From Phycisphaera mikurensis NBRC 102666 (lineage in GTDB: Bacteria > Planctomycetota > Phycisphaerae > Phycisphaerales > Phycisphaeraceae): a DNA stretch of 32,000 nucleotides. The notes under the pieces were generated by a model. It made no database searches, was not told the DNA's origin, and worked only from the letters and a program-made list of their open reading frames with translations. Shown one piece after another: positions 1-32,000 of the stretch. How positions within the stretch are numbered: position 1 is the first letter of the stretch; every line of letters begins with the position of its first letter. A program made the position numbers and the translations under genes. Where the stretch lies: positions 3,600,001 to 3,632,000 of the forward strand of contig NC_017080.1 of NCBI RefSeq assembly GCF_000284115.1, written 5' to 3'.

Positions 1-2
1 AG

Positions 3-1253
<1,251 letters not shown>

Positions 1254-1311
1254 CCCGCAGCCCCGGGCGAGAGCGGGCGGAGAGCGGGCCGGCCTGCCGC
1301 TCGCTCCCGCC

Positions 1312-1920
1312 TCACCGCTTCCGCTGGAGCACCAGGTCCCCCGTGCTCCGGTAGGTCAGCAGCAGCGCCCCCGTCGCGGCGGCCGCTTCGAACACCGCTT
1401 CCACCACGGCCTCCTCTCCGGGCCACGGGTAGGCGTAGACGAGGGCGGCGTCCGAGGGATCCAGCCCCAACGCGTCGTGCCCGTCGGCCAGCCCGGTCGC
1501 CAGCGTCGCCAGATCGTCGGCGACGTCCGCGAGGCCGTCGTGCTCGGGCGGGATGAAGCTGCCGTGGGCGAAGGCGACGGCGAGGCCGTGCGACGCGGCG
1601 AGGTCCTCGGCCTCCTCCACGAGCGCGGCTTGGGCCTCGATCCCCGCGGAGTCGAAACCAAGCGTCGCCGCGAGGCATGCGGCGACGCCGACGCCCGAGC
1701 CCCACTCCAAGAAGTTCGAGCCCGGCGCGAGCCGGCCGCCGCGGACCGCGGCAAGCCCGGCGTGCACCCACGCGTAATCCGCGGGCACGAAGGAGCCCAA
1801 GCCTTCGGGATCACGCCGACGGAGGTCGTCGATGCGGGTGTCGGCATCCGCGAGCAGACGCTCCGTGGCGGGTGGGAGCGGTGCCGCGGCCGGAGTGAAA
1901 GGCACCTCGATCAGCGGCAT
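1312..1920 (-). CDS. Small class-I SAM-methyltransferase-fold protein (202 aa), function unknown
   Basis: ATG at 1920 (MPLIEVPF...). ExGxGxG-like motif FLEWGSGVGVAACLAATLGFDSAGIE. High GC3. Same strand as the CsgG-like and flagellin genes and downstream of them. Confidence 0.45.
   Translation of the reverse strand: MPLIEVPFTPAAAPLPPATERLLADADTRIDDLRRRDPEGLGSFVPADYAWVHAGLAAVRGGRLAPGSNFLEWGSGVGVAACLAATLGFDSAGIEAQAALVEEAEDLAASHGLAVAFAHGSFIPPEHDGLADVADDLATLATGLADGHDALGLDPSDAALVYAYPWPGEEAVVEAVFEAAAATGALLLTYRSTGDLVLQRKR
1739..1784. repeat. 46-bp symmetric element, degenerate copy (left arm perfect, right arm 7/10)
   Basis: ccgcggaccg-N26-taatccgcgg, inside the methyltransferase-fold ORF. Confidence 0.5.
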
Positions 1921-1955
1921 CGGCGGACGCTCCGGATCCGCCCCGGGGGCGGGGT

Positions 1956-3005
1956 TCAGCGGCTGAGCCGGACGATCGTGCCCGTGGCGGGCAGGTCGCC
2001 GCCACCGACGACCTCGGCGTAGGACATCTTCTCGGCGACCCGGACGATCCTGATCTCGCCGAGCTCGGCACCCTCGGTCGTGCCCAGGATCTCGCCGGTG
2101 CCCGGATCGGTGATCTCCACGCCGGGCTCGACCAGCGCGTACGTGCCGCCGGCCTTGAGGTTGTGGTCCGAGCCGCGGTTGATGACGACCTGCCCGTTGA
2201 TCTCGCTGACGACCAGGCCGGTGTTGGGCAGCTCCTCCATCTGCAGCGCGATGAAGCGGGCGGCCTGGTTGAGTGCGTCCTGCACGGCTTCGCTCATCGG
2301 CGTCTTCGCAAAGCTGCCCATGTTCGTGTTGACGCCGAAGCGGTTCATGCCCACCCGCAGCTTGCTGCTGCCGGCTTTGCCGGTGATCGATTCCTTCGCC
2401 ACGATGGCGCCGCTGGTCGTGTCGACGAGCTTCACGATCAGATTGATCTGCGCGTTGCTCTGCCCGCCGCCCACGCGGAAGCCGCGGAAGCCGATGCCGC
2501 CGTCCTGGCCGCTCTGGTTGCCCTCCACGCCGGTGACCTCGCCGGTGGCGAGGTAGCGGGCCGGCCGCAGCTTGCCGGTCTGCGCCACCTCGGTGGCGGC
2601 GGCCGTGCGGCCGCTGTCCGCGAGGTCCTGCTCGAGCACGACGTCGGCGAGGTTCTCCCGCTCGACCAGGACGAAGCGCCCGGTGTCGAAGAGCGCGCTC
2701 TCGAACATCAGCGGGAAGTTGCGGTCCATGCTGTAGGTGCGCCAGCCCGCCCAGTTGGAGCGGTTGTCGAAGTCCACCACGCCGATCGCGTGCTTGACCC
2801 CGGCGTAGGGCGGGAGCGCGTCCCCGTCCTCGGCGAGCTGCTCGGCATCGGGCTTGTCGTCCACCCGCGTGCCCTCGGATTCGAAGGGGTTGTACGCCGC
2901 GACGCTTTCGCAGCCCGGGGCGGCGGCGAGGCCGAGCAGGCACAGGAAGGCCAGGCCCGGGGCGAGGCGGGAAGGCGAAGGGACACGCGGGTGCGAGAGA
3001 GGCAT
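1956..3005 (-). CDS. CsgG/HfaB-family outer-membrane lipoprotein with extra C-terminal beta-rich domain (349 aa)
   Basis: Signal peptide ending in Cys (LLGLAAAPGCES). CsgG-type motifs IGVVDFDNRS, RFVLVERENLADVVLEQDLADSG and ARYLATGEVTGVE. ATG at 3003-3005. Confidence 0.7.
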   Translation of the reverse strand: MPLSHPRVPSPSRLAPGLAFLCLLGLAAAPGCESVAAYNPFESEGTRVDDKPDAEQLAEDGDALPPYAGVKHAIGVVDFDNRSNWAGWRTYSMDRNFPLMFESALFDTGRFVLVERENLADVVLEQDLADSGRTAAATEVAQTGKLRPARYLATGEVTGVEGNQSGQDGGIGFRGFRVGGGQSNAQINLIVKLVDTTSGAIVAKESITGKAGSSKLRVGMNRFGVNTNMGSFAKTPMSEAVQDALNQAARFIALQMEELPNTGLVVSEINGQVVINRGSDHNLKAGGTYALVEPGVEITDPGTGEILGTTEGAELGEIRIVRVAEKMSYAEVVGGGDLPATGTIVRLSR

Positions 3006-3165
3006 CGTCGACTCCAGAGGGAAGATTCCGGTGCGGCGGAGCCCCCCGATGGCGGCCCCAGCACCCGTTGTAACACGGCTCCGCCGCGGGAGCGGCGCGC
3101 AGCGGAAGGCTCCGGACCAACGGCCGGAGCGATGAAGCGGATCCGTTTCGCCGCCGCCGCGTCGA

Positions 3166-4659
3166 TCAGCCCAGCAGCGACAGGGCCGACTGCGGGGCCG
3201 AGTTGGCCAGCGAAAGGATGCTGGTGGCCGACTGCTGGAGGACCTGAGCCCGGGTGAGGGCGCTGGTCTCCTCGGCGAAGTCGGTGTCGCGGATGGAGCT
3301 CTCGGCGGCGCTGGTGTTCTCGAAGGCGACGCCGAGGCTGCGGATGCTCGCGCCCACGGTGTTCTTCTGGAACGCCCCGAGGCGGCCGCGGAGGCCGGCG
3401 ACCTGCTGGATCGCGTCGTTGACGATCTTCTGACCGCGGGTGAGGTCGCCGTCGACAACGTTGGACTCCGCCCCCGAGGCCAGCTCGTTCAAGAAGCCGT
3501 TGGCGATCGAACCGAGGTTGCGGGCGGCAACGTTGTCGATGCCGATGGACACCTGGTTGCCGATGTTGACGTTCGGGCCGAGGTTGAAGTTCGCCCCGCC
3601 GCCGTCGATGACCGCGGCCGTGTAGGAGGGGCCGGCGGTGTTGCCGTCCTCCTTGAGCTCGAGGGTGACGTCGAGGAAGTCGGAGCTGACCCGGGCGGTG
3701 AGCCCCTTGGTGGTGCTCCGCACGCCGTTGATGACGGCCTCGATGTCGACGCCCTCGTCGCGGAGGGGGCTGGTGACGTCCGCGAGGGCGGTGGTGCCCG
3801 GGTCGGTGCCCTGCACGACGGCCCCGGAGAGGCGGGCGACGTTGCCGGTGAGACCGGCGGACTCCACCACGTCGATAGAGACGAACTCGTCGGTGCCGTA
3901 GCCCTCCGAGATGAACTGAAGCGCGGTGCCCGACGCCGAGGCGACGACGCCGGTGACGTCCGAGAAGGTGTTCACCGCGGCGCTGATGTCCGCCACGCTC
4001 GCCCCGCTGGCGAAGGTGAACTGGCGGGAGCCGGCGGTGCCGGTGATGTCCACGGTGAACAGGTTGCCGTTGGTGCCGGTGACCTCCGTGCCGCCAAAGG
4101 AGAGAACGACCCCGCCCTTCTGCGCCTCGCCGGTGATCAGCACCTCGACGTTGCGGCTCTCGCCGAAGGGGATCTTCGCGGCGTCGACCTTGAGGTCGGC
4201 CACGTTGGCGTCGACGCCGGAGGTCTGGAAGTCGTAGTTCCCGTTGAGCAGCTTGGTGCCCTGGAAGCTGGTCGTGCCGGCGATGCGGTCGATCGTCTGG
4301 ATGATCGAGTCGATCTCCAGCTGATTGGCCTGCTTCTCCGCGTCGGAGATGCCGGCCTCGTTGGCGGAGGAGCCGATCAGGCCCTGGACCTCGAGCAGGA
4401 GGGCGTTGACTTCCTGGAGGCCGCCCTCGGCGATGTTCACGACCTGCTCCGCCCGCTCGGCGTTGTCGATGGCGGCGGTGATGGCTGCCTTCTCGCTGCG
4501 GAGGTTCTCGCTGGCGATCAGCCCCGAGGGATCGTCCGCGCCGCGGTTGATGCGGTAGCCGGTGGAGAGCCGCTCGAGCGACTGGTTGAGGTTGCGGGTG
4601 TTCTGGTTCAGCACGCGCTGGGCGAGCAGCGAGGGCACGTTGGTCTGGATCCGGCTCAT
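3166..4659 (-). CDS. fliC: Flagellin (497 aa)
   Basis: N-terminus MSRIQTNVPSLLAQRVLNQNTRNLNQSLERLSTGYRINRGADDPSGLIASENLR and C-terminus LTRAQVLQQSATSILSLANSAPQSALSLLG are the conserved flagellin D0/D1 helices. AAGGAG Shine-Dalgarno sequence 8 nt upstream of the ATG at 4659. Confidence 0.92.
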   Translation of the reverse strand: MSRIQTNVPSLLAQRVLNQNTRNLNQSLERLSTGYRINRGADDPSGLIASENLRSEKAAITAAIDNAERAEQVVNIAEGGLQEVNALLLEVQGLIGSSANEAGISDAEKQANQLEIDSIIQTIDRIAGTTSFQGTKLLNGNYDFQTSGVDANVADLKVDAAKIPFGESRNVEVLITGEAQKGGVVLSFGGTEVTGTNGNLFTVDITGTAGSRQFTFASGASVADISAAVNTFSDVTGVVASASGTALQFISEGYGTDEFVSIDVVESAGLTGNVARLSGAVVQGTDPGTTALADVTSPLRDEGVDIEAVINGVRSTTKGLTARVSSDFLDVTLELKEDGNTAGPSYTAAVIDGGGANFNLGPNVNIGNQVSIGIDNVAARNLGSIANGFLNELASGAESNVVDGDLTRGQKIVNDAIQQVAGLRGRLGAFQKNTVGASIRSLGVAFENTSAAESSIRDTDFAEETSALTRAQVLQQSATSILSLANSAPQSALSLLG

Positions 4660-4822
4660 GCGAGGGCTCCTTGCGGGGGTGATGCGGCCCCTGGGCTGGG
4701 GGGCGGGGTGGCTTCCTGCCAAAAGAGTGAGCGGGTCTGTCAACCGAGCCGCGTGGGTGCCGTTTCTTCGGGTCGTGCGGCCGGTGGGGGTTACGCCGAT
4801 GCGGGAGGCCCCTTATCGGCCC

Positions 4823-4830
4823 CTGCTCCG
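4823..4830 (-). promoter_or_regulatory. Candidate sigma-28 (FliA)-type -10 box GCCGATAA upstream of flagellin
   Basis: The minus strand reads ...GGAGCAGGGGCCGATAAGG. This is an exact match to the GCCGATAA -10 consensus, about 165 nt upstream of the fliC ATG. No TAAA -35 box is seen at the canonical distance. Confidence 0.35.
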
Positions 4831-4902
4831 GAGGCGGCGGGCCGGCCGCCGGAGCGGCCTCTAGCGTCGGCCATCGAGAGCTTCCCGCCCGCTGCGCCCG
4901 CC

Positions 4903-7900
4903 TTGCTTGCCCCCTTCCGCAGCCATGCCGCCCCACGCGCAGCCGTGCGGGCGTTTGCGGAGGCGGATCCGGCCGCCGTGGCCGTCGCCGGCCCCACCGG
5001 CGTGACCACGACGCTGCTCGCCGCGGCCGCCGCGCTCGCTCACCCCGGGCCGGTGCTGCTCGTGACGGCTTTCGAGGACCAGGCTCAAGCGGCCACGGCC
5101 GACCTCCTGAACCTCGCCCGCGGGAGCGACGAGTCTGGAATCGGCGGCGCGGGCGACACGCACCTGGTGGTGGCTCCCTTCGACGCGTTGGGCCCACGCG
5201 ACCTGCTGGGCGCCCGGGCCGAGGGCCCGCTGGTTCGGCGGGTGGTGCTCGCCGCGACGCTGGACCACGGGGCCACCGGTCGGCAGGACGCGGAGGGCCT
5301 CGCCGCGAACGCGGGCCGCTGGGTGATCGTCGCCTCCGTCGCCGCGCTGCTGCAGGCGGTGCCGACCGAGGCGGTGGTCGCCGGCGCCGTGCGGCGGATC
5401 CACCCGGGGGATGCCGTGGACCTCCCCGCGCTCGTCGGCCTCTTGGAGGCCACCGGGCACCGGGCCGCGAGAGCCGAAGCGGTCGCCGCCGGGACCTTCC
5501 ACGCCGGGGGGTCCACCCTCCGCTTCCGCCCGCTGGGTGCGATCGCCACCGACGACGCCGGCCGCGCCTCCACCGCGGCGCGGGCGGCGGTCGTGGTCGG
5601 CTTCGAGGAGAACCGCATCGCGTCCATCCGCTTCGCCGACCCGCCGACGGAGGCCTGGAACCGCCCGCTGGCCGCGATCACGCTCGCGACACCGGATGCG
5701 AAGCGCGTGCTGCAGCGGGCATCGACCCGCTGCCTGCTCGACCTGCTGCCGGCCCGCACCGGCGTCGTGCTCGACGACGCCGAGGCGATCGCGCTCGAGG
5801 CCGCCCGGCTGGGCCGCCGCGCCGCGGGCGGCGGTGGCGACCTCACGCCCGCCGAGCTGGACGAGCGGCTCGCCGCCCGCCCGGTCGTCCGGGTCGACCT
5901 GCAGCCCGCGGCGGAGGCCGCCCTCCGCCTCGACGCCGGGCGCCCAAGCCCCTTCCCGCTCCACGCCGACGCGGCGGGCCGGGAGCTCGCGGCGAGGAGC
6001 CGAGACCGCCGCGTGCTCGTCGTGAGCGACCGGCCCGACGACCCGCGGCTGGCCGATCGGCTCTCCGAAGCCCCCGAAGCCCGCTTGATGCGGGGGCTTC
6101 TCTCCGAAGGGTTCCGGCTGCGGGGCGAGGACGGCTTCGAGGCGGTGCCCGGCCACGAGCTGCTCGGCGTGCCCGCACCGCCCGGAGCCGCGGTCGAGGA
6201 CCCCGCCGCCGACGGCGCGCCCGACTCCGGCACCCTCGGCTCCGTCCTCGTCTCGCTGGAACCCGGCGACCCGCTCGTCCACGCCGAGCACGGCGTCGCC
6301 CTGTACGAGGGGATGGAGCCGATCGAGATCGGCATCGGCAGCCGCCGGACGACCATCGACCACCTGACGCTCGCCTTCGCCGAGCCCGACACGCTCCGCG
6401 TGCCCGCCGACCAGGCCGCCCGGGTCTTCCCCTTCCACGCCGCCGACGACGCCCCCACGCCCGACCCGCTCAACAGCCGGGCCTGGGCGAAGAAGCTTTC
6501 TGCCGCCGAAGCCGCCGCCAGCGCCTTCGTGCGGGCGCAGCGCCGGGCCGCCGCCGAGGCCGCCGACCGGCCCGGCCGCGCCCACCCGCCCGAGCCCGAC
6601 CGGCTCCGCGCCTTCGAGGCCGACTTCCCCTTCGAGCCCACGCCCGACCAGGCCGAGGCGTTCGCCGCCGTCGCCGCGGACCTCGAAGCCGAGATCCCGA
6701 TGGACCGGCTGGTCTGCGGCGACGTCGGCTTCGGCAAGACCGAGGTGGCCGCCCGGGCGATCTTCCGCGTCGTCCGCCCGCGGCGGCGGGGCGGCCGCCG
6801 TGGGCACCAGGCCGTCCTGCTCGCGCCGACCACCGTGCTCGCCGAGCAGCACGGCCGGAGCCTCGCCGAACGCCTCGGCCCGCACGGCGTGTCGGTCGGC
6901 GTGCTCTCGCGGCTGCGTCCGGCGGACGAGCAGAAGCAGCTGAAAGCCGGCCTCGCCGGCGGCACGCTCGACCTGCTCATCGGCACGACGGCGCTGCTCG
7001 GCGAGGGGATCGAGCCCGACGACCTCGGCCTCGTGGTCATCGACGAGGAGCACCGCTTCGGCAGCGGCGACAAGGAGGCCCTGCGGCGGCTGCGGGACGG
7101 CGTGGACACGCTCGCCCTCACCGCCACGCCGATCCCGCGCACGCTGCACACCGCGCTCGCCGGGCTCCGCGCTGTCTCCACGCTGCGGACGCCGCCGGCA
7201 GGACGCAGAGCCGTCGTCACCGAGGTGCTGCCCGCCGAGGACGGCCGCCCGCGCGTCCGCACCGCCCTCTCGCGCGAGCTTGCCCGCGGCGGGCAGGCCT
7301 TCGTCGTCCACAACCGCGTGGAGGGCCTCGCCGAGGCGGCCGAGGAGGTGCGGGACCTGCTCGGCGGCGTGACCCGCCCCGACAGGAGCACCCCCGTCGT
7401 CGCCTCCGCCCACGGCCAGCTCCGCGAGGAAGAGCTCGAGGACGCGTTGCTCGCTTTCACCGCCGGCGACACCGACGTGCTCGTCTGCACGACGATCGTC
7501 GAGAACGGCCTCGACGTCGCCCGCGCCGGCACCATCGTCGTCGAGGGCGCCGACCGCTTCGGCCTCGCCTCGCTGCACCAGCTGCGCGGCCGGGTCGGTC
7601 GCTCGGGCCGGCGGGGTTTCTGCCTGCTGGAGGTCCCGAAGAACGCCCGGCTGAGCGAGGGGGCGCAGAAGCGTCTGGCCGCGATGGAAGACGCGGACGG
7701 CCTCGGCGCCGGCTTCGCCATCGCGGAGGCCGACCTGGCCCTCCGCGGCGCCGGAGACCTGCTCGGGGACGAGCAGTCCGGGCACGTCGCCGCCGTCGGC
7801 CACGCCCTCTACAGCCGACTCCTCCAGCGGGCCGCTCGCGAGCAGGCCGGCGACCTCCGCCCCGCCCCGGAGCGCACCGGCCACGCGCTGCCCAACACCG

Positions 7901-8334
7901 GCAACCTGCCCGCGGCCTGGATCCCGCCCTCGCTGCCCCGGCTCAACGCCTACCGCTGGCTCACCCACGTGGACGACGAGGACCAGCTCGGCGTCGCGGT
8001 CGCGCACCTCACCCGCACCTGGGGCGAACCGCCGGAGCAAGCGAGGCGTTTCGTCGCCGGGGTGCGGCTGCGCCTGGCCATGGCCGACGCCGGCGTGCTG
8101 CACGCGGCCAAGAGCAAGAAGGGCATCACCCTCACGCTCGCCCTCCCGCCGGCCCGGGACGAGCACGAGGCTCACCGCGGCTCGGCCGTCGAGCAGCTCA
8201 ACGCGAACCTGGACAAGCCCCGCTTCCGCGCCGGCGTCGGGGCGGACGAGCTGCTCTACACCCCGCCGCCGGAGGTGGAGGACGCGGGGCTGGTGGAGCA
8301 CCTCACCGGGGTGCTCGCGGGCGGTGCTTCGTAG
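4903..8334 (+). CDS. mfd: Transcription-repair coupling factor Mfd
   Basis: RNAP-interaction domain [19 protein letters not shown]. Helicase motifs [29 protein letters not shown] and [11 protein letters not shown]. The start is uncertain: the ORF opens at GTG 4708, but codons 4708-4860 have poor GC3 and overlap the fliC leader. In-frame TTG 4903 or GTG 4945 fit better. Confidence 0.85.
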
Positions 8335-8503
8335 GTCGAGGCGACCCCCTCGGCGTGCCGCCGCAGGCGGCTGTGCGACGCGCCGCTGTCGTGTGCGCAT
8401 CGGGCGACCTCCACGCCGGATCCGCGGCGCGGAGCCGCGTCGGGGCGGTGGCCCCGGCCGACGGTCCTTGACGAGCCTCGGAGCATGCTGTGATCTCTAC
8501 GCG

Positions 8504-9949
8504 ATGACCGCCACCGCGCTGCTCACCGACCTCTATCAGCTCGGCATGGCGCAGGGATACTGGAAGCTCGGCCGCGCCGACCAGCCGGCGGTCTTCCACC
8601 TCTTCTTCCGCGAGGCACCGTTCGGCGGAGGCTTCGCGATCGCGGCGGGCCTCGGGCCGGTGCTCGATCTGCTCCGCGGCTTCGCGTTCACCGCGGACGA
8701 CACCGACCACCTCGCCCGCATCCCCGGCGGCGACGGGCGGCCGCTCTTCGAGGCCGCGTTCCTGGCCTACCTCCGCGACCTCCGGCTGACGATCGACCTC
8801 GACGCCCTGCCGGAGGGCACCGCGTGCTTCGCCCACGCCCCGCTGCTGCGGGTCCGAGGGCCGCTGCTCCAGTGCCAGCTGCTCGAGACGGCGCTGCTGA
8901 ACGCGTTGAACTTCCAGACGCTGGTCGCCACCAAGGCGGCCCGGGTGAGAGACGCGGCCGGTGGAGACACCGTGCTGGAGTTCGGCCTCCGCCGGGCGCA
9001 GGGCACCGACGGCGCGCTGGCCGCGAGCCGGGCGGCGTACCTCGGCGGCGTCGACGCGACCAGCAACGTGGCGGCGGGCAAGGCGTACGGCATCCCGGTG
9101 AAGGGCACGCAGGCCCACAGCTGGGTGATGAGCTTCGAAACCGAGCGCGAAGCTTTCGCGGCCTGGGCCGACACCGCACCCAACAACGGCGTCTTCCTCG
9201 TCGACACCTACGACAGCCTCGCCGGCGTCGACCACGCGATCGAGGCCGGGCGGAGGCTGCGGGGAAAGGGGCACCGCCTCGGCGGCGTCCGGCTCGACTC
9301 GGGAGACCTCGCCTGGCTCAGCCGCGAGGCCCGCAGAAGGCTCGACGCCGCCGGCTTCCCCGAGGCGCAGGTCGTCGCGAGCAACGACCTCGACGAGCAC
9401 GTCATCCGCGACCTGAGGAGCCAGGGCGCCGCCATCGACGTCTGGGGCGTCGGCACACAGCTCGTCACCGCCCACGACCAGCCGGCCCTCGGCGGCGTCT
9501 ACAAGCTCGCCGCCATCCGCGACGCGGGAAGCGGCTGCTGGATCCCGAAGGTCAAGCTCAGCGAGACCACCGCCAAGACGAGCCTGCCGGGGATCCTGCA
9601 GGTCCGCCGCTACGACACCGCCGCGGGTGGTCGCGCCGCCGCCGACCAGCTCTGGAGCGAGCTCGACGGCGAGCCGAGGACGCGCGAGCTGATCGACCCG
9701 ACCGACCCGATCCGCCGACGCACGATCGCCGCGGACCGCGGCTGGAAAGACCTCCTGGAGCCCGCGGTCCGCGGCGGCGTGGTCGTCTTCCCGGACGAGC
9801 CGCTGGCCGCCGCCCGCGACCGGGCGCGGGCCGAGCGGTCCAGGCTGGACCCGACGGTGCGCCGGCTCGTGAAGCCGCACCGCTACCCGGTCGGCGTCAC
9901 GCCCGAGGTTCTCGCGCTGCGCCAACGCCTGATCGAGGCGGCCCGCTGA
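8504..9949 (+). CDS. pncB: Nicotinate phosphoribosyltransferase
   Basis: [21 protein letters not shown]-terminus, [17 protein letters not shown] and RLDSGDL motifs. ATG at 8504. Confidence 0.85.
9729..9774. repeat. 46-bp symmetric element CCGCGGACCG-N26-CGGTCCGCGG (arms extend to 13 bp)
   Basis: Perfect arms, inside pncB. Confidence 0.85.
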
Positions 9950-10308
9950 TGCCCCACGCCTCCGCGTTCGCACGCCCCGCGCTGGCCGTGGACGTCGTCG
10001 TCTTCGCCTCCGGGGCGAGCCGCGACGGGACGGACCTGCGGGAGATGCGGATCGAGCGCGACACCGAGCCCTCCGCCGGGCGCTGGGCCCTGCCCGGCGG
10101 CTTCGTCCACGTCGACGAGACGATCGAGGAGGCGGCGCGGCGGGAGCCGGACGAGCGGGACTTCCGCAAGAAGATCCTGGGCATGGGGATTCTCGCGGGA
10201 ACCGGAGCCATCGAGAAAGACGTGAAGCTCCGAGCGGCGGAGCCGTACCGCTTCGATGCGGAGGCGTGCAGGCGGCTTTCGCGAGGTGGCTTCCACTTCG
10301 AATCGTGA
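9949..10308 (+). CDS. NrtR-like (Nudix-related regulator) remnant, 119 aa, with large internal in-frame deletion
   Basis: The start overlaps the pncB stop (TGATG). The N-terminal Nudix beginning ALAVDVVVF...ALPGGFVHVDETIEEAARRE breaks off in the middle of the Nudix box. It joins directly to DERDFRKKILGMGILAGTGAIEKD...EPYRFD, which resembles the extreme C-terminus of NrtR winged-helix domains. Confidence 0.55.
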   Translation: MPHASAFARPALAVDVVVFASGASRDGTDLREMRIERDTEPSAGRWALPGGFVHVDETIEEAARREPDERDFRKKILGMGILAGTGAIEKDVKLRAAEPYRFDAEACRRLSRGGFHFES

Positions 10309-10384
10309 GGCGTGCGGGGCAGCGCTCCGCTTGACCACAGAGGGAGACCGAGGCACAGAGGCACAGAGAGAGGCACGGAGAACC

Positions 10385-10759
10385 ATGGGAGCTTCGCTCC
10401 TGATCGACATCCAGAATGACTTCCTCCCCGGCGGGAGCCTGGCGGTTCCTGATGGTGACGCGGTGATCCCGGTGGCGAACCGGCTGATGCCGGCGTACCG
10501 GCTCGTCGTCGCGACGGAGGACTGGCACCCGGCGGGGCACGGGAGCTTCGCGAGAAGCCACGCCGGGAAGAGGCCGGGCGAGGTGATCGAGCCGACCGGG
10601 CAGGACCAGGTGCTCTGGCCGGACCCTTGCGTGCAGGGCACGCCGGGGGCGGAGCTTCACGACGACCTCGATCGCGGCGGCGTCGACGAGGGCGACGGGT
10701 GTGACGATCTGCTGAACGGACCGGGTGCCACGCCCCTCGGGGGGTGGCGTTCTCGATGA
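10385..10759 (+). CDS. pncA: Nicotinamidase/pyrazinamidase PncA fragment, 3'-truncated (probable pseudogene)
   Basis: LLIDIQNDFLPGGSLAVPDGDAVIPVANRL...VVATEDWHPAGHGSFA...VLWPDPCVQGTPGAELH matches the N-terminal ~100 aa of the isochorismatase/PncA fold. Similarity ends near 10690 and the ORF stops at 124 aa. The catalytic Lys and Cys regions are absent. WPDHC reads WPDPC. Confidence 0.6.
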   Translation: MGASLLIDIQNDFLPGGSLAVPDGDAVIPVANRLMPAYRLVVATEDWHPAGHGSFARSHAGKRPGEVIEPTGQDQVLWPDPCVQGTPGAELHDDLDRGGVDEGDGCDDLLNGPGATPLGGWRSR

Positions 10760-10803
10760 CCCGCCACCCCGCAAGCGGCGTGGCACCCCGAGAGAAGCCA
10801 ACC

Positions 10804-11787
10804 ATGAACGTGACACCAACGAAGGAACAGATCCGCGGGTGCCTGCTCGGGCACGCGGTCGGCGACGCGCTGGGGGTGCCGGTGGAGTTCGCCGGGCGCG
10901 ACGCCCGCGACCGCGACCCGGTCACCGGCATGCGTGCGTACGGCACGCACCACCAGCCGGCGGGGACGTGGTCGGACGATCACTCGCTGACGCTCGCGAG
11001 CGCGGTGGCGCTGACGGAGCGCGGGTGGGACCTGCACGCGATGGCGGACGAGTTCACCGGCTGGCTGTTCCGCGGGAAGCACCTGCCCCGCGGGAGCGTC
11101 TTCGACGTGGGCGGGGCGACGCGGGAGGCGATCTCGAAGCTCGACCGCGGCGTGAAGCCCGAGGAGGCCGGCGGAACCCGCGAGAGCAGCAACGGGAACG
11201 GGAGCCTGATGCGGATGGCGCCGGCGGCCCTCTTCTGCGCCGGCGACACGCCGGAGGGGCGGCGGCTGCGCATCACGAACGCGAGCCGGCTGACGCACGG
11301 GCACCCACGGACGCTCGCGGTCTGCGCCCTGTACGCGGAGATCGTCGCGACGCTGGTGGCGGGTTCCGACCTGCCGAGCTCGCTCGACGCCGCACGCTCG
11401 CGGCTGGCGCCGGTCTTCTACAGCCGGTACGCCGAGGAAGAACCGCACCTCCACAAGCTGATGACCGCCGACTTCGCGACGCTTCCGCGGAGCGAGATCA
11501 GCGGCAGCGGCTACGTCGTTCACACGCTGGAGGCGGCGCTTTGGTGCTGCCTGAACTTTCCCGACGACTACGCCACGCCGGTGCTCGCGGCGGTGAACCT
11601 GGGGCTCGACACCGACACGACCGGAGCGGTGACGGGGTCGCTGGCGGGGCTGATCCACGGCGAAACTCGGCTTCCCGCCGGGTCTCGCGGGGACGCGGGC
11701 ATCCCGGAGGTGTGGCTGGCGGCGCTCACGCGGCGGGAGCACCTGGAGGAGGTCTGCCACGGGCTCGCGGGGGCGGTGTCCGCGTAG
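10804..11787 (+). CDS. ADP-ribosylglycohydrolase family protein
   Basis: IRGCLLGHAVGDALGVPVEF, GTWSDDHSLT, SNGNGSLMRMAP and LGLDTDTTGAVTGSLAG motifs. ATG 10804 is preferred over the upstream ATG 10744. Confidence 0.8.
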   Translation: MNVTPTKEQIRGCLLGHAVGDALGVPVEFAGRDARDRDPVTGMRAYGTHHQPAGTWSDDHSLTLASAVALTERGWDLHAMADEFTGWLFRGKHLPRGSVFDVGGATREAISKLDRGVKPEEAGGTRESSNGNGSLMRMAPAALFCAGDTPEGRRLRITNASRLTHGHPRTLAVCALYAEIVATLVAGSDLPSSLDAARSRLAPVFYSRYAEEEPHLHKLMTADFATLPRSEISGSGYVVHTLEAALWCCLNFPDDYATPVLAAVNLGLDTDTTGAVTGSLAGLIHGETRLPAGSRGDAGIPEVWLAALTRREHLEEVCHGLAGAVSA

Positions 11788-11890
11788 CGGGCGGGACCGG
11801 CGGACCCGTCCGCGGCCGAGCCCTTCTCCCGCTCGTGCCCGCGTTGCGTGGCGACGCGGCTGGCGCAGGCGAGCACGCGACGCTGTTCCC

Positions 11891-12050
11891 TTAGCGCACC
11901 GCGCGCAATTTTCCGATCGCCTCTGCGGGCGAGTCGTGCCCCTCGCTTCGGCGGCTGCATCGCCCTGCAGGGGCAGGGCTGCTTCGCCTCCTCACGAGGA
12001 ACACGACGCGCGGACGCAGGCCGATCGGAAAATTGCGCACGATGCTCTAG
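11891..12050 (-). mobile_element. 160-bp MITE-like long-palindrome repeat, copy 1 (inverted relative to copies 2 and 3)
   Basis: About 96% identical, by manual alignment, to the reverse complement of 25061-25220 and 28875-29034. Terminal inverted repeats contain GCGCAATTTTCCGATCG. Bounded by TTAG and CTAG. Lies between convergent genes. Confidence 0.8.
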
Positions 12051-12174
12051 AACGCCGCCGGCGAGCGGCGGACGAGCAGGAGCCAACGGGAGCGGACGGT
12101 ACGCAGCACGCCGGCGGGGACGTCGCGGGCGAGGAGATCGCCGCCGAGCGGGCGCCGCGGTCGCGGGAAGCTGG

Positions 12175-13734
<1,560 letters not shown>

Positions 13735-13739
13735 TCACC

Positions 13740-14300
<561 letters not shown>

Positions 14301-14322
14301 GGCGGGATCGTACGGACGGGGC

Positions 14323-16347
14323 TTAGACCCGGCCGGGCCGGTCGAGCACGAACAGCACGTGGCGGTGCAGGCCGCGGCTGAGGTGGCGGGTCTGGGCGGG
14401 GACGAGCTCGGCGGCGGCGAAGCGTCCGGCCCAGACCTGCTCCCTCGCGAAGCGCAGCGGCCCGGCGAGGCCGTCGCGGCCACCGCCCCGCAGCCCGTTG
14501 AAGAAGCGGTCGAGCCGCGTGAGCAGCCAGAGGCCGCCGGCGGTGCGGTACACGCTCTCGGCGACCAGCAGCCGGCCGCCGGGCCGGACGACGCGGACGG
14601 CCTCCGCGAGCACGGCTTCGGGGTCGTCGCAGTGGTGGAGGACGGTGAGCACCGTCGCCGCGTCGAAAGCGCCGTCGCGGAACGGCAGCCGCCGGCCGTC
14701 GCAGGCGAGCACGGGGGCGGCGGCTCCCGCTTCGGCGTCCACGTCGACCCCGACCGCGGTGAGGCCGGTCCGCCGCGCGAGCGCCGCGGTCACGAGGCCC
14801 TCCCCGCAGCCGACGTCCAGCAACCGCCCCTCCTCCGGGAGGAAGCCCGACAGCCGCGCCGCCTTCCACTCCGCCCGCGCCCTCATCAGGGGGCCGATCC
14901 ACAGCGGCCGGGCGTCGTGGAAGAGCAGCAGCACCGCCACGCCGCCCCACTCGATCGTCATCACCCAACCCGGCACGCCCCACGCCGGGAGCGTCGGGTC
15001 ATAGGCGAGGTGGGTGAGCGGGACGGTGGCCGCGAGCCAGAGCAGGGCCGGCCGGCCGACGCGCGTGAGCGGGACGAGCCAGAGCACCCCCATCAGGTAC
15101 CAGGGGTGAACCGTTGGGGACAGCAGCAGGTACGCGCCGAAGAGAGCGGCCAGAAGCCCGGGGATCCGCGCCGCGTCGCGGCCGCGCCACGCCCGCCAGA
15201 GCACCGCCGAAGCGACGCCCCCGAAGACCGCGAGCAGGAGCCGCGACGCGATCTGCGCCGAGAGCGTTGGGTCGCCCGTGCCGGCGAGTGCGACCCGCTG
15301 GAGCCCGACGAACAGCGGGTTGTTGAAGTGGAAATAGCCGGCGTAGAGGGCGAGCGACGCCCGCACGCCCGCGCCGTGCGGCGGGCCCAGCAGCGGCCAG
15401 AGCAGGGCGACGCCGGCGGCCGTCGCCGCCGAGAGCAACGCCCAGCGGGCCCGGCCGCGGAGCCGGGCCGCGAGGACCGCGGCCGCCGCGATCGGGAACA
15501 GCTTCACCGCGGCGGCGACCGCGATGCAGAGCCCGGCGAGCGCGGCCGCCGGGGGCGGACACGCCGGCTCGGCTCCGGCTCGGGGCGGGGCCGCAGCGGC
15601 GGTCGCCCCGGAGCCGGATCGCGGAGGCTCGACCGGCCGACGCGGAAGCACCAGGCCCACCGCCGCGATCAGCGGGAGCGTGAGCAGCGCCTCGGTGTGC
15701 ATCCCCCCCACGGCCTCCACCGCCGGAAGCGGGTGCCACGCGTAGAGGATCGCCCACCCCGGGTGCCGGCCCAGCCGCCGGAGCACGAGCAGGAGCACCC
15801 CGACGGCGGCGAGGTCGACCGAGCCGAAGATCAAGCGGAGCGCGGCGACGCCGCCGTCGAGCGTCCCGCCGCCCAGCGACCAAGCCGCCGCGAACGCCGC
15901 CTGGCTCACCGGCGGGTAGACCGAGCGGAAGCCGCGGCTGTTCATGCCGTGGAGCAGCCGCGTCGCCTCGGCGGACGGCGGATCCGCGGCGGCGGACGCG
16001 TCCGGCGTCGCCGCGTAGGGGCTGCGGGCCGCAAGCGACTCGCGGCCGTCCCACAGGTAGCGGTTGAAGTCGGTCGAGAGCGTGTCCGCCATCGGCAGCA
16101 CGAGCCCCCGCGTCAGCGCAGCGACGAGCAGCACCCAGACCGCCGCCTCCCGCGTCGGCAGACGCCGCGCCGCCGCCACGCCCAGGAGCCCGGCGAGGCA
16201 GCCGATCGCCCAGGCCGCCGAGACTTCCAGCGTCACCGTCCGCGGGTCCGCGACCGCCGCGTGCACCGCCGCCGGGCCGACCGCCCCGGCGGCCGCGAGC
16301 AGCAGCCACACCCGCGGCTGGGTTCTGCCGGAGGAGGAGCCGTGCAT
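14323..16347 (-). CDS. Polytopic GT-C-fold glycosyltransferase (DUF2029/GT87-like) fused to a C-terminal class-I SAM methyltransferase domain (674 aa)
   Basis: Many hydrophobic segments and a TVHPWYL motif in the N-terminal ~480 aa. The C-terminal ~190 aa carry LLDVGCGEGLVT, LPFRDGAFD and VVRPGGRLLV (Methyltransf_11-like). ATG at 16347. Confidence 0.6.
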   Translation of the reverse strand: MHGSSSGRTQPRVWLLLAAAGAVGPAAVHAAVADPRTVTLEVSAAWAIGCLAGLLGVAAARRLPTREAAVWVLLVAALTRGLVLPMADTLSTDFNRYLWDGRESLAARSPYAATPDASAAADPPSAEATRLLHGMNSRGFRSVYPPVSQAAFAAAWSLGGGTLDGGVAALRLIFGSVDLAAVGVLLLVLRRLGRHPGWAILYAWHPLPAVEAVGGMHTEALLTLPLIAAVGLVLPRRPVEPPRSGSGATAAAAPPRAGAEPACPPPAAALAGLCIAVAAAVKLFPIAAAAVLAARLRGRARWALLSAATAAGVALLWPLLGPPHGAGVRASLALYAGYFHFNNPLFVGLQRVALAGTGDPTLSAQIASRLLLAVFGGVASAVLWRAWRGRDAARIPGLLAALFGAYLLLSPTVHPWYLMGVLWLVPLTRVGRPALLWLAATVPLTHLAYDPTLPAWGVPGWVMTIEWGGVAVLLLFHDARPLWIGPLMRARAEWKAARLSGFLPEEGRLLDVGCGEGLVTAALARRTGLTAVGVDVDAEAGAAAPVLACDGRRLPFRDGAFDAATVLTVLHHCDDPEAVLAEAVRVVRPGGRLLVAESVYRTAGGLWLLTRLDRFFNGLRGGGRDGLAGPLRFAREQVWAGRFAAAELVPAQTRHLSRGLHRHVLFVLDRPGRV

Positions 16348-16380
16348 CACGCGGCCGAAGCTACGCGGACGCCGGCGGAT

Positions 16381-16426
16381 CCGCGGACCGCCGGCGCCGG
16401 TCGCCGTTACGCCCCGCGGTCCGCGG
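16381..16426. repeat. 46-bp symmetric element CCGCGGACCG-N26-CGGTCCGCGG
   Basis: Perfect arms. Intergenic, 13 nt downstream of the GH20 stop. Confidence 0.85.
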
Positions 16427-16439
16427 ACGCCCGCGGCGC

Positions 16440-18200
16440 TTAGAAGTTCCCGCTGGTCCGCACGGCGCCCGCGTCGGCTCCGGTCACCCGCAGCGGCTTC
16501 TCCAGCTTCCGCACCGAGTCCTCCAGCCCGCCGGGCCGCGACCGGATCGCCCACAGCGCCCGGTGCTCGGCCGCGAGCCCCTCGAGCTCGGCCCGCATCG
16601 CCGGGCCCGCGCCGGCGTCGCCGCCGCGCAGCCGCTCGCCGGCACGCCGGCAGGACCACCGCGCCAGCGCCGCCGAGAAGGCGGCCTCGCGGACCAGCAG
16701 CGCCGCCTCCTCCGTCCGCGTCTCGACGGATCCGAGCCGGCCGAGCACCGCGTCCAGCGCCGCCTCGCCCGCGTCGGTGTCCGCCGTCGACAGCCGCGCG
16801 AGCGGCTCCTCCGCGATCGGCAGCTCCGGCGCGTGCAGGAAGCGGAACCACCACGTCGCGTTGTGCCAGCGTGCGTCGCTGCTCTCGTAGGCGTTGGCGA
16901 GGTCCCAGAGGATGGCGCCAAGCCCGGGATCTTCCTCGTCGGCGGCCACGCGGGAGATCGCGCGGGGCAGGGCGTCGGTGTCGCCGTTGGTCCGGAGGCA
17001 CCACGCGACGCCGGAGCCGAAGACCAGCCCGACCCACGACACCGCCTGCGTCTGCCAGTGGCCGTGGTCGCCCCACTCGGTGTTGAGGTAGCCCTCGGCG
17101 CCGAAGCGGATGCCGGCCTCGGCGGCGTCCCGCTGGTTGTCGGTGGCGTTGCGGCCGCGGCCGGTGAGCGAGCACCACGACGACGTGCCGGGGCAGACGT
17201 AGAAGCGGACACCCGCTTGCTGGAACCGCTCGCTCTCGGGGGCGAAGCTCTTGATCGACTCGTAGTTCCAGTTCACCAGCACGCCCTCGGGCGGCAGCTC
17301 TGCGATCAGCTCGGGGTGGTTGAGCACGATGTCGCCGAAGTAGATCGGCGTCTTGCCCCGCTCGCTCACGCGGGCGCAGAGCCGCTTGAGGTACCCGAGG
17401 TAGACGTGAGCCTTGCCTTCTCTCTCGCAGGCTTCCTTGCTCTTGCCCTGGCCGAGGTCGAAGGTTTCGTCGCAGCCGATGTTGAAGAGCGTGGCGTCGG
17501 ACGCGGCGCACAGCTGGTCGATGAGGTCGGCCGACAGCTCGAAGGCCTCCGGCAGGACCGGCGCCAGCGAGCAGGTGCCCGGCCGCCAGCCCCAGGGGCT
17601 CTCGAAGCCCTCGTCCACCTCCGCGAGGTGGTGGTACGCCGGCAGGTCGAGCCAGCGCTCCATGTGGCCGAACAGGTTCTGGCAGGGGACCAGCTCGATG
17701 AAGTGCTCGCGGCAGAGGCGCTGGATCTCGCCGAGCTCCTCGAAGGTGAAAGGCGAGGCGTCCTTCCACGCGGGCTCGTGGCCGGCGTAGCGGATCGTGT
17801 GCTCGGTGTAGAGCTCCAGGTGGTTCACGCGGAGCCGGCCGAGGCGTGGGATCAGCGTGTCGCGGAGGAACGCCATCGACGGCACCCGGTCGCGGCTGCA
17901 GTCGAGCATGTAGCCGCGGACGGCGAGGTCGGGGTGGTCCACGATCTCGCCGCAGGGCAGGCGCTGCGGCGCGCCCAGCCGCAGCTGCCGCAGCGCCTCG
18001 CGGCCGTAGAAGAGGCCCGCTTCGTCGTGCGCGACCAGATCGACGCCGTCGCCGCGGACCGTGAGCCGGAAGCTCTCTTTTCGCCCGCGGTCCGCGGGGT
18101 CGACCCGCTCGCTCACCGGGGCGTCGGCGGCGGCGGTGCCCTCGGCGGCGGTGACCGATTGCGGCGCGGGAAAGAGGAACAGGTCGGGGAGGTTCAGCAT
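16440..18200 (-). CDS. Glycoside hydrolase family 20-like (beta-N-acetylhexosaminidase-like) protein
   Basis: IVDHPDLAVRGYMLDCSRDRVPS...LRVNHLELYTEH, FNIGCDETFDLGQG and NTEWGDHGHWQ. No obvious signal peptide. Confidence 0.65.
   Translation of the reverse strand: MLNLPDLFLFPAPQSVTAAEGTAAADAPVSERVDPADRGRKESFRLTVRGDGVDLVAHDEAGLFYGREALRQLRLGAPQRLPCGEIVDHPDLAVRGYMLDCSRDRVPSMAFLRDTLIPRLGRLRVNHLELYTEHTIRYAGHEPAWKDASPFTFEELGEIQRLCREHFIELVPCQNLFGHMERWLDLPAYHHLAEVDEGFESPWGWRPGTCSLAPVLPEAFELSADLIDQLCAASDATLFNIGCDETFDLGQGKSKEACEREGKAHVYLGYLKRLCARVSERGKTPIYFGDIVLNHPELIAELPPEGVLVNWNYESIKSFAPESERFQQAGVRFYVCPGTSSWCSLTGRGRNATDNQRDAAEAGIRFGAEGYLNTEWGDHGHWQTQAVSWVGLVFGSGVAWCLRTNGDTDALPRAISRVAADEEDPGLGAILWDLANAYESSDARWHNATWWFRFLHAPELPIAEEPLARLSTADTDAGEAALDAVLGRLGSVETRTEEAALLVREAAFSAALARWSCRRAGERLRGGDAGAGPAMRAELEGLAAEHRALWAIRSRPGGLEDSVRKLEKPLRVTGADAGAVRTSGNF
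18052..18097. repeat. 46-bp symmetric element CCGCGGACCG-N26-CGGTCCGCGG
   Basis: Perfect arms, inside the GH20-like ORF. Confidence 0.85.
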
Positions 18201-18292
18201 GGGACCGGGACCGGATCGGGTGTCGGCCGTGCGAGCCTAGAGGGAGCCGGCACGCTCTCCCGGTGCGGGACGCGCTGCTTTACGCTGCGCCG

Positions 18293-19954
18293 ATGAGCGA
18301 CGAGACGGTGCACACGAACCTCGTCGACCTCCACGCCCGCGCGGTGCGGCCGGCGACGATCCGGGTGGAGGGCGGGAGGATCGCGGCGATCCAGCCGCTG
18401 GCGGGAGGCGCGGAAGCCCGCGGGTTCGCGCTGCCCGGCTTCGTCGACGCCCACGTGCACGTGGAGAGCTCGATGCTCACGCCGGCGAACTTCGCGGCGG
18501 CGGCGGTGGTGCACGGGACGGTGGCGAGCGTGAGCGACCCGCACGAGATCGCCAACGTGCTGGGGGTGGAGGGCGTCCGCTGGATGCTCGACAACGCGGG
18601 GTCGTCGCCGTTCCGGTTCGCGTTCGGAGCGCCGTCCTGCGTGCCGGCGACCGCGTTCGAGACGGCGGGCGCCGCGCTCTCGGTGGCCGACGTCACCGGC
18701 CTGCTCGACGACGACCGGATCTTCTACCTCTCCGAGGTGATGAACTTCCCCGGGGTGCTCGGCGGCGACCCGGACCTGCTCGCGATGATCGCCGCGGCGG
18801 AGCAGCGGGGCAAGCCGGTGGACGGGCACGCGCCCGGGCTGCGGGGGGAGGACGCGCGGGCTTACCTCCGGCGCGGGATCGCGACCGACCACGAGTGCTT
18901 CACGCTGGAGGAGGCCGAGGACAAGCTGGCCTTGAGCGGCACGAAGGTCCTGATCCGCGAGGGGTCCGCGGCCCGCAACTTCGACGCCCTGTGGCCGCTG
19001 ATCGACCGCTTCCCCGGCCGTGTGATGTTCTGCTCGGACGACAAGCACCCCGATCAGCTGCGTCCTCCGGCCGAGGGTGGCTGGCACATCAACCGGCTGT
19101 GTGCCCGGGCCGTGGCCAACGGCTGCGACGTGTTCCACACGCTGCGGGCGGCGTGCGTGACCCCGGTGGAGCACTACGGCCTGCCGGTGGGGCTGCTCCG
19201 CGTCGGCGACCCCGCCGACTTCGTCATCGTGGAGGACCTGGCGGGCTTCGCGGTGACGCGGACGCTCCTCGGCGGCGTGGAGGTCGCGGCGGGCGGCGTG
19301 TCGCGCATCAGCCCCCCGCTCGCGACAGCACCCAACCGCTTCGCCGCCGAGCCGGTCGACGCCGCCGCGTTCGCGGTGCCCGCCGCAGGAGGCGCGACGG
19401 TCGCGGCGATCGTGCCCGAGGACGGGCAGCTGGTGACCGGCCGGCGGGACGTCGCGGCGACGGTGCGCAGCGGCGCCGCCGTATCGGACCCGGGCCGCGG
19501 GCTCCTGAAGCTCGCCGTCGTCAACCGGTACACGCCGGGCGTCGCGCCGGCCGTCTGCTTCGTCGAGGGCTTCGGCCTCACGCGCGGCGCCATCGCCGGC
19601 TCGGTCGCGCACGACTCGCACAACGTGCTGGTCGTGGGCGCGGACGACGAGGCGATGGCCGCTGCGGTGAACGCGGTGGTGGCCGAGCGCGGCGGGCTGG
19701 CGGCTGCCGACGGCAGCCGGGTGGAGGTGCTGCCGCTGCCGGTGGCGGGTTTGATGTCGCTGGCTGCGGTGGACGAGGTCGCCGGCCGCTACCTGGAGCT
19801 CGACGCGATGGCCAGGGCGATGGGCTCGACGCTGCAGGCGCCCTTCATGACGCTGTCGTTCATGGCCCTGCTGGTGATCCCGGCGCTCAAGCTCTCGGAC
19901 CGCGGCCTCTTCGACGGCACGCGATTTTCCTTCACCGAGTCGGTGACCGCGTAA
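18293..19954 (+). CDS. ade: Adenine deaminase
   Basis: GFVDAHVHVESSML, VDGHAPGLRGEDARAYLRRGIATDHECFTLEEAEDKL and GSVAHDSHNVLVVG. Alternative GTG start at 18263. Confidence 0.85.
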   Translation: MSDETVHTNLVDLHARAVRPATIRVEGGRIAAIQPLAGGAEARGFALPGFVDAHVHVESSMLTPANFAAAAVVHGTVASVSDPHEIANVLGVEGVRWMLDNAGSSPFRFAFGAPSCVPATAFETAGAALSVADVTGLLDDDRIFYLSEVMNFPGVLGGDPDLLAMIAAAEQRGKPVDGHAPGLRGEDARAYLRRGIATDHECFTLEEAEDKLALSGTKVLIREGSAARNFDALWPLIDRFPGRVMFCSDDKHPDQLRPPAEGGWHINRLCARAVANGCDVFHTLRAACVTPVEHYGLPVGLLRVGDPADFVIVEDLAGFAVTRTLLGGVEVAAGGVSRISPPLATAPNRFAAEPVDAAAFAVPAAGGATVAAIVPEDGQLVTGRRDVAATVRSGAAVSDPGRGLLKLAVVNRYTPGVAPAVCFVEGFGLTRGAIAGSVAHDSHNVLVVGADDEAMAAAVNAVVAERGGLAAADGSRVEVLPLPVAGLMSLAAVDEVAGRYLELDAMARAMGSTLQAPFMTLSFMALLVIPALKLSDRGLFDGTRFSFTESVTA

Positions 19955-20093
19955 GCGAAGGCCACCGCCCCGGCCTGCCGCCGACGGCGGCGGCGTCGAC
20001 CGTGCACGCTCGGAAGACGTGCGGACTTCGCTGCGCCTCCACGCTGAAGCCCTCCGGGCTCCACGCCGCGGCGGTGGTCCCCACCGACCGGAG

Positions 20094-20139
20094 CCGCGGA
20101 CCGTCGGCGTTTCGGAGCGCAAGACGCGACGGTCCGCGG
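20094..20139. terminator. 46-bp symmetric element (13-bp perfect stem CCGCGGACCGTCG / CGACGGTCCGCGG); candidate bidirectional terminator
   Basis: Lies between convergent ade (stop 19954) and uraH (stop 20142-20144). No U-tract. Confidence 0.55.
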
Positions 20140-20141
20140 AC

Positions 20142-20459
20142 TCAGGAGCCGCGGTAGCTCGAGAAGCCGAAGGGCGACACCAGCAGCGGGACGTGGTGGT
20201 GGGACGCGGGGTCGGTGACCTCGAACCGCACCTCCACGGAGGGGTAGAAGCACGGCCGCCCGGAGAGCGCGAAGTACGCGGCGGTCTCGAAGCGGAGCAC
20301 GAAGACGCCGGCACCGACCGCGGGAAGCTCGCCGTAGCGGCCGTCGGCGTTGGTGGTTCCCTCGGCGAGCACGGCGCCGTCGGCGTCGCGGAGCCGCAGC
20401 GACATCCCGGCGGCGGGCACGCCGAGGGCGGTGTCGAGCACGTGGGTGGAGAGGCTCAC
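20142..20459 (-). CDS. uraH: 5-hydroxyisourate hydrolase (transthyretin-like)
   Basis: LSTHVLDTALGVPAAG N-terminus and diagnostic C-terminal YRGS. The GTG start overlaps the upstream gene's stop (GTGA). Confidence 0.88.
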   Translation of the reverse strand: MSLSTHVLDTALGVPAAGMSLRLRDADGAVLAEGTTNADGRYGELPAVGAGVFVLRFETAAYFALSGRPCFYPSVEVRFEVTDPASHHHVPLLVSPFGFSSYRGS

Positions 20460-21343
20460 GTGGTGGGCGACTCCGCCGGGAGGACCCCGTTCGCGCGGAA
20501 GAACGCTTCGGCGTCGCGGAAGAATTGCGAGGGCATCGGATTCAGGTGGCTCAGCCGGTAGGTGTGGAAGGTGGCGTCGGGCCGGGCCGCCGCGTTGGCC
20601 TCGCCCATCGCGTAGGGCAGCACCTCGTCGATCTCGGAGTGCACGATCAGGACCGGCCCTTCGTAGAGGGCCAGCGCGGCGGTGACGTCCCAATCGTCGC
20701 GGATCAGGAAGCCGGGCACCCACAGGCTCCACGCGATCCGCGAGATGGAGGTGTAGGTGCTCTCGAGGATCAGCGCCGCCGCGGCCGGCCGCTGCGCGGC
20801 GACGGTCGCGACGATGCCGCCGCCCATGCTCCGGCCGTGGAGCACGATCCCGGCCGGGTCGACCCGCGGGTCGGCCGCGAGCCGGTCGAAGAAGGCGAGG
20901 TGGTCCGCGGTGATGCCCCTCTTGGTCGCTCTCCCGGTCGAGTGTCCGCAGCCGCGGTACTCCACGAGCAGCACCGAGACGCCCAGCGCGCGGTACATCG
21001 GGAACGCCTCCTCGTAATCCTCGATGAACTCCGCGTTGCCGTGGGCAAAGAGCACCACGGGCCCGGGCGCGGCCTCGCTCACGCCCTCGCCGGGATAGAA
21101 GTGCGCCGCGGTGCGGCCCTCCCCGTGCTCCGCCCACCAACGCTCGGCCCCGGGCGGCAGGTCCAGCTCCGCCCTTGGCTTCATGTGCTGCGCGGGGTAG
21201 AGCAGCGAACGCTCCAGCAGCATGATCAGCCCGCCGGAGAGCAGGAACAGGACGCCCACGAGCGGGCCGAGGCGCCGCAGCGAGCGGGCGAAGCCGCGGC
21301 GACGCGGGCGGGATTGCGGGTCGGGGTCGGAAGCGGCCTGCAT
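20456..21343 (-). CDS. Membrane-anchored alpha/beta-fold hydrolase, unknown substrate
   Basis: N-terminal TM helix LGPLVGVLFLLSGGLIMLL. Nucleophile elbow GRSMGG. HGNAEF oxyanion region. Translationally coupled to uraH. Confidence 0.7.
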   Translation of the reverse strand: MQAASDPDPQSRPRRRGFARSLRRLGPLVGVLFLLSGGLIMLLERSLLYPAQHMKPRAELDLPPGAERWWAEHGEGRTAAHFYPGEGVSEAAPGPVVLFAHGNAEFIEDYEEAFPMYRALGVSVLLVEYRGCGHSTGRATKRGITADHLAFFDRLAADPRVDPAGIVLHGRSMGGGIVATVAAQRPAAAALILESTYTSISRIAWSLWVPGFLIRDDWDVTAALALYEGPVLIVHSEIDEVLPYAMGEANAAARPDATFHTYRLSHLNPMPSQFFRDAEAFFRANGVLPAESPTT

Positions 21344-21462
21344 CGGCCGAGGCTACGGGGAAGCGGGAGAGAGCGAGAGAAAGAAAGATTGACAGAGAGG
21401 CACAGTTCCAGGCGGCCTTGCCGCGGCCGCCGGAGGCGGCACTTGCTGACTTCCTCTCTTCC

Positions 21463-22008
21463 TCACTCTCTCACTTCTGCGCTTGCTCCTTCCCCGTGCT
21501 CCGCCGTCAACAGCTTCGCGATCCGCAGCGCCGTGATCTTCCGCTGCTCCGCCGCGGCGACGGCGGCTTCCTTCTCCGGGGCGTTCCGCTGGCGGCGGAC
21601 GCAGGCGACGAGCATCTCGTCGGCGGTCCTGCCGGTGGCGCAGACGATGAAGGGCCAGCCGAACCTCGCCTCGTAGTTGGCGTTCTCCTCGGCCATGGCG
21701 GCTCTGGCCTCGGCGTCGGCGTCGCTCATGCCGGCCTGCTCACCCGCGGACCACTCTCGGTTGCCCGCGGACCGTGAGCGCTCGGAGCCGGGACGCTCGC
21801 CGATCCGCGGGTGGGCTTCGAAGGCTTCGAGCCAGTGGCCTTCCCCCATCGCCTCGAAGATCATCCCCGCCGCCTCGTGCAGTTCCGCGAGCGAGCGGAA
21901 GGGCCGCGAGGCGGCCATCTGCTGCGCCCACCAGCGCGTGCCGCAGCAGGCCAGGAAGGCGGCGGTGGCGTCGGTTTCGCGCAGGGCGTTCAGGTCGTTG
22001 AGCGTCAT
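21463..22008 (-). CDS. uraD: OHCU decarboxylase (2-oxo-4-hydroxy-4-carboxy-5-ureidoimidazoline decarboxylase)
   Basis: FEAHPRIGE motif and WPFIVCATGRTADEM. The ATG overlaps the allB stop (ATGA). Confidence 0.85.
   Translation of the reverse strand: MTLNDLNALRETDATAAFLACCGTRWWAQQMAASRPFRSLAELHEAAGMIFEAMGEGHWLEAFEAHPRIGERPGSERSRSAGNREWSAGEQAGMSDADAEARAAMAEENANYEARFGWPFIVCATGRTADEMLVACVRRQRNAPEKEAAVAAAEQRKITALRIAKLLTAEHGEGASAEVRE
21765..21810. repeat. 46-bp symmetric element, right arm 9/10 (CGATCCGCGG)
   Basis: Inside uraD. The variant arm encodes the conserved PRI of the HPRIGE motif. Confidence 0.7.
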
Positions 22009-23315
22009 GGCTGGAGGATGCCCGGCCCGGCCGGGCGACCGCCGATCCACGCCCGCTTCACGAGTCCGCGGACTTCGCGGCCCTCGTGCGGCGTGAGCGG
22101 GTGGCGGTGGTGGAGTTCGGCGCCGCGGACGGTCCAGCGGGCGTCGGGATCGAGGGCGACGAGGTCGGCGGGGTGGCCCTCGGCGATCCCGAAGGTCCGG
22201 CCGGCGAGCGCCGCCGGGCGCTCGCCCATCCACCGCACCACGTCGGCGAGGCCGAAGCCGCGGCGGCTCGCCTCGGCCCAGGTCGCCGCGAAGGACACCT
22301 CCAGCGAGGCGATGCCGCCCCAGGCGGCGACGAAGTCGCCCGCCTCTTGGGCCTTCATCGACGGCGGGCACGGCGAGTGGTCGCTGGCGACCAGGTCCAG
22401 CGTGCCGTCGGCGAGGCCGGCCCAGAGCATCTCCCGGTTGGCCGCGTCGCGGATCGGCGGGGCGCACTTGAACGCGGTGGCGCCGGCGGGAATCTCCTCC
22501 GCGGCGAAGCAGAGGTGGTGCGGGCAGGTCTCGGCGGTGAGCGGCAGGCCGGCGGCCTTCGCCTCGGCGATCAGCGGGAGCGACCCGGCGTCGGCCACGT
22601 GGACGACGTGCGTCCGGCAGCCGGTCTCGCGGCAGAGCCGGACGAGCAGCGCGATCGCGTCCCGCTCCATCGACGGCGGGCGGGACGCGAGCCAGGCGTC
22701 GTGCGAGCGTGGATCGGCCGGTGCCGCGGCGGGCGTGTCGGTCGCCAGCTCGGCGTGCGCGAGCAGCGGCAGGCCGCGCCGCGCGAGCGCCGCCATCGCC
22801 ACCCGCAGCTCCGCCTCCCCGGCGGCGCCGAAGGAGGCGAGCCCGCTGTCGCAGAGGAAGGCTTTGAGGCCCCACACGCCCGCGTCGAGCAGCGCCTCGA
22901 TCTCGGCCTCGCCCATGCCGCCGGTTACGCCGCCCCAGAAGCCGACGCGGCAAGAGAGCTTGTCCTTCGCCGCCGCCCGCTTCTGGGTCAGCGCCTCCGG
23001 CGTCGTCGTCACCGGCAGCGAGTTCAGCGGCATGTCGACGACGGTCGTGAAGCCACCCGCCAAGGCCGCGGCGGTGCCGGTCGCGAAGCCTTCCCACTCG
23101 GTGTTCCCCGGCTCGTTGAGGTGGACGTGGGTGTCGACGAGGCCGGGCATCAGCACGAGGTCGCCCAGGTCGGTTCCGCCCGCGGCGGCGGGATCGTCGA
23201 GCGCCAGCACCCGGGCGATCCTGCCGTCCGCGACCTCGACCGACGCCGGCCGCTCCCCCTCCGGCAGCAGCACCCGGCTGGAACGCAGGACAAGAAGCGG
23301 GACCGGGTCGGGCAC
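22005..23315 (-). CDS. allB: Allantoinase (cyclic amidohydrolase)
   Basis: GLVDTHVHLNEPGNTEWEGF, GLKAFLCDSG, LLAHAE and VASDHSPC. GTG start at 23315. Confidence 0.85.
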   Translation of the reverse strand: MPDPVPLLVLRSSRVLLPEGERPASVEVADGRIARVLALDDPAAAGGTDLGDLVLMPGLVDTHVHLNEPGNTEWEGFATGTAAALAGGFTTVVDMPLNSLPVTTTPEALTQKRAAAKDKLSCRVGFWGGVTGGMGEAEIEALLDAGVWGLKAFLCDSGLASFGAAGEAELRVAMAALARRGLPLLAHAELATDTPAAAPADPRSHDAWLASRPPSMERDAIALLVRLCRETGCRTHVVHVADAGSLPLIAEAKAAGLPLTAETCPHHLCFAAEEIPAGATAFKCAPPIRDAANREMLWAGLADGTLDLVASDHSPCPPSMKAQEAGDFVAAWGGIASLEVSFAATWAEASRRGFGLADVVRWMGERPAALAGRTFGIAEGHPADLVALDPDARWTVRGAELHHRHPLTPHEGREVRGLVKRAWIGGRPAGPGILQP

Positions 23316-23364
23316 GCGTCTACGTTACGACCGGCCTGCGCGAGTTCCTTTCAGTCGATCCACC

Positions 23365-24225
23365 ATGCACACGCTGACCCATTCGACCCACGGCAAGTCG
23401 CGCGTGCGGGTGTCCAAGATCCTGCGGCCGCGTGAGAAGCCCGCCGTGGAGGAGACGCACCGGTTCCTCGAAGCGGCCGTGGAGGTGCTTCTCGAGGGAG
23501 GCACCGACGCCGCCTACACCGACGGCGACAACGCGAACGTCGTCGCCACCGACACGGTGAAGAACACCGTCTTCGCGCTCGCCCGCGACACCGATTACGA
23601 CGACCTGCCCACGTTCGGCCGCGTTTTGGCGAACCACTTCCTCTCCCGCTACGAGCACGTGACCAAGGTGACCGTCGCGATGGAAGGCCACACCTGGCAC
23701 CGGCTGCTCGACTGCCCGCACGCCTTCACCGGCAGCGACGCCGAGGCGCGACGGGTGACGGTCGTCGCCGAACGCGGGCAGCCACTCCGCCTGGCCGACG
23801 GCTTCGGCGGGCTGATGCTCGCGAAGACCACCGCAACCTCCTTCGAGAACTTCCACCGCGACGCGTACCGCACGCTGCCCGACGCCGCCGATCGCGTGCT
23901 CGCCACGGTGCTCACCGCGAGCTGGGCCGTCAACGGATCCGCGGACCGCGACGACTTCGACGCCGTTTTCGCCACGGTCCGCGGCGCGCTGCTCACCGCC
24001 TTCGTCGACCACCACAGCGTGAGCGTCCAGGCGACGCTCTACCGCATGGCGTCGGCCGCGCTGGACGCGACGGACGCCATCGACGCCGTCACGATGTCGA
24101 TGCCCAACAAGCACCACCTGCCGGTCGATCTCTCGAAGCTCGACCGCGAGAACGACAACGTGGTGTTCCAGGTGACCGACGAGCCGGCGGGGGCGATCCA
24201 GGCGACGGTGACGCGGGGGCGGTGA
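23365..24225 (+). CDS. uox: Urate oxidase (cofactor-independent uricase)
   Basis: HGKSRVRVSKI, NVVATDTVKNTVFALA, SVSVQATLYRM and SMPNKHHLPVDL. Confidence 0.88.
   Translation: MHTLTHSTHGKSRVRVSKILRPREKPAVEETHRFLEAAVEVLLEGGTDAAYTDGDNANVVATDTVKNTVFALARDTDYDDLPTFGRVLANHFLSRYEHVTKVTVAMEGHTWHRLLDCPHAFTGSDAEARRVTVVAERGQPLRLADGFGGLMLAKTTATSFENFHRDAYRTLPDAADRVLATVLTASWAVNGSADRDDFDAVFATVRGALLTAFVDHHSVSVQATLYRMASAALDATDAIDAVTMSMPNKHHLPVDLSKLDRENDNVVFQVTDEPAGAIQATVTRGR
23939..23984. repeat. 46-bp symmetric element CCGCGGACCG-N26-CGGTCCGCGG
   Basis: Perfect arms, inside the uricase ORF. Confidence 0.85.
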
Positions 24226-24234
24226 GGCGGTGCG

Positions 24235-24942
24235 TCAGCCCTGCCCGTGGACGCCTTCGAAGACCTCAGCGAGCGCGATTCGGAAGCCCGGGAGCACGTT
24301 CCCACCGTCAAGCTCGCCACCGATGGTGATCGCCTCATCAGGTTCGTTGGGCTGGGTGTAGATGACCGCGGTGGCAGATCCGGCATCGATGATCCACATG
24401 AGGCGCGTCCCGCCGGCGAAGAGCTCGCTTCGCTTCTGGTCGATCTCCTCCTTCGTGTTTCCGCGGCTGAGGACCTCGATCACAAGATCCGGGCACAGCG
24501 GCGTCACCCGCATCAGCTTTTGCGGCAGCCGGCTCTCCTGCACATAAGAGACGTCCGGGAGGCGGACGTTGCCACCGGGCATGCGGAAGGTCGCATCGGC
24601 ACCGAATACGGCTCCGAGCCTCCGCGGACGGACGTGCGACGACAGCAAAAAAATCAAGGCTGCCGCGATTTGCGATTCGCGCACACCCATGGCCTTCTCG
24701 ACGAGCGTCCCGTGAACCAACTCGACGAGCGGCTTCTGCTCCGACGCTACCAGCGCATCTTCGGCGGTCGCGGTTCCCGGGGCGGGGTCCAGCCTGACAC
24801 GCTCGAGCGGAACCCCACCAAGAGCGGCGTGCCACGCCGCAGCCGTCAGGAATCGAATCACCTGGCGCTCCGGCTCCCGAGGCACCAACCACGCACCCTC
24901 GGGCAGAGCAACGGGAACGGTGGCAGAAAGAGCGGCTGGCAT
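24235..24942 (-). CDS. Uma2-family (DUF820) putative endonuclease
   Basis: ELVHGTLVEKAMG, LPDVSYV and PDLVIEVLSRGNTKEEIDQKRSELFAGGTRLMWIID. Visibly lower GC than its neighbours. Confidence 0.75.
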   Translation of the reverse strand: MPAALSATVPVALPEGAWLVPREPERQVIRFLTAAAWHAALGGVPLERVRLDPAPGTATAEDALVASEQKPLVELVHGTLVEKAMGVRESQIAAALIFLLSSHVRPRRLGAVFGADATFRMPGGNVRLPDVSYVQESRLPQKLMRVTPLCPDLVIEVLSRGNTKEEIDQKRSELFAGGTRLMWIIDAGSATAVIYTQPNEPDEAITIGGELDGGNVLPGFRIALAEVFEGVHGQG

Positions 24943-25060
24943 GATCCCAGCGTACGCGGCAACCCAGCGGCTTCGACCTGGATCTTGGACTTCTCTGCAT
25001 CGGCTGCCCTCGGCGACACGTGGCGAAGCGCAGAGCGCGGCGGCGGCGTTCGCATCTCAT

Positions 25061-25220
25061 CTAGAGCATCGTGCGCAATTTTCCGATCGGCCTGCGTCCG
25101 CGCGTCGTGTTCCTCGTGAGGAGGCGAAGCAGCCCTGCCCCTGCAGGGCGATGCAGCCGACGAAGCGAGGGGCACGACTCGCCCGCAGAGGCGATCGGAA
25201 GCTAGCGCACGGTGCGCTAG
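25061..25220 (+). mobile_element. 160-bp MITE-like long-palindrome repeat, copy 2
   Basis: CTAG at both ends. Right TIR partly degenerate (GGAAGCTAGCGCAC versus GGAAAATTGCGCGC). The IS element abuts its right CTAG. Confidence 0.8.
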
Positions 25221-26651
25221 CAGGCCGCTGCAGAACCCTGTCCATCGCGCTAACTTCTGAGGCTTCTTCCTCAGGAGCCTTCTCATGCGTGGCCGCGTCG
25301 CTTCCTCGTCCCCGATGTTCTTCGCGATCGACCTCGAAGAACGCATCCGCCCCGACCACCCGCTGCGGCCGATTCGCCGGATCGTCGACCGCATCCTCGG
25401 CGACATGACCGCCGACTTCGACGCGGCCTACGCCGACGTGGGCCGCCCAGGTGTCCCGCCTGAGCGGCTGCTCAAGCTCATGCTCTTGCAGGCGCTCTAC
25501 GGCGTCTCCAGCGAAGCCAAGCTCTTCGACCGCCTCGACACCGACCTGGTGTTCCGGTGGTTCTGCGGCATGGACCCCGCCGAGCCGGTCCCCGCCGCCA
25601 CCGCCTTCACCCACAACCGCGACCGGCTGATCAAGCACAAGCTCGCCGAGAAGTTCTTCACCGCCGTCACCAAGCTGGCCATCGACACGGGCAAGGTCTC
25701 CACCGAGCACTTCAGCGTCGACGGCACGCTCATCGAGAGCCACGGCTCCATCAAGAGCTTCGTGCCCAACGCCACCGCCGATGCCGCTCAAGCCCGCAAG
25801 CAGCACTGCGGCGGCGACGATCAGGACCACGACAAGGGTCCCGGCGGCACCGGTGGCTTCAAGAGCCGCAACCCCGAGCAAGACTTCCACGGCCAGAAGC
25901 GCAGCAACGCCACGCACCGCAGCGTGACCGATCCGGAGGCCAAGCTCTACCGCAAGGGCGACGGCCAGCCCGCCAAGCTCTCGCACATGGGCCACCTGCT
26001 GGTGGACAACCGCAGCGGCATCATCGTGGGGATGAAGCTCTCCGAGGCCAACGGCTTCGCCGAGCGGGAGACGGCCCTGGAACTGGTCGACACGCTCAAG
26101 ACGACCCACGGGATCAGCGCCCGCACGGTCGGAGCCGACGCCGGCTACGACGCCGGCGCGTTTCTTCGCGAGCTCGAAGACCGGGGGGCGACCCCGCACG
26201 TTGCCCCCAGCCGCGAGCGTCGGCCCGGCGGGCGGAGGGGGCCGAAGAAGGCGGACCGGCCGAAACTGGCGGCCAGGCTCCGCAACTTCCGGCGGAAGCT
26301 GCGGGACCGCGGCTACGCGATCAGCCAGCGGAAACGCAAGAAAGTGGAGGAGCCGTTTGGCTGGTTGAAGAGCCACGCACTCTTGAGCAAGGCGCGTCTG
26401 GTGGGTCGAGAGCGGATCCAACAGCAGTGGCACATCGCCGCGGCGGGGCTGACGCTGGTGAGGCTGAGGAACCTGATGGCGGCGTAGAGGCCGATGGCTG
26501 GATCGGTGGGTGATCCCACCGTGCTGCCGCCGTTCGAGCGGCTGAAAATCCCCCGACGATGCGGCGGATCACCCGCCGCTGGCCGACGAATTCGCAGACA
26601 ACCCCCGTGCCTCAAGCCAACGATCCGGCAGTGGGTTTCTGCAGCGGCCTG
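25221..26651 (+). mobile_element. IS5/IS1182-like insertion sequence (1431 bp) with 4-bp CTAG target duplication
   Basis: IRL CAGGCCGCTGCAGAACCC (25221-) versus IRR reverse complement CAGGCCGCTGCAGAAACCC (-26651). Flanking CTAG at 25217-25220 and 26652-26655. Single intact transposase ORF. Confidence 0.85.
25285..26487 (+). CDS. DDE transposase, IS5/IS1182-like (InsH-type N-terminal domain)
   Basis: IRPDHPLRPIRRIVD...PPERLLKLMLLQALYGVSSEAKL, HFSVDGTLIES, VGADAGYDAG and KVEEPFGWLK. An alternative start exists at Met11 (25315). Confidence 0.85.
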   Translation: MRGRVASSSPMFFAIDLEERIRPDHPLRPIRRIVDRILGDMTADFDAAYADVGRPGVPPERLLKLMLLQALYGVSSEAKLFDRLDTDLVFRWFCGMDPAEPVPAATAFTHNRDRLIKHKLAEKFFTAVTKLAIDTGKVSTEHFSVDGTLIESHGSIKSFVPNATADAAQARKQHCGGDDQDHDKGPGGTGGFKSRNPEQDFHGQKRSNATHRSVTDPEAKLYRKGDGQPAKLSHMGHLLVDNRSGIIVGMKLSEANGFAERETALELVDTLKTTHGISARTVGADAGYDAGAFLRELEDRGATPHVAPSRERRPGGRRGPKKADRPKLAARLRNFRRKLRDRGYAISQRKRKKVEEPFGWLKSHALLSKARLVGRERIQQQWHIAAAGLTLVRLRNLMAA

Positions 26652-26689
26652 CTAGCCCCGTCAGATGCTCCTGCGCCGGCGGGAGTCGG

Positions 26690-27967
26690 CTACGTGGAGG
26701 TGGCCAGCCGCGCCAGCGTCCTGGCCAGCACCAAAACTCCGTGGCCGATCGCCGATTCGCTCGCGAACTCGTCGGGCCGGTGCGAGACGCCACCGCGGCA
26801 GGGGATGAAGATCATCCCGGTCGGGCAGACGCGGGCCATGAACAGCGAGTCGTGGTAGGCCCGGCTGATCGTGCGCTTCGTCGTGAGCCCGGCGGCCGCG
26901 TCCGCGACGGCGTCGACGACGAGCGGATAACAGGCCGCGGGCGGGTCGGCGTTGAGCACGCGGTGGGTGGCGGTGACGCCGCGGCGTGCGCAGATCGCGT
27001 CGATCCCGTCCCGGATCTTCGCCCACGCGGCGTCGCGACGGTCGCCGTCGGTGTCGCGGAGGTCCAGCGTGAAGCGGACCCGGTTCGCGATCGAGTTGCC
27101 GTGACCGGGGTGCGGCGTGAACTCGCCGACCGTCGTGACGGTGTCGACCGCCCCGCTGCTCTTTGCCGCGGCCTCGATCGCCAGCACCATCTCCGCGGCG
27201 GCACAAAGGGCGTCGTGGCGATCGGGCATCAGCACGGCCCCGGCGTGGCCGCCGGCGCCGAGCACCTCGAATTCGGCGGCGAGCGGGGCCGCGATCGCGG
27301 TGACGATGCCGATGTCCAGGCCCTCCCGCTCCAGCAGCGGGCCCTGCTCGGTGTGCAGCTCGACGAAGGCGTGGAAGTGGTCGGGCGCCAACCGCGCGTC
27401 GGCGAGGTCGCCGGAGAAGCCGGCGGCGCGGCGGACGTCGTCGAAGCTCCTGCCCTCGGGATCCGTCAGCGCCGCGACCTCCGCCGCCTCCATCGCGCCG
27501 GTCATCACCCGGCTGCCCGAGCAGCCCAGCCCGAAGCGCGTCGGCTCCTCGCTGGTGAACATCACCAGCTCGATCGGCCGGACCGGGACGAAGCCGGCTC
27601 GCTGGAGCGCCCGGATCGCCTCGAGCCCGCCGAGCACGCCGACGGTCCCGTCGTACATGCCCGAGTGCGGGATCGCGTCGTTGTGCGAGCCGGTGCCGAC
27701 GGCGCCGCTCGCCGCCGGATCGCCCCAGCGGGCGAAGGTGTTGCCCATCGGGTCGACGCGGACGGTGAGGCCGGCTTCTTCGCAGAGCCCGGTGAACCAG
27801 GCACGCATCGCGAGGTCCGGCTCGGTGAAGACGACGCGGCTCACCGCGGTCGTCGGCTCGGGCAGGCCGGCCGGCACCTCCGCCTCGGCGGAGAAGGTCG
27901 CCAGCTTCTTCAGCTCGGCCACGACGCGCGCGGCGTCCACCGCGATCTCGGGGAGCGTCGCGTTCAT
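26690..27967 (-). CDS. allC: M20-family amidohydrolase, allantoate amidohydrolase-like (AllC / carbamoylase family)
   Basis: GSHNDAIPHSGMYDGTVGVLGGLEA, MFTSEEPTRFG, HAGAVLMPDRHDA and SRAYHDS. The ATG overlaps the stop of the upstream cupin gene (ATGA). Assignment between AAH and UAH is not resolvable by eye. Confidence 0.75.
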   Translation of the reverse strand: MNATLPEIAVDAARVVAELKKLATFSAEAEVPAGLPEPTTAVSRVVFTEPDLAMRAWFTGLCEEAGLTVRVDPMGNTFARWGDPAASGAVGTGSHNDAIPHSGMYDGTVGVLGGLEAIRALQRAGFVPVRPIELVMFTSEEPTRFGLGCSGSRVMTGAMEAAEVAALTDPEGRSFDDVRRAAGFSGDLADARLAPDHFHAFVELHTEQGPLLEREGLDIGIVTAIAAPLAAEFEVLGAGGHAGAVLMPDRHDALCAAAEMVLAIEAAAKSSGAVDTVTTVGEFTPHPGHGNSIANRVRFTLDLRDTDGDRRDAAWAKIRDGIDAICARRGVTATHRVLNADPPAACYPLVVDAVADAAAGLTTKRTISRAYHDSLFMARVCPTGMIFIPCRGGVSHRPDEFASESAIGHGVLVLARTLARLATST

Positions 27968-28737
27968 GCCATCACGTCCCGGTTGACGTTCTTGCAGTAG
28001 AGGTAGGTCGCCGGTTCCGGCCCCATCGCCACGAACCACTGCGGGCAGAAGGGGGCCATCCAGATCGCGTCGCCCGCCTGCACCGGGTACCAGGACTCGG
28101 TGGGGCCGGCGCCCAGCCGGTAGACGCCGCGGCCGTGCTGCATGAAGAGGCCGTGCTCGTTGTGGTGGCTCTCCACCAGCGGGAGCGCGACGCCGGGATC
28201 GAAGGAGAAGCGGTTGACCGCGAGGTCGAACGACGCGTCCCCGGGCAGCAGCGTCTGCAGCCGGGCACCCGGGTCGCCCAGGAAGGGCTCGGCCGGCGTG
28301 TCGTCGGCGTGGCCGTGCAGGAGGCCCGGCGCGGCGACGCCCTCCGAAGCGGCGTACGCCTTCTCGAAGATCAGCACGCGGGCGGATTCCGCGACCGCCA
28401 TCTCCACCCGCTCGCCCGCGGGCAGGTACGCCCACGAATCGGCGGTCAAGCCCGTCCCTTCCACCGACAGCCCGCCCGCGAGCACGTAGACGACGCGCTC
28501 GCGGCCGTGGCCCCGCGTCGCGAGGCGCGCGCCGCCGCCGAGCGTCGCGACCGCCATCGTGAAGCCGGGCCCGCGGCCCATCGCTCCCATGGCCGGGCTG
28601 ATCAACACCGCGCCCTCGGCGGCTTCCCACCCGTGCAGCGGAGCCGTGACGTGCGTGTCCTCCGCGACGAGCGCGTGGTCCGCGGCAACGACCGTCCGCG
28701 TGTGCCCGAGGGGGTGCGTCGTCGAGTGCTCGGGCAT
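27964..28737 (-). CDS. allE: (S)-ureidoglycine aminohydrolase (bicupin, YlbA/AllE type)
   Basis: VESHHNEHGLFMQHGRGVYRL, GDAIWMAPFCPQWF and YLYCKNVNRD. Confidence 0.8.
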   Translation of the reverse strand: MPEHSTTHPLGHTRTVVAADHALVAEDTHVTAPLHGWEAAEGAVLISPAMGAMGRGPGFTMAVATLGGGARLATRGHGRERVVYVLAGGLSVEGTGLTADSWAYLPAGERVEMAVAESARVLIFEKAYAASEGVAAPGLLHGHADDTPAEPFLGDPGARLQTLLPGDASFDLAVNRFSFDPGVALPLVESHHNEHGLFMQHGRGVYRLGAGPTESWYPVQAGDAIWMAPFCPQWFVAMGPEPATYLYCKNVNRDVMA

Positions 28738-28787
28738 CGGCCGCAATGTAGAGCCGGCGGGTGGCGGCGAGGCCACCAACGCCGGGA

Positions 28788-28833
28788 TCGCGGACCGCGG
28801 CGGTTCGGGCCGCTGCGCGGCCGCGGTCCGCGG
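28788..28833. repeat. 46-bp symmetric element, left arm 9/10 (TCGCGGACCG)
   Basis: Intergenic, between MITE copy 3 and the allE start (28737). Confidence 0.7.
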
Positions 28834-28874
28834 GCGGGCTCGCGCCGCACCGCCCCGGCCTCTTGGCCGCCGGG

Positions 28875-29034
28875 CTGGAGCATCGTGCGCAATCTCCCGA
28901 TCGGCCTGCGTCCGCGCGTCGTGTTCCTCGTGAGGAGGCGAAGCAGCCCTGCCCCTGCAGGGCGATGCAGCCGACGTAGCGAGGGGCACGACTCGCCCGC
29001 AGAGGCGATCGGAAAATTGCGCGCGGTGCGCTAG
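28875..29034 (+). mobile_element. 160-bp MITE-like long-palindrome repeat, copy 3
   Basis: Bounded by CTGG and CTAG. The right CTAG contains the TAG stop codon (29031-29033, minus strand) of the upstream M20 gene. Sits inside a co-directional gene string. Confidence 0.8.
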
Positions 29035-30299
29035 CGCCGCGGATCGTCCGGAGCCGCCAAGCGCTTCATCAGCCGCACCAGGAGCTCCACGGCGACGGCG
29101 ACGTCGGCCACGTCGGCGGCTTCGTCCAGGTGGTGGGAGATCCCGCCGGGGTGGCGGAGGAACAGCAGCGCCGCCGGGAACTCAGCCGCCATCACCACGG
29201 CGTCGTGGCCGGCGCCCGAGACCATCGCCGGACCGGCCTGGCCGAGCTCCGCCAGCAACGCCCCGCAGCGGGCGCCGAGCTTCGCGTCCATCTTCACGGC
29301 CGGCTGGTTCTGGTTCTCCTCCACGGTCAGCTCGCAGCCTTCGGCGGCGGCGAGGTCGATCGCCTGCTCCAGCAGCCGGCCGACGGCGGCGACACGCACC
29401 GCGTCCTCGGCGTGGCGGACGTCCATGGAGAGGTCGACGCGGCCGGGCACGACGTTCCGCGTGTTTGGGAGCACGTCCAGCCGCCCCACCGTGGCCTTCA
29501 GTCCGGGCGTGGCGAGGCCCTCGGCACGCACCGCCGCCACCACGCCGGCCGCGGCGAGCAGGGCGTCCTGGCGTTGGTCCATCGGCCGCGTCCCGGCGTG
29601 GGCGGTTCGCCCGGTCAGCCGCACGAGCAGCCGGCTCTGCCCGGCGACCGCGGACACCACGCCCACCGACCGCCCCGCCGCCTCCAGGAGCGGGCCCTGC
29701 TCCAGGTGCGTCTCGACGAAGCCGAGCACGTCTTCGGGCCGGTACGCCGCTTCGGGCAGCAACCGCGGGTTCTGGCCGAAGGCGCGGATCGCGTCTTCCA
29801 TCAGGACGCCCGATCTGTCCGGGCGCGTCAGCAGCTCGTAGTCGAAGGTCCCCGCGACCGCCCGGCTGCCCAGGTACGGCGTCGCGTAACGCACGCCTTC
29901 CTCCTCGCTGAAGGCGACGACGTCGACGTGGAAGGGCAGCGGCTCGCGGCGGCCGAAGGCCTCCACCGCCGCGAGCGCCGCCAGCACGCCGAGGACGCCG
30001 TCGTAGCGGCCGGCGCCGGGCACGGAGTCGATGTGGGAGCCCAGCAGCAGGACCCTCGGCCGGCTCCCATCGAGCGGAGCCGCGGACCGCCGCCCGATCA
30101 GGTTCCCCGCCGCGTCGGTCCGCGGCGCCAGCCCCGCCGACCGCATCCACCCCGCGAGCTTCCCGTGCGCCTCCTTCATCGCCGGGGTCAGGTACCGGCG
30201 GGTGATGCGGTCCTCCTCCTCCGAGCAGGCCGCGATCGCGTCGCAGCGGAGCATGGCCGTCTCGGCGGCGGCGAGAGACTCTGGAGACGGAGCGTGCAC
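29031..30299 (-). CDS. Second M20-family amidohydrolase paralog (ureidoglycolate amidohydrolase or allantoate amidohydrolase candidate)
   Basis: GSHIDSVPGAGRYDGVLGVLAALAA, AFSEEEGVRY, AHAGTRPMDQRQDA and SGAGHDA. Start uncertain: GTG 30299 is preferred and ATG 30254 is possible. TTG 30395 is rejected because it lies in the repeat array. Confidence 0.75.
   Translation of the reverse strand: MHAPSPESLAAAETAMLRCDAIAACSEEEDRITRRYLTPAMKEAHGKLAGWMRSAGLAPRTDAAGNLIGRRSAAPLDGSRPRVLLLGSHIDSVPGAGRYDGVLGVLAALAAVEAFGRREPLPFHVDVVAFSEEEGVRYATPYLGSRAVAGTFDYELLTRPDRSGVLMEDAIRAFGQNPRLLPEAAYRPEDVLGFVETHLEQGPLLEAAGRSVGVVSAVAGQSRLLVRLTGRTAHAGTRPMDQRQDALLAAAGVVAAVRAEGLATPGLKATVGRLDVLPNTRNVVPGRVDLSMDVRHAEDAVRVAAVGRLLEQAIDLAAAEGCELTVEENQNQPAVKMDAKLGARCGALLAELGQAGPAMVSGAGHDAVVMAAEFPAALLFLRHPGGISHHLDEAADVADVAVAVELLVRLMKRLAAPDDPRR
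30080..30125. repeat. 46-bp symmetric element CCGCGGACCG-N26-CGGTCCGCGG
   Basis: Perfect arms, inside the second M20 amidohydrolase ORF. Confidence 0.85.
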
Positions 30300-30388
30300 G
30301 GCGGAGAAGCTACGGGACACGCTGCGGCCCGCGCCGCCCCCGCCGCCGTTCAAACGTCCAAGGCAACCAAGCGGTCGAAGGATCCAGC

Positions 30389-30645
30389 CAGTCAAGGGGC
30401 CAGGCCCCGGCAGTCAAGGGGTCAGGCAGTCAAGAAGAGTCAAGGGGTCGGGCAGTCAAGGGGTCAGGCCCCTGGCAGTCATGGCAGTCAAGGCAGTCAA
30501 GGGGTCAGGCAGTCAAGGGGCAGTCAAGGGGTCAGGCCCCTTGACAAGGCCCCTCAACAGGCAGCTTTCGCGCTTTTGAGGGGCCAATCTTTCGAGGGGC
30601 CAGGCCCCTTGAAAGGAGGTCCCTCGAACGAGGTACAAGGGGAGT
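30389..30645 (+). repeat. Degenerate tandem array of GTCAAGGGG-type repeats plus GGGGYCAGGCCCC palindromes
   Basis: Direct copies start at 30391, 30413, 30429, 30439, 30455, 30478 (variant), 30487, 30496, 30512 and 30523. Inverted or variant copies lie at 30537-30545, 30550-30558, 30576-30583, 30592-30612 and 30633-30642. GGGGYCAGGCCCC occurs at 30396, 30460, 30528 and 30595. Confidence 0.85.
30523..30545. promoter_or_regulatory. Perfect 9-bp inverted repeat GTCAAGGGG-TCAGG-CCCCTTGAC closing the repeat array (operator-like)
   Basis: Read directly. It lies in the divergent region between the M20 gene (minus strand) and xdhA (plus strand), so it is not positioned as a terminator. Confidence 0.4.
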
Positions 30646-30770
30646 CGCGGCCGCGCACCGGTCCTCCGCACGGGGAGGGTGCGGGCGACGGGGCGGACGC
30701 GCTACGCTGCCCGGTCCCGCGAGGCCGTCGATGCCTGCCGACGCCCGCCGAGCCCGTTTGCCCGACGAAC

Positions 30771-32000
30771 ATGCGTGACCACGCGGTCCTCTATCTCAAT
30801 GGCCGGCGCCGCGAGGTGCGCGGGGCCGACCTGCTGCTGCCGCTGTCGACGTGGCTGCGCGAGAACCAGCGGCTGACCGGCACCAAGATCGTCTGCGCCG
30901 AGGGCGACTGCGGGGCCTGCTCTCTGCTGGTCGGCCGCCGCGAGGATCCCGCCGACGACGCCCTCACCTACCGCGCGATCGACGCGTGCATCGCCTTCGT
31001 CTACCAGGCGGACCGGGCGCACGTGGTGACCGTCGAGGGGCTGCGGGAGGAGGACGGCTCGCTGTCGAGCGTCCAGCAGGCGATGGTTGCCTGCCACGGC
31101 AGCCAGTGCGGCTTCTGCACGCCGGGCTTCGTCACCACGATCCACGCGGTCCACGAAGAGCCGAAGCAGGTGGGCGTGACGGTGAACGGCCAGGAGCCCG
31201 ACGAGGAGGAGATCGACTGGCCGCACGCGCTCTCCGGCAACCTGTGCCGCTGCACGGGCTACGTGCAGATCTTCGACGCGGCCAGGGCGGTGGACCCCGC
31301 GTCGCTCACCCGGCTCAACGATCGCTACCCGGCGGCCGCGATGCTCGACGACTTCGACGCCGCCGCCGAGGCCCCGCTCGATGCGAGCTTCGAGCGCGGA
31401 GGCCGGCCCTGCCGCGTCGCCGCCCCCCGCACGCTCGCGGCCGCCGCGGCCTTCCGCGCCGAGCACCCCGCCTGCCGGGTCGCTTCGGGCACGACCGACC
31501 TGGGCGTGCAGCACCGCCACGGCCGCTACGAGCCGGAGGTCGTGCTCGGGCTGCACGCGGTGGACGGACTCGGCGGCATCGACCGGGTGAGCGATGACGA
31601 CGCCGGGGGTGAATCCAAGCGCGAGCACCTGCTCATCGGCGCGGCCGCCACGTGGACACGCATCGCTCGCGAGGTCCAGCGCGACCTGCCGGCGTACCAC
31701 GCCGTCCTGATGCGCTTCGGCAGCCCGCAGATCCGCAACGCCGGCACGCTCGCCGGCAACCTCGCCAACGGCAGCCCCATCGCCGACAGCGTCCCGCTGC
31801 AGCTCGTGCTCGAGGCCGAGCTGGAGCTGATCTCGGGCGCCGGCGTCCGCCGCCGCGTCCCGCTCACCCGCTTCTACACCGGGTACAAGCAGATGGACCT
31901 CCGCGACGACGAGCTGATCGCCGCCGTCCGCCTGCCGCTGCCCATGCCGAGCCAGCGCCTCTCGCTGCACAAGGTCAGCAAGCGGCGCGACATGGACATC
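30771..32000 (+). CDS. xdhA: Xanthine dehydrogenase small subunit (2Fe-2S + FAD-binding), 3' end outside window
   Basis: Not in the ORF track because there is no stop in the window. Manual translation from ATG 30771 gives MRDHAVLYLNGRRREV...CAEGDCGACSLLV...CHGSQCGFCTPGF, then the FAD domain SGTTDLGVQ...NAGTLAGNLANGSPIADS, all in one frame to the window end. Confidence 0.85.
   Translation, partial: MRDHAVLYLNGRRREVRGADLLLPLSTWLRENQRLTGTKIVCAEGDCGACSLLVGRREDPADDALTYRAIDACIAFVYQADRAHVVTVEGLREEDGSLSSVQQAMVACHGSQCGFCTPGFVTTIHAVHEEPKQVGVTVNGQEPDEEEIDWPHALSGNLCRCTGYVQIFDAARAVDPASLTRLNDRYPAAAMLDDFDAAAEAPLDASFERGGRPCRVAAPRTLAAAAAFRAEHPACRVASGTTDLGVQHRHGRYEPEVVLGLHAVDGLGGIDRVSDDDAGGESKREHLLIGAAATWTRIAREVQRDLPAYHAVLMRFGSPQIRNAGTLAGNLANGSPIADSVPLQLVLEAELELISGAGVRRRVPLTRFYTGYKQMDLRDDELIAAVRLPLPMPSQRLSLHKVSKRRDMDI

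Follow-up and report, generated by a model that had tools for sequence, protein, structure and literature searches.

The window, that is, the whole stretch of 32,000 nt of Phycisphaera mikurensis (Planctomycetota) DNA that was analysed, carries genes for an Mfd-like helicase, a nicotinate phosphoribosyltransferase, a GH20 protein, a methyltransferase, a 5-hydroxyisourate hydrolase, an OHCU decarboxylase, a uricase, a cupin-domain protein and an M20 amidohydrolase, together with an IS element and a low-GC stretch at 24-28.7 kb. Distributed over this DNA are 46-bp sites of the form CCGCGGACCG-N26-CGGTCCGCGG, of which 6 are perfect, 2 have 1 mismatch and 2 have 3 mismatches. The earlier note had listed nine of them. 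A pattern search reproduced the coordinates of all nine and added one 3-mismatch site, 6674-6719, which had been overlooked. The sites and one accessory arm are given below.

1739..1784: degenerate copy whose 3 mismatches all fall in the right arm (TAATCCGCGG); read in phase 1 of the minus-strand ORF frame 1312..3120, where it encodes PADY...AVRG
6674..6719: site with 3 mismatches in the Mfd-like helicase gene, over a conserved 13-residue region (AADL...LVCG)
9729..9774: perfect copy in the nicotinate phosphoribosyltransferase gene (8324..9949, plus strand), in frame, phase 1, NAPRTase_C domain
16381..16426: perfect copy, intergenic between the GH20 and methyltransferase genes, 13 nt past the stop of the former and 33 nt ahead of the start of the latter
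18052..18097: perfect copy in the GH20 gene (16440..18200, minus strand), in frame, N-terminal part, PADRGRKESFRLTVRG
20094..20139: perfect intergenic copy between convergent genes, 2 nt past the stop codon of the 5-hydroxyisourate hydrolase gene (20142..20459, minus strand)
21744..21753: extra arm-like 10-mer CCGCGGACCA, plus strand, direct orientation, 21 nt upstream of the left arm of the next copy
21765..21810: copy with 1 mismatch in the OHCU decarboxylase gene (21463..22008, minus strand), in frame, PRIGERPGSERSRSAG
23939..23984: perfect copy in the uricase gene (23365..24225, plus strand), in frame, SADRDDFDAVFATVRG
28788..28833: copy with 1 mismatch, TCGCGGACCG, between the M20 gene stop (29031) and the cupin-domain gene; probably intergenic or in a 5' leader
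30080..30125: perfect copy in the M20 amidohydrolase gene (29031..30395, minus strand), in frame, PRTDAAGNLIGRRSAA

The site at 6674 is either a chance match or one kept short of the motif by protein constraint. A third arm like that at 21744..21753 was also seen in the related loci L187 and L188, at 22 nt. Five of eight window copies lie in frame within genes (NAPRTase, GH20, OHCU decarboxylase, uricase and M20 amidohydrolase). The earlier note had not foreseen that the majority of the window copies are read in frame within conserved genes, having arisen by substitution.

The window was compared with dinucleotide and triplet-block (codon-like) shuffles. The expectation was 0.15 matches at ≤3 mismatches, and 0 of 100 shuffles reached 10. 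With the triplet-block controls, the observed and expected counts were 6 and 0.00 for 0 mismatches, 2 and 0.00 for 1, 0 and 0.00 for 2, and 2 and 0.12 for 3. The mismatch spectrum was bimodal, and from 4 mismatches upward the counts were background. Spacings of 0-120 were scanned with ≤1 mismatch allowed in each arm. N26 gave 8 of the 10 arm pairs and was the only enriched spacing, any other spacing having at most 1 pair. All perfect inverted 10-mer pairs at N26 in the window had the arm CCGCGGACCG. As had been claimed, perfect 10-mer arms never stood unpaired (15 of 15 were within copies), and the 9-mer GGTCCGCGG was counted unpaired 4 times. Solitary CGCGGWCCG cores numbered 1 compared with 6.9 ± 2.7 expected. 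The arm overlaps the palindromes CCGCGG and CGGWCCG; CCGCGG was not depleted outside the copies, and CGGWCCG was depleted in the window (7 vs. 18.7) and not in the related locus L182. No 46-mer copies were found in the IS element of the window or in its low-GC stretch.

The codons that make up the arms are frequent and GC-rich (Ala, Asp, Arg, Val, Gly, Pro, Thr, and Ser), which would suit an origin as a side effect of base composition, of codon usage or of a recurring peptide motif. We give this explanation practically no credence. The GC content measured across the window was 0.67-0.78 (about 0.73, close to the 72% assumed earlier), and both kinds of shuffle yielded 0 sites at ≤2 mismatches. 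Moreover, the copies use all three phases as well as non-coding DNA, and in 120 other high-GC genomes the family was not found and the same two words showed flat spacing. The shuffles and this comparison refute a composition artefact, in agreement with the earlier note. The observation as a whole is a real, fixed-spacing, non-compositional family.

In about 107 kb of P. mikurensis-like sequence, which is less than one genome, 25 copies were counted. This density of about 1 per 4.3 kb is near the 1 per 3.5 kb claimed before; the earlier figure of hundreds to a thousand copies in the genome is an extrapolation. A search of related genomes, which the earlier note had proposed, recovered the same arms with N26 in the related loci L123 (7 pairs), L182 (3), L184 (2), L187 (2), and L188 (3). 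The spacing described as invariant stood as the sole enriched one, except that one copy with perfect arms in L187/L188 had N25. The family also occurred in related metagenome genomes and in one marine metagenome, and was not found in viral contigs. Intergenic copies were enriched about 3-5 fold; four independent ones begin 1-2 nt past a stop codon, often between convergent genes. The view that no described element has this architecture held: Rfam 15 gave 0 matches in the window at gathering score, the literature on the 10-mers consisted of primers only, and a REP survey does not cover Phycisphaera (PMC3733652).

The uricase copy was compared across four genomes. Its arms were identical at 20 of 20 positions, synonymous sites included. 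The arms had no variable column (0/20), compared with 10/26 for the centre and 277/812 for the remainder of the gene (p = 4e-4 for arms against remainder); at third codon positions the counts were 0/6 in the arms and 145/271 elsewhere (p = 0.011). Different residues precede the arms (S/S/A/P; T/T/A/T), but their codons are all of the form NCC or NCG. Likewise, 0/20 arm positions of the M20 copy were variable vs. 223/1181 elsewhere (p = 0.036), and its orthologue in L182, at 14373, has perfect arms. The L123 orthologue (3583) of the intergenic copy 16381 has the same arms and spacing with an unrelated centre and flank indels. Intergenic orthologues in general retained the arms and N26 despite indels, diverged centres and unalignable flanks, and coding copies were conserved to the same degree as intergenic ones. 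These comparisons show that arms and spacing are fixed after a site has formed, while the centre evolves freely. The arms are conserved at orthologous positions beyond coding constraint, as is characteristic of HIP-type iterated palindromes.

As judged from alignments, the four coding copies that were compared with orthologues are not inserted as units. The uricase, M20, and GH20 copies aligned without indels to orthologues, whether or not these have the site, and their centres encode conserved residues. The uricase copy covers D197, F198, and R206, which are invariant across all uricase orthologues, and the M20 copy has no indel relative to its orthologue or to two paralogues (aligned paralogue segment VRVDPMGN.FAR). 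The GH20 copy 18052 is orthologous to the L123 copy at 5247; at the corresponding place in L182 there is no indel, and the arms differ at 10/20 positions (PDAV...TIRP). In the OHCU copy 21765, one arm consists of codons of the conserved HPRIGE motif, its single mismatch being the Ile codon, and the other arm lies in a variable loop with 5 extra codons in this genome. New sites are thereby shown to form in place by point substitution, with an in-frame indel occasionally setting the spacing, and to form in intergenic DNA or in codons already near the motif (ADR...VRG, PRT...RSA). Arms that remain unchanged between species and were made by substitution suggest a putative site read by a protein.

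A profile was built from 49 independent copies. The earlier description of the centres as unrelated stood insofar as between-copy similarity was near background; it missed a weak dyad-symmetric consensus, with A at -1 and Y11 S12 G13 C14 C15. Positions 18-19 were 66-70% AT compared with 25% in the background, and the core at 21-26 was GC-rich. AT-rich positions fell at -1, 7, 18-19, 28-29, 40, and 48, symmetric about the dyad with a mean step of about 9.8 bp. The flank profile was also dyad-symmetric (c-g-r-A-b), and it contained no direct repeats or target-site duplication and no one-sided GTAG or CGTC tag.

Among the three candidate roles raised in the earlier note, a two-half-site protein target fits best, and the other two were weighed together with a mobile origin. 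The arms may instead form a hairpin in single-stranded nucleic acid, that is, a 10-13 bp G+C stem in a transcript or in replication ssDNA, which would serve as a REP-like 3'-end protector, a terminator lacking a U-tract or a processing signal whose stem is read by a factor. We consider this fairly unlikely. Every copy in the window gave a fold of -26 to -36 kcal/mol in which the arms form the stem, the centres scored slightly better in folding than centre-only shuffles (mean z -0.8, p = 1e-4), and pair 11:36 covaries weakly (C-G 16, T-A 17, T-G 10, C-A 7). Gene ends and the gaps between convergent genes are enriched for copies, several of which begin 1-2 nt past a stop, and palindromic arms would function with transcription from either strand. 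However, a stem needs no single sequence, yet the same 10-mer recurs everywhere; an exact 26-nt loop is unnecessary, yet N26 is kept amid indel-rich intergenic divergence. The centres carry only 1-3 extra pairs beyond the arms, the arms have no compensatory variation, and no nested covariation was found deeper than pair 11:36, so the hairpin or cruciform role proposed earlier gained weak support. A conserved stem with a variable loop also inverts the usual pattern of RNA-protein recognition, the copies are not followed by a T-run (T ≤ 0.30 at the first position of the flank and less after it), no Rfam match exists in the window, and coding copies are conserved no less than intergenic ones. A Rho-independent terminator was rejected, given the missing U-tract and the location of 5/8 copies inside genes. 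It is less probable still that the 46-mer is a self-DNA uptake or recombination signal spread by molecular drive rather than organismal selection, with motif-bearing fragments preferentially taken up or recombined as for the Haemophilus USS and Neisseria DUS. USS and DUS lie within coding sequence in frames that tolerate them and are concentrated at gene ends, frequently in inverted pairs. The 46-mer shares with them a roughly kilobase-scale density, genus-level specificity and hyper-abundance in coding and non-coding DNA. Its construction by substitution in tolerant codons, with near-matches at 6674 and 21765 that would be protein-constrained, its conservation at orthologous positions and its absence from the IS element, the low-GC stretch and viral contigs agree with drive. 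Against this, USS/DUS cores are asymmetric 9-12-mers that suffice singly, and DUS pairs in inverted orientation lack a long spacer of fixed length, whereas the 46-mer is bipartite and palindromic, requires 20 positions and an exact spacer, and shows a deficit of solitary cores and no lone arms. Intermediates with 4-6 mismatches are not in excess, and we know of no report of natural competence for Phycisphaerae. HIP1 (Highly Iterated Palindrome 1, GCGATCGC) of cyanobacteria is likewise a hyper-abundant, clade-specific palindromic word, genic and intergenic, that arises by substitution and whose function was obscure for decades. It is over-represented and under selection according to two reports (PMC5861425; PMC4390886), and a preprint states that it raises transformation efficiency in a cyanobacterium (10.1101/2024.09.10.611283). 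A comparable drive has recently been put forward for HIP1. HIP1 differs in being a single 8-bp palindrome linked to orphan methyltransferases, while the 46-mer has two inverted 10-bp words with an obligatory, unconserved 26-bp spacer and its single words do not accumulate.

A MITE or REP/REPIN with terminal inverted repeats of 10-13 bp, copied by a transposase (e.g., RAYT, Y1/HUH) and with drifted centres, is very improbable. Constant length, inverted termini, many copies, intergenic enrichment and a weak full-length consensus would all be expected of such an element, and in L123 a Y1_Tnp gene (5786..6472) has a copy on either side, one perfect (5247) and one with 2 mismatches (6582). REPs are short, palindromic and of high copy number too; they lie mostly at gene 3' ends and between convergent genes, some abutting stop codons or within ORFs (PMC3733652). 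But insertion of the coding copies is largely refuted by the lack of indels and the conserved residues in the centres. REPs arrive by insertion as whole units; their hairpin is conserved, they bear a tag (GTAG or CGTC), and they have a cognate RAYT gene. The 46-mer has unconserved centres, no tag and no cognate RAYT found, no P. mikurensis protein being among the best 120 homologues of the L123 Y1_Tnp. That gene is bracketed by different repeats of its own (GGTCCGAAACGGGGAC), which were not found in the window. The TIRs of the window IS are unrelated to the arms. Although the arms are TIR-like, the inversely symmetric flanks without target-site duplication and the near-background similarity of the centres also separate the family from MITEs. 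The Rickettsia palindromic elements are, as described in the REP survey, palindromic repeats in frame within functional genes (PMC3733652), a likeness to the 46-mer; they are insertions of 100-150 bp that add a peptide segment, unlike the 46-mer, which adds no sequence save the 5-codon length difference in one variable loop.

We therefore return to the two-half-site reading and favour it tentatively, with somewhat less than even confidence: the 46-mer would be a selectively maintained duplex DNA site for a symmetric binding protein with a genome-wide role. It resembles HIP1 or uptake sequences in its manner of evolution, but its architecture would be new. In this proposal, a lineage-specific double-stranded recognition site, kept by selection or sequence-specific drive, would consist of two inverted half-sites with the core CCGCGGACCG, weakly extended to A-N-CCGCGGACCG-Y-S-G and exactly 26 bp apart. 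The putative reader would be a two-fold symmetric protein oligomer that touches both half-sites and tolerates any spacer, and the spacer is probably bent, because the AT-rich patches are symmetric about the dyad. In favour of this reading, one 10-bp sequence recurs at independent loci beyond mere complementarity, and the spacing is fixed while the centre is free. The duplex rather than a hairpin would be what is recognised. Since the sites are placed without regard to gene boundaries, at roughly one per 4 kb, the role may be chromosome organisation, self-marking or a DNA transaction signal rather than gene regulation. CIRCE (TTAGCACTC-N9-GAGTGCTAA) similarly has inverted conserved arms and an unconserved spacer of fixed length, and inverted-repeat operators of this kind are bound by a symmetric protein; such operators are short-spaced, located in promoters and present in a handful per genome, in contrast to the N26 and promoter-blind placement of the 46-mer. 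A transcription-factor operator was rejected on account of the coding, post-stop and convergent-gene positions and the density. Several points speak against a duplex-protein site. Ten contiguous invariant bp per half-site would be unusually stringent, a half-site separation of 36 bp (about 3.4 turns) sets the two arm cores on different sides of the helix in DNA that is neither bent nor wrapped, placement at gene ends and between convergent genes is typical of transcript-end hairpins, and the folding of the centres and the 11:36 covariation count weakly in the same direction.

In a broader and more doubtful formulation, which we regard as possible, the 46-mers may be the cis-acting sites of an undescribed genome-wide DNA-reading system in Phycisphaerae, with about a thousand sites by extrapolation. 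To our knowledge there is no analogue among parS, matS, SlmA/Noc sites, Chi, KOPS, USS/DUS, and HIP1. If this is true, these bacteria would possess a chromosome-organising or self-recognition machine with long, two-part, dyad-symmetric sites, under a pressure strong enough to rewrite codons in conserved enzymes.

The motif consists of the arms CCGCGGACCG and CGGTCCGCGG, inverted and separated by a 26-nt spacer (N26). A pattern search of the window recovered all nine copies that an earlier note had read by eye, each at the position given there, together with one additional site.

Copies of the 46-mer in the window (start; arms; location)
9729; perfect; in NAPRTase_C
16381; perfect
18052; perfect; in the GH20 N-terminal region
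20094; perfect
23939; perfect; in uricase (gene 23365..24225)
30080; perfect; in an M20 amidohydrolase
21765; one mismatch; in OHCU decarboxylase
28788; one mismatch
1739; three mismatches
6674; three mismatches, absent from the earlier list; overlying a conserved segment of Mfd

At a GC content of ~0.73, dinucleotide-preserving shuffles gave 0.15 expected motif matches in the window. Against triplet-block shuffles the mismatch spectrum was bimodal, with observed/expected counts of 6/0, 2/0, 0/0 and 2/0.12 at zero to three mismatches, and from four mismatches upward the counts were at background. As had been claimed, no perfect arm was unpaired (15 of 15 perfect 10-mers sat within copies), and the 9-mer GGTCCGCGG occurred unpaired four times. 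Solitary arm cores were scarcer than expected (1 versus 6.9 ± 2.7). When spacings of 0-120 were scanned with one mismatch tolerated per arm, 8 pairs were found at N26 and at most one at every other spacing; all perfect inverted 10-mer pairs at N26 were made of this one arm. The proposed invariance of the spacing thus holds in the window, where N26 alone was enriched, but not throughout the family, since one copy with perfect arms in L187 and L188, loci of related genomes, is N25. In both of the pairs 16381/18052 and 20094/21765, the starts of the two copies differ by exactly 1671 bp, with unrelated genes between, which is probably a coincidence.

The uricase encoded in the window was 100% identical to that of Phycisphaera mikurensis. 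The same five copies were present in the NCBI draft contig L121 and in a Logan assembly, which excludes an artefact of a single assembly. A planted or assembly artefact was ruled out, as the uricase protein with the element recurred verbatim in both of these assemblies and the family also occurred in several ENA metagenome assemblies.

Across 49 independent copies, the arms were essentially invariant and the remainder was weakly and symmetrically patterned. Outside the arms the consensus was A at -1 (0.55), non-A at 0, Y11, S12, G13 (0.76), C14 and C15; positions 18-19 were 66-70% AT compared with a background of 25%, and positions 21-26 formed a GC-rich core. The description of the centres as unrelated is therefore nearly right, but it misses this weak dyad-symmetric pattern. 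A one-sided orientation tag (GAAT) was ruled out, because PWM-based orientation reached no asymmetric model and the flank preference was symmetric. In L187 (9787-9863) and L188 (9194-9270), a further arm, directly oriented, is found 22 nt upstream of the left arm of the N25 pair, and a similar one lies 21 nt upstream of the left arm of copy 21765 (window 21744-21810); 21-22 nt equals two helical turns. Of the four copies with two or three mismatches, three had two changes at symmetry-related positions (8/39 in copy 6582 of the related locus L123, 10/37 in window copy 6674, and 7/40 in copy 2406 of the more distant L185), a sample too small to interpret; among these three, only 7/40 retained complementarity (A-T to G-C).

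The copies were placed relative to genes using the L121 gene calls, a GC3 frame plot and Pfam. Five of the eight window copies with at most one mismatch lie in-frame within genes, where phase 1 copies encode xADR-x8-xVRG and phase 0 copies PRT...RSA. Over the loci with good gene calls, ~8 of 19 copies were deep in coding sequence and the others were at gene ends or intergenic, an enrichment there of roughly 3-5 fold. Four independent intergenic copies begin 1-2 nt past a stop codon, and several of these lie between convergent genes. The window also contains a complete cluster for purine/urate degradation.

Window 16440-30395: adenine deaminase, 5-hydroxyisourate hydrolase, alpha/beta hydrolase, OHCU decarboxylase, allantoinase, uricase, two M20 amidohydrolases and a cupin protein

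Synteny of this cluster extends to L182-L186. Next to uricase there is always a Uma2-family endonuclease gene, which in L184 is present in three tandem copies.

Insertion as a unit was excluded in all four copies that could be compared with orthologues. Compared with orthologues as low as 56% in identity, the uricase copy had no indel; its centre encodes the invariant D197, F198 and R206. The centre of the M20 copy aligned indel-free to one orthologue and two paralogues. The site orthologous to the GH20 copy in the related genome L182 was empty, of equal length and with 10/20 arm mismatches. In OHCU decarboxylase, one arm forms the codons of the conserved HPRIGE motif, with the Ile codon as its sole mismatch; the second arm falls within a variable loop, and the five extra codons that this genome has there set the spacing.

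The arms are constrained as DNA. In four genomes the uricase arms were 20/20 identical and the centre was as variable as the remaining gene; variable columns numbered 0/20 in the arms, 10/26 in the centre and 277/812 in the remainder (Fisher p = 4e-4). At third codon positions, the arms had 0/6 variable sites versus 145/271 (p = 0.011). Although the residue before each arm varies (S/S/A/P and T/T/A/T), its codons are always NCC or NCG, which preserves the DNA but not the amino acid. In L185 (69% identity), the uricase site has 3 mismatches. The M20 arms likewise showed 0/20 variable columns versus 223/1181 elsewhere (p = 0.036). Intergenic orthologues retained the arms and N26, with altered centres, flanks and stop-codon distances.

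Related metagenome-assembled genomes carry the same family. L123, with a uricase gene of 88% nucleotide identity, has six perfect copies and one with two mismatches in 20.9 kb; L182 (uricase 76% identical in amino acids) has three copies and L184 (78%) two. Two independent loci, L187 and L188, were reached through paralogues of an unrelated gene, Uma2, which has a single close copy in P. mikurensis, and contain two and three copies, respectively. The window and related loci together hold 25 copies in ~107 kb, or one per 4.3 kb. Several of the statistics given here come from few loci, some reached via a gene that itself carries a copy. By extrapolation, the whole genome would hold roughly 900 copies. 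Among 241 million metagenome records scanned for exact N26 matches, only 53 stretches were found, mostly from one marine metagenome project, and viral contigs gave no N26 copies. As background, 120 other high-GC genomes outside Phycisphaera were scanned at N11-41, and the two words occurred there at flat spacing, with N26 accounting for 3 of ~130 among the matches listed. A general property of high-GC genomes was ruled out, since the matches listed were single and of flat spacing. Since metagenome matches were few, viral contigs had none and spacing was flat in other high-GC genomes, the N26 family is clade-specific. One perfect N26 copy each was also seen in metagenome contigs of far lower GC, L131 (0.39), L158 (0.45) and L147 (0.57); the L131 copy has a third arm-like word, CCGGTCTGCGG, within its centre. 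In another contig, L140, the intergenic stretch 700-900 holds two 46-mers and inverted tandem heptamer-like repeats, CGAAGGCA / TGCCTTCG.

GGWCC outside copies was moderately depleted relative to triplet-block shuffles in three loci (94 versus 140 in the window, 71 versus 94 in L123, 88 versus 113 in L182), and CCGCGG was somewhat enriched. This bias may come from a restriction-modification system or from junction dinucleotide effects. Restriction-site avoidance was not supported, as the counts of CCGCGG, CGGWCCG and GGWCC disagree between loci.

A mobile REP or MITE origin of the copies is contradicted by several observations: the coding copies are not insertions, target duplications were absent, and the two mobile systems encountered here have ends of their own.

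L123 5590-5750 and 6480-6570: repeats bracketing a Y1_Tnp gene (RAYT-like, 228 aa)
Window 25216-26656: IS5/IS1182-type insertion sequence, transposase gene 25285..26487 (DUF772 + DDE_Tnp_1)
Window 25061-25089 / 25192-25220: inverted repeat of 29 nt with 83% complementarity, its halves 102 nt apart, just upstream of the IS left end

The L123 Y1_Tnp gene is flanked by another short repeat, GGTCCGAAACGGGGAC, in tandem and inverted copies, which rules out a link to the 46-mer, and none of the best 120 matches of its product was a close homologue from P. mikurensis. It looks like a separate REP/RAYT system of the related MAG; no GGTCCGAAACGGGGAC repeats were found in the window. The heptamer CGGTCCG is common to this repeat and the 46-mer arm. 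The IS in the window has 23-bp terminal inverted repeats, GCTAGCAGGCCGCTGCAGAACCC, which are unrelated to the 46-mer, so a link to this element was also ruled out. It sits in a lower-GC stretch (0.67-0.69) without any 46-mer. Its collapse into solo contigs of ~1.5 kb in short-read assemblies marks it as multi-copy.

The chief competing explanation is a hairpin that would act in transcripts or ssDNA. Every copy is able to form a stem from its arms (-26 to -36 kcal/mol), and the enrichment at gene ends, the adjoining stop codons and a small extension of the stem speak for it, as does the covariation at 11:36 (z = 3.5; C-G 16, T-A 17, T-G 10, C-A 7). Nested-pair covariation was confined to that pair. 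With only the centre shuffled, MFE z averaged -0.8 (p = 1e-4) and was similar in coding and non-coding copies. Long stems occur in individual copies from database contigs (19 bp in L142; also L166 and L150), and Rfam gave no match in the window. An extended compensatory hairpin in the centres was ruled out, as column-wise tests were empty beyond 11:36 and the mean z was just -0.8. Moreover, a hairpin leaves both the fixed stem sequence and the fixed loop length unexplained.

Four lines of sequence evidence agree: one particular 10-bp word has arisen anew at many independent loci, its spacing is exact and has outlasted indel-rich divergence, the centre is free to vary, and constraint extends to synonymous sites. 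All four would be predicted if the 46-mer were a recognition site in duplex DNA whose two half-sites are bound by a symmetric protein oligomer. Bending of the DNA is suggested by the symmetrically placed AT-rich patches, whose mean step is ~9.8 bp when the A/T of each arm is counted. The sites disregard promoters as well as gene boundaries and return about every 4 kb, so a genome-wide role is more likely than the regulation of particular genes; such a role could lie in architecture, in self-marking, or in signalling for a DNA transaction or for uptake. The evolutionary behavior of the motif resembles that of HIP1 (PMC5861425, PMC4390886), but the architecture differs. The same likeness and difference apply to USS/DUS. 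No description of the motif turned up in literature searches, and those with the 10-mers gave nothing relevant.

The hyper-abundant words Chi, KOPS, USS/DUS and HIP1 each led to a major DNA transaction. Compared with them, this motif is longer and more structured, with 20 fixed positions and an exact 26-bp free spacer, and its pressure suffices to restrict both synonymous sites and amino acids in enzymes, uricase among them. Since every base of the site is specified and several genomes conserve it, its putative reader is directly searchable, and the spacing and arm rules supply built-in controls for finding it. The 46-mer also shows that REP-like palindromic families can emerge through convergent substitution instead of transposition. 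Its hosts are poorly studied planctomycetes, a lineage of unusual cell biology in which neither the division machinery nor the organisation of the nucleoid is known to have been explained.

What the first reader, a model, noticed from the sequence alone, without database searches (positions are those of the whole stretch)
9729..9774. The 46-bp elements are embedded in ORFs of unrelated conserved enzymes, in two reading frames, without disrupting them
Six of the nine copies are intragenic. In pncB (9729), the GH20-like gene (18052), uricase (23939) and the methyltransferase-fold ORF (1739), the arms are read as xCC-GCG-GAC-CGx ... xCG-GTC-CGC-GGx. The peptides are AADRG..PAVRG, PADRG..TVRG, SADRD..TVRG and PADY..AAVRG. 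In uraD (21765) and the second M20 gene (30080) the same DNA is read in another frame, CCG-CGG-Axx ... CGG-TCC-GCG, giving PRIGE..RSRSAG and PRTDA..GRRSAA. Forty-six is not a multiple of three. The centres also encode native protein segments, for example the HPRIGE motif of OHCU decarboxylase and the WKDLLEPAV stretch of pncB. These are therefore not in-frame insertions like Rickettsia palindromic elements. The arms seem to have been imposed on existing coding sequence through codon and amino-acid choice at a fixed 36-bp register. That implies DNA- or RNA-level selection, or a sequence-directed conversion process, acting on top of protein coding.
Basis: partly seen in the sequence, partly recalled or inferred. 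Interest (0 to 1): 0.82.

Follow-up and report, generated by a model that had tools for sequence, protein, structure and literature searches.

The report
Palindromic repeat arms written into genes
Phycisphaera mikurensis and its close relatives carry a 46-base palindromic repeat whose two 10-base arms have evolved, by substitution rather than insertion, inside conserved enzyme genes and stay base-for-base identical across species, so a nucleotide-level signal overlaps the protein code there.

Summary
The window is Phycisphaera mikurensis chromosome. It has six exact and two one-mismatch copies of CCGCGGACCG-N26-CGGTCCGCGG, always 46 bp, against about 0 expected.

- **Intragenic copies.** Five strong copies lie in pncB, a GH20 gene, uraD, uricase and an M20 amidohydrolase. 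A degenerate sixth lies in a methyltransferase-fold ORF.
- **Not insertions.** Alignments with distant orthologues and solved structures show no 46-bp insertion. The centres encode native motifs (DLLxPxxRGG, DFDAVFA, DAAGNLIGR, HPRIG).
- **Not codon bias.** Resampling synonymous codons with the proteins kept gives 0.015 exact pairs against 4 observed.
- **Conserved across species.** In sister species the pncB, uricase and M20 copies sit at orthologous positions. The arms are invariant, including all 18 third-codon positions, while interiors and boundary residues change (S/A/P, T/A).
- **Gained in P. mikurensis.** Outgroups indicate the GH20 copy was gained there. The uraD copy involves a 15-bp indel.

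Intergenic copies look like REP-type hairpins. They often start 1-2 nt after a stop codon. Their interior matches repeats that flank RAYT-like Y1 transposase genes in a sister species.

Best reading: a lineage-specific REP-like family read by a sequence-specific factor, whose intragenic members arose in place and are kept by nucleotide-level selection. The factor and its function are inferred, not shown.

The parts
9729..9774 (.). Exact 46-bp element inside pncB (read gCC-GCG-GAC-CGc ... gCG-GTC-CGC-GGc = AADR..AVRG)
   Evidence: No gap in the 17-sequence alignment A1. The orthologous copy is exact in L027 and has 1 mismatch in L028.
18052..18097 (.). Exact element inside the GH20 gene (minus strand; PADR..TVRG), gained in the P. 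mikurensis lineage
   Evidence: The L089 orthologue has CGGACGCGGT..CGATCCGCCC with no indel. Outgroups keep DPxAV..PxGYRLxV.
21765..21810 (.). 1-mismatch element inside uraD (minus strand). The left arm, CCGCGGATCG, is the HPRIG catalytic motif, and the Ile codon explains the mismatch.
   Evidence: The L089 orthologue lacks 15 bp here, so the 26-nt spacing depends on an indel.
23939..23984 (.). Exact element inside uricase (SADR..TVRG). The centre encodes the conserved DFDAVFA.
   Evidence: Arms are 20/20 invariant in four species, and 0 of 722 control windows are as conserved. A decayed copy with one compensatory pair is present in L094.
30080..30125 (.). Exact element inside the second M20 amidohydrolase gene (minus strand; PRTD..RSAA). 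The centre encodes DAAGNLIGR.
   Evidence: Exact orthologous copies are in L089/L090 and L017. The paralogue M20a lacks it.
1739..1784 (.). Degenerate copy (3 mismatches, all in one arm) inside a methyltransferase-fold ORF
   Evidence: LEWGSGVG motif downstream. Its status as a decaying or nascent copy is not resolved.
16381..16426 (.). Exact intergenic copy, 13 nt after the GH20 stop codon
20094..20139 (.). Exact intergenic copy in the convergent gap between the adenine deaminase and HIUase genes, 2 nt after the HIUase TGA. It has the canonical interior CCGAAACGCCGA.
   Evidence: It folds at -32 kcal/mol.
28788..28833 (.). 1-mismatch intergenic copy between the M20 gene and the cupin gene, about 50 nt upstream of the likely cupin start
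6674..6719 (.). 3-mismatch resemblance inside mfd; probably not a member
   Evidence: Its right 'arm' is the universal RLVCGD helicase motif. The L028 orthologue is less similar, with 5 mismatches.
8504..9949 (+). pncB (nicotinate phosphoribosyltransferase), host gene
   Evidence: 100% identical to the P. mikurensis protein.
16440..18200 (-). GH20-family gene, host gene
21463..22026 (-). uraD (OHCU decarboxylase), host gene
23365..24225 (+). Uricase, host gene
29031..30395 (-). M20 amidohydrolase (allantoate amidohydrolase/carbamoylase family), host gene
1312..1920 (-). Methyltransferase-fold ORF, host of the degenerate copy

Best explanation
The 46-bp units belong to a repeat family specific to Phycisphaera mikurensis and close relatives, and it resembles REP (repetitive extragenic palindrome) elements. 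The conserved unit is two inverted 10-nt arms, CCGCGGACCG and CGGTCCGCGG, exactly 26 nt apart.

Most copies are intergenic hairpins placed just after genes. They have a weakly conserved asymmetric interior (GAAT-arm-TCnnCGTTTCGG...). That interior matches the short repeats flanking RAYT-like Y1 (HUH) transposase genes in a sister species.

The intragenic copies are a second mode of origin. They are not transposed or inserted. The arms were built in place by point substitutions, and in uraD by a small indel, on native coding sequence. The process usually starts from a half-site that a conserved motif already supplies (VRG gives GGTCCGCGG; HPRIG gives CCGCGGATCG). It uses the two reading frames in which the arms fall on preferred codons. 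Once formed, the arms are held by purifying selection on the nucleotides themselves, while the encoded residues at their edges and the 26-nt centre keep evolving.

Shown: family membership, in-place origin, the derived state, nucleotide-level conservation and the fixed register. Inferred: a sequence-specific trans-acting factor reads both arms at fixed spacing, most likely as the base of a hairpin in single-stranded DNA or RNA. Candidates are a RAYT-type HUH enzyme or another host protein. Its benefit to the host or the element is what creates and keeps the sites.
For: **Family and register**
- Copies and fixed spacing.
- Restricted to one clade. The scan of 185,579 species genomes gave 26 single hits; 25 are unrelated singletons and one, L017, is a Phycisphaera-like M20 fragment. 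The metagenome scan gave about 30 contigs from one marine assembly plus relatives.

**REP-like traits of intergenic copies**
- 18 of 42 non-intragenic copies lie within 40 nt after a stop codon, and 7 lie within 1-2 nt. Several sit in convergent gaps.
- All eight window copies tested fold with the arms closing a hairpin, at -26 to -36 kcal/mol.
- Conserved asymmetric interior and flank carry 11.65 bits against 3.6 in shuffles.
- A Y1_Tnp gene whose best NCBIfam match is REP-associated tyrosine transposase is flanked by GGTCCGAAACGGGGAC arrays, and in L088 by two 46-bp copies in inverted orientation.
- L088:13666 shares CGGACCGTCCCCGTTT, 16 of 16 bases, with that array.

**In-place origin**
- Alignments show no insertion.
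- GH20 arms differ from the L089 orthologue at about half of the 20 positions and are derived relative to 10 outgroups.

**Nucleotide-level constraint**
-. All 18 arm third-codon positions are invariant. No control window in uricase is as conserved (0 of 722). Boundary codons keep the arm bases while the residue changes.

**Other**
- Frame bias of 9:2:0-1 among independent intragenic loci, matching preferred codons.
- One compensatory A:T to G:C change in a 69%-identity relative, and covariation at positions 11/36 with P=0.013, both favour pairing.
Against: - No trans-acting factor is identified. No RAYT homologue from P. mikurensis appeared among the 120 listed hits, and the genome outside the window could not be searched.
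- The RAYT-like protein scores 59.9 bits, below the NCBIfam cut-off of 80. Its immediate flanking repeats are a different unit from the 46-bp element.
- Interior base pairing in the symmetric register is not above null.
- Apart from one case, arms show no compensatory variation. Sequence rather than structure is conserved.
- The exact 26-nt spacing of copies built in place is easier to explain by a duplex-binding dimer than by a hairpin loop.
- Orientation of the asymmetric interior relative to transcription was inconsistent, roughly 13 against 7 (plus the gene tables).
- Defining REP traits are missing: extragenic location and the GTAG tag.
Confidence: 0.55

Rival explanations
1. The pairs are duplex-DNA binding sites for a symmetric (dimeric or tetrameric) chromosomal protein, such as a nucleoid-associated, chromosome-organising or topology-related factor. 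It contacts two 10-bp half-sites 36 bp apart, centre to centre. Site density along the chromosome is what is selected, so sites are also created inside genes. Hairpin formation is irrelevant.
For: - Strict 26-bp spacing even in copies built in place.
- No orphan half-sites in the window.
- Sequence rather than pairing is conserved, and interior pairing is not above null.
- Frequent A/T tracts in the spacer could aid bending.
- Density is fairly even, at 0.1-0.25 per kb in three species.
Against: - Positions 11/36 covary, and one compensatory arm change is seen.
- Many copies sit 1-2 nt after stop codons, and the interior is related to RAYT-flanking hairpin repeats. Both point to a hairpin or REP-type element.
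- A 36-bp centre-to-centre distance puts the half-sites on nearly opposite faces of the helix.
- No candidate protein is known.
Confidence: 0.2
2. The motif spreads by molecular drive, as DNA uptake sequences do in Neisseria and Pasteurellaceae. A sequence-biased step, such as DNA uptake, recombination or repair, favours alleles that match the motif better. Matches therefore accumulate by point mutation in coding and non-coding DNA without benefit to the host gene.
For: - In-place origin by substitution.
- Reading-frame bias following preferred codons and placement at poorly conserved residues. These are the same patterns reported for USS/DUS (PMC2817400).
- Density is similar to uptake sequences.
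- The motif is clade-specific.
- Copies sit downstream of genes as inverted repeats.
Against: - Uptake sequences act as single 9-12-nt motifs. Here single arms are not enriched, and only the 10-26-10 pair exists.
- Nothing is known about competence in Phycisphaera.
- The interior similarity to RAYT-flanking repeats is not explained.
Confidence: 0.1
3. The intragenic copies are in-frame insertions of a mobile palindromic element. This would match Rickettsia palindromic elements or the intragenic REPs of Opitutus terrae.
For: Palindromic repeats inside ORFs that remain intact. Such insertions are documented elsewhere (PMC3733652).
Against: - 46 is not a multiple of 3.
- No 15-16-residue insertion is present in any host protein against orthologues or solved structures.
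- The centres encode conserved native motifs.
- The GH20 interior is still 62% identical to the element-free orthologue (my count from the alignment).
Confidence: 0.02
4. The pairs are a by-product of extreme GC3 codon bias acting on common peptides (ADR, VRG, PRT, RSA).
For: - The arms use preferred codons.
- Chance singletons in other high-GC genomes exist. At least one, the Pseudonocardia-like gene in L003/L041/L052, is also read AADR..AVRG.
Against: - With the proteins kept and synonymous codons resampled, 0.015 exact pairs are expected against 4 observed. Codon shuffling gives 0.
- The scan of 185,579 species genomes found 26 hits, each in a different genome. This 32-kb window alone has 6 exact copies.
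- Spacing is exclusively 26.
Confidence: 0.01

Closest known systems
REP / REPIN elements with RAYT (REP-associated tyrosine transposase), as in E. coli and Pseudomonas
   Same: Short GC-rich palindromes, apparently in high copy number, placed just after genes and in convergent gaps. One flank carries a conserved short tag (GAAT here, GTAG or CGTC there). A Y1/HUH transposase gene in a sister species is bracketed by related repeats. Copies persist at orthologous positions.
   Different: The total length is fixed at 46 nt, with only the 10-nt stem base conserved. There is no GTAG or CGTC tag. About a third or more of the copies are intragenic. Those copies arose by substitution, not transposition. 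A RAYT in P. mikurensis itself was not demonstrated.
Rickettsia palindromic elements (RPE) and intragenic REPs of Opitutus terrae (Di Nocera et al. 2013, PMC3733652)
   Same: Palindromic repeats lying inside intact ORFs of unrelated, often conserved, proteins.
   Different: Those are in-frame insertions that add roughly 20-50 residues. Here no residues are added and the centre is native sequence.
DNA uptake sequences (USS of Pasteurellaceae, DUS of Neisseria; Findlay & Redfield 2009, PMC2817400)
   Same: A lineage-specific motif at about one per few kb accumulates inside coding sequence by point substitution. It shows reading-frame bias set by preferred codons and a preference for poorly conserved residues. 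Inverted pairs occur downstream of genes.
   Different: The functional unit there is a single 9-12-nt motif. Here it is an inverted pair with an exact 26-nt spacer, and single arms are not enriched. There is no evidence of competence.
HIP1 (GCGATCGC) of cyanobacteria (from my own knowledge, not checked here)
   Same: A palindromic motif highly over-represented within genes and propagated by nucleotide substitution.
   Different: HIP1 is a single 8-bp palindrome with no paired arms or fixed spacer.

Membership tests
REP/REPIN-RAYT system | Short imperfect palindrome able to form a stem-loop | tested here: met
   All eight window copies tested fold with the 10-bp arms closing the stem, at -26 to -36 kcal/mol and z-scores of -3 to -5.
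REP/REPIN-RAYT system | Many dispersed copies per genome | tested here: inconclusive
   8 strong copies in 32 kb here. Sister-species loci hold 3 in 17.6 kb and 7-8 in 20.9 kb, and about 30 contigs of one metagenome carry copies.
REP/REPIN-RAYT system | Extragenic location | tested here: not met
   5 of 8 strong copies in the window are intragenic, as are about 18 of 60 in the clade sample. The remainder are extragenic and near gene 3' ends.
REP/REPIN-RAYT system | Cognate RAYT gene flanked by the same repeats | tested here: inconclusive
   In sister-species loci L088 and L092 a Y1_Tnp gene has REP_Tyr_transpos as its best NCBIfam match, at 59.9 bits against a cut-off of 80. It is flanked by 16-nt arrays that share CGGACCGTCCCCGTTT with canonical 46-bp copies, and in L088 by two 46-bp copies. 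No P. mikurensis homologue was seen.
REP/REPIN-RAYT system | Conserved GTAG (or CGTC) tetranucleotide tag at one end | tested here: not met
   The flank consensus is GAAT on one side only.
Rickettsia-type palindromic elements (in-frame insertions) | The element adds residues to the host protein relative to orthologues | tested here: not met
   No insertion in pncB, uricase, uraD, M20 or GH20.
MITE | Terminal inverted repeats around a conserved interior, with a target-site duplication, arising by insertion | tested here: not met
   Interiors of intragenic copies are native coding sequence. No target-site duplication is evident in the flanks listed, although this was not scored systematically. 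The TIRs of the IS in the window are unrelated.
DNA uptake sequences | A single short motif strongly over-represented on its own | tested here: not met
   All exact arms in the window are in pairs. CCGCGG and CGGWCCG occur at 0.8-1.4 times expectation outside the elements.
DNA uptake sequences | Sequence-biased DNA uptake in a naturally competent host | not testable with these tools
   Needs uptake assays in P. mikurensis.
Intrinsic (Rho-independent) terminator | GC-rich hairpin followed by a T-run | tested here: not met
   None of the copies between 15000 and 31000 is reported by the terminator scan. The flanks are ATTC or GC-rich.
Known RNA families (Rfam 15) | Match to a curated covariance model | tested here: not met
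   No match at gathering score anywhere in the window.

The most novel reading that the evidence does not exclude
REP-type elements in this lineage do not arise only by transposition. A sequence-specific reader of the 10-26-10 unit makes new sites advantageous or self-propagating. The motif is therefore repeatedly written into conserved enzyme genes by substitution, overriding conserved residues (the PxGY motif of GH20 is lost), and is then frozen at the nucleotide level for as long as species diverge. This would be an overlapping genomic code with a dedicated, still unidentified, reader.
Probability: 0.3. Interest if true: 0.8.

Novelty: new variant of a known kind. Interest (0 to 1): 0.66.

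Why it matters
Short palindromic repeats such as REPs are usually treated as extragenic, transposed DNA. Intragenic ones have been described only as insertions. Here the same unit arises inside conserved enzymes without adding a residue, and its bases are then conserved more tightly than the protein it overlaps.

This gives a clean natural case of dual coding and evidence that REP-like sites can form de novo, a question left open in the REP literature (PMC3733652). It also offers experimental handles: synonymous recoding of the arms in uricase or pncB should reveal what the element does.

There is a practical point too. Such elements distort codon-based selection tests, and they may seed assembly chimeras, as seen in L017.

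Tried and rejected
- **More P. mikurensis DNA.** Looking up the window's IS transposase returned only 1.4-1.6-kb collapsed contigs. The P. mikurensis plasmid is not in the plasmid collection under NC_017081 or AP012339. Genome-wide density could therefore not be measured.
- **IS as source of the arms.** The IS5/IS1182-type element at 25216-26656 has TIRs GCTAGCAGGCCGCTGCAGAACCC, which are unrelated.
- **Restriction-modification or very-short-patch repair drive on the SacII (CCGCGG) and RsrII (CGGWCCG) sites inside the arms.** These sub-motifs occur at expected frequency outside the elements.
- **Extended symmetric hairpin in the interior.** Not above null except at positions 11/36.
- **Compensatory arm variants.** Only one was found, in L094.
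- **G:U against A:C bias of arm mismatches on the sense strand, as an RNA test.** My hand count of the imperfect copies gave about 4 against 1, which is too few and not independent.
- **Orientation of the asymmetric interior relative to transcription.** Inconsistent, at roughly 13 against 7.
- **Other checks.** The spacing-19 'family' is a self-overlap artefact. Rfam found nothing. A literature search found nothing on repeats in this organism.
Full report
**Source and observation.** The window is Phycisphaera mikurensis chromosome. Its pncB and uricase products are 100% identical to the proteins NCBI names for that species. G+C is 67-77%.

At 9729-9774 the sequence reads CCGCGGACCG, 26 bases, CGGTCCGCGG. 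A search allowing gaps of 20-32 found six exact pairs, all with a gap of 26, against none in 100 shuffles. Allowing mismatches adds 21765 and 28788 (one each) and 1739 and 6674 (three each). All 15 exact 10-mers in the window belong to such pairs. In 138.7 kb of DNA from this clade, pairs with at most three mismatches number 31 at spacing 26. Other spacings give 0-5, apart from 12 at spacing 19, which are self-overlaps within the elements.

**Genes and frames.** Codon-position GC profiles and Pfam give the gene map. It includes:
- ClpB, CsgG, flagellin and Mfd;
- pncB, NrtR and pncA;
- a V-ATPase B subunit and a PPIase;
- a methyltransferase/GT87 gene and a GH20 gene;
- a purine-catabolism cluster (adenine deaminase, HIUase, an alpha/beta hydrolase, uraD, an amidohydrolase, uricase);
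- Uma2 and an IS;
- two M20 amidohydrolases, a cupin and XdhA.

Five strong copies are intragenic: pncB, GH20, uraD, uricase and the second M20 gene. The degenerate 1739 copy lies in a methyltransferase-fold ORF (LEWGSGVG motif). Copies at 16381, 20094 and 28788 are intergenic, and the cupin gene most likely starts at MPEHST, downstream of 28788.

**Not chance or codon bias.**
- Resampling synonymous codons with every protein kept gives a mean of 0.015 exact intragenic pairs against 4 observed.
- Shuffling codons within genes gives none.
- The probability of the arm bases given each protein and the local codon usage is 0.003-0.012.
- A scan of one genome for each of 185,579 species found 26 hits, each in a different genome. 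Twenty-five are unrelated high-GC singletons and one (L017) is a Phycisphaera-like fragment. P. mikurensis itself is evidently not in that collection.

**Not insertions.**
- pncB aligns without a gap across the element to 16 orthologues down to 60% identity. The centre is the conserved DLLxPxxRGG.
- Uricase aligns to the Arthrobacter structure as SADRDDFDAVFATVRG against T--VEVDFDAVYASVRG and to 13 homologues.
- The M20 protein aligns as APRTDAAGNLIGRRSAA against FVYEDAAGNLIGRKEGT.
- The left arm in uraD is the catalytic HPRIG motif. That explains its single mismatch: ATC for Ile where ACC would give Thr.
- GH20 aligns to solved structures and 10 outgroups with the native E-x-[YF]-R-L centre.
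- In every case the arm residues sit on positions that vary in outgroups and are derived in this clade.

**Nucleotide-level conservation.** Contigs from sister species were fetched through pncB and uricase homologues.
- The pncB copy is exact in L027 (82% protein identity) and has one mismatch in L028 (78%).
- The uricase copy is exact in L088, L089/L090 and L091 (76-88%).
- The M20 copy is exact in L089/L090 and in L017.
- The interiors differ between species.
- Arms are invariant at 20/20, 19/20 and 20/20 positions. All 18 arm third-codon positions are invariant, where 47-66% of other third positions are. The product of those probabilities is about 3e-5.
- No other window of the uricase alignment is as conserved (0 of 722).
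- Boundary codons change residue but keep the arm bases (TCC/GCC/CCC = S/A/P; ACG/GCG = T/A). The bases just outside the arms vary.

**Gain and decay.**
- The GH20 orthologue in L089 reads CGGACGCGGT...CGATCCGCCC with no indel. L089 and ten outgroups share DPxAV..PxGYRLxV, whereas P. mikurensis has DPADRGRKESFRLTVRG. The element was therefore gained in the P. mikurensis lineage, at the cost of a conserved PxGY motif.
- The uraD orthologue in L089 lacks 15 bp inside the element, so the register there depends on an indel.
- A 69%-identity uricase (L094) carries CCGCGGGCCG...CCGCCCGCGG. This is an A:T to G:C compensatory change produced by two non-synonymous substitutions, plus one mismatch.
- Uricases at 58% identity or less have unrelated residues at these positions.
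- The mfd resemblance at 6674 rests on the universal RLVCGD motif and is weaker in the orthologue.

**The family as a whole.** A metagenome scan found 53 contigs. About 30 come from one marine assembly, and several others carry two copies or canonical interiors.
- Most of these copies are intergenic.
- Of 42 non-intragenic copies, 18 have a stop codon within 40 nt and 7 start 1-2 nt after a TGA.
- Orienting the copies by expectation-maximisation reveals an asymmetric interior and flank...CCGAAACGnCGA-arm-ATTC. It carries 11.65 bits against 3.6 in shuffles.
- All eight window copies tested fold with the arms as the closing stem, at -26 to -36 kcal/mol.
- None has a T-run and none matches Rfam.
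- Symmetric pairing of the interior is not above null except at positions 11/36 (P=0.013).
- Among independent intragenic loci the frame xCC-GCG-GAC-CGx is used 9 times, CCG-CGG-ACC-G twice, and the third frame (which needs GGA and GGT codons) once at most.

**A lead to a reader protein.** In a sister species (L088, and again in L092) a Y1_Tnp gene has REP-associated tyrosine transposase as its best NCBIfam match, at 59.9 bits against a cut-off of 80.
- It is bracketed by tandem GGTCCGAAACGGGGAC units and the hairpin GAAACGGGGACAACCCCCGTTTC.
- In L088 it is also bracketed by two 46-bp copies in inverted orientation.
- Canonical 46-bp copies share this unit. L088:13666 has CGGACCGTCCCCGTTT, 16 of 16 bases.
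- The protein family is widespread in Planctomycetes. No P. mikurensis member was among the 120 listed hits.

**Alternatives.**
- The SacII and RsrII sites embedded in the arms are not enriched or avoided outside the elements. That argues against a repair or restriction-modification drive on sub-motifs.
- The window's IS has unrelated TIRs.
- Intragenic REPs and RPEs in the literature are insertions (PMC3733652).
- The closest evolutionary analogue for in-place accumulation is the uptake sequence (PMC2817400). There, however, single motifs are the unit.

**Conclusion.** What is shown:
- a clade-specific 10-26-10 palindromic family;
- REP-like behaviour of its intergenic members;
- in-place, substitution-based origin of its intragenic members;
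- purifying selection on the arm nucleotides across species.

What is inferred is the existence and nature of a sequence-specific reader, and whether it acts on a hairpin or on duplex DNA. I rate the REP-like, in-place-evolved reading at 0.55. A duplex binding-site array is at 0.2, an uptake-like drive at 0.1, and insertion or chance are both negligible.

Noticed in passing
L088:5600-5745 and 6495-6560; L092:5800-5960 and 6690-6730; L093 flanks of 6001-6690: RAYT-like Y1 transposase genes in Planctomycetes are bracketed by tandem 16-nt units (GGTCCGAAACGGGGAC, or a GGGCCCAAAAAGGGG-type unit in L093). They also carry a perfect hairpin, GAAACGGGGACAACCCCCGTTTC, in inverted orientation on the two sides.
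   Followed up: partly
L017:2861-3947: A contig of a GTDB MAG labelled 'uncultured cyanobacterium' switches from GC 0.62 to 0.77 at nt 2861. From there it is 81% identical to P. mikurensis M20b starting at nt 263. The junction lies 8 nt upstream of an exact 46-bp element at the orthologous position. This is either an assembly chimera or a rearrangement at the palindrome.
   Followed up: partly
window:25216-26656: IS5/IS1182-type insertion sequence (DUF772 plus DDE_Tnp_1 transposase, 400 aa) with 23-bp TIRs GCTAGCAGGCCGCTGCAGAACCC. It sits next to a Uma2 gene in the lowest-GC part of the window and interrupts the purine-catabolism cluster. Identical transposase copies occur on short collapsed contigs in several sequencing runs.
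   Followed up: partly
window:21740-21810 (uraD, minus strand): GGTCCGCGGG occurs twice, 24 nt apart in the sense strand (RSAGNREWSAG). This suggests a small duplication next to the element's right arm. The sister-species orthologue lacks 15 bp here.
   Followed up: partly
L089:7935-8064: The convergent adenine deaminase/HIUase gap holds the 46-bp element in P. mikurensis. In a sister species it holds two copies of a different palindrome, CCCGGCAACTnnGTTGCCGGG.
   Followed up: no
window:9739-9764, 18062-18087, 21775-21800, 23949-23974: The 26-nt centres of intragenic copies use rare A/T-ending codons that create A/T tracts: GTT (CTT in L088) in uricase in all four species, AAA and CGA in GH20, AAA in pncB, CGT and TCA in uraD. 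That is about 6 of 40 codons where 5-7% is expected, so part of the spacer may also be under nucleotide-level pressure.
   Followed up: no
window:20140-20144; L088:3629-3633; L089:20669-20673; L092:1992-1996; L036, L040, L035, L087: Many intergenic copies begin exactly 1-2 nt after a TGA stop (TGA-NN-CCGCGG). The GAAT flank consensus partly overlaps that stop codon. This could reflect a target-site preference or a translation-termination-coupled function.
   Followed up: partly
L003:5151, L041:3691, L052:1437: A chance occurrence of the same 46-bp pattern lies in a conserved Pseudonocardia-like gene. It recurs in three data sets and is also read AADR..AVRG, which shows that this frame is the codon-compatible one in high-GC genomes.
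   Followed up: no
window:8504-10759: pncB, an NrtR-type Nudix regulator and pncA form a conserved NAD-salvage cluster. It is syntenic in the sister species, which add ADP-ribosylglycohydrolase and macro-domain genes.
   Followed up: no

Follow-up and report, generated by a model that had tools for sequence, protein, structure and literature searches.

A repeat array between the divergent xdhA and M20 amidohydrolase genes of Phycisphaera mikurensis, probably a lineage-specific extragenic cluster amplified in place

A dense array of short repeats lies between two divergently transcribed purine-catabolism genes of Phycisphaera mikurensis. Is it a shared control region for the two genes, or is it repeat DNA with no sequence-specific regulatory job? 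How Planctomycetota regulate their genes is still little understood. A sequence-only reading of the stretch of DNA analyzed here (32,000 nucleotides, hereafter the window) had offered four interpretations of the array: a multi-site operator for a purine-responsive regulator, a stack of promoter -35 elements, a G-run-rich structure-forming tract, and a hypervariable minisatellite.

The genes on either side are those that had been proposed: the minus strand encodes an M20 amidohydrolase, and the plus strand carries xdhA.

29031 to 30254, minus strand: M20 allantoate-amidohydrolase-like gene, 407 aa, with its ATG at 30254
30771 to 32000, plus strand: xdhA, encoding the 2Fe-2S and FAD-binding subunit of xanthine dehydrogenase; it runs off the window

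The start of the M20 gene was taken from the database gene call (record GCA_014207395.1, JACHEL010000015). Named homologues of this M20 peptidase-family gene are annotated as allantoate amidohydrolase, and those for which a source is named are from Planctomycetota. The starts of the two genes are separated by a 516-nt spacer, 30255-30770, which contains the array. The array region, lying beyond the M20 ATG, is non-coding, as had been stated. A TTG-initiated extension of the M20 open reading frame into the array would lengthen it to 454 aa; because the gene call begins at ATG 30254, this extension is spurious, which was also the earlier opinion. Six-frame translation of the array found no relative among 5.8 billion predicted proteins. 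From ~18 kb to 32 kb the window is occupied by a purine-catabolism cluster comprising genes for adenine deaminase, an alpha/beta hydrolase, an amidohydrolase, uricase, two M20 enzymes, a cupin, and xdhA. A Pfam scan of the window ORFs identified no regulator in this cluster. The array is not an assembly artifact: an independent NCBI draft assembly (L003) and a Logan read assembly (L004) both reproduce positions 30254-30773 without a single difference, and the 516-nt gene spacing recurs in a fourth data set.

The repeat anatomy was examined by counting motifs, and the elements described in the sequence-only reading were recovered. Ten direct copies of CAGTCAAGG were identified with at most one mismatch, 7 of them exact and 3 with one mismatch, all on the plus strand and all within 141 bp (30389-30529). 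Their start-to-start spacings are 22, 16, 10, 16, 23, 9, 9, 16 and 11 nt, which agrees with the 9-23-nt intervals claimed. The 32-kb window contains 10 exact copies of the heptamer GTCAAGG, 9/10 of them in 30391-30545, compared with 3.0 ± 1.9 in shuffled sequences. The palindrome GGGGYCAGGCCCC is present exactly four times (starts at 30396, 30460, 30528 and 30596), where 0.01 is expected. The degenerate motif TYRAGGGGYC has 11 matches, all in 30392-30612, against an expectation of 0.87. The array closes with a perfect inverted repeat, GTCAAGGGG-N5-CCCCTTGAC, and the diverged or inverted copies CCCCTCAAC, TTGAGGGGCC and TCGAGGGGCCAGGCCCCTTGA are present as well. The principal elements are as follows.

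30396 to 30408: palindrome GGGGCCAGGCCCC, the first of four copies (the others at 30460-30472, 30528-30540 and 30596-30608)
30409 to 30434, plus strand: 26-nt segment GGCAGTCAAGGGGTCAGGCAGTCAAG, with an exact second copy at 30492-30517
30523 to 30545: perfect hairpin or palindrome GTCAAGGGG-TCAGG-CCCCTTGAC, the inverted repeat with the N5 loop
30548 to 30585: hairpin GGCCCCTCAACAG-N12-CTTTTGAGGGGCC, with 13-nt arms that are 92% complementary, present in centroid folds
30589 to 30615: palindrome CTTTCGAGGGGCC-A-GGCCCCTTGAAAG, with 13-nt arms that are 92% complementary
30387 to 30654, plus strand: higher-order tandem repeat of four 64- to 68-nt units (30387-30450, 30451-30518, 30519-30586 and 30587-30654), delimited by the palindrome positions and the alignment of the units

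The higher-order repeat had been overlooked in the earlier sequence note. Intervals of 64, 68 and 68 nt separate the GGGGYCAGGCCCC palindromes, and the segment 30387-30654 therefore consists of about four tandem copies of a unit of ~66 nt. Pieces of this segment cut at the palindrome intervals align with one another (4/4). Each unit opens with NNCAGTCRAGGGGYCAGGCCCC, and a second YNAAGGGG/TTGAGGGG element follows ~40-45 nt downstream. In the left two units the space between palindromes is filled by truncated unit heads of 23, 16, 11 and 9 nt. At a finer scale, Tandem Repeats Finder reported head-to-tail tandem repeats with periods of 9 (6.2 copies), 11 (2.2 copies) and 16 nt (6.8 copies), and three near-perfect 9-nt units stand head-to-tail at 30474-30500. 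The G+C content of the array is 0.61-0.64 compared with 0.72-0.82 in the adjoining stretches, and its plus strand is purine-rich with AAGGGG repeated.

Several features of this anatomy bear on how the array arose. The exact 26-nt repeat appears to be the mark of a recent segmental duplication. The element GGCAGTCAAGG is perfect in 6/9 copies, and identity runs through the linkers and unit junctions and is not confined to the core motif. The left-hand units are homogeneous while the right-hand units are more diverged, a pattern that seems to fit polar minisatellite growth. Identity of whole units and junctions, with decay graded from one end, is the signature of tandem duplication and slippage, unlike that of independently maintained binding sites.

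The same locus was then compared in five related lineages obtained from a protein search with the M20 sequence (77-85% amino-acid identity). The divergent xdhA/M20 pair is kept in 5/5, with spacers of 43 to ~285 nt, and an array of the type found in the window is absent from that spacer in all five.

L007: 92% nucleotide identity over the first 500 nt of xdhA; spacer ~150 nt, without the array
L008: 83% nucleotide identity over the first 500 nt of xdhA; spacer ~100 nt, without the array
L006: 82.5% nucleotide identity over the first 500 nt of xdhA; spacer 43 nt, without the array
L009: 77% nucleotide identity over the first 500 nt of M20 (its contig has 59 nt of xdhA); spacer ~230 nt, without the array
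L010: 78% nucleotide identity over the first 500 nt of xdhA; spacer ~285 nt, with a different array

In the closest relative, L007, the match with the window extends as far as GGCGGAGAAGCTAC and resumes at GGTCCCGCG. Together with the other lineages this comparison divides the spacer into a lineage-specific middle, a unique flank of the array within it, and two start-proximal blocks.

30255 to 30313, minus strand: M20-proximal block, with a close match in L007 to GGCGGAGAAGCTAC, partly alignable in L009, L006 and L010
30314 to 30712: 399-nt lineage-specific segment holding the array, replaced by 32 nt in L007
30655 to 30670, plus strand: GCACCGGTCCTCCGCA, the unique flank of the array, matched at 15/16 positions in L009 in a collinear position
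30713 to 30770, plus strand: xdhA-proximal block (GGTCCCGCG..CCGTCG..CCTGCCGACGCCCGCC..ATG), conserved in L007, L008 and L009

The conserved sequence thus appears to be ~60 nt beside each start codon, outside the array, the M20 side being only partly alignable beyond L007. Positions 30713-30770 are likely to be the true control region of xdhA, judging from this conservation. The distance between the array and the M20 start is ~135 nt, and on the other side the xdhA start is 125-380 nt away.

The spacer of L009 holds single-copy counterparts of the segment, namely ATCCAGTCAA, CAGGCCCC.GGC, AGG.G.TCCCT and GCACCGGTCC.CCGCA, in collinear order. The alignment score was 30 compared with 16 ± 4.3 in shuffled sequences, and was attained by 1/500 shuffles; the 16-mer match alone was equalled in 1/500. 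These collinear single-copy pieces are moderate evidence that the array arose out of DNA already present in the spacer, not by a foreign insertion. Because L009 is a more distant relative than three lineages that are without the segment, the history of the segment needs either several deletions or transfer.

The array of L010 is built differently. Its spacer carries AGAGGCACAGAA twice in direct orientation, the core three times inverted (CTGTGCCTCT), then five copies of CCGCAACT. In a further lineage, L011, an assembly gap breaks the xdhA/M20 spacer where that lineage's own repeats lie. In all, 2/6 lineages (the window and L010) have independent arrays in this spacer, possibly a sign that a long structured spacer is selected for.

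The divergent position of the array is what makes a regulatory function attractive. As a species-specific cis-regulatory array it would be bound cooperatively by a transcription factor or nucleoid protein that co-regulates both purine operons; it lies between two divergent catabolic operons, and one motif in many copies combined with perfect palindromes of operator-like size is what such a site might look like. However, the array is missing from 5/5 lineages with the same divergent gene pair. The motif is also missing from the other purine-gene spacers of the window, those of adenine deaminase, uricase, the second M20 gene and the others, and the purine-gene cluster is without a regulator gene. 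The irregular 9- to 23-nt spacing gives no helical phasing, and identity that extends through the linkers points to recent duplication, not to site conservation. A scan for sigma-54 promoters found no match, so there is no promoter of the kind that would need upstream activator sites. The multi-site purine operator of the sequence-only reading is accordingly not borne out, and we consider co-regulation of the two operons by the array unlikely.

The array was next considered as a source of promoters or of structured nucleic acid. A sigma-70 consensus scan of 30150-30850 found 0 promoter-like sites on either strand, and no TTGAC box has a -10 partner, which removes the basis for a stack of -35 elements. 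By eye, the hexamers 16-18 nt from the TTGACA at 30541-30546 are AGCTTT, GCTTTC and CTTTCG. G-quadruplex motifs were defined as four runs of at least three G with loops up to 7 (or 12) nt. No canonical motif occurs in 30389-30645 even with loops up to 12 nt, so the proposed G-run structure did not hold up; the only such motif nearby, GGGGAGGGTGCGGGCGACGGGG at 30672-30693, is outside the array.

Predicted folding was strong on both strands, with z-scores of -4.7 to -5.9. If the array were transcribed as a long 5' leader or a small RNA, its hairpins or Shine-Dalgarno-like AAGGGG elements could act post-transcriptionally. The fold scores (z -5.9 and -4.7 for the two strands) and the purine-rich plus strand with its repeated AAGGGG are in keeping with such an RNA. 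Scores of this size, however, arise automatically from direct and inverted copies, and homologues in which covariation could be seen are absent. Rfam 15 gave no gathering-score match in the window, and the spacer had only noise matches (E 0.7-9, with the threshold relaxed to E≤10). A tRNA scan was negative for the array, promoter and terminator signals were not found, and CsrA-type GGA motifs are nearly absent. A structured RNA is in our judgment highly improbable.

The hypervariable minisatellite fared better in part. Its anatomy was supported by exact duplicates and graded decay, but its length variation was not, since the assemblies, which are probably all of one strain, are identical. The comparison of repeat number that had been suggested gave L003 and L004 identical to the window and a fourth set with the same 516 nt, again from what is probably one strain. 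Tandem units in bacterial spacers have precedents. Mycobacterial MIRUs occupy dozens of loci and show copy-number polymorphism. The array is like MIRUs and other VNTRs in that tandem units of tens of nucleotides, accompanied by a varying number of partial ones, lie between genes of a high-GC genome; unlike MIRUs, it is known at one locus only, and all assemblies, probably of one strain, are identical. In Haemophilus influenzae, variable TA dinucleotide repeats lie between the -35 and -10 boxes of hifA and hifB (PMC2651432). Both tracts stand between divergently transcribed genes, so that either could in principle affect both, but the array differs from the hifA/hifB repeats (PMC2651432) in lying outside the promoter-proximal blocks, in having 9- to 66-nt units, and in being identical in assemblies that are probably of one strain.

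These comparisons bear on whether the array is a contingency locus, in which gain or loss of units alters promoter spacing or topology and so switches or tunes both operons, as simple sequence repeats do at divergent promoters in pathogens. Near-perfect head-to-tail units of 9, 11 and 16 nt, the signs of recent duplication, the location in a divergent spacer, and the assembly gap at the repeats of L011 all agree with this. However, the three assemblies compared show no base difference, and the spacer in a fourth data set is of equal length. The array is outside the promoter-proximal blocks, so a change in its length would leave -35/-10 spacing unaltered, and units that are long and few imply low slippage rates. 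We regard a contingency locus as quite doubtful.

The occurrence of the repeats elsewhere was examined at several scales. No copy of the motif or palindrome was found outside the spacer in the 32-kb window plus 8 kb beyond it (in L003), ~40 kb in total. A search for the 19-mer GGCAGTCAAGGGGTCAGGC in one genome per species (185,579 species, presumably with the rest of the source genome among them) returned only two single, non-repetitive matches, apparently by chance, in a Methylophaga MAG and an Acidobacteriota MAG. The array had no match among plasmids, and the palindrome had none among viral contigs. A metagenome scan for GGCAGTCAAGG-N0-16-GGCAGTCAAGG found at least 120 loci. Among the matches listed, 108 have copies spaced by multiples of 3 and code for collagen-like GSQ repeats, and the other 12 are unrelated non-coding arrays, 0/12 with GTCAAGGGGYCAGG. 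One of these arrays (L129) was examined further and set aside as a coincidence: its neighbors are a FAH-family hydrolase gene and an ORF, and it has no purine link and belongs to no Rfam family. The neighboring ORF had no Pfam match and by eye resembles a solute-binding protein. CACCGGTCC, considered as a shared core of the elements, was likewise rejected, its single occurrences being at about the chance rate.

Other repeats of the window and its relatives were recorded as well. A further palindrome, with a purine arm and a pyrimidine arm, lies at 21355-21480 of the window. Also in the window, a MITE-like element in two copies adjoins an IS5-type transposase. The related gene cluster of L006 carries, within 21 kb, three sites with GTAG-tagged REP dimers, some of them in tandem. 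It also has a 160-nt palindrome whose arms are reiterated; the GTAG-tagged REPs of L006 are absent from the window. Because of the L010 array and of the REP dimers and 160-nt palindrome of L006, growth of extragenic hairpin repeats appears to be common in the clade.

Could the array belong to a dispersed mobile repeat family, REP/REPIN or MITE-like, with its transposase encoded elsewhere and the locus forming a BIME-like tandem cluster? REPIN and REP units are amplified in tandem together with their flanks in Pseudomonas (PMC3116915) and other bacteria (PMC3733652), and REP palindromes bear a GTAG or CGTC tetranucleotide tag at one end (PMC3733652). The array was compared with REP, BIME and REPIN sequences on four points, a hairpin-forming imperfect palindrome of 20-60 nt, tens to hundreds of dispersed extragenic copies, the tag, and a cognate RAYT. 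Palindromes of this size are present, TCAAGGGGTCAGGCCCCTTGA at 30524-30544 with 0 mismatches and TCGAGGGGCCAGGCCCCTTGA at 30592-30612 with 1 mismatch, and two further half-decayed copies lie in the array. The GTAG or CGTC tag is absent, the units opening with CAGTCAAGG or GGCAGTCAAGG. No Y1-transposase or RAYT domain was identified by Pfam in the window ORFs. A RAYT gene is usually single-copy and can lie anywhere in a genome.

Like the BIME-like REP/REPIN clusters of Pseudomonas and enterobacteria, the array is extragenic, has a short imperfect palindrome as its core, shows tandem amplification of a unit with its flanks, and is a species-specific group of few copies over a few hundred bp. Unlike them, it has no dispersed copies in the ~40 kb scanned, no tag, and no RAYT in view in the window; its units are broken by 9- to 16-nt sub-repeats, and one palindrome arm is reiterated ten times. 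The 21- to 23-nt palindromes with short loops speak for a mobile family, as do the match of the tandem unit and flanks with the REPIN clusters of PMC3116915, the genuine GTAG-tagged REP dimers of the related genome L006 (three sites in 21 kb), and the two-copy MITE-like element beside the IS5-type transposase. Against this, the array has no copy outside the spacer in ~40 kb, whereas the L006 REP recurs three times in 21 kb; the 19-mer is found nowhere else in representative genomes apart from the two chance matches; and L009 points to an origin in place. Because dispersal was not found in ~40 kb, the tag is absent and a RAYT is not in view, we did not file the array as a member of a REP family. 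Diverged copies of a dispersed family may be present elsewhere in the genome, the scans having covered ~40 kb plus the exact 19-mer, and the array as part of such a mobile family strikes us as improbable.

The explanation we favor, and consider reasonably likely, is that the array is a lineage-specific extragenic repeat cluster that was amplified in place and has no sequence-specific regulatory job. By analogy it resembles a REP/REPIN cluster and is probably neutral or only structural. The original unit would have been ~66 nt long and have included a REP-like palindrome, TCAAGGGGYCAGGCCCCTTGA; tandem duplication would have raised it to about four copies. In the left two copies, GGCAG, TCAAGG and TCAGG microhomologies would then have allowed slipped-strand mispairing or unequal exchange to generate truncated sub-units of 9, 11, 16 and 23 nt, and with them the ten irregularly spaced CAGTCAAGG copies. 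The array would occupy the dispensable middle of the divergent spacer, and expression of xdhA and M20 would need only the ~60 conserved nucleotides beside each start codon. The neutrality of the array is suggested by its lack of conservation, with which a young species-specific function would also be compatible.

Under this lineage-specific amplification the role of the array would be at most physical, that of a hairpin- or cruciform-prone spacer between divergent promoters, perhaps unstable in length. It might absorb the negative supercoils of divergent transcription as a cruciform-prone spacer, or act as a length-variable one, and variable copy number is plausible. A more far-reaching proposal, which we put forward as a long shot, is an undescribed self-amplifying element of Phycisphaerae, made of 8- to 11-nt purine-rich direct motifs closed by inverted copies. 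Such an element would recurrently colonize the xdhA/allantoate-amidohydrolase spacer, as in the window and in L010, and would persist there through the benefit of a long spacer, prone to cruciform formation and variable in length, that uncouples or tunes the two promoters.

If the favored explanation, a lineage-specific cluster amplified in place, is right, the array is ordinary repeat DNA, and its annotation as a purine operator, a promoter or an ORF would be unwarranted. The control sequences worth study would then be the conserved ~60-nt blocks beside each start codon. The array itself could be used for strain typing, if it is variable. It would matter more if unrelated arrays recur in one spacer because selection favors a structured stretch between divergent promoters.

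Repeat structures of several kinds were found in related lineages that retain the divergent pair of xdhA and the M20 amidohydrolase gene. Those of two loci, L006 and L010, are listed below; L010 belongs to a lineage that is 77% identical, and its repeat array is independent of the one in the window.

Repeat structures in two related loci
L006 5760-6001 (L005 5605-5846): two GTAG-tagged REP dimers in tandem, between xdhC and xdhB
L006 16551-16661 (L005 16551-16661): one GTAG-tagged REP dimer, after the HIU-hydrolase gene
L006 11310-11470: 160-nt palindrome, between two M20 genes
L010 1905-2090: repeat array independent of the window's, in the xdhA/M20 spacer

The L006 dimers are of the classic GTAG-tagged type, in which GTAGCCCGGCAACNNRGTTGCCGGG is paired head to head at a distance of about 60 nt. 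The 32-kb window has no dimers of this type. The 160-nt palindrome carries in its arms a reiterated motif, CAGGTCTCAGGTCTCAGG, together with the complementary sequence CCTGAGACCTGAGACCTG. The L010 array consists of two direct copies of AGAGGCACAGAA, three inverted copies of its core CTGTGCCTCT and then five copies of CCGCAACT, which directly precede the xdhA start. In a second sample of the same lineage (L011), the scaffold has a run of N exactly where L010 carries its array.

The window contains further repeats and hairpins outside the xdhA/M20 spacer.

Other repeat features of the window
10723-10788: strong hairpin with 27-nt arms (GGGTGCCACGCCCCTCGGGGGGTGGCG / CGCCACCCCGCAAGCGGCGTGGCACCC), where the isochorismatase-like ORF ends
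11892-12049: ~158-nt element, copy 1, in opposite orientation to copy 2
21355-21480: long imperfect palindrome, upstream of the alpha/beta-hydrolase gene (20456-21343, minus strand)
25061-25220: ~158-nt element, copy 2
25285-26487: IS5-type transposase gene, domains DUF772 and DDE_Tnp_1

The two-copy element has terminal inverted repeats of 28-29 nt (TAGCGCACCGCGCGCAATTTTCCGATCG) and its second copy adjoins the transposase gene; it resembles a MITE or a solo IS end. The IS5-type element is where the contig of the draft assembly breaks off. The palindrome at 21355-21480 pairs a purine-rich arm, GGGGAAGCGGGAGAGAGCGAGAGAAAGAAAG, with a pyrimidine-rich arm, CTTCCTCTCTTCCTCACTCTCTCACTTCTGCGCTTGCTCCTTCCCC. 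The ATG of the isochorismatase/nicotinamidase-like gene is immediately preceded by GAGGCACAGAGGCACAGAGAGAGGCACGGAGAACC (10340-10384). GAGGCACAG was observed 3 times in the window vs 0.32 expected, and the 11-mer AGAGGCACAGA, which overlaps the 10340-10384 tract, is also the arm motif of the L010 spacer array. The isochorismatase-like ORF may be truncated, because its Pfam match does not extend past the first half of the domain model.

Short non-coding tandem (G)GGCAGTCAAGG(GG) arrays also lie upstream of same-strand genes on unrelated metagenome contigs (L129 at 9625-9840, L130, L021/L113, L084, L082 and L030). The L129 array occupies a divergent spacer that also has, on the opposite side, inverted copies rich in pyrimidines, and it shares the variant GGCAACCAAG with the left flank of the window array. 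Given the size of the collection, the number of such matches is compatible with chance. The motif CACCGGTCC, which adjoins the window array (30655-30670), recurs at the collinear position of the related L009 spacer (170-178) and within two distinct L006 repeat elements, in their central loops (5810-5818 and 11408-11416), which have the 12-mer GAACACCGGTCC in common. Because overall counts are at chance level, the sharing of CACCGGTCC may be a coincidence.

Two features lie between the array and xdhA.

Features 5' of xdhA
30672-30693, plus strand: canonical G-quadruplex motif, GGGGAGGGTGCGGGCGACGGGG
30713-30770: block conserved in the related loci L007, L008 and L009

The G-quadruplex motif is within the lineage-specific 399-nt segment but just beyond the array. 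The conserved block has the pattern GGTCCCGCG(G)-N4-CGTCG-N3-5-CCTGCCGACGCCCGCC, about 20 nt before the ATG, and is a better candidate than the array for the real control region of xdhA.
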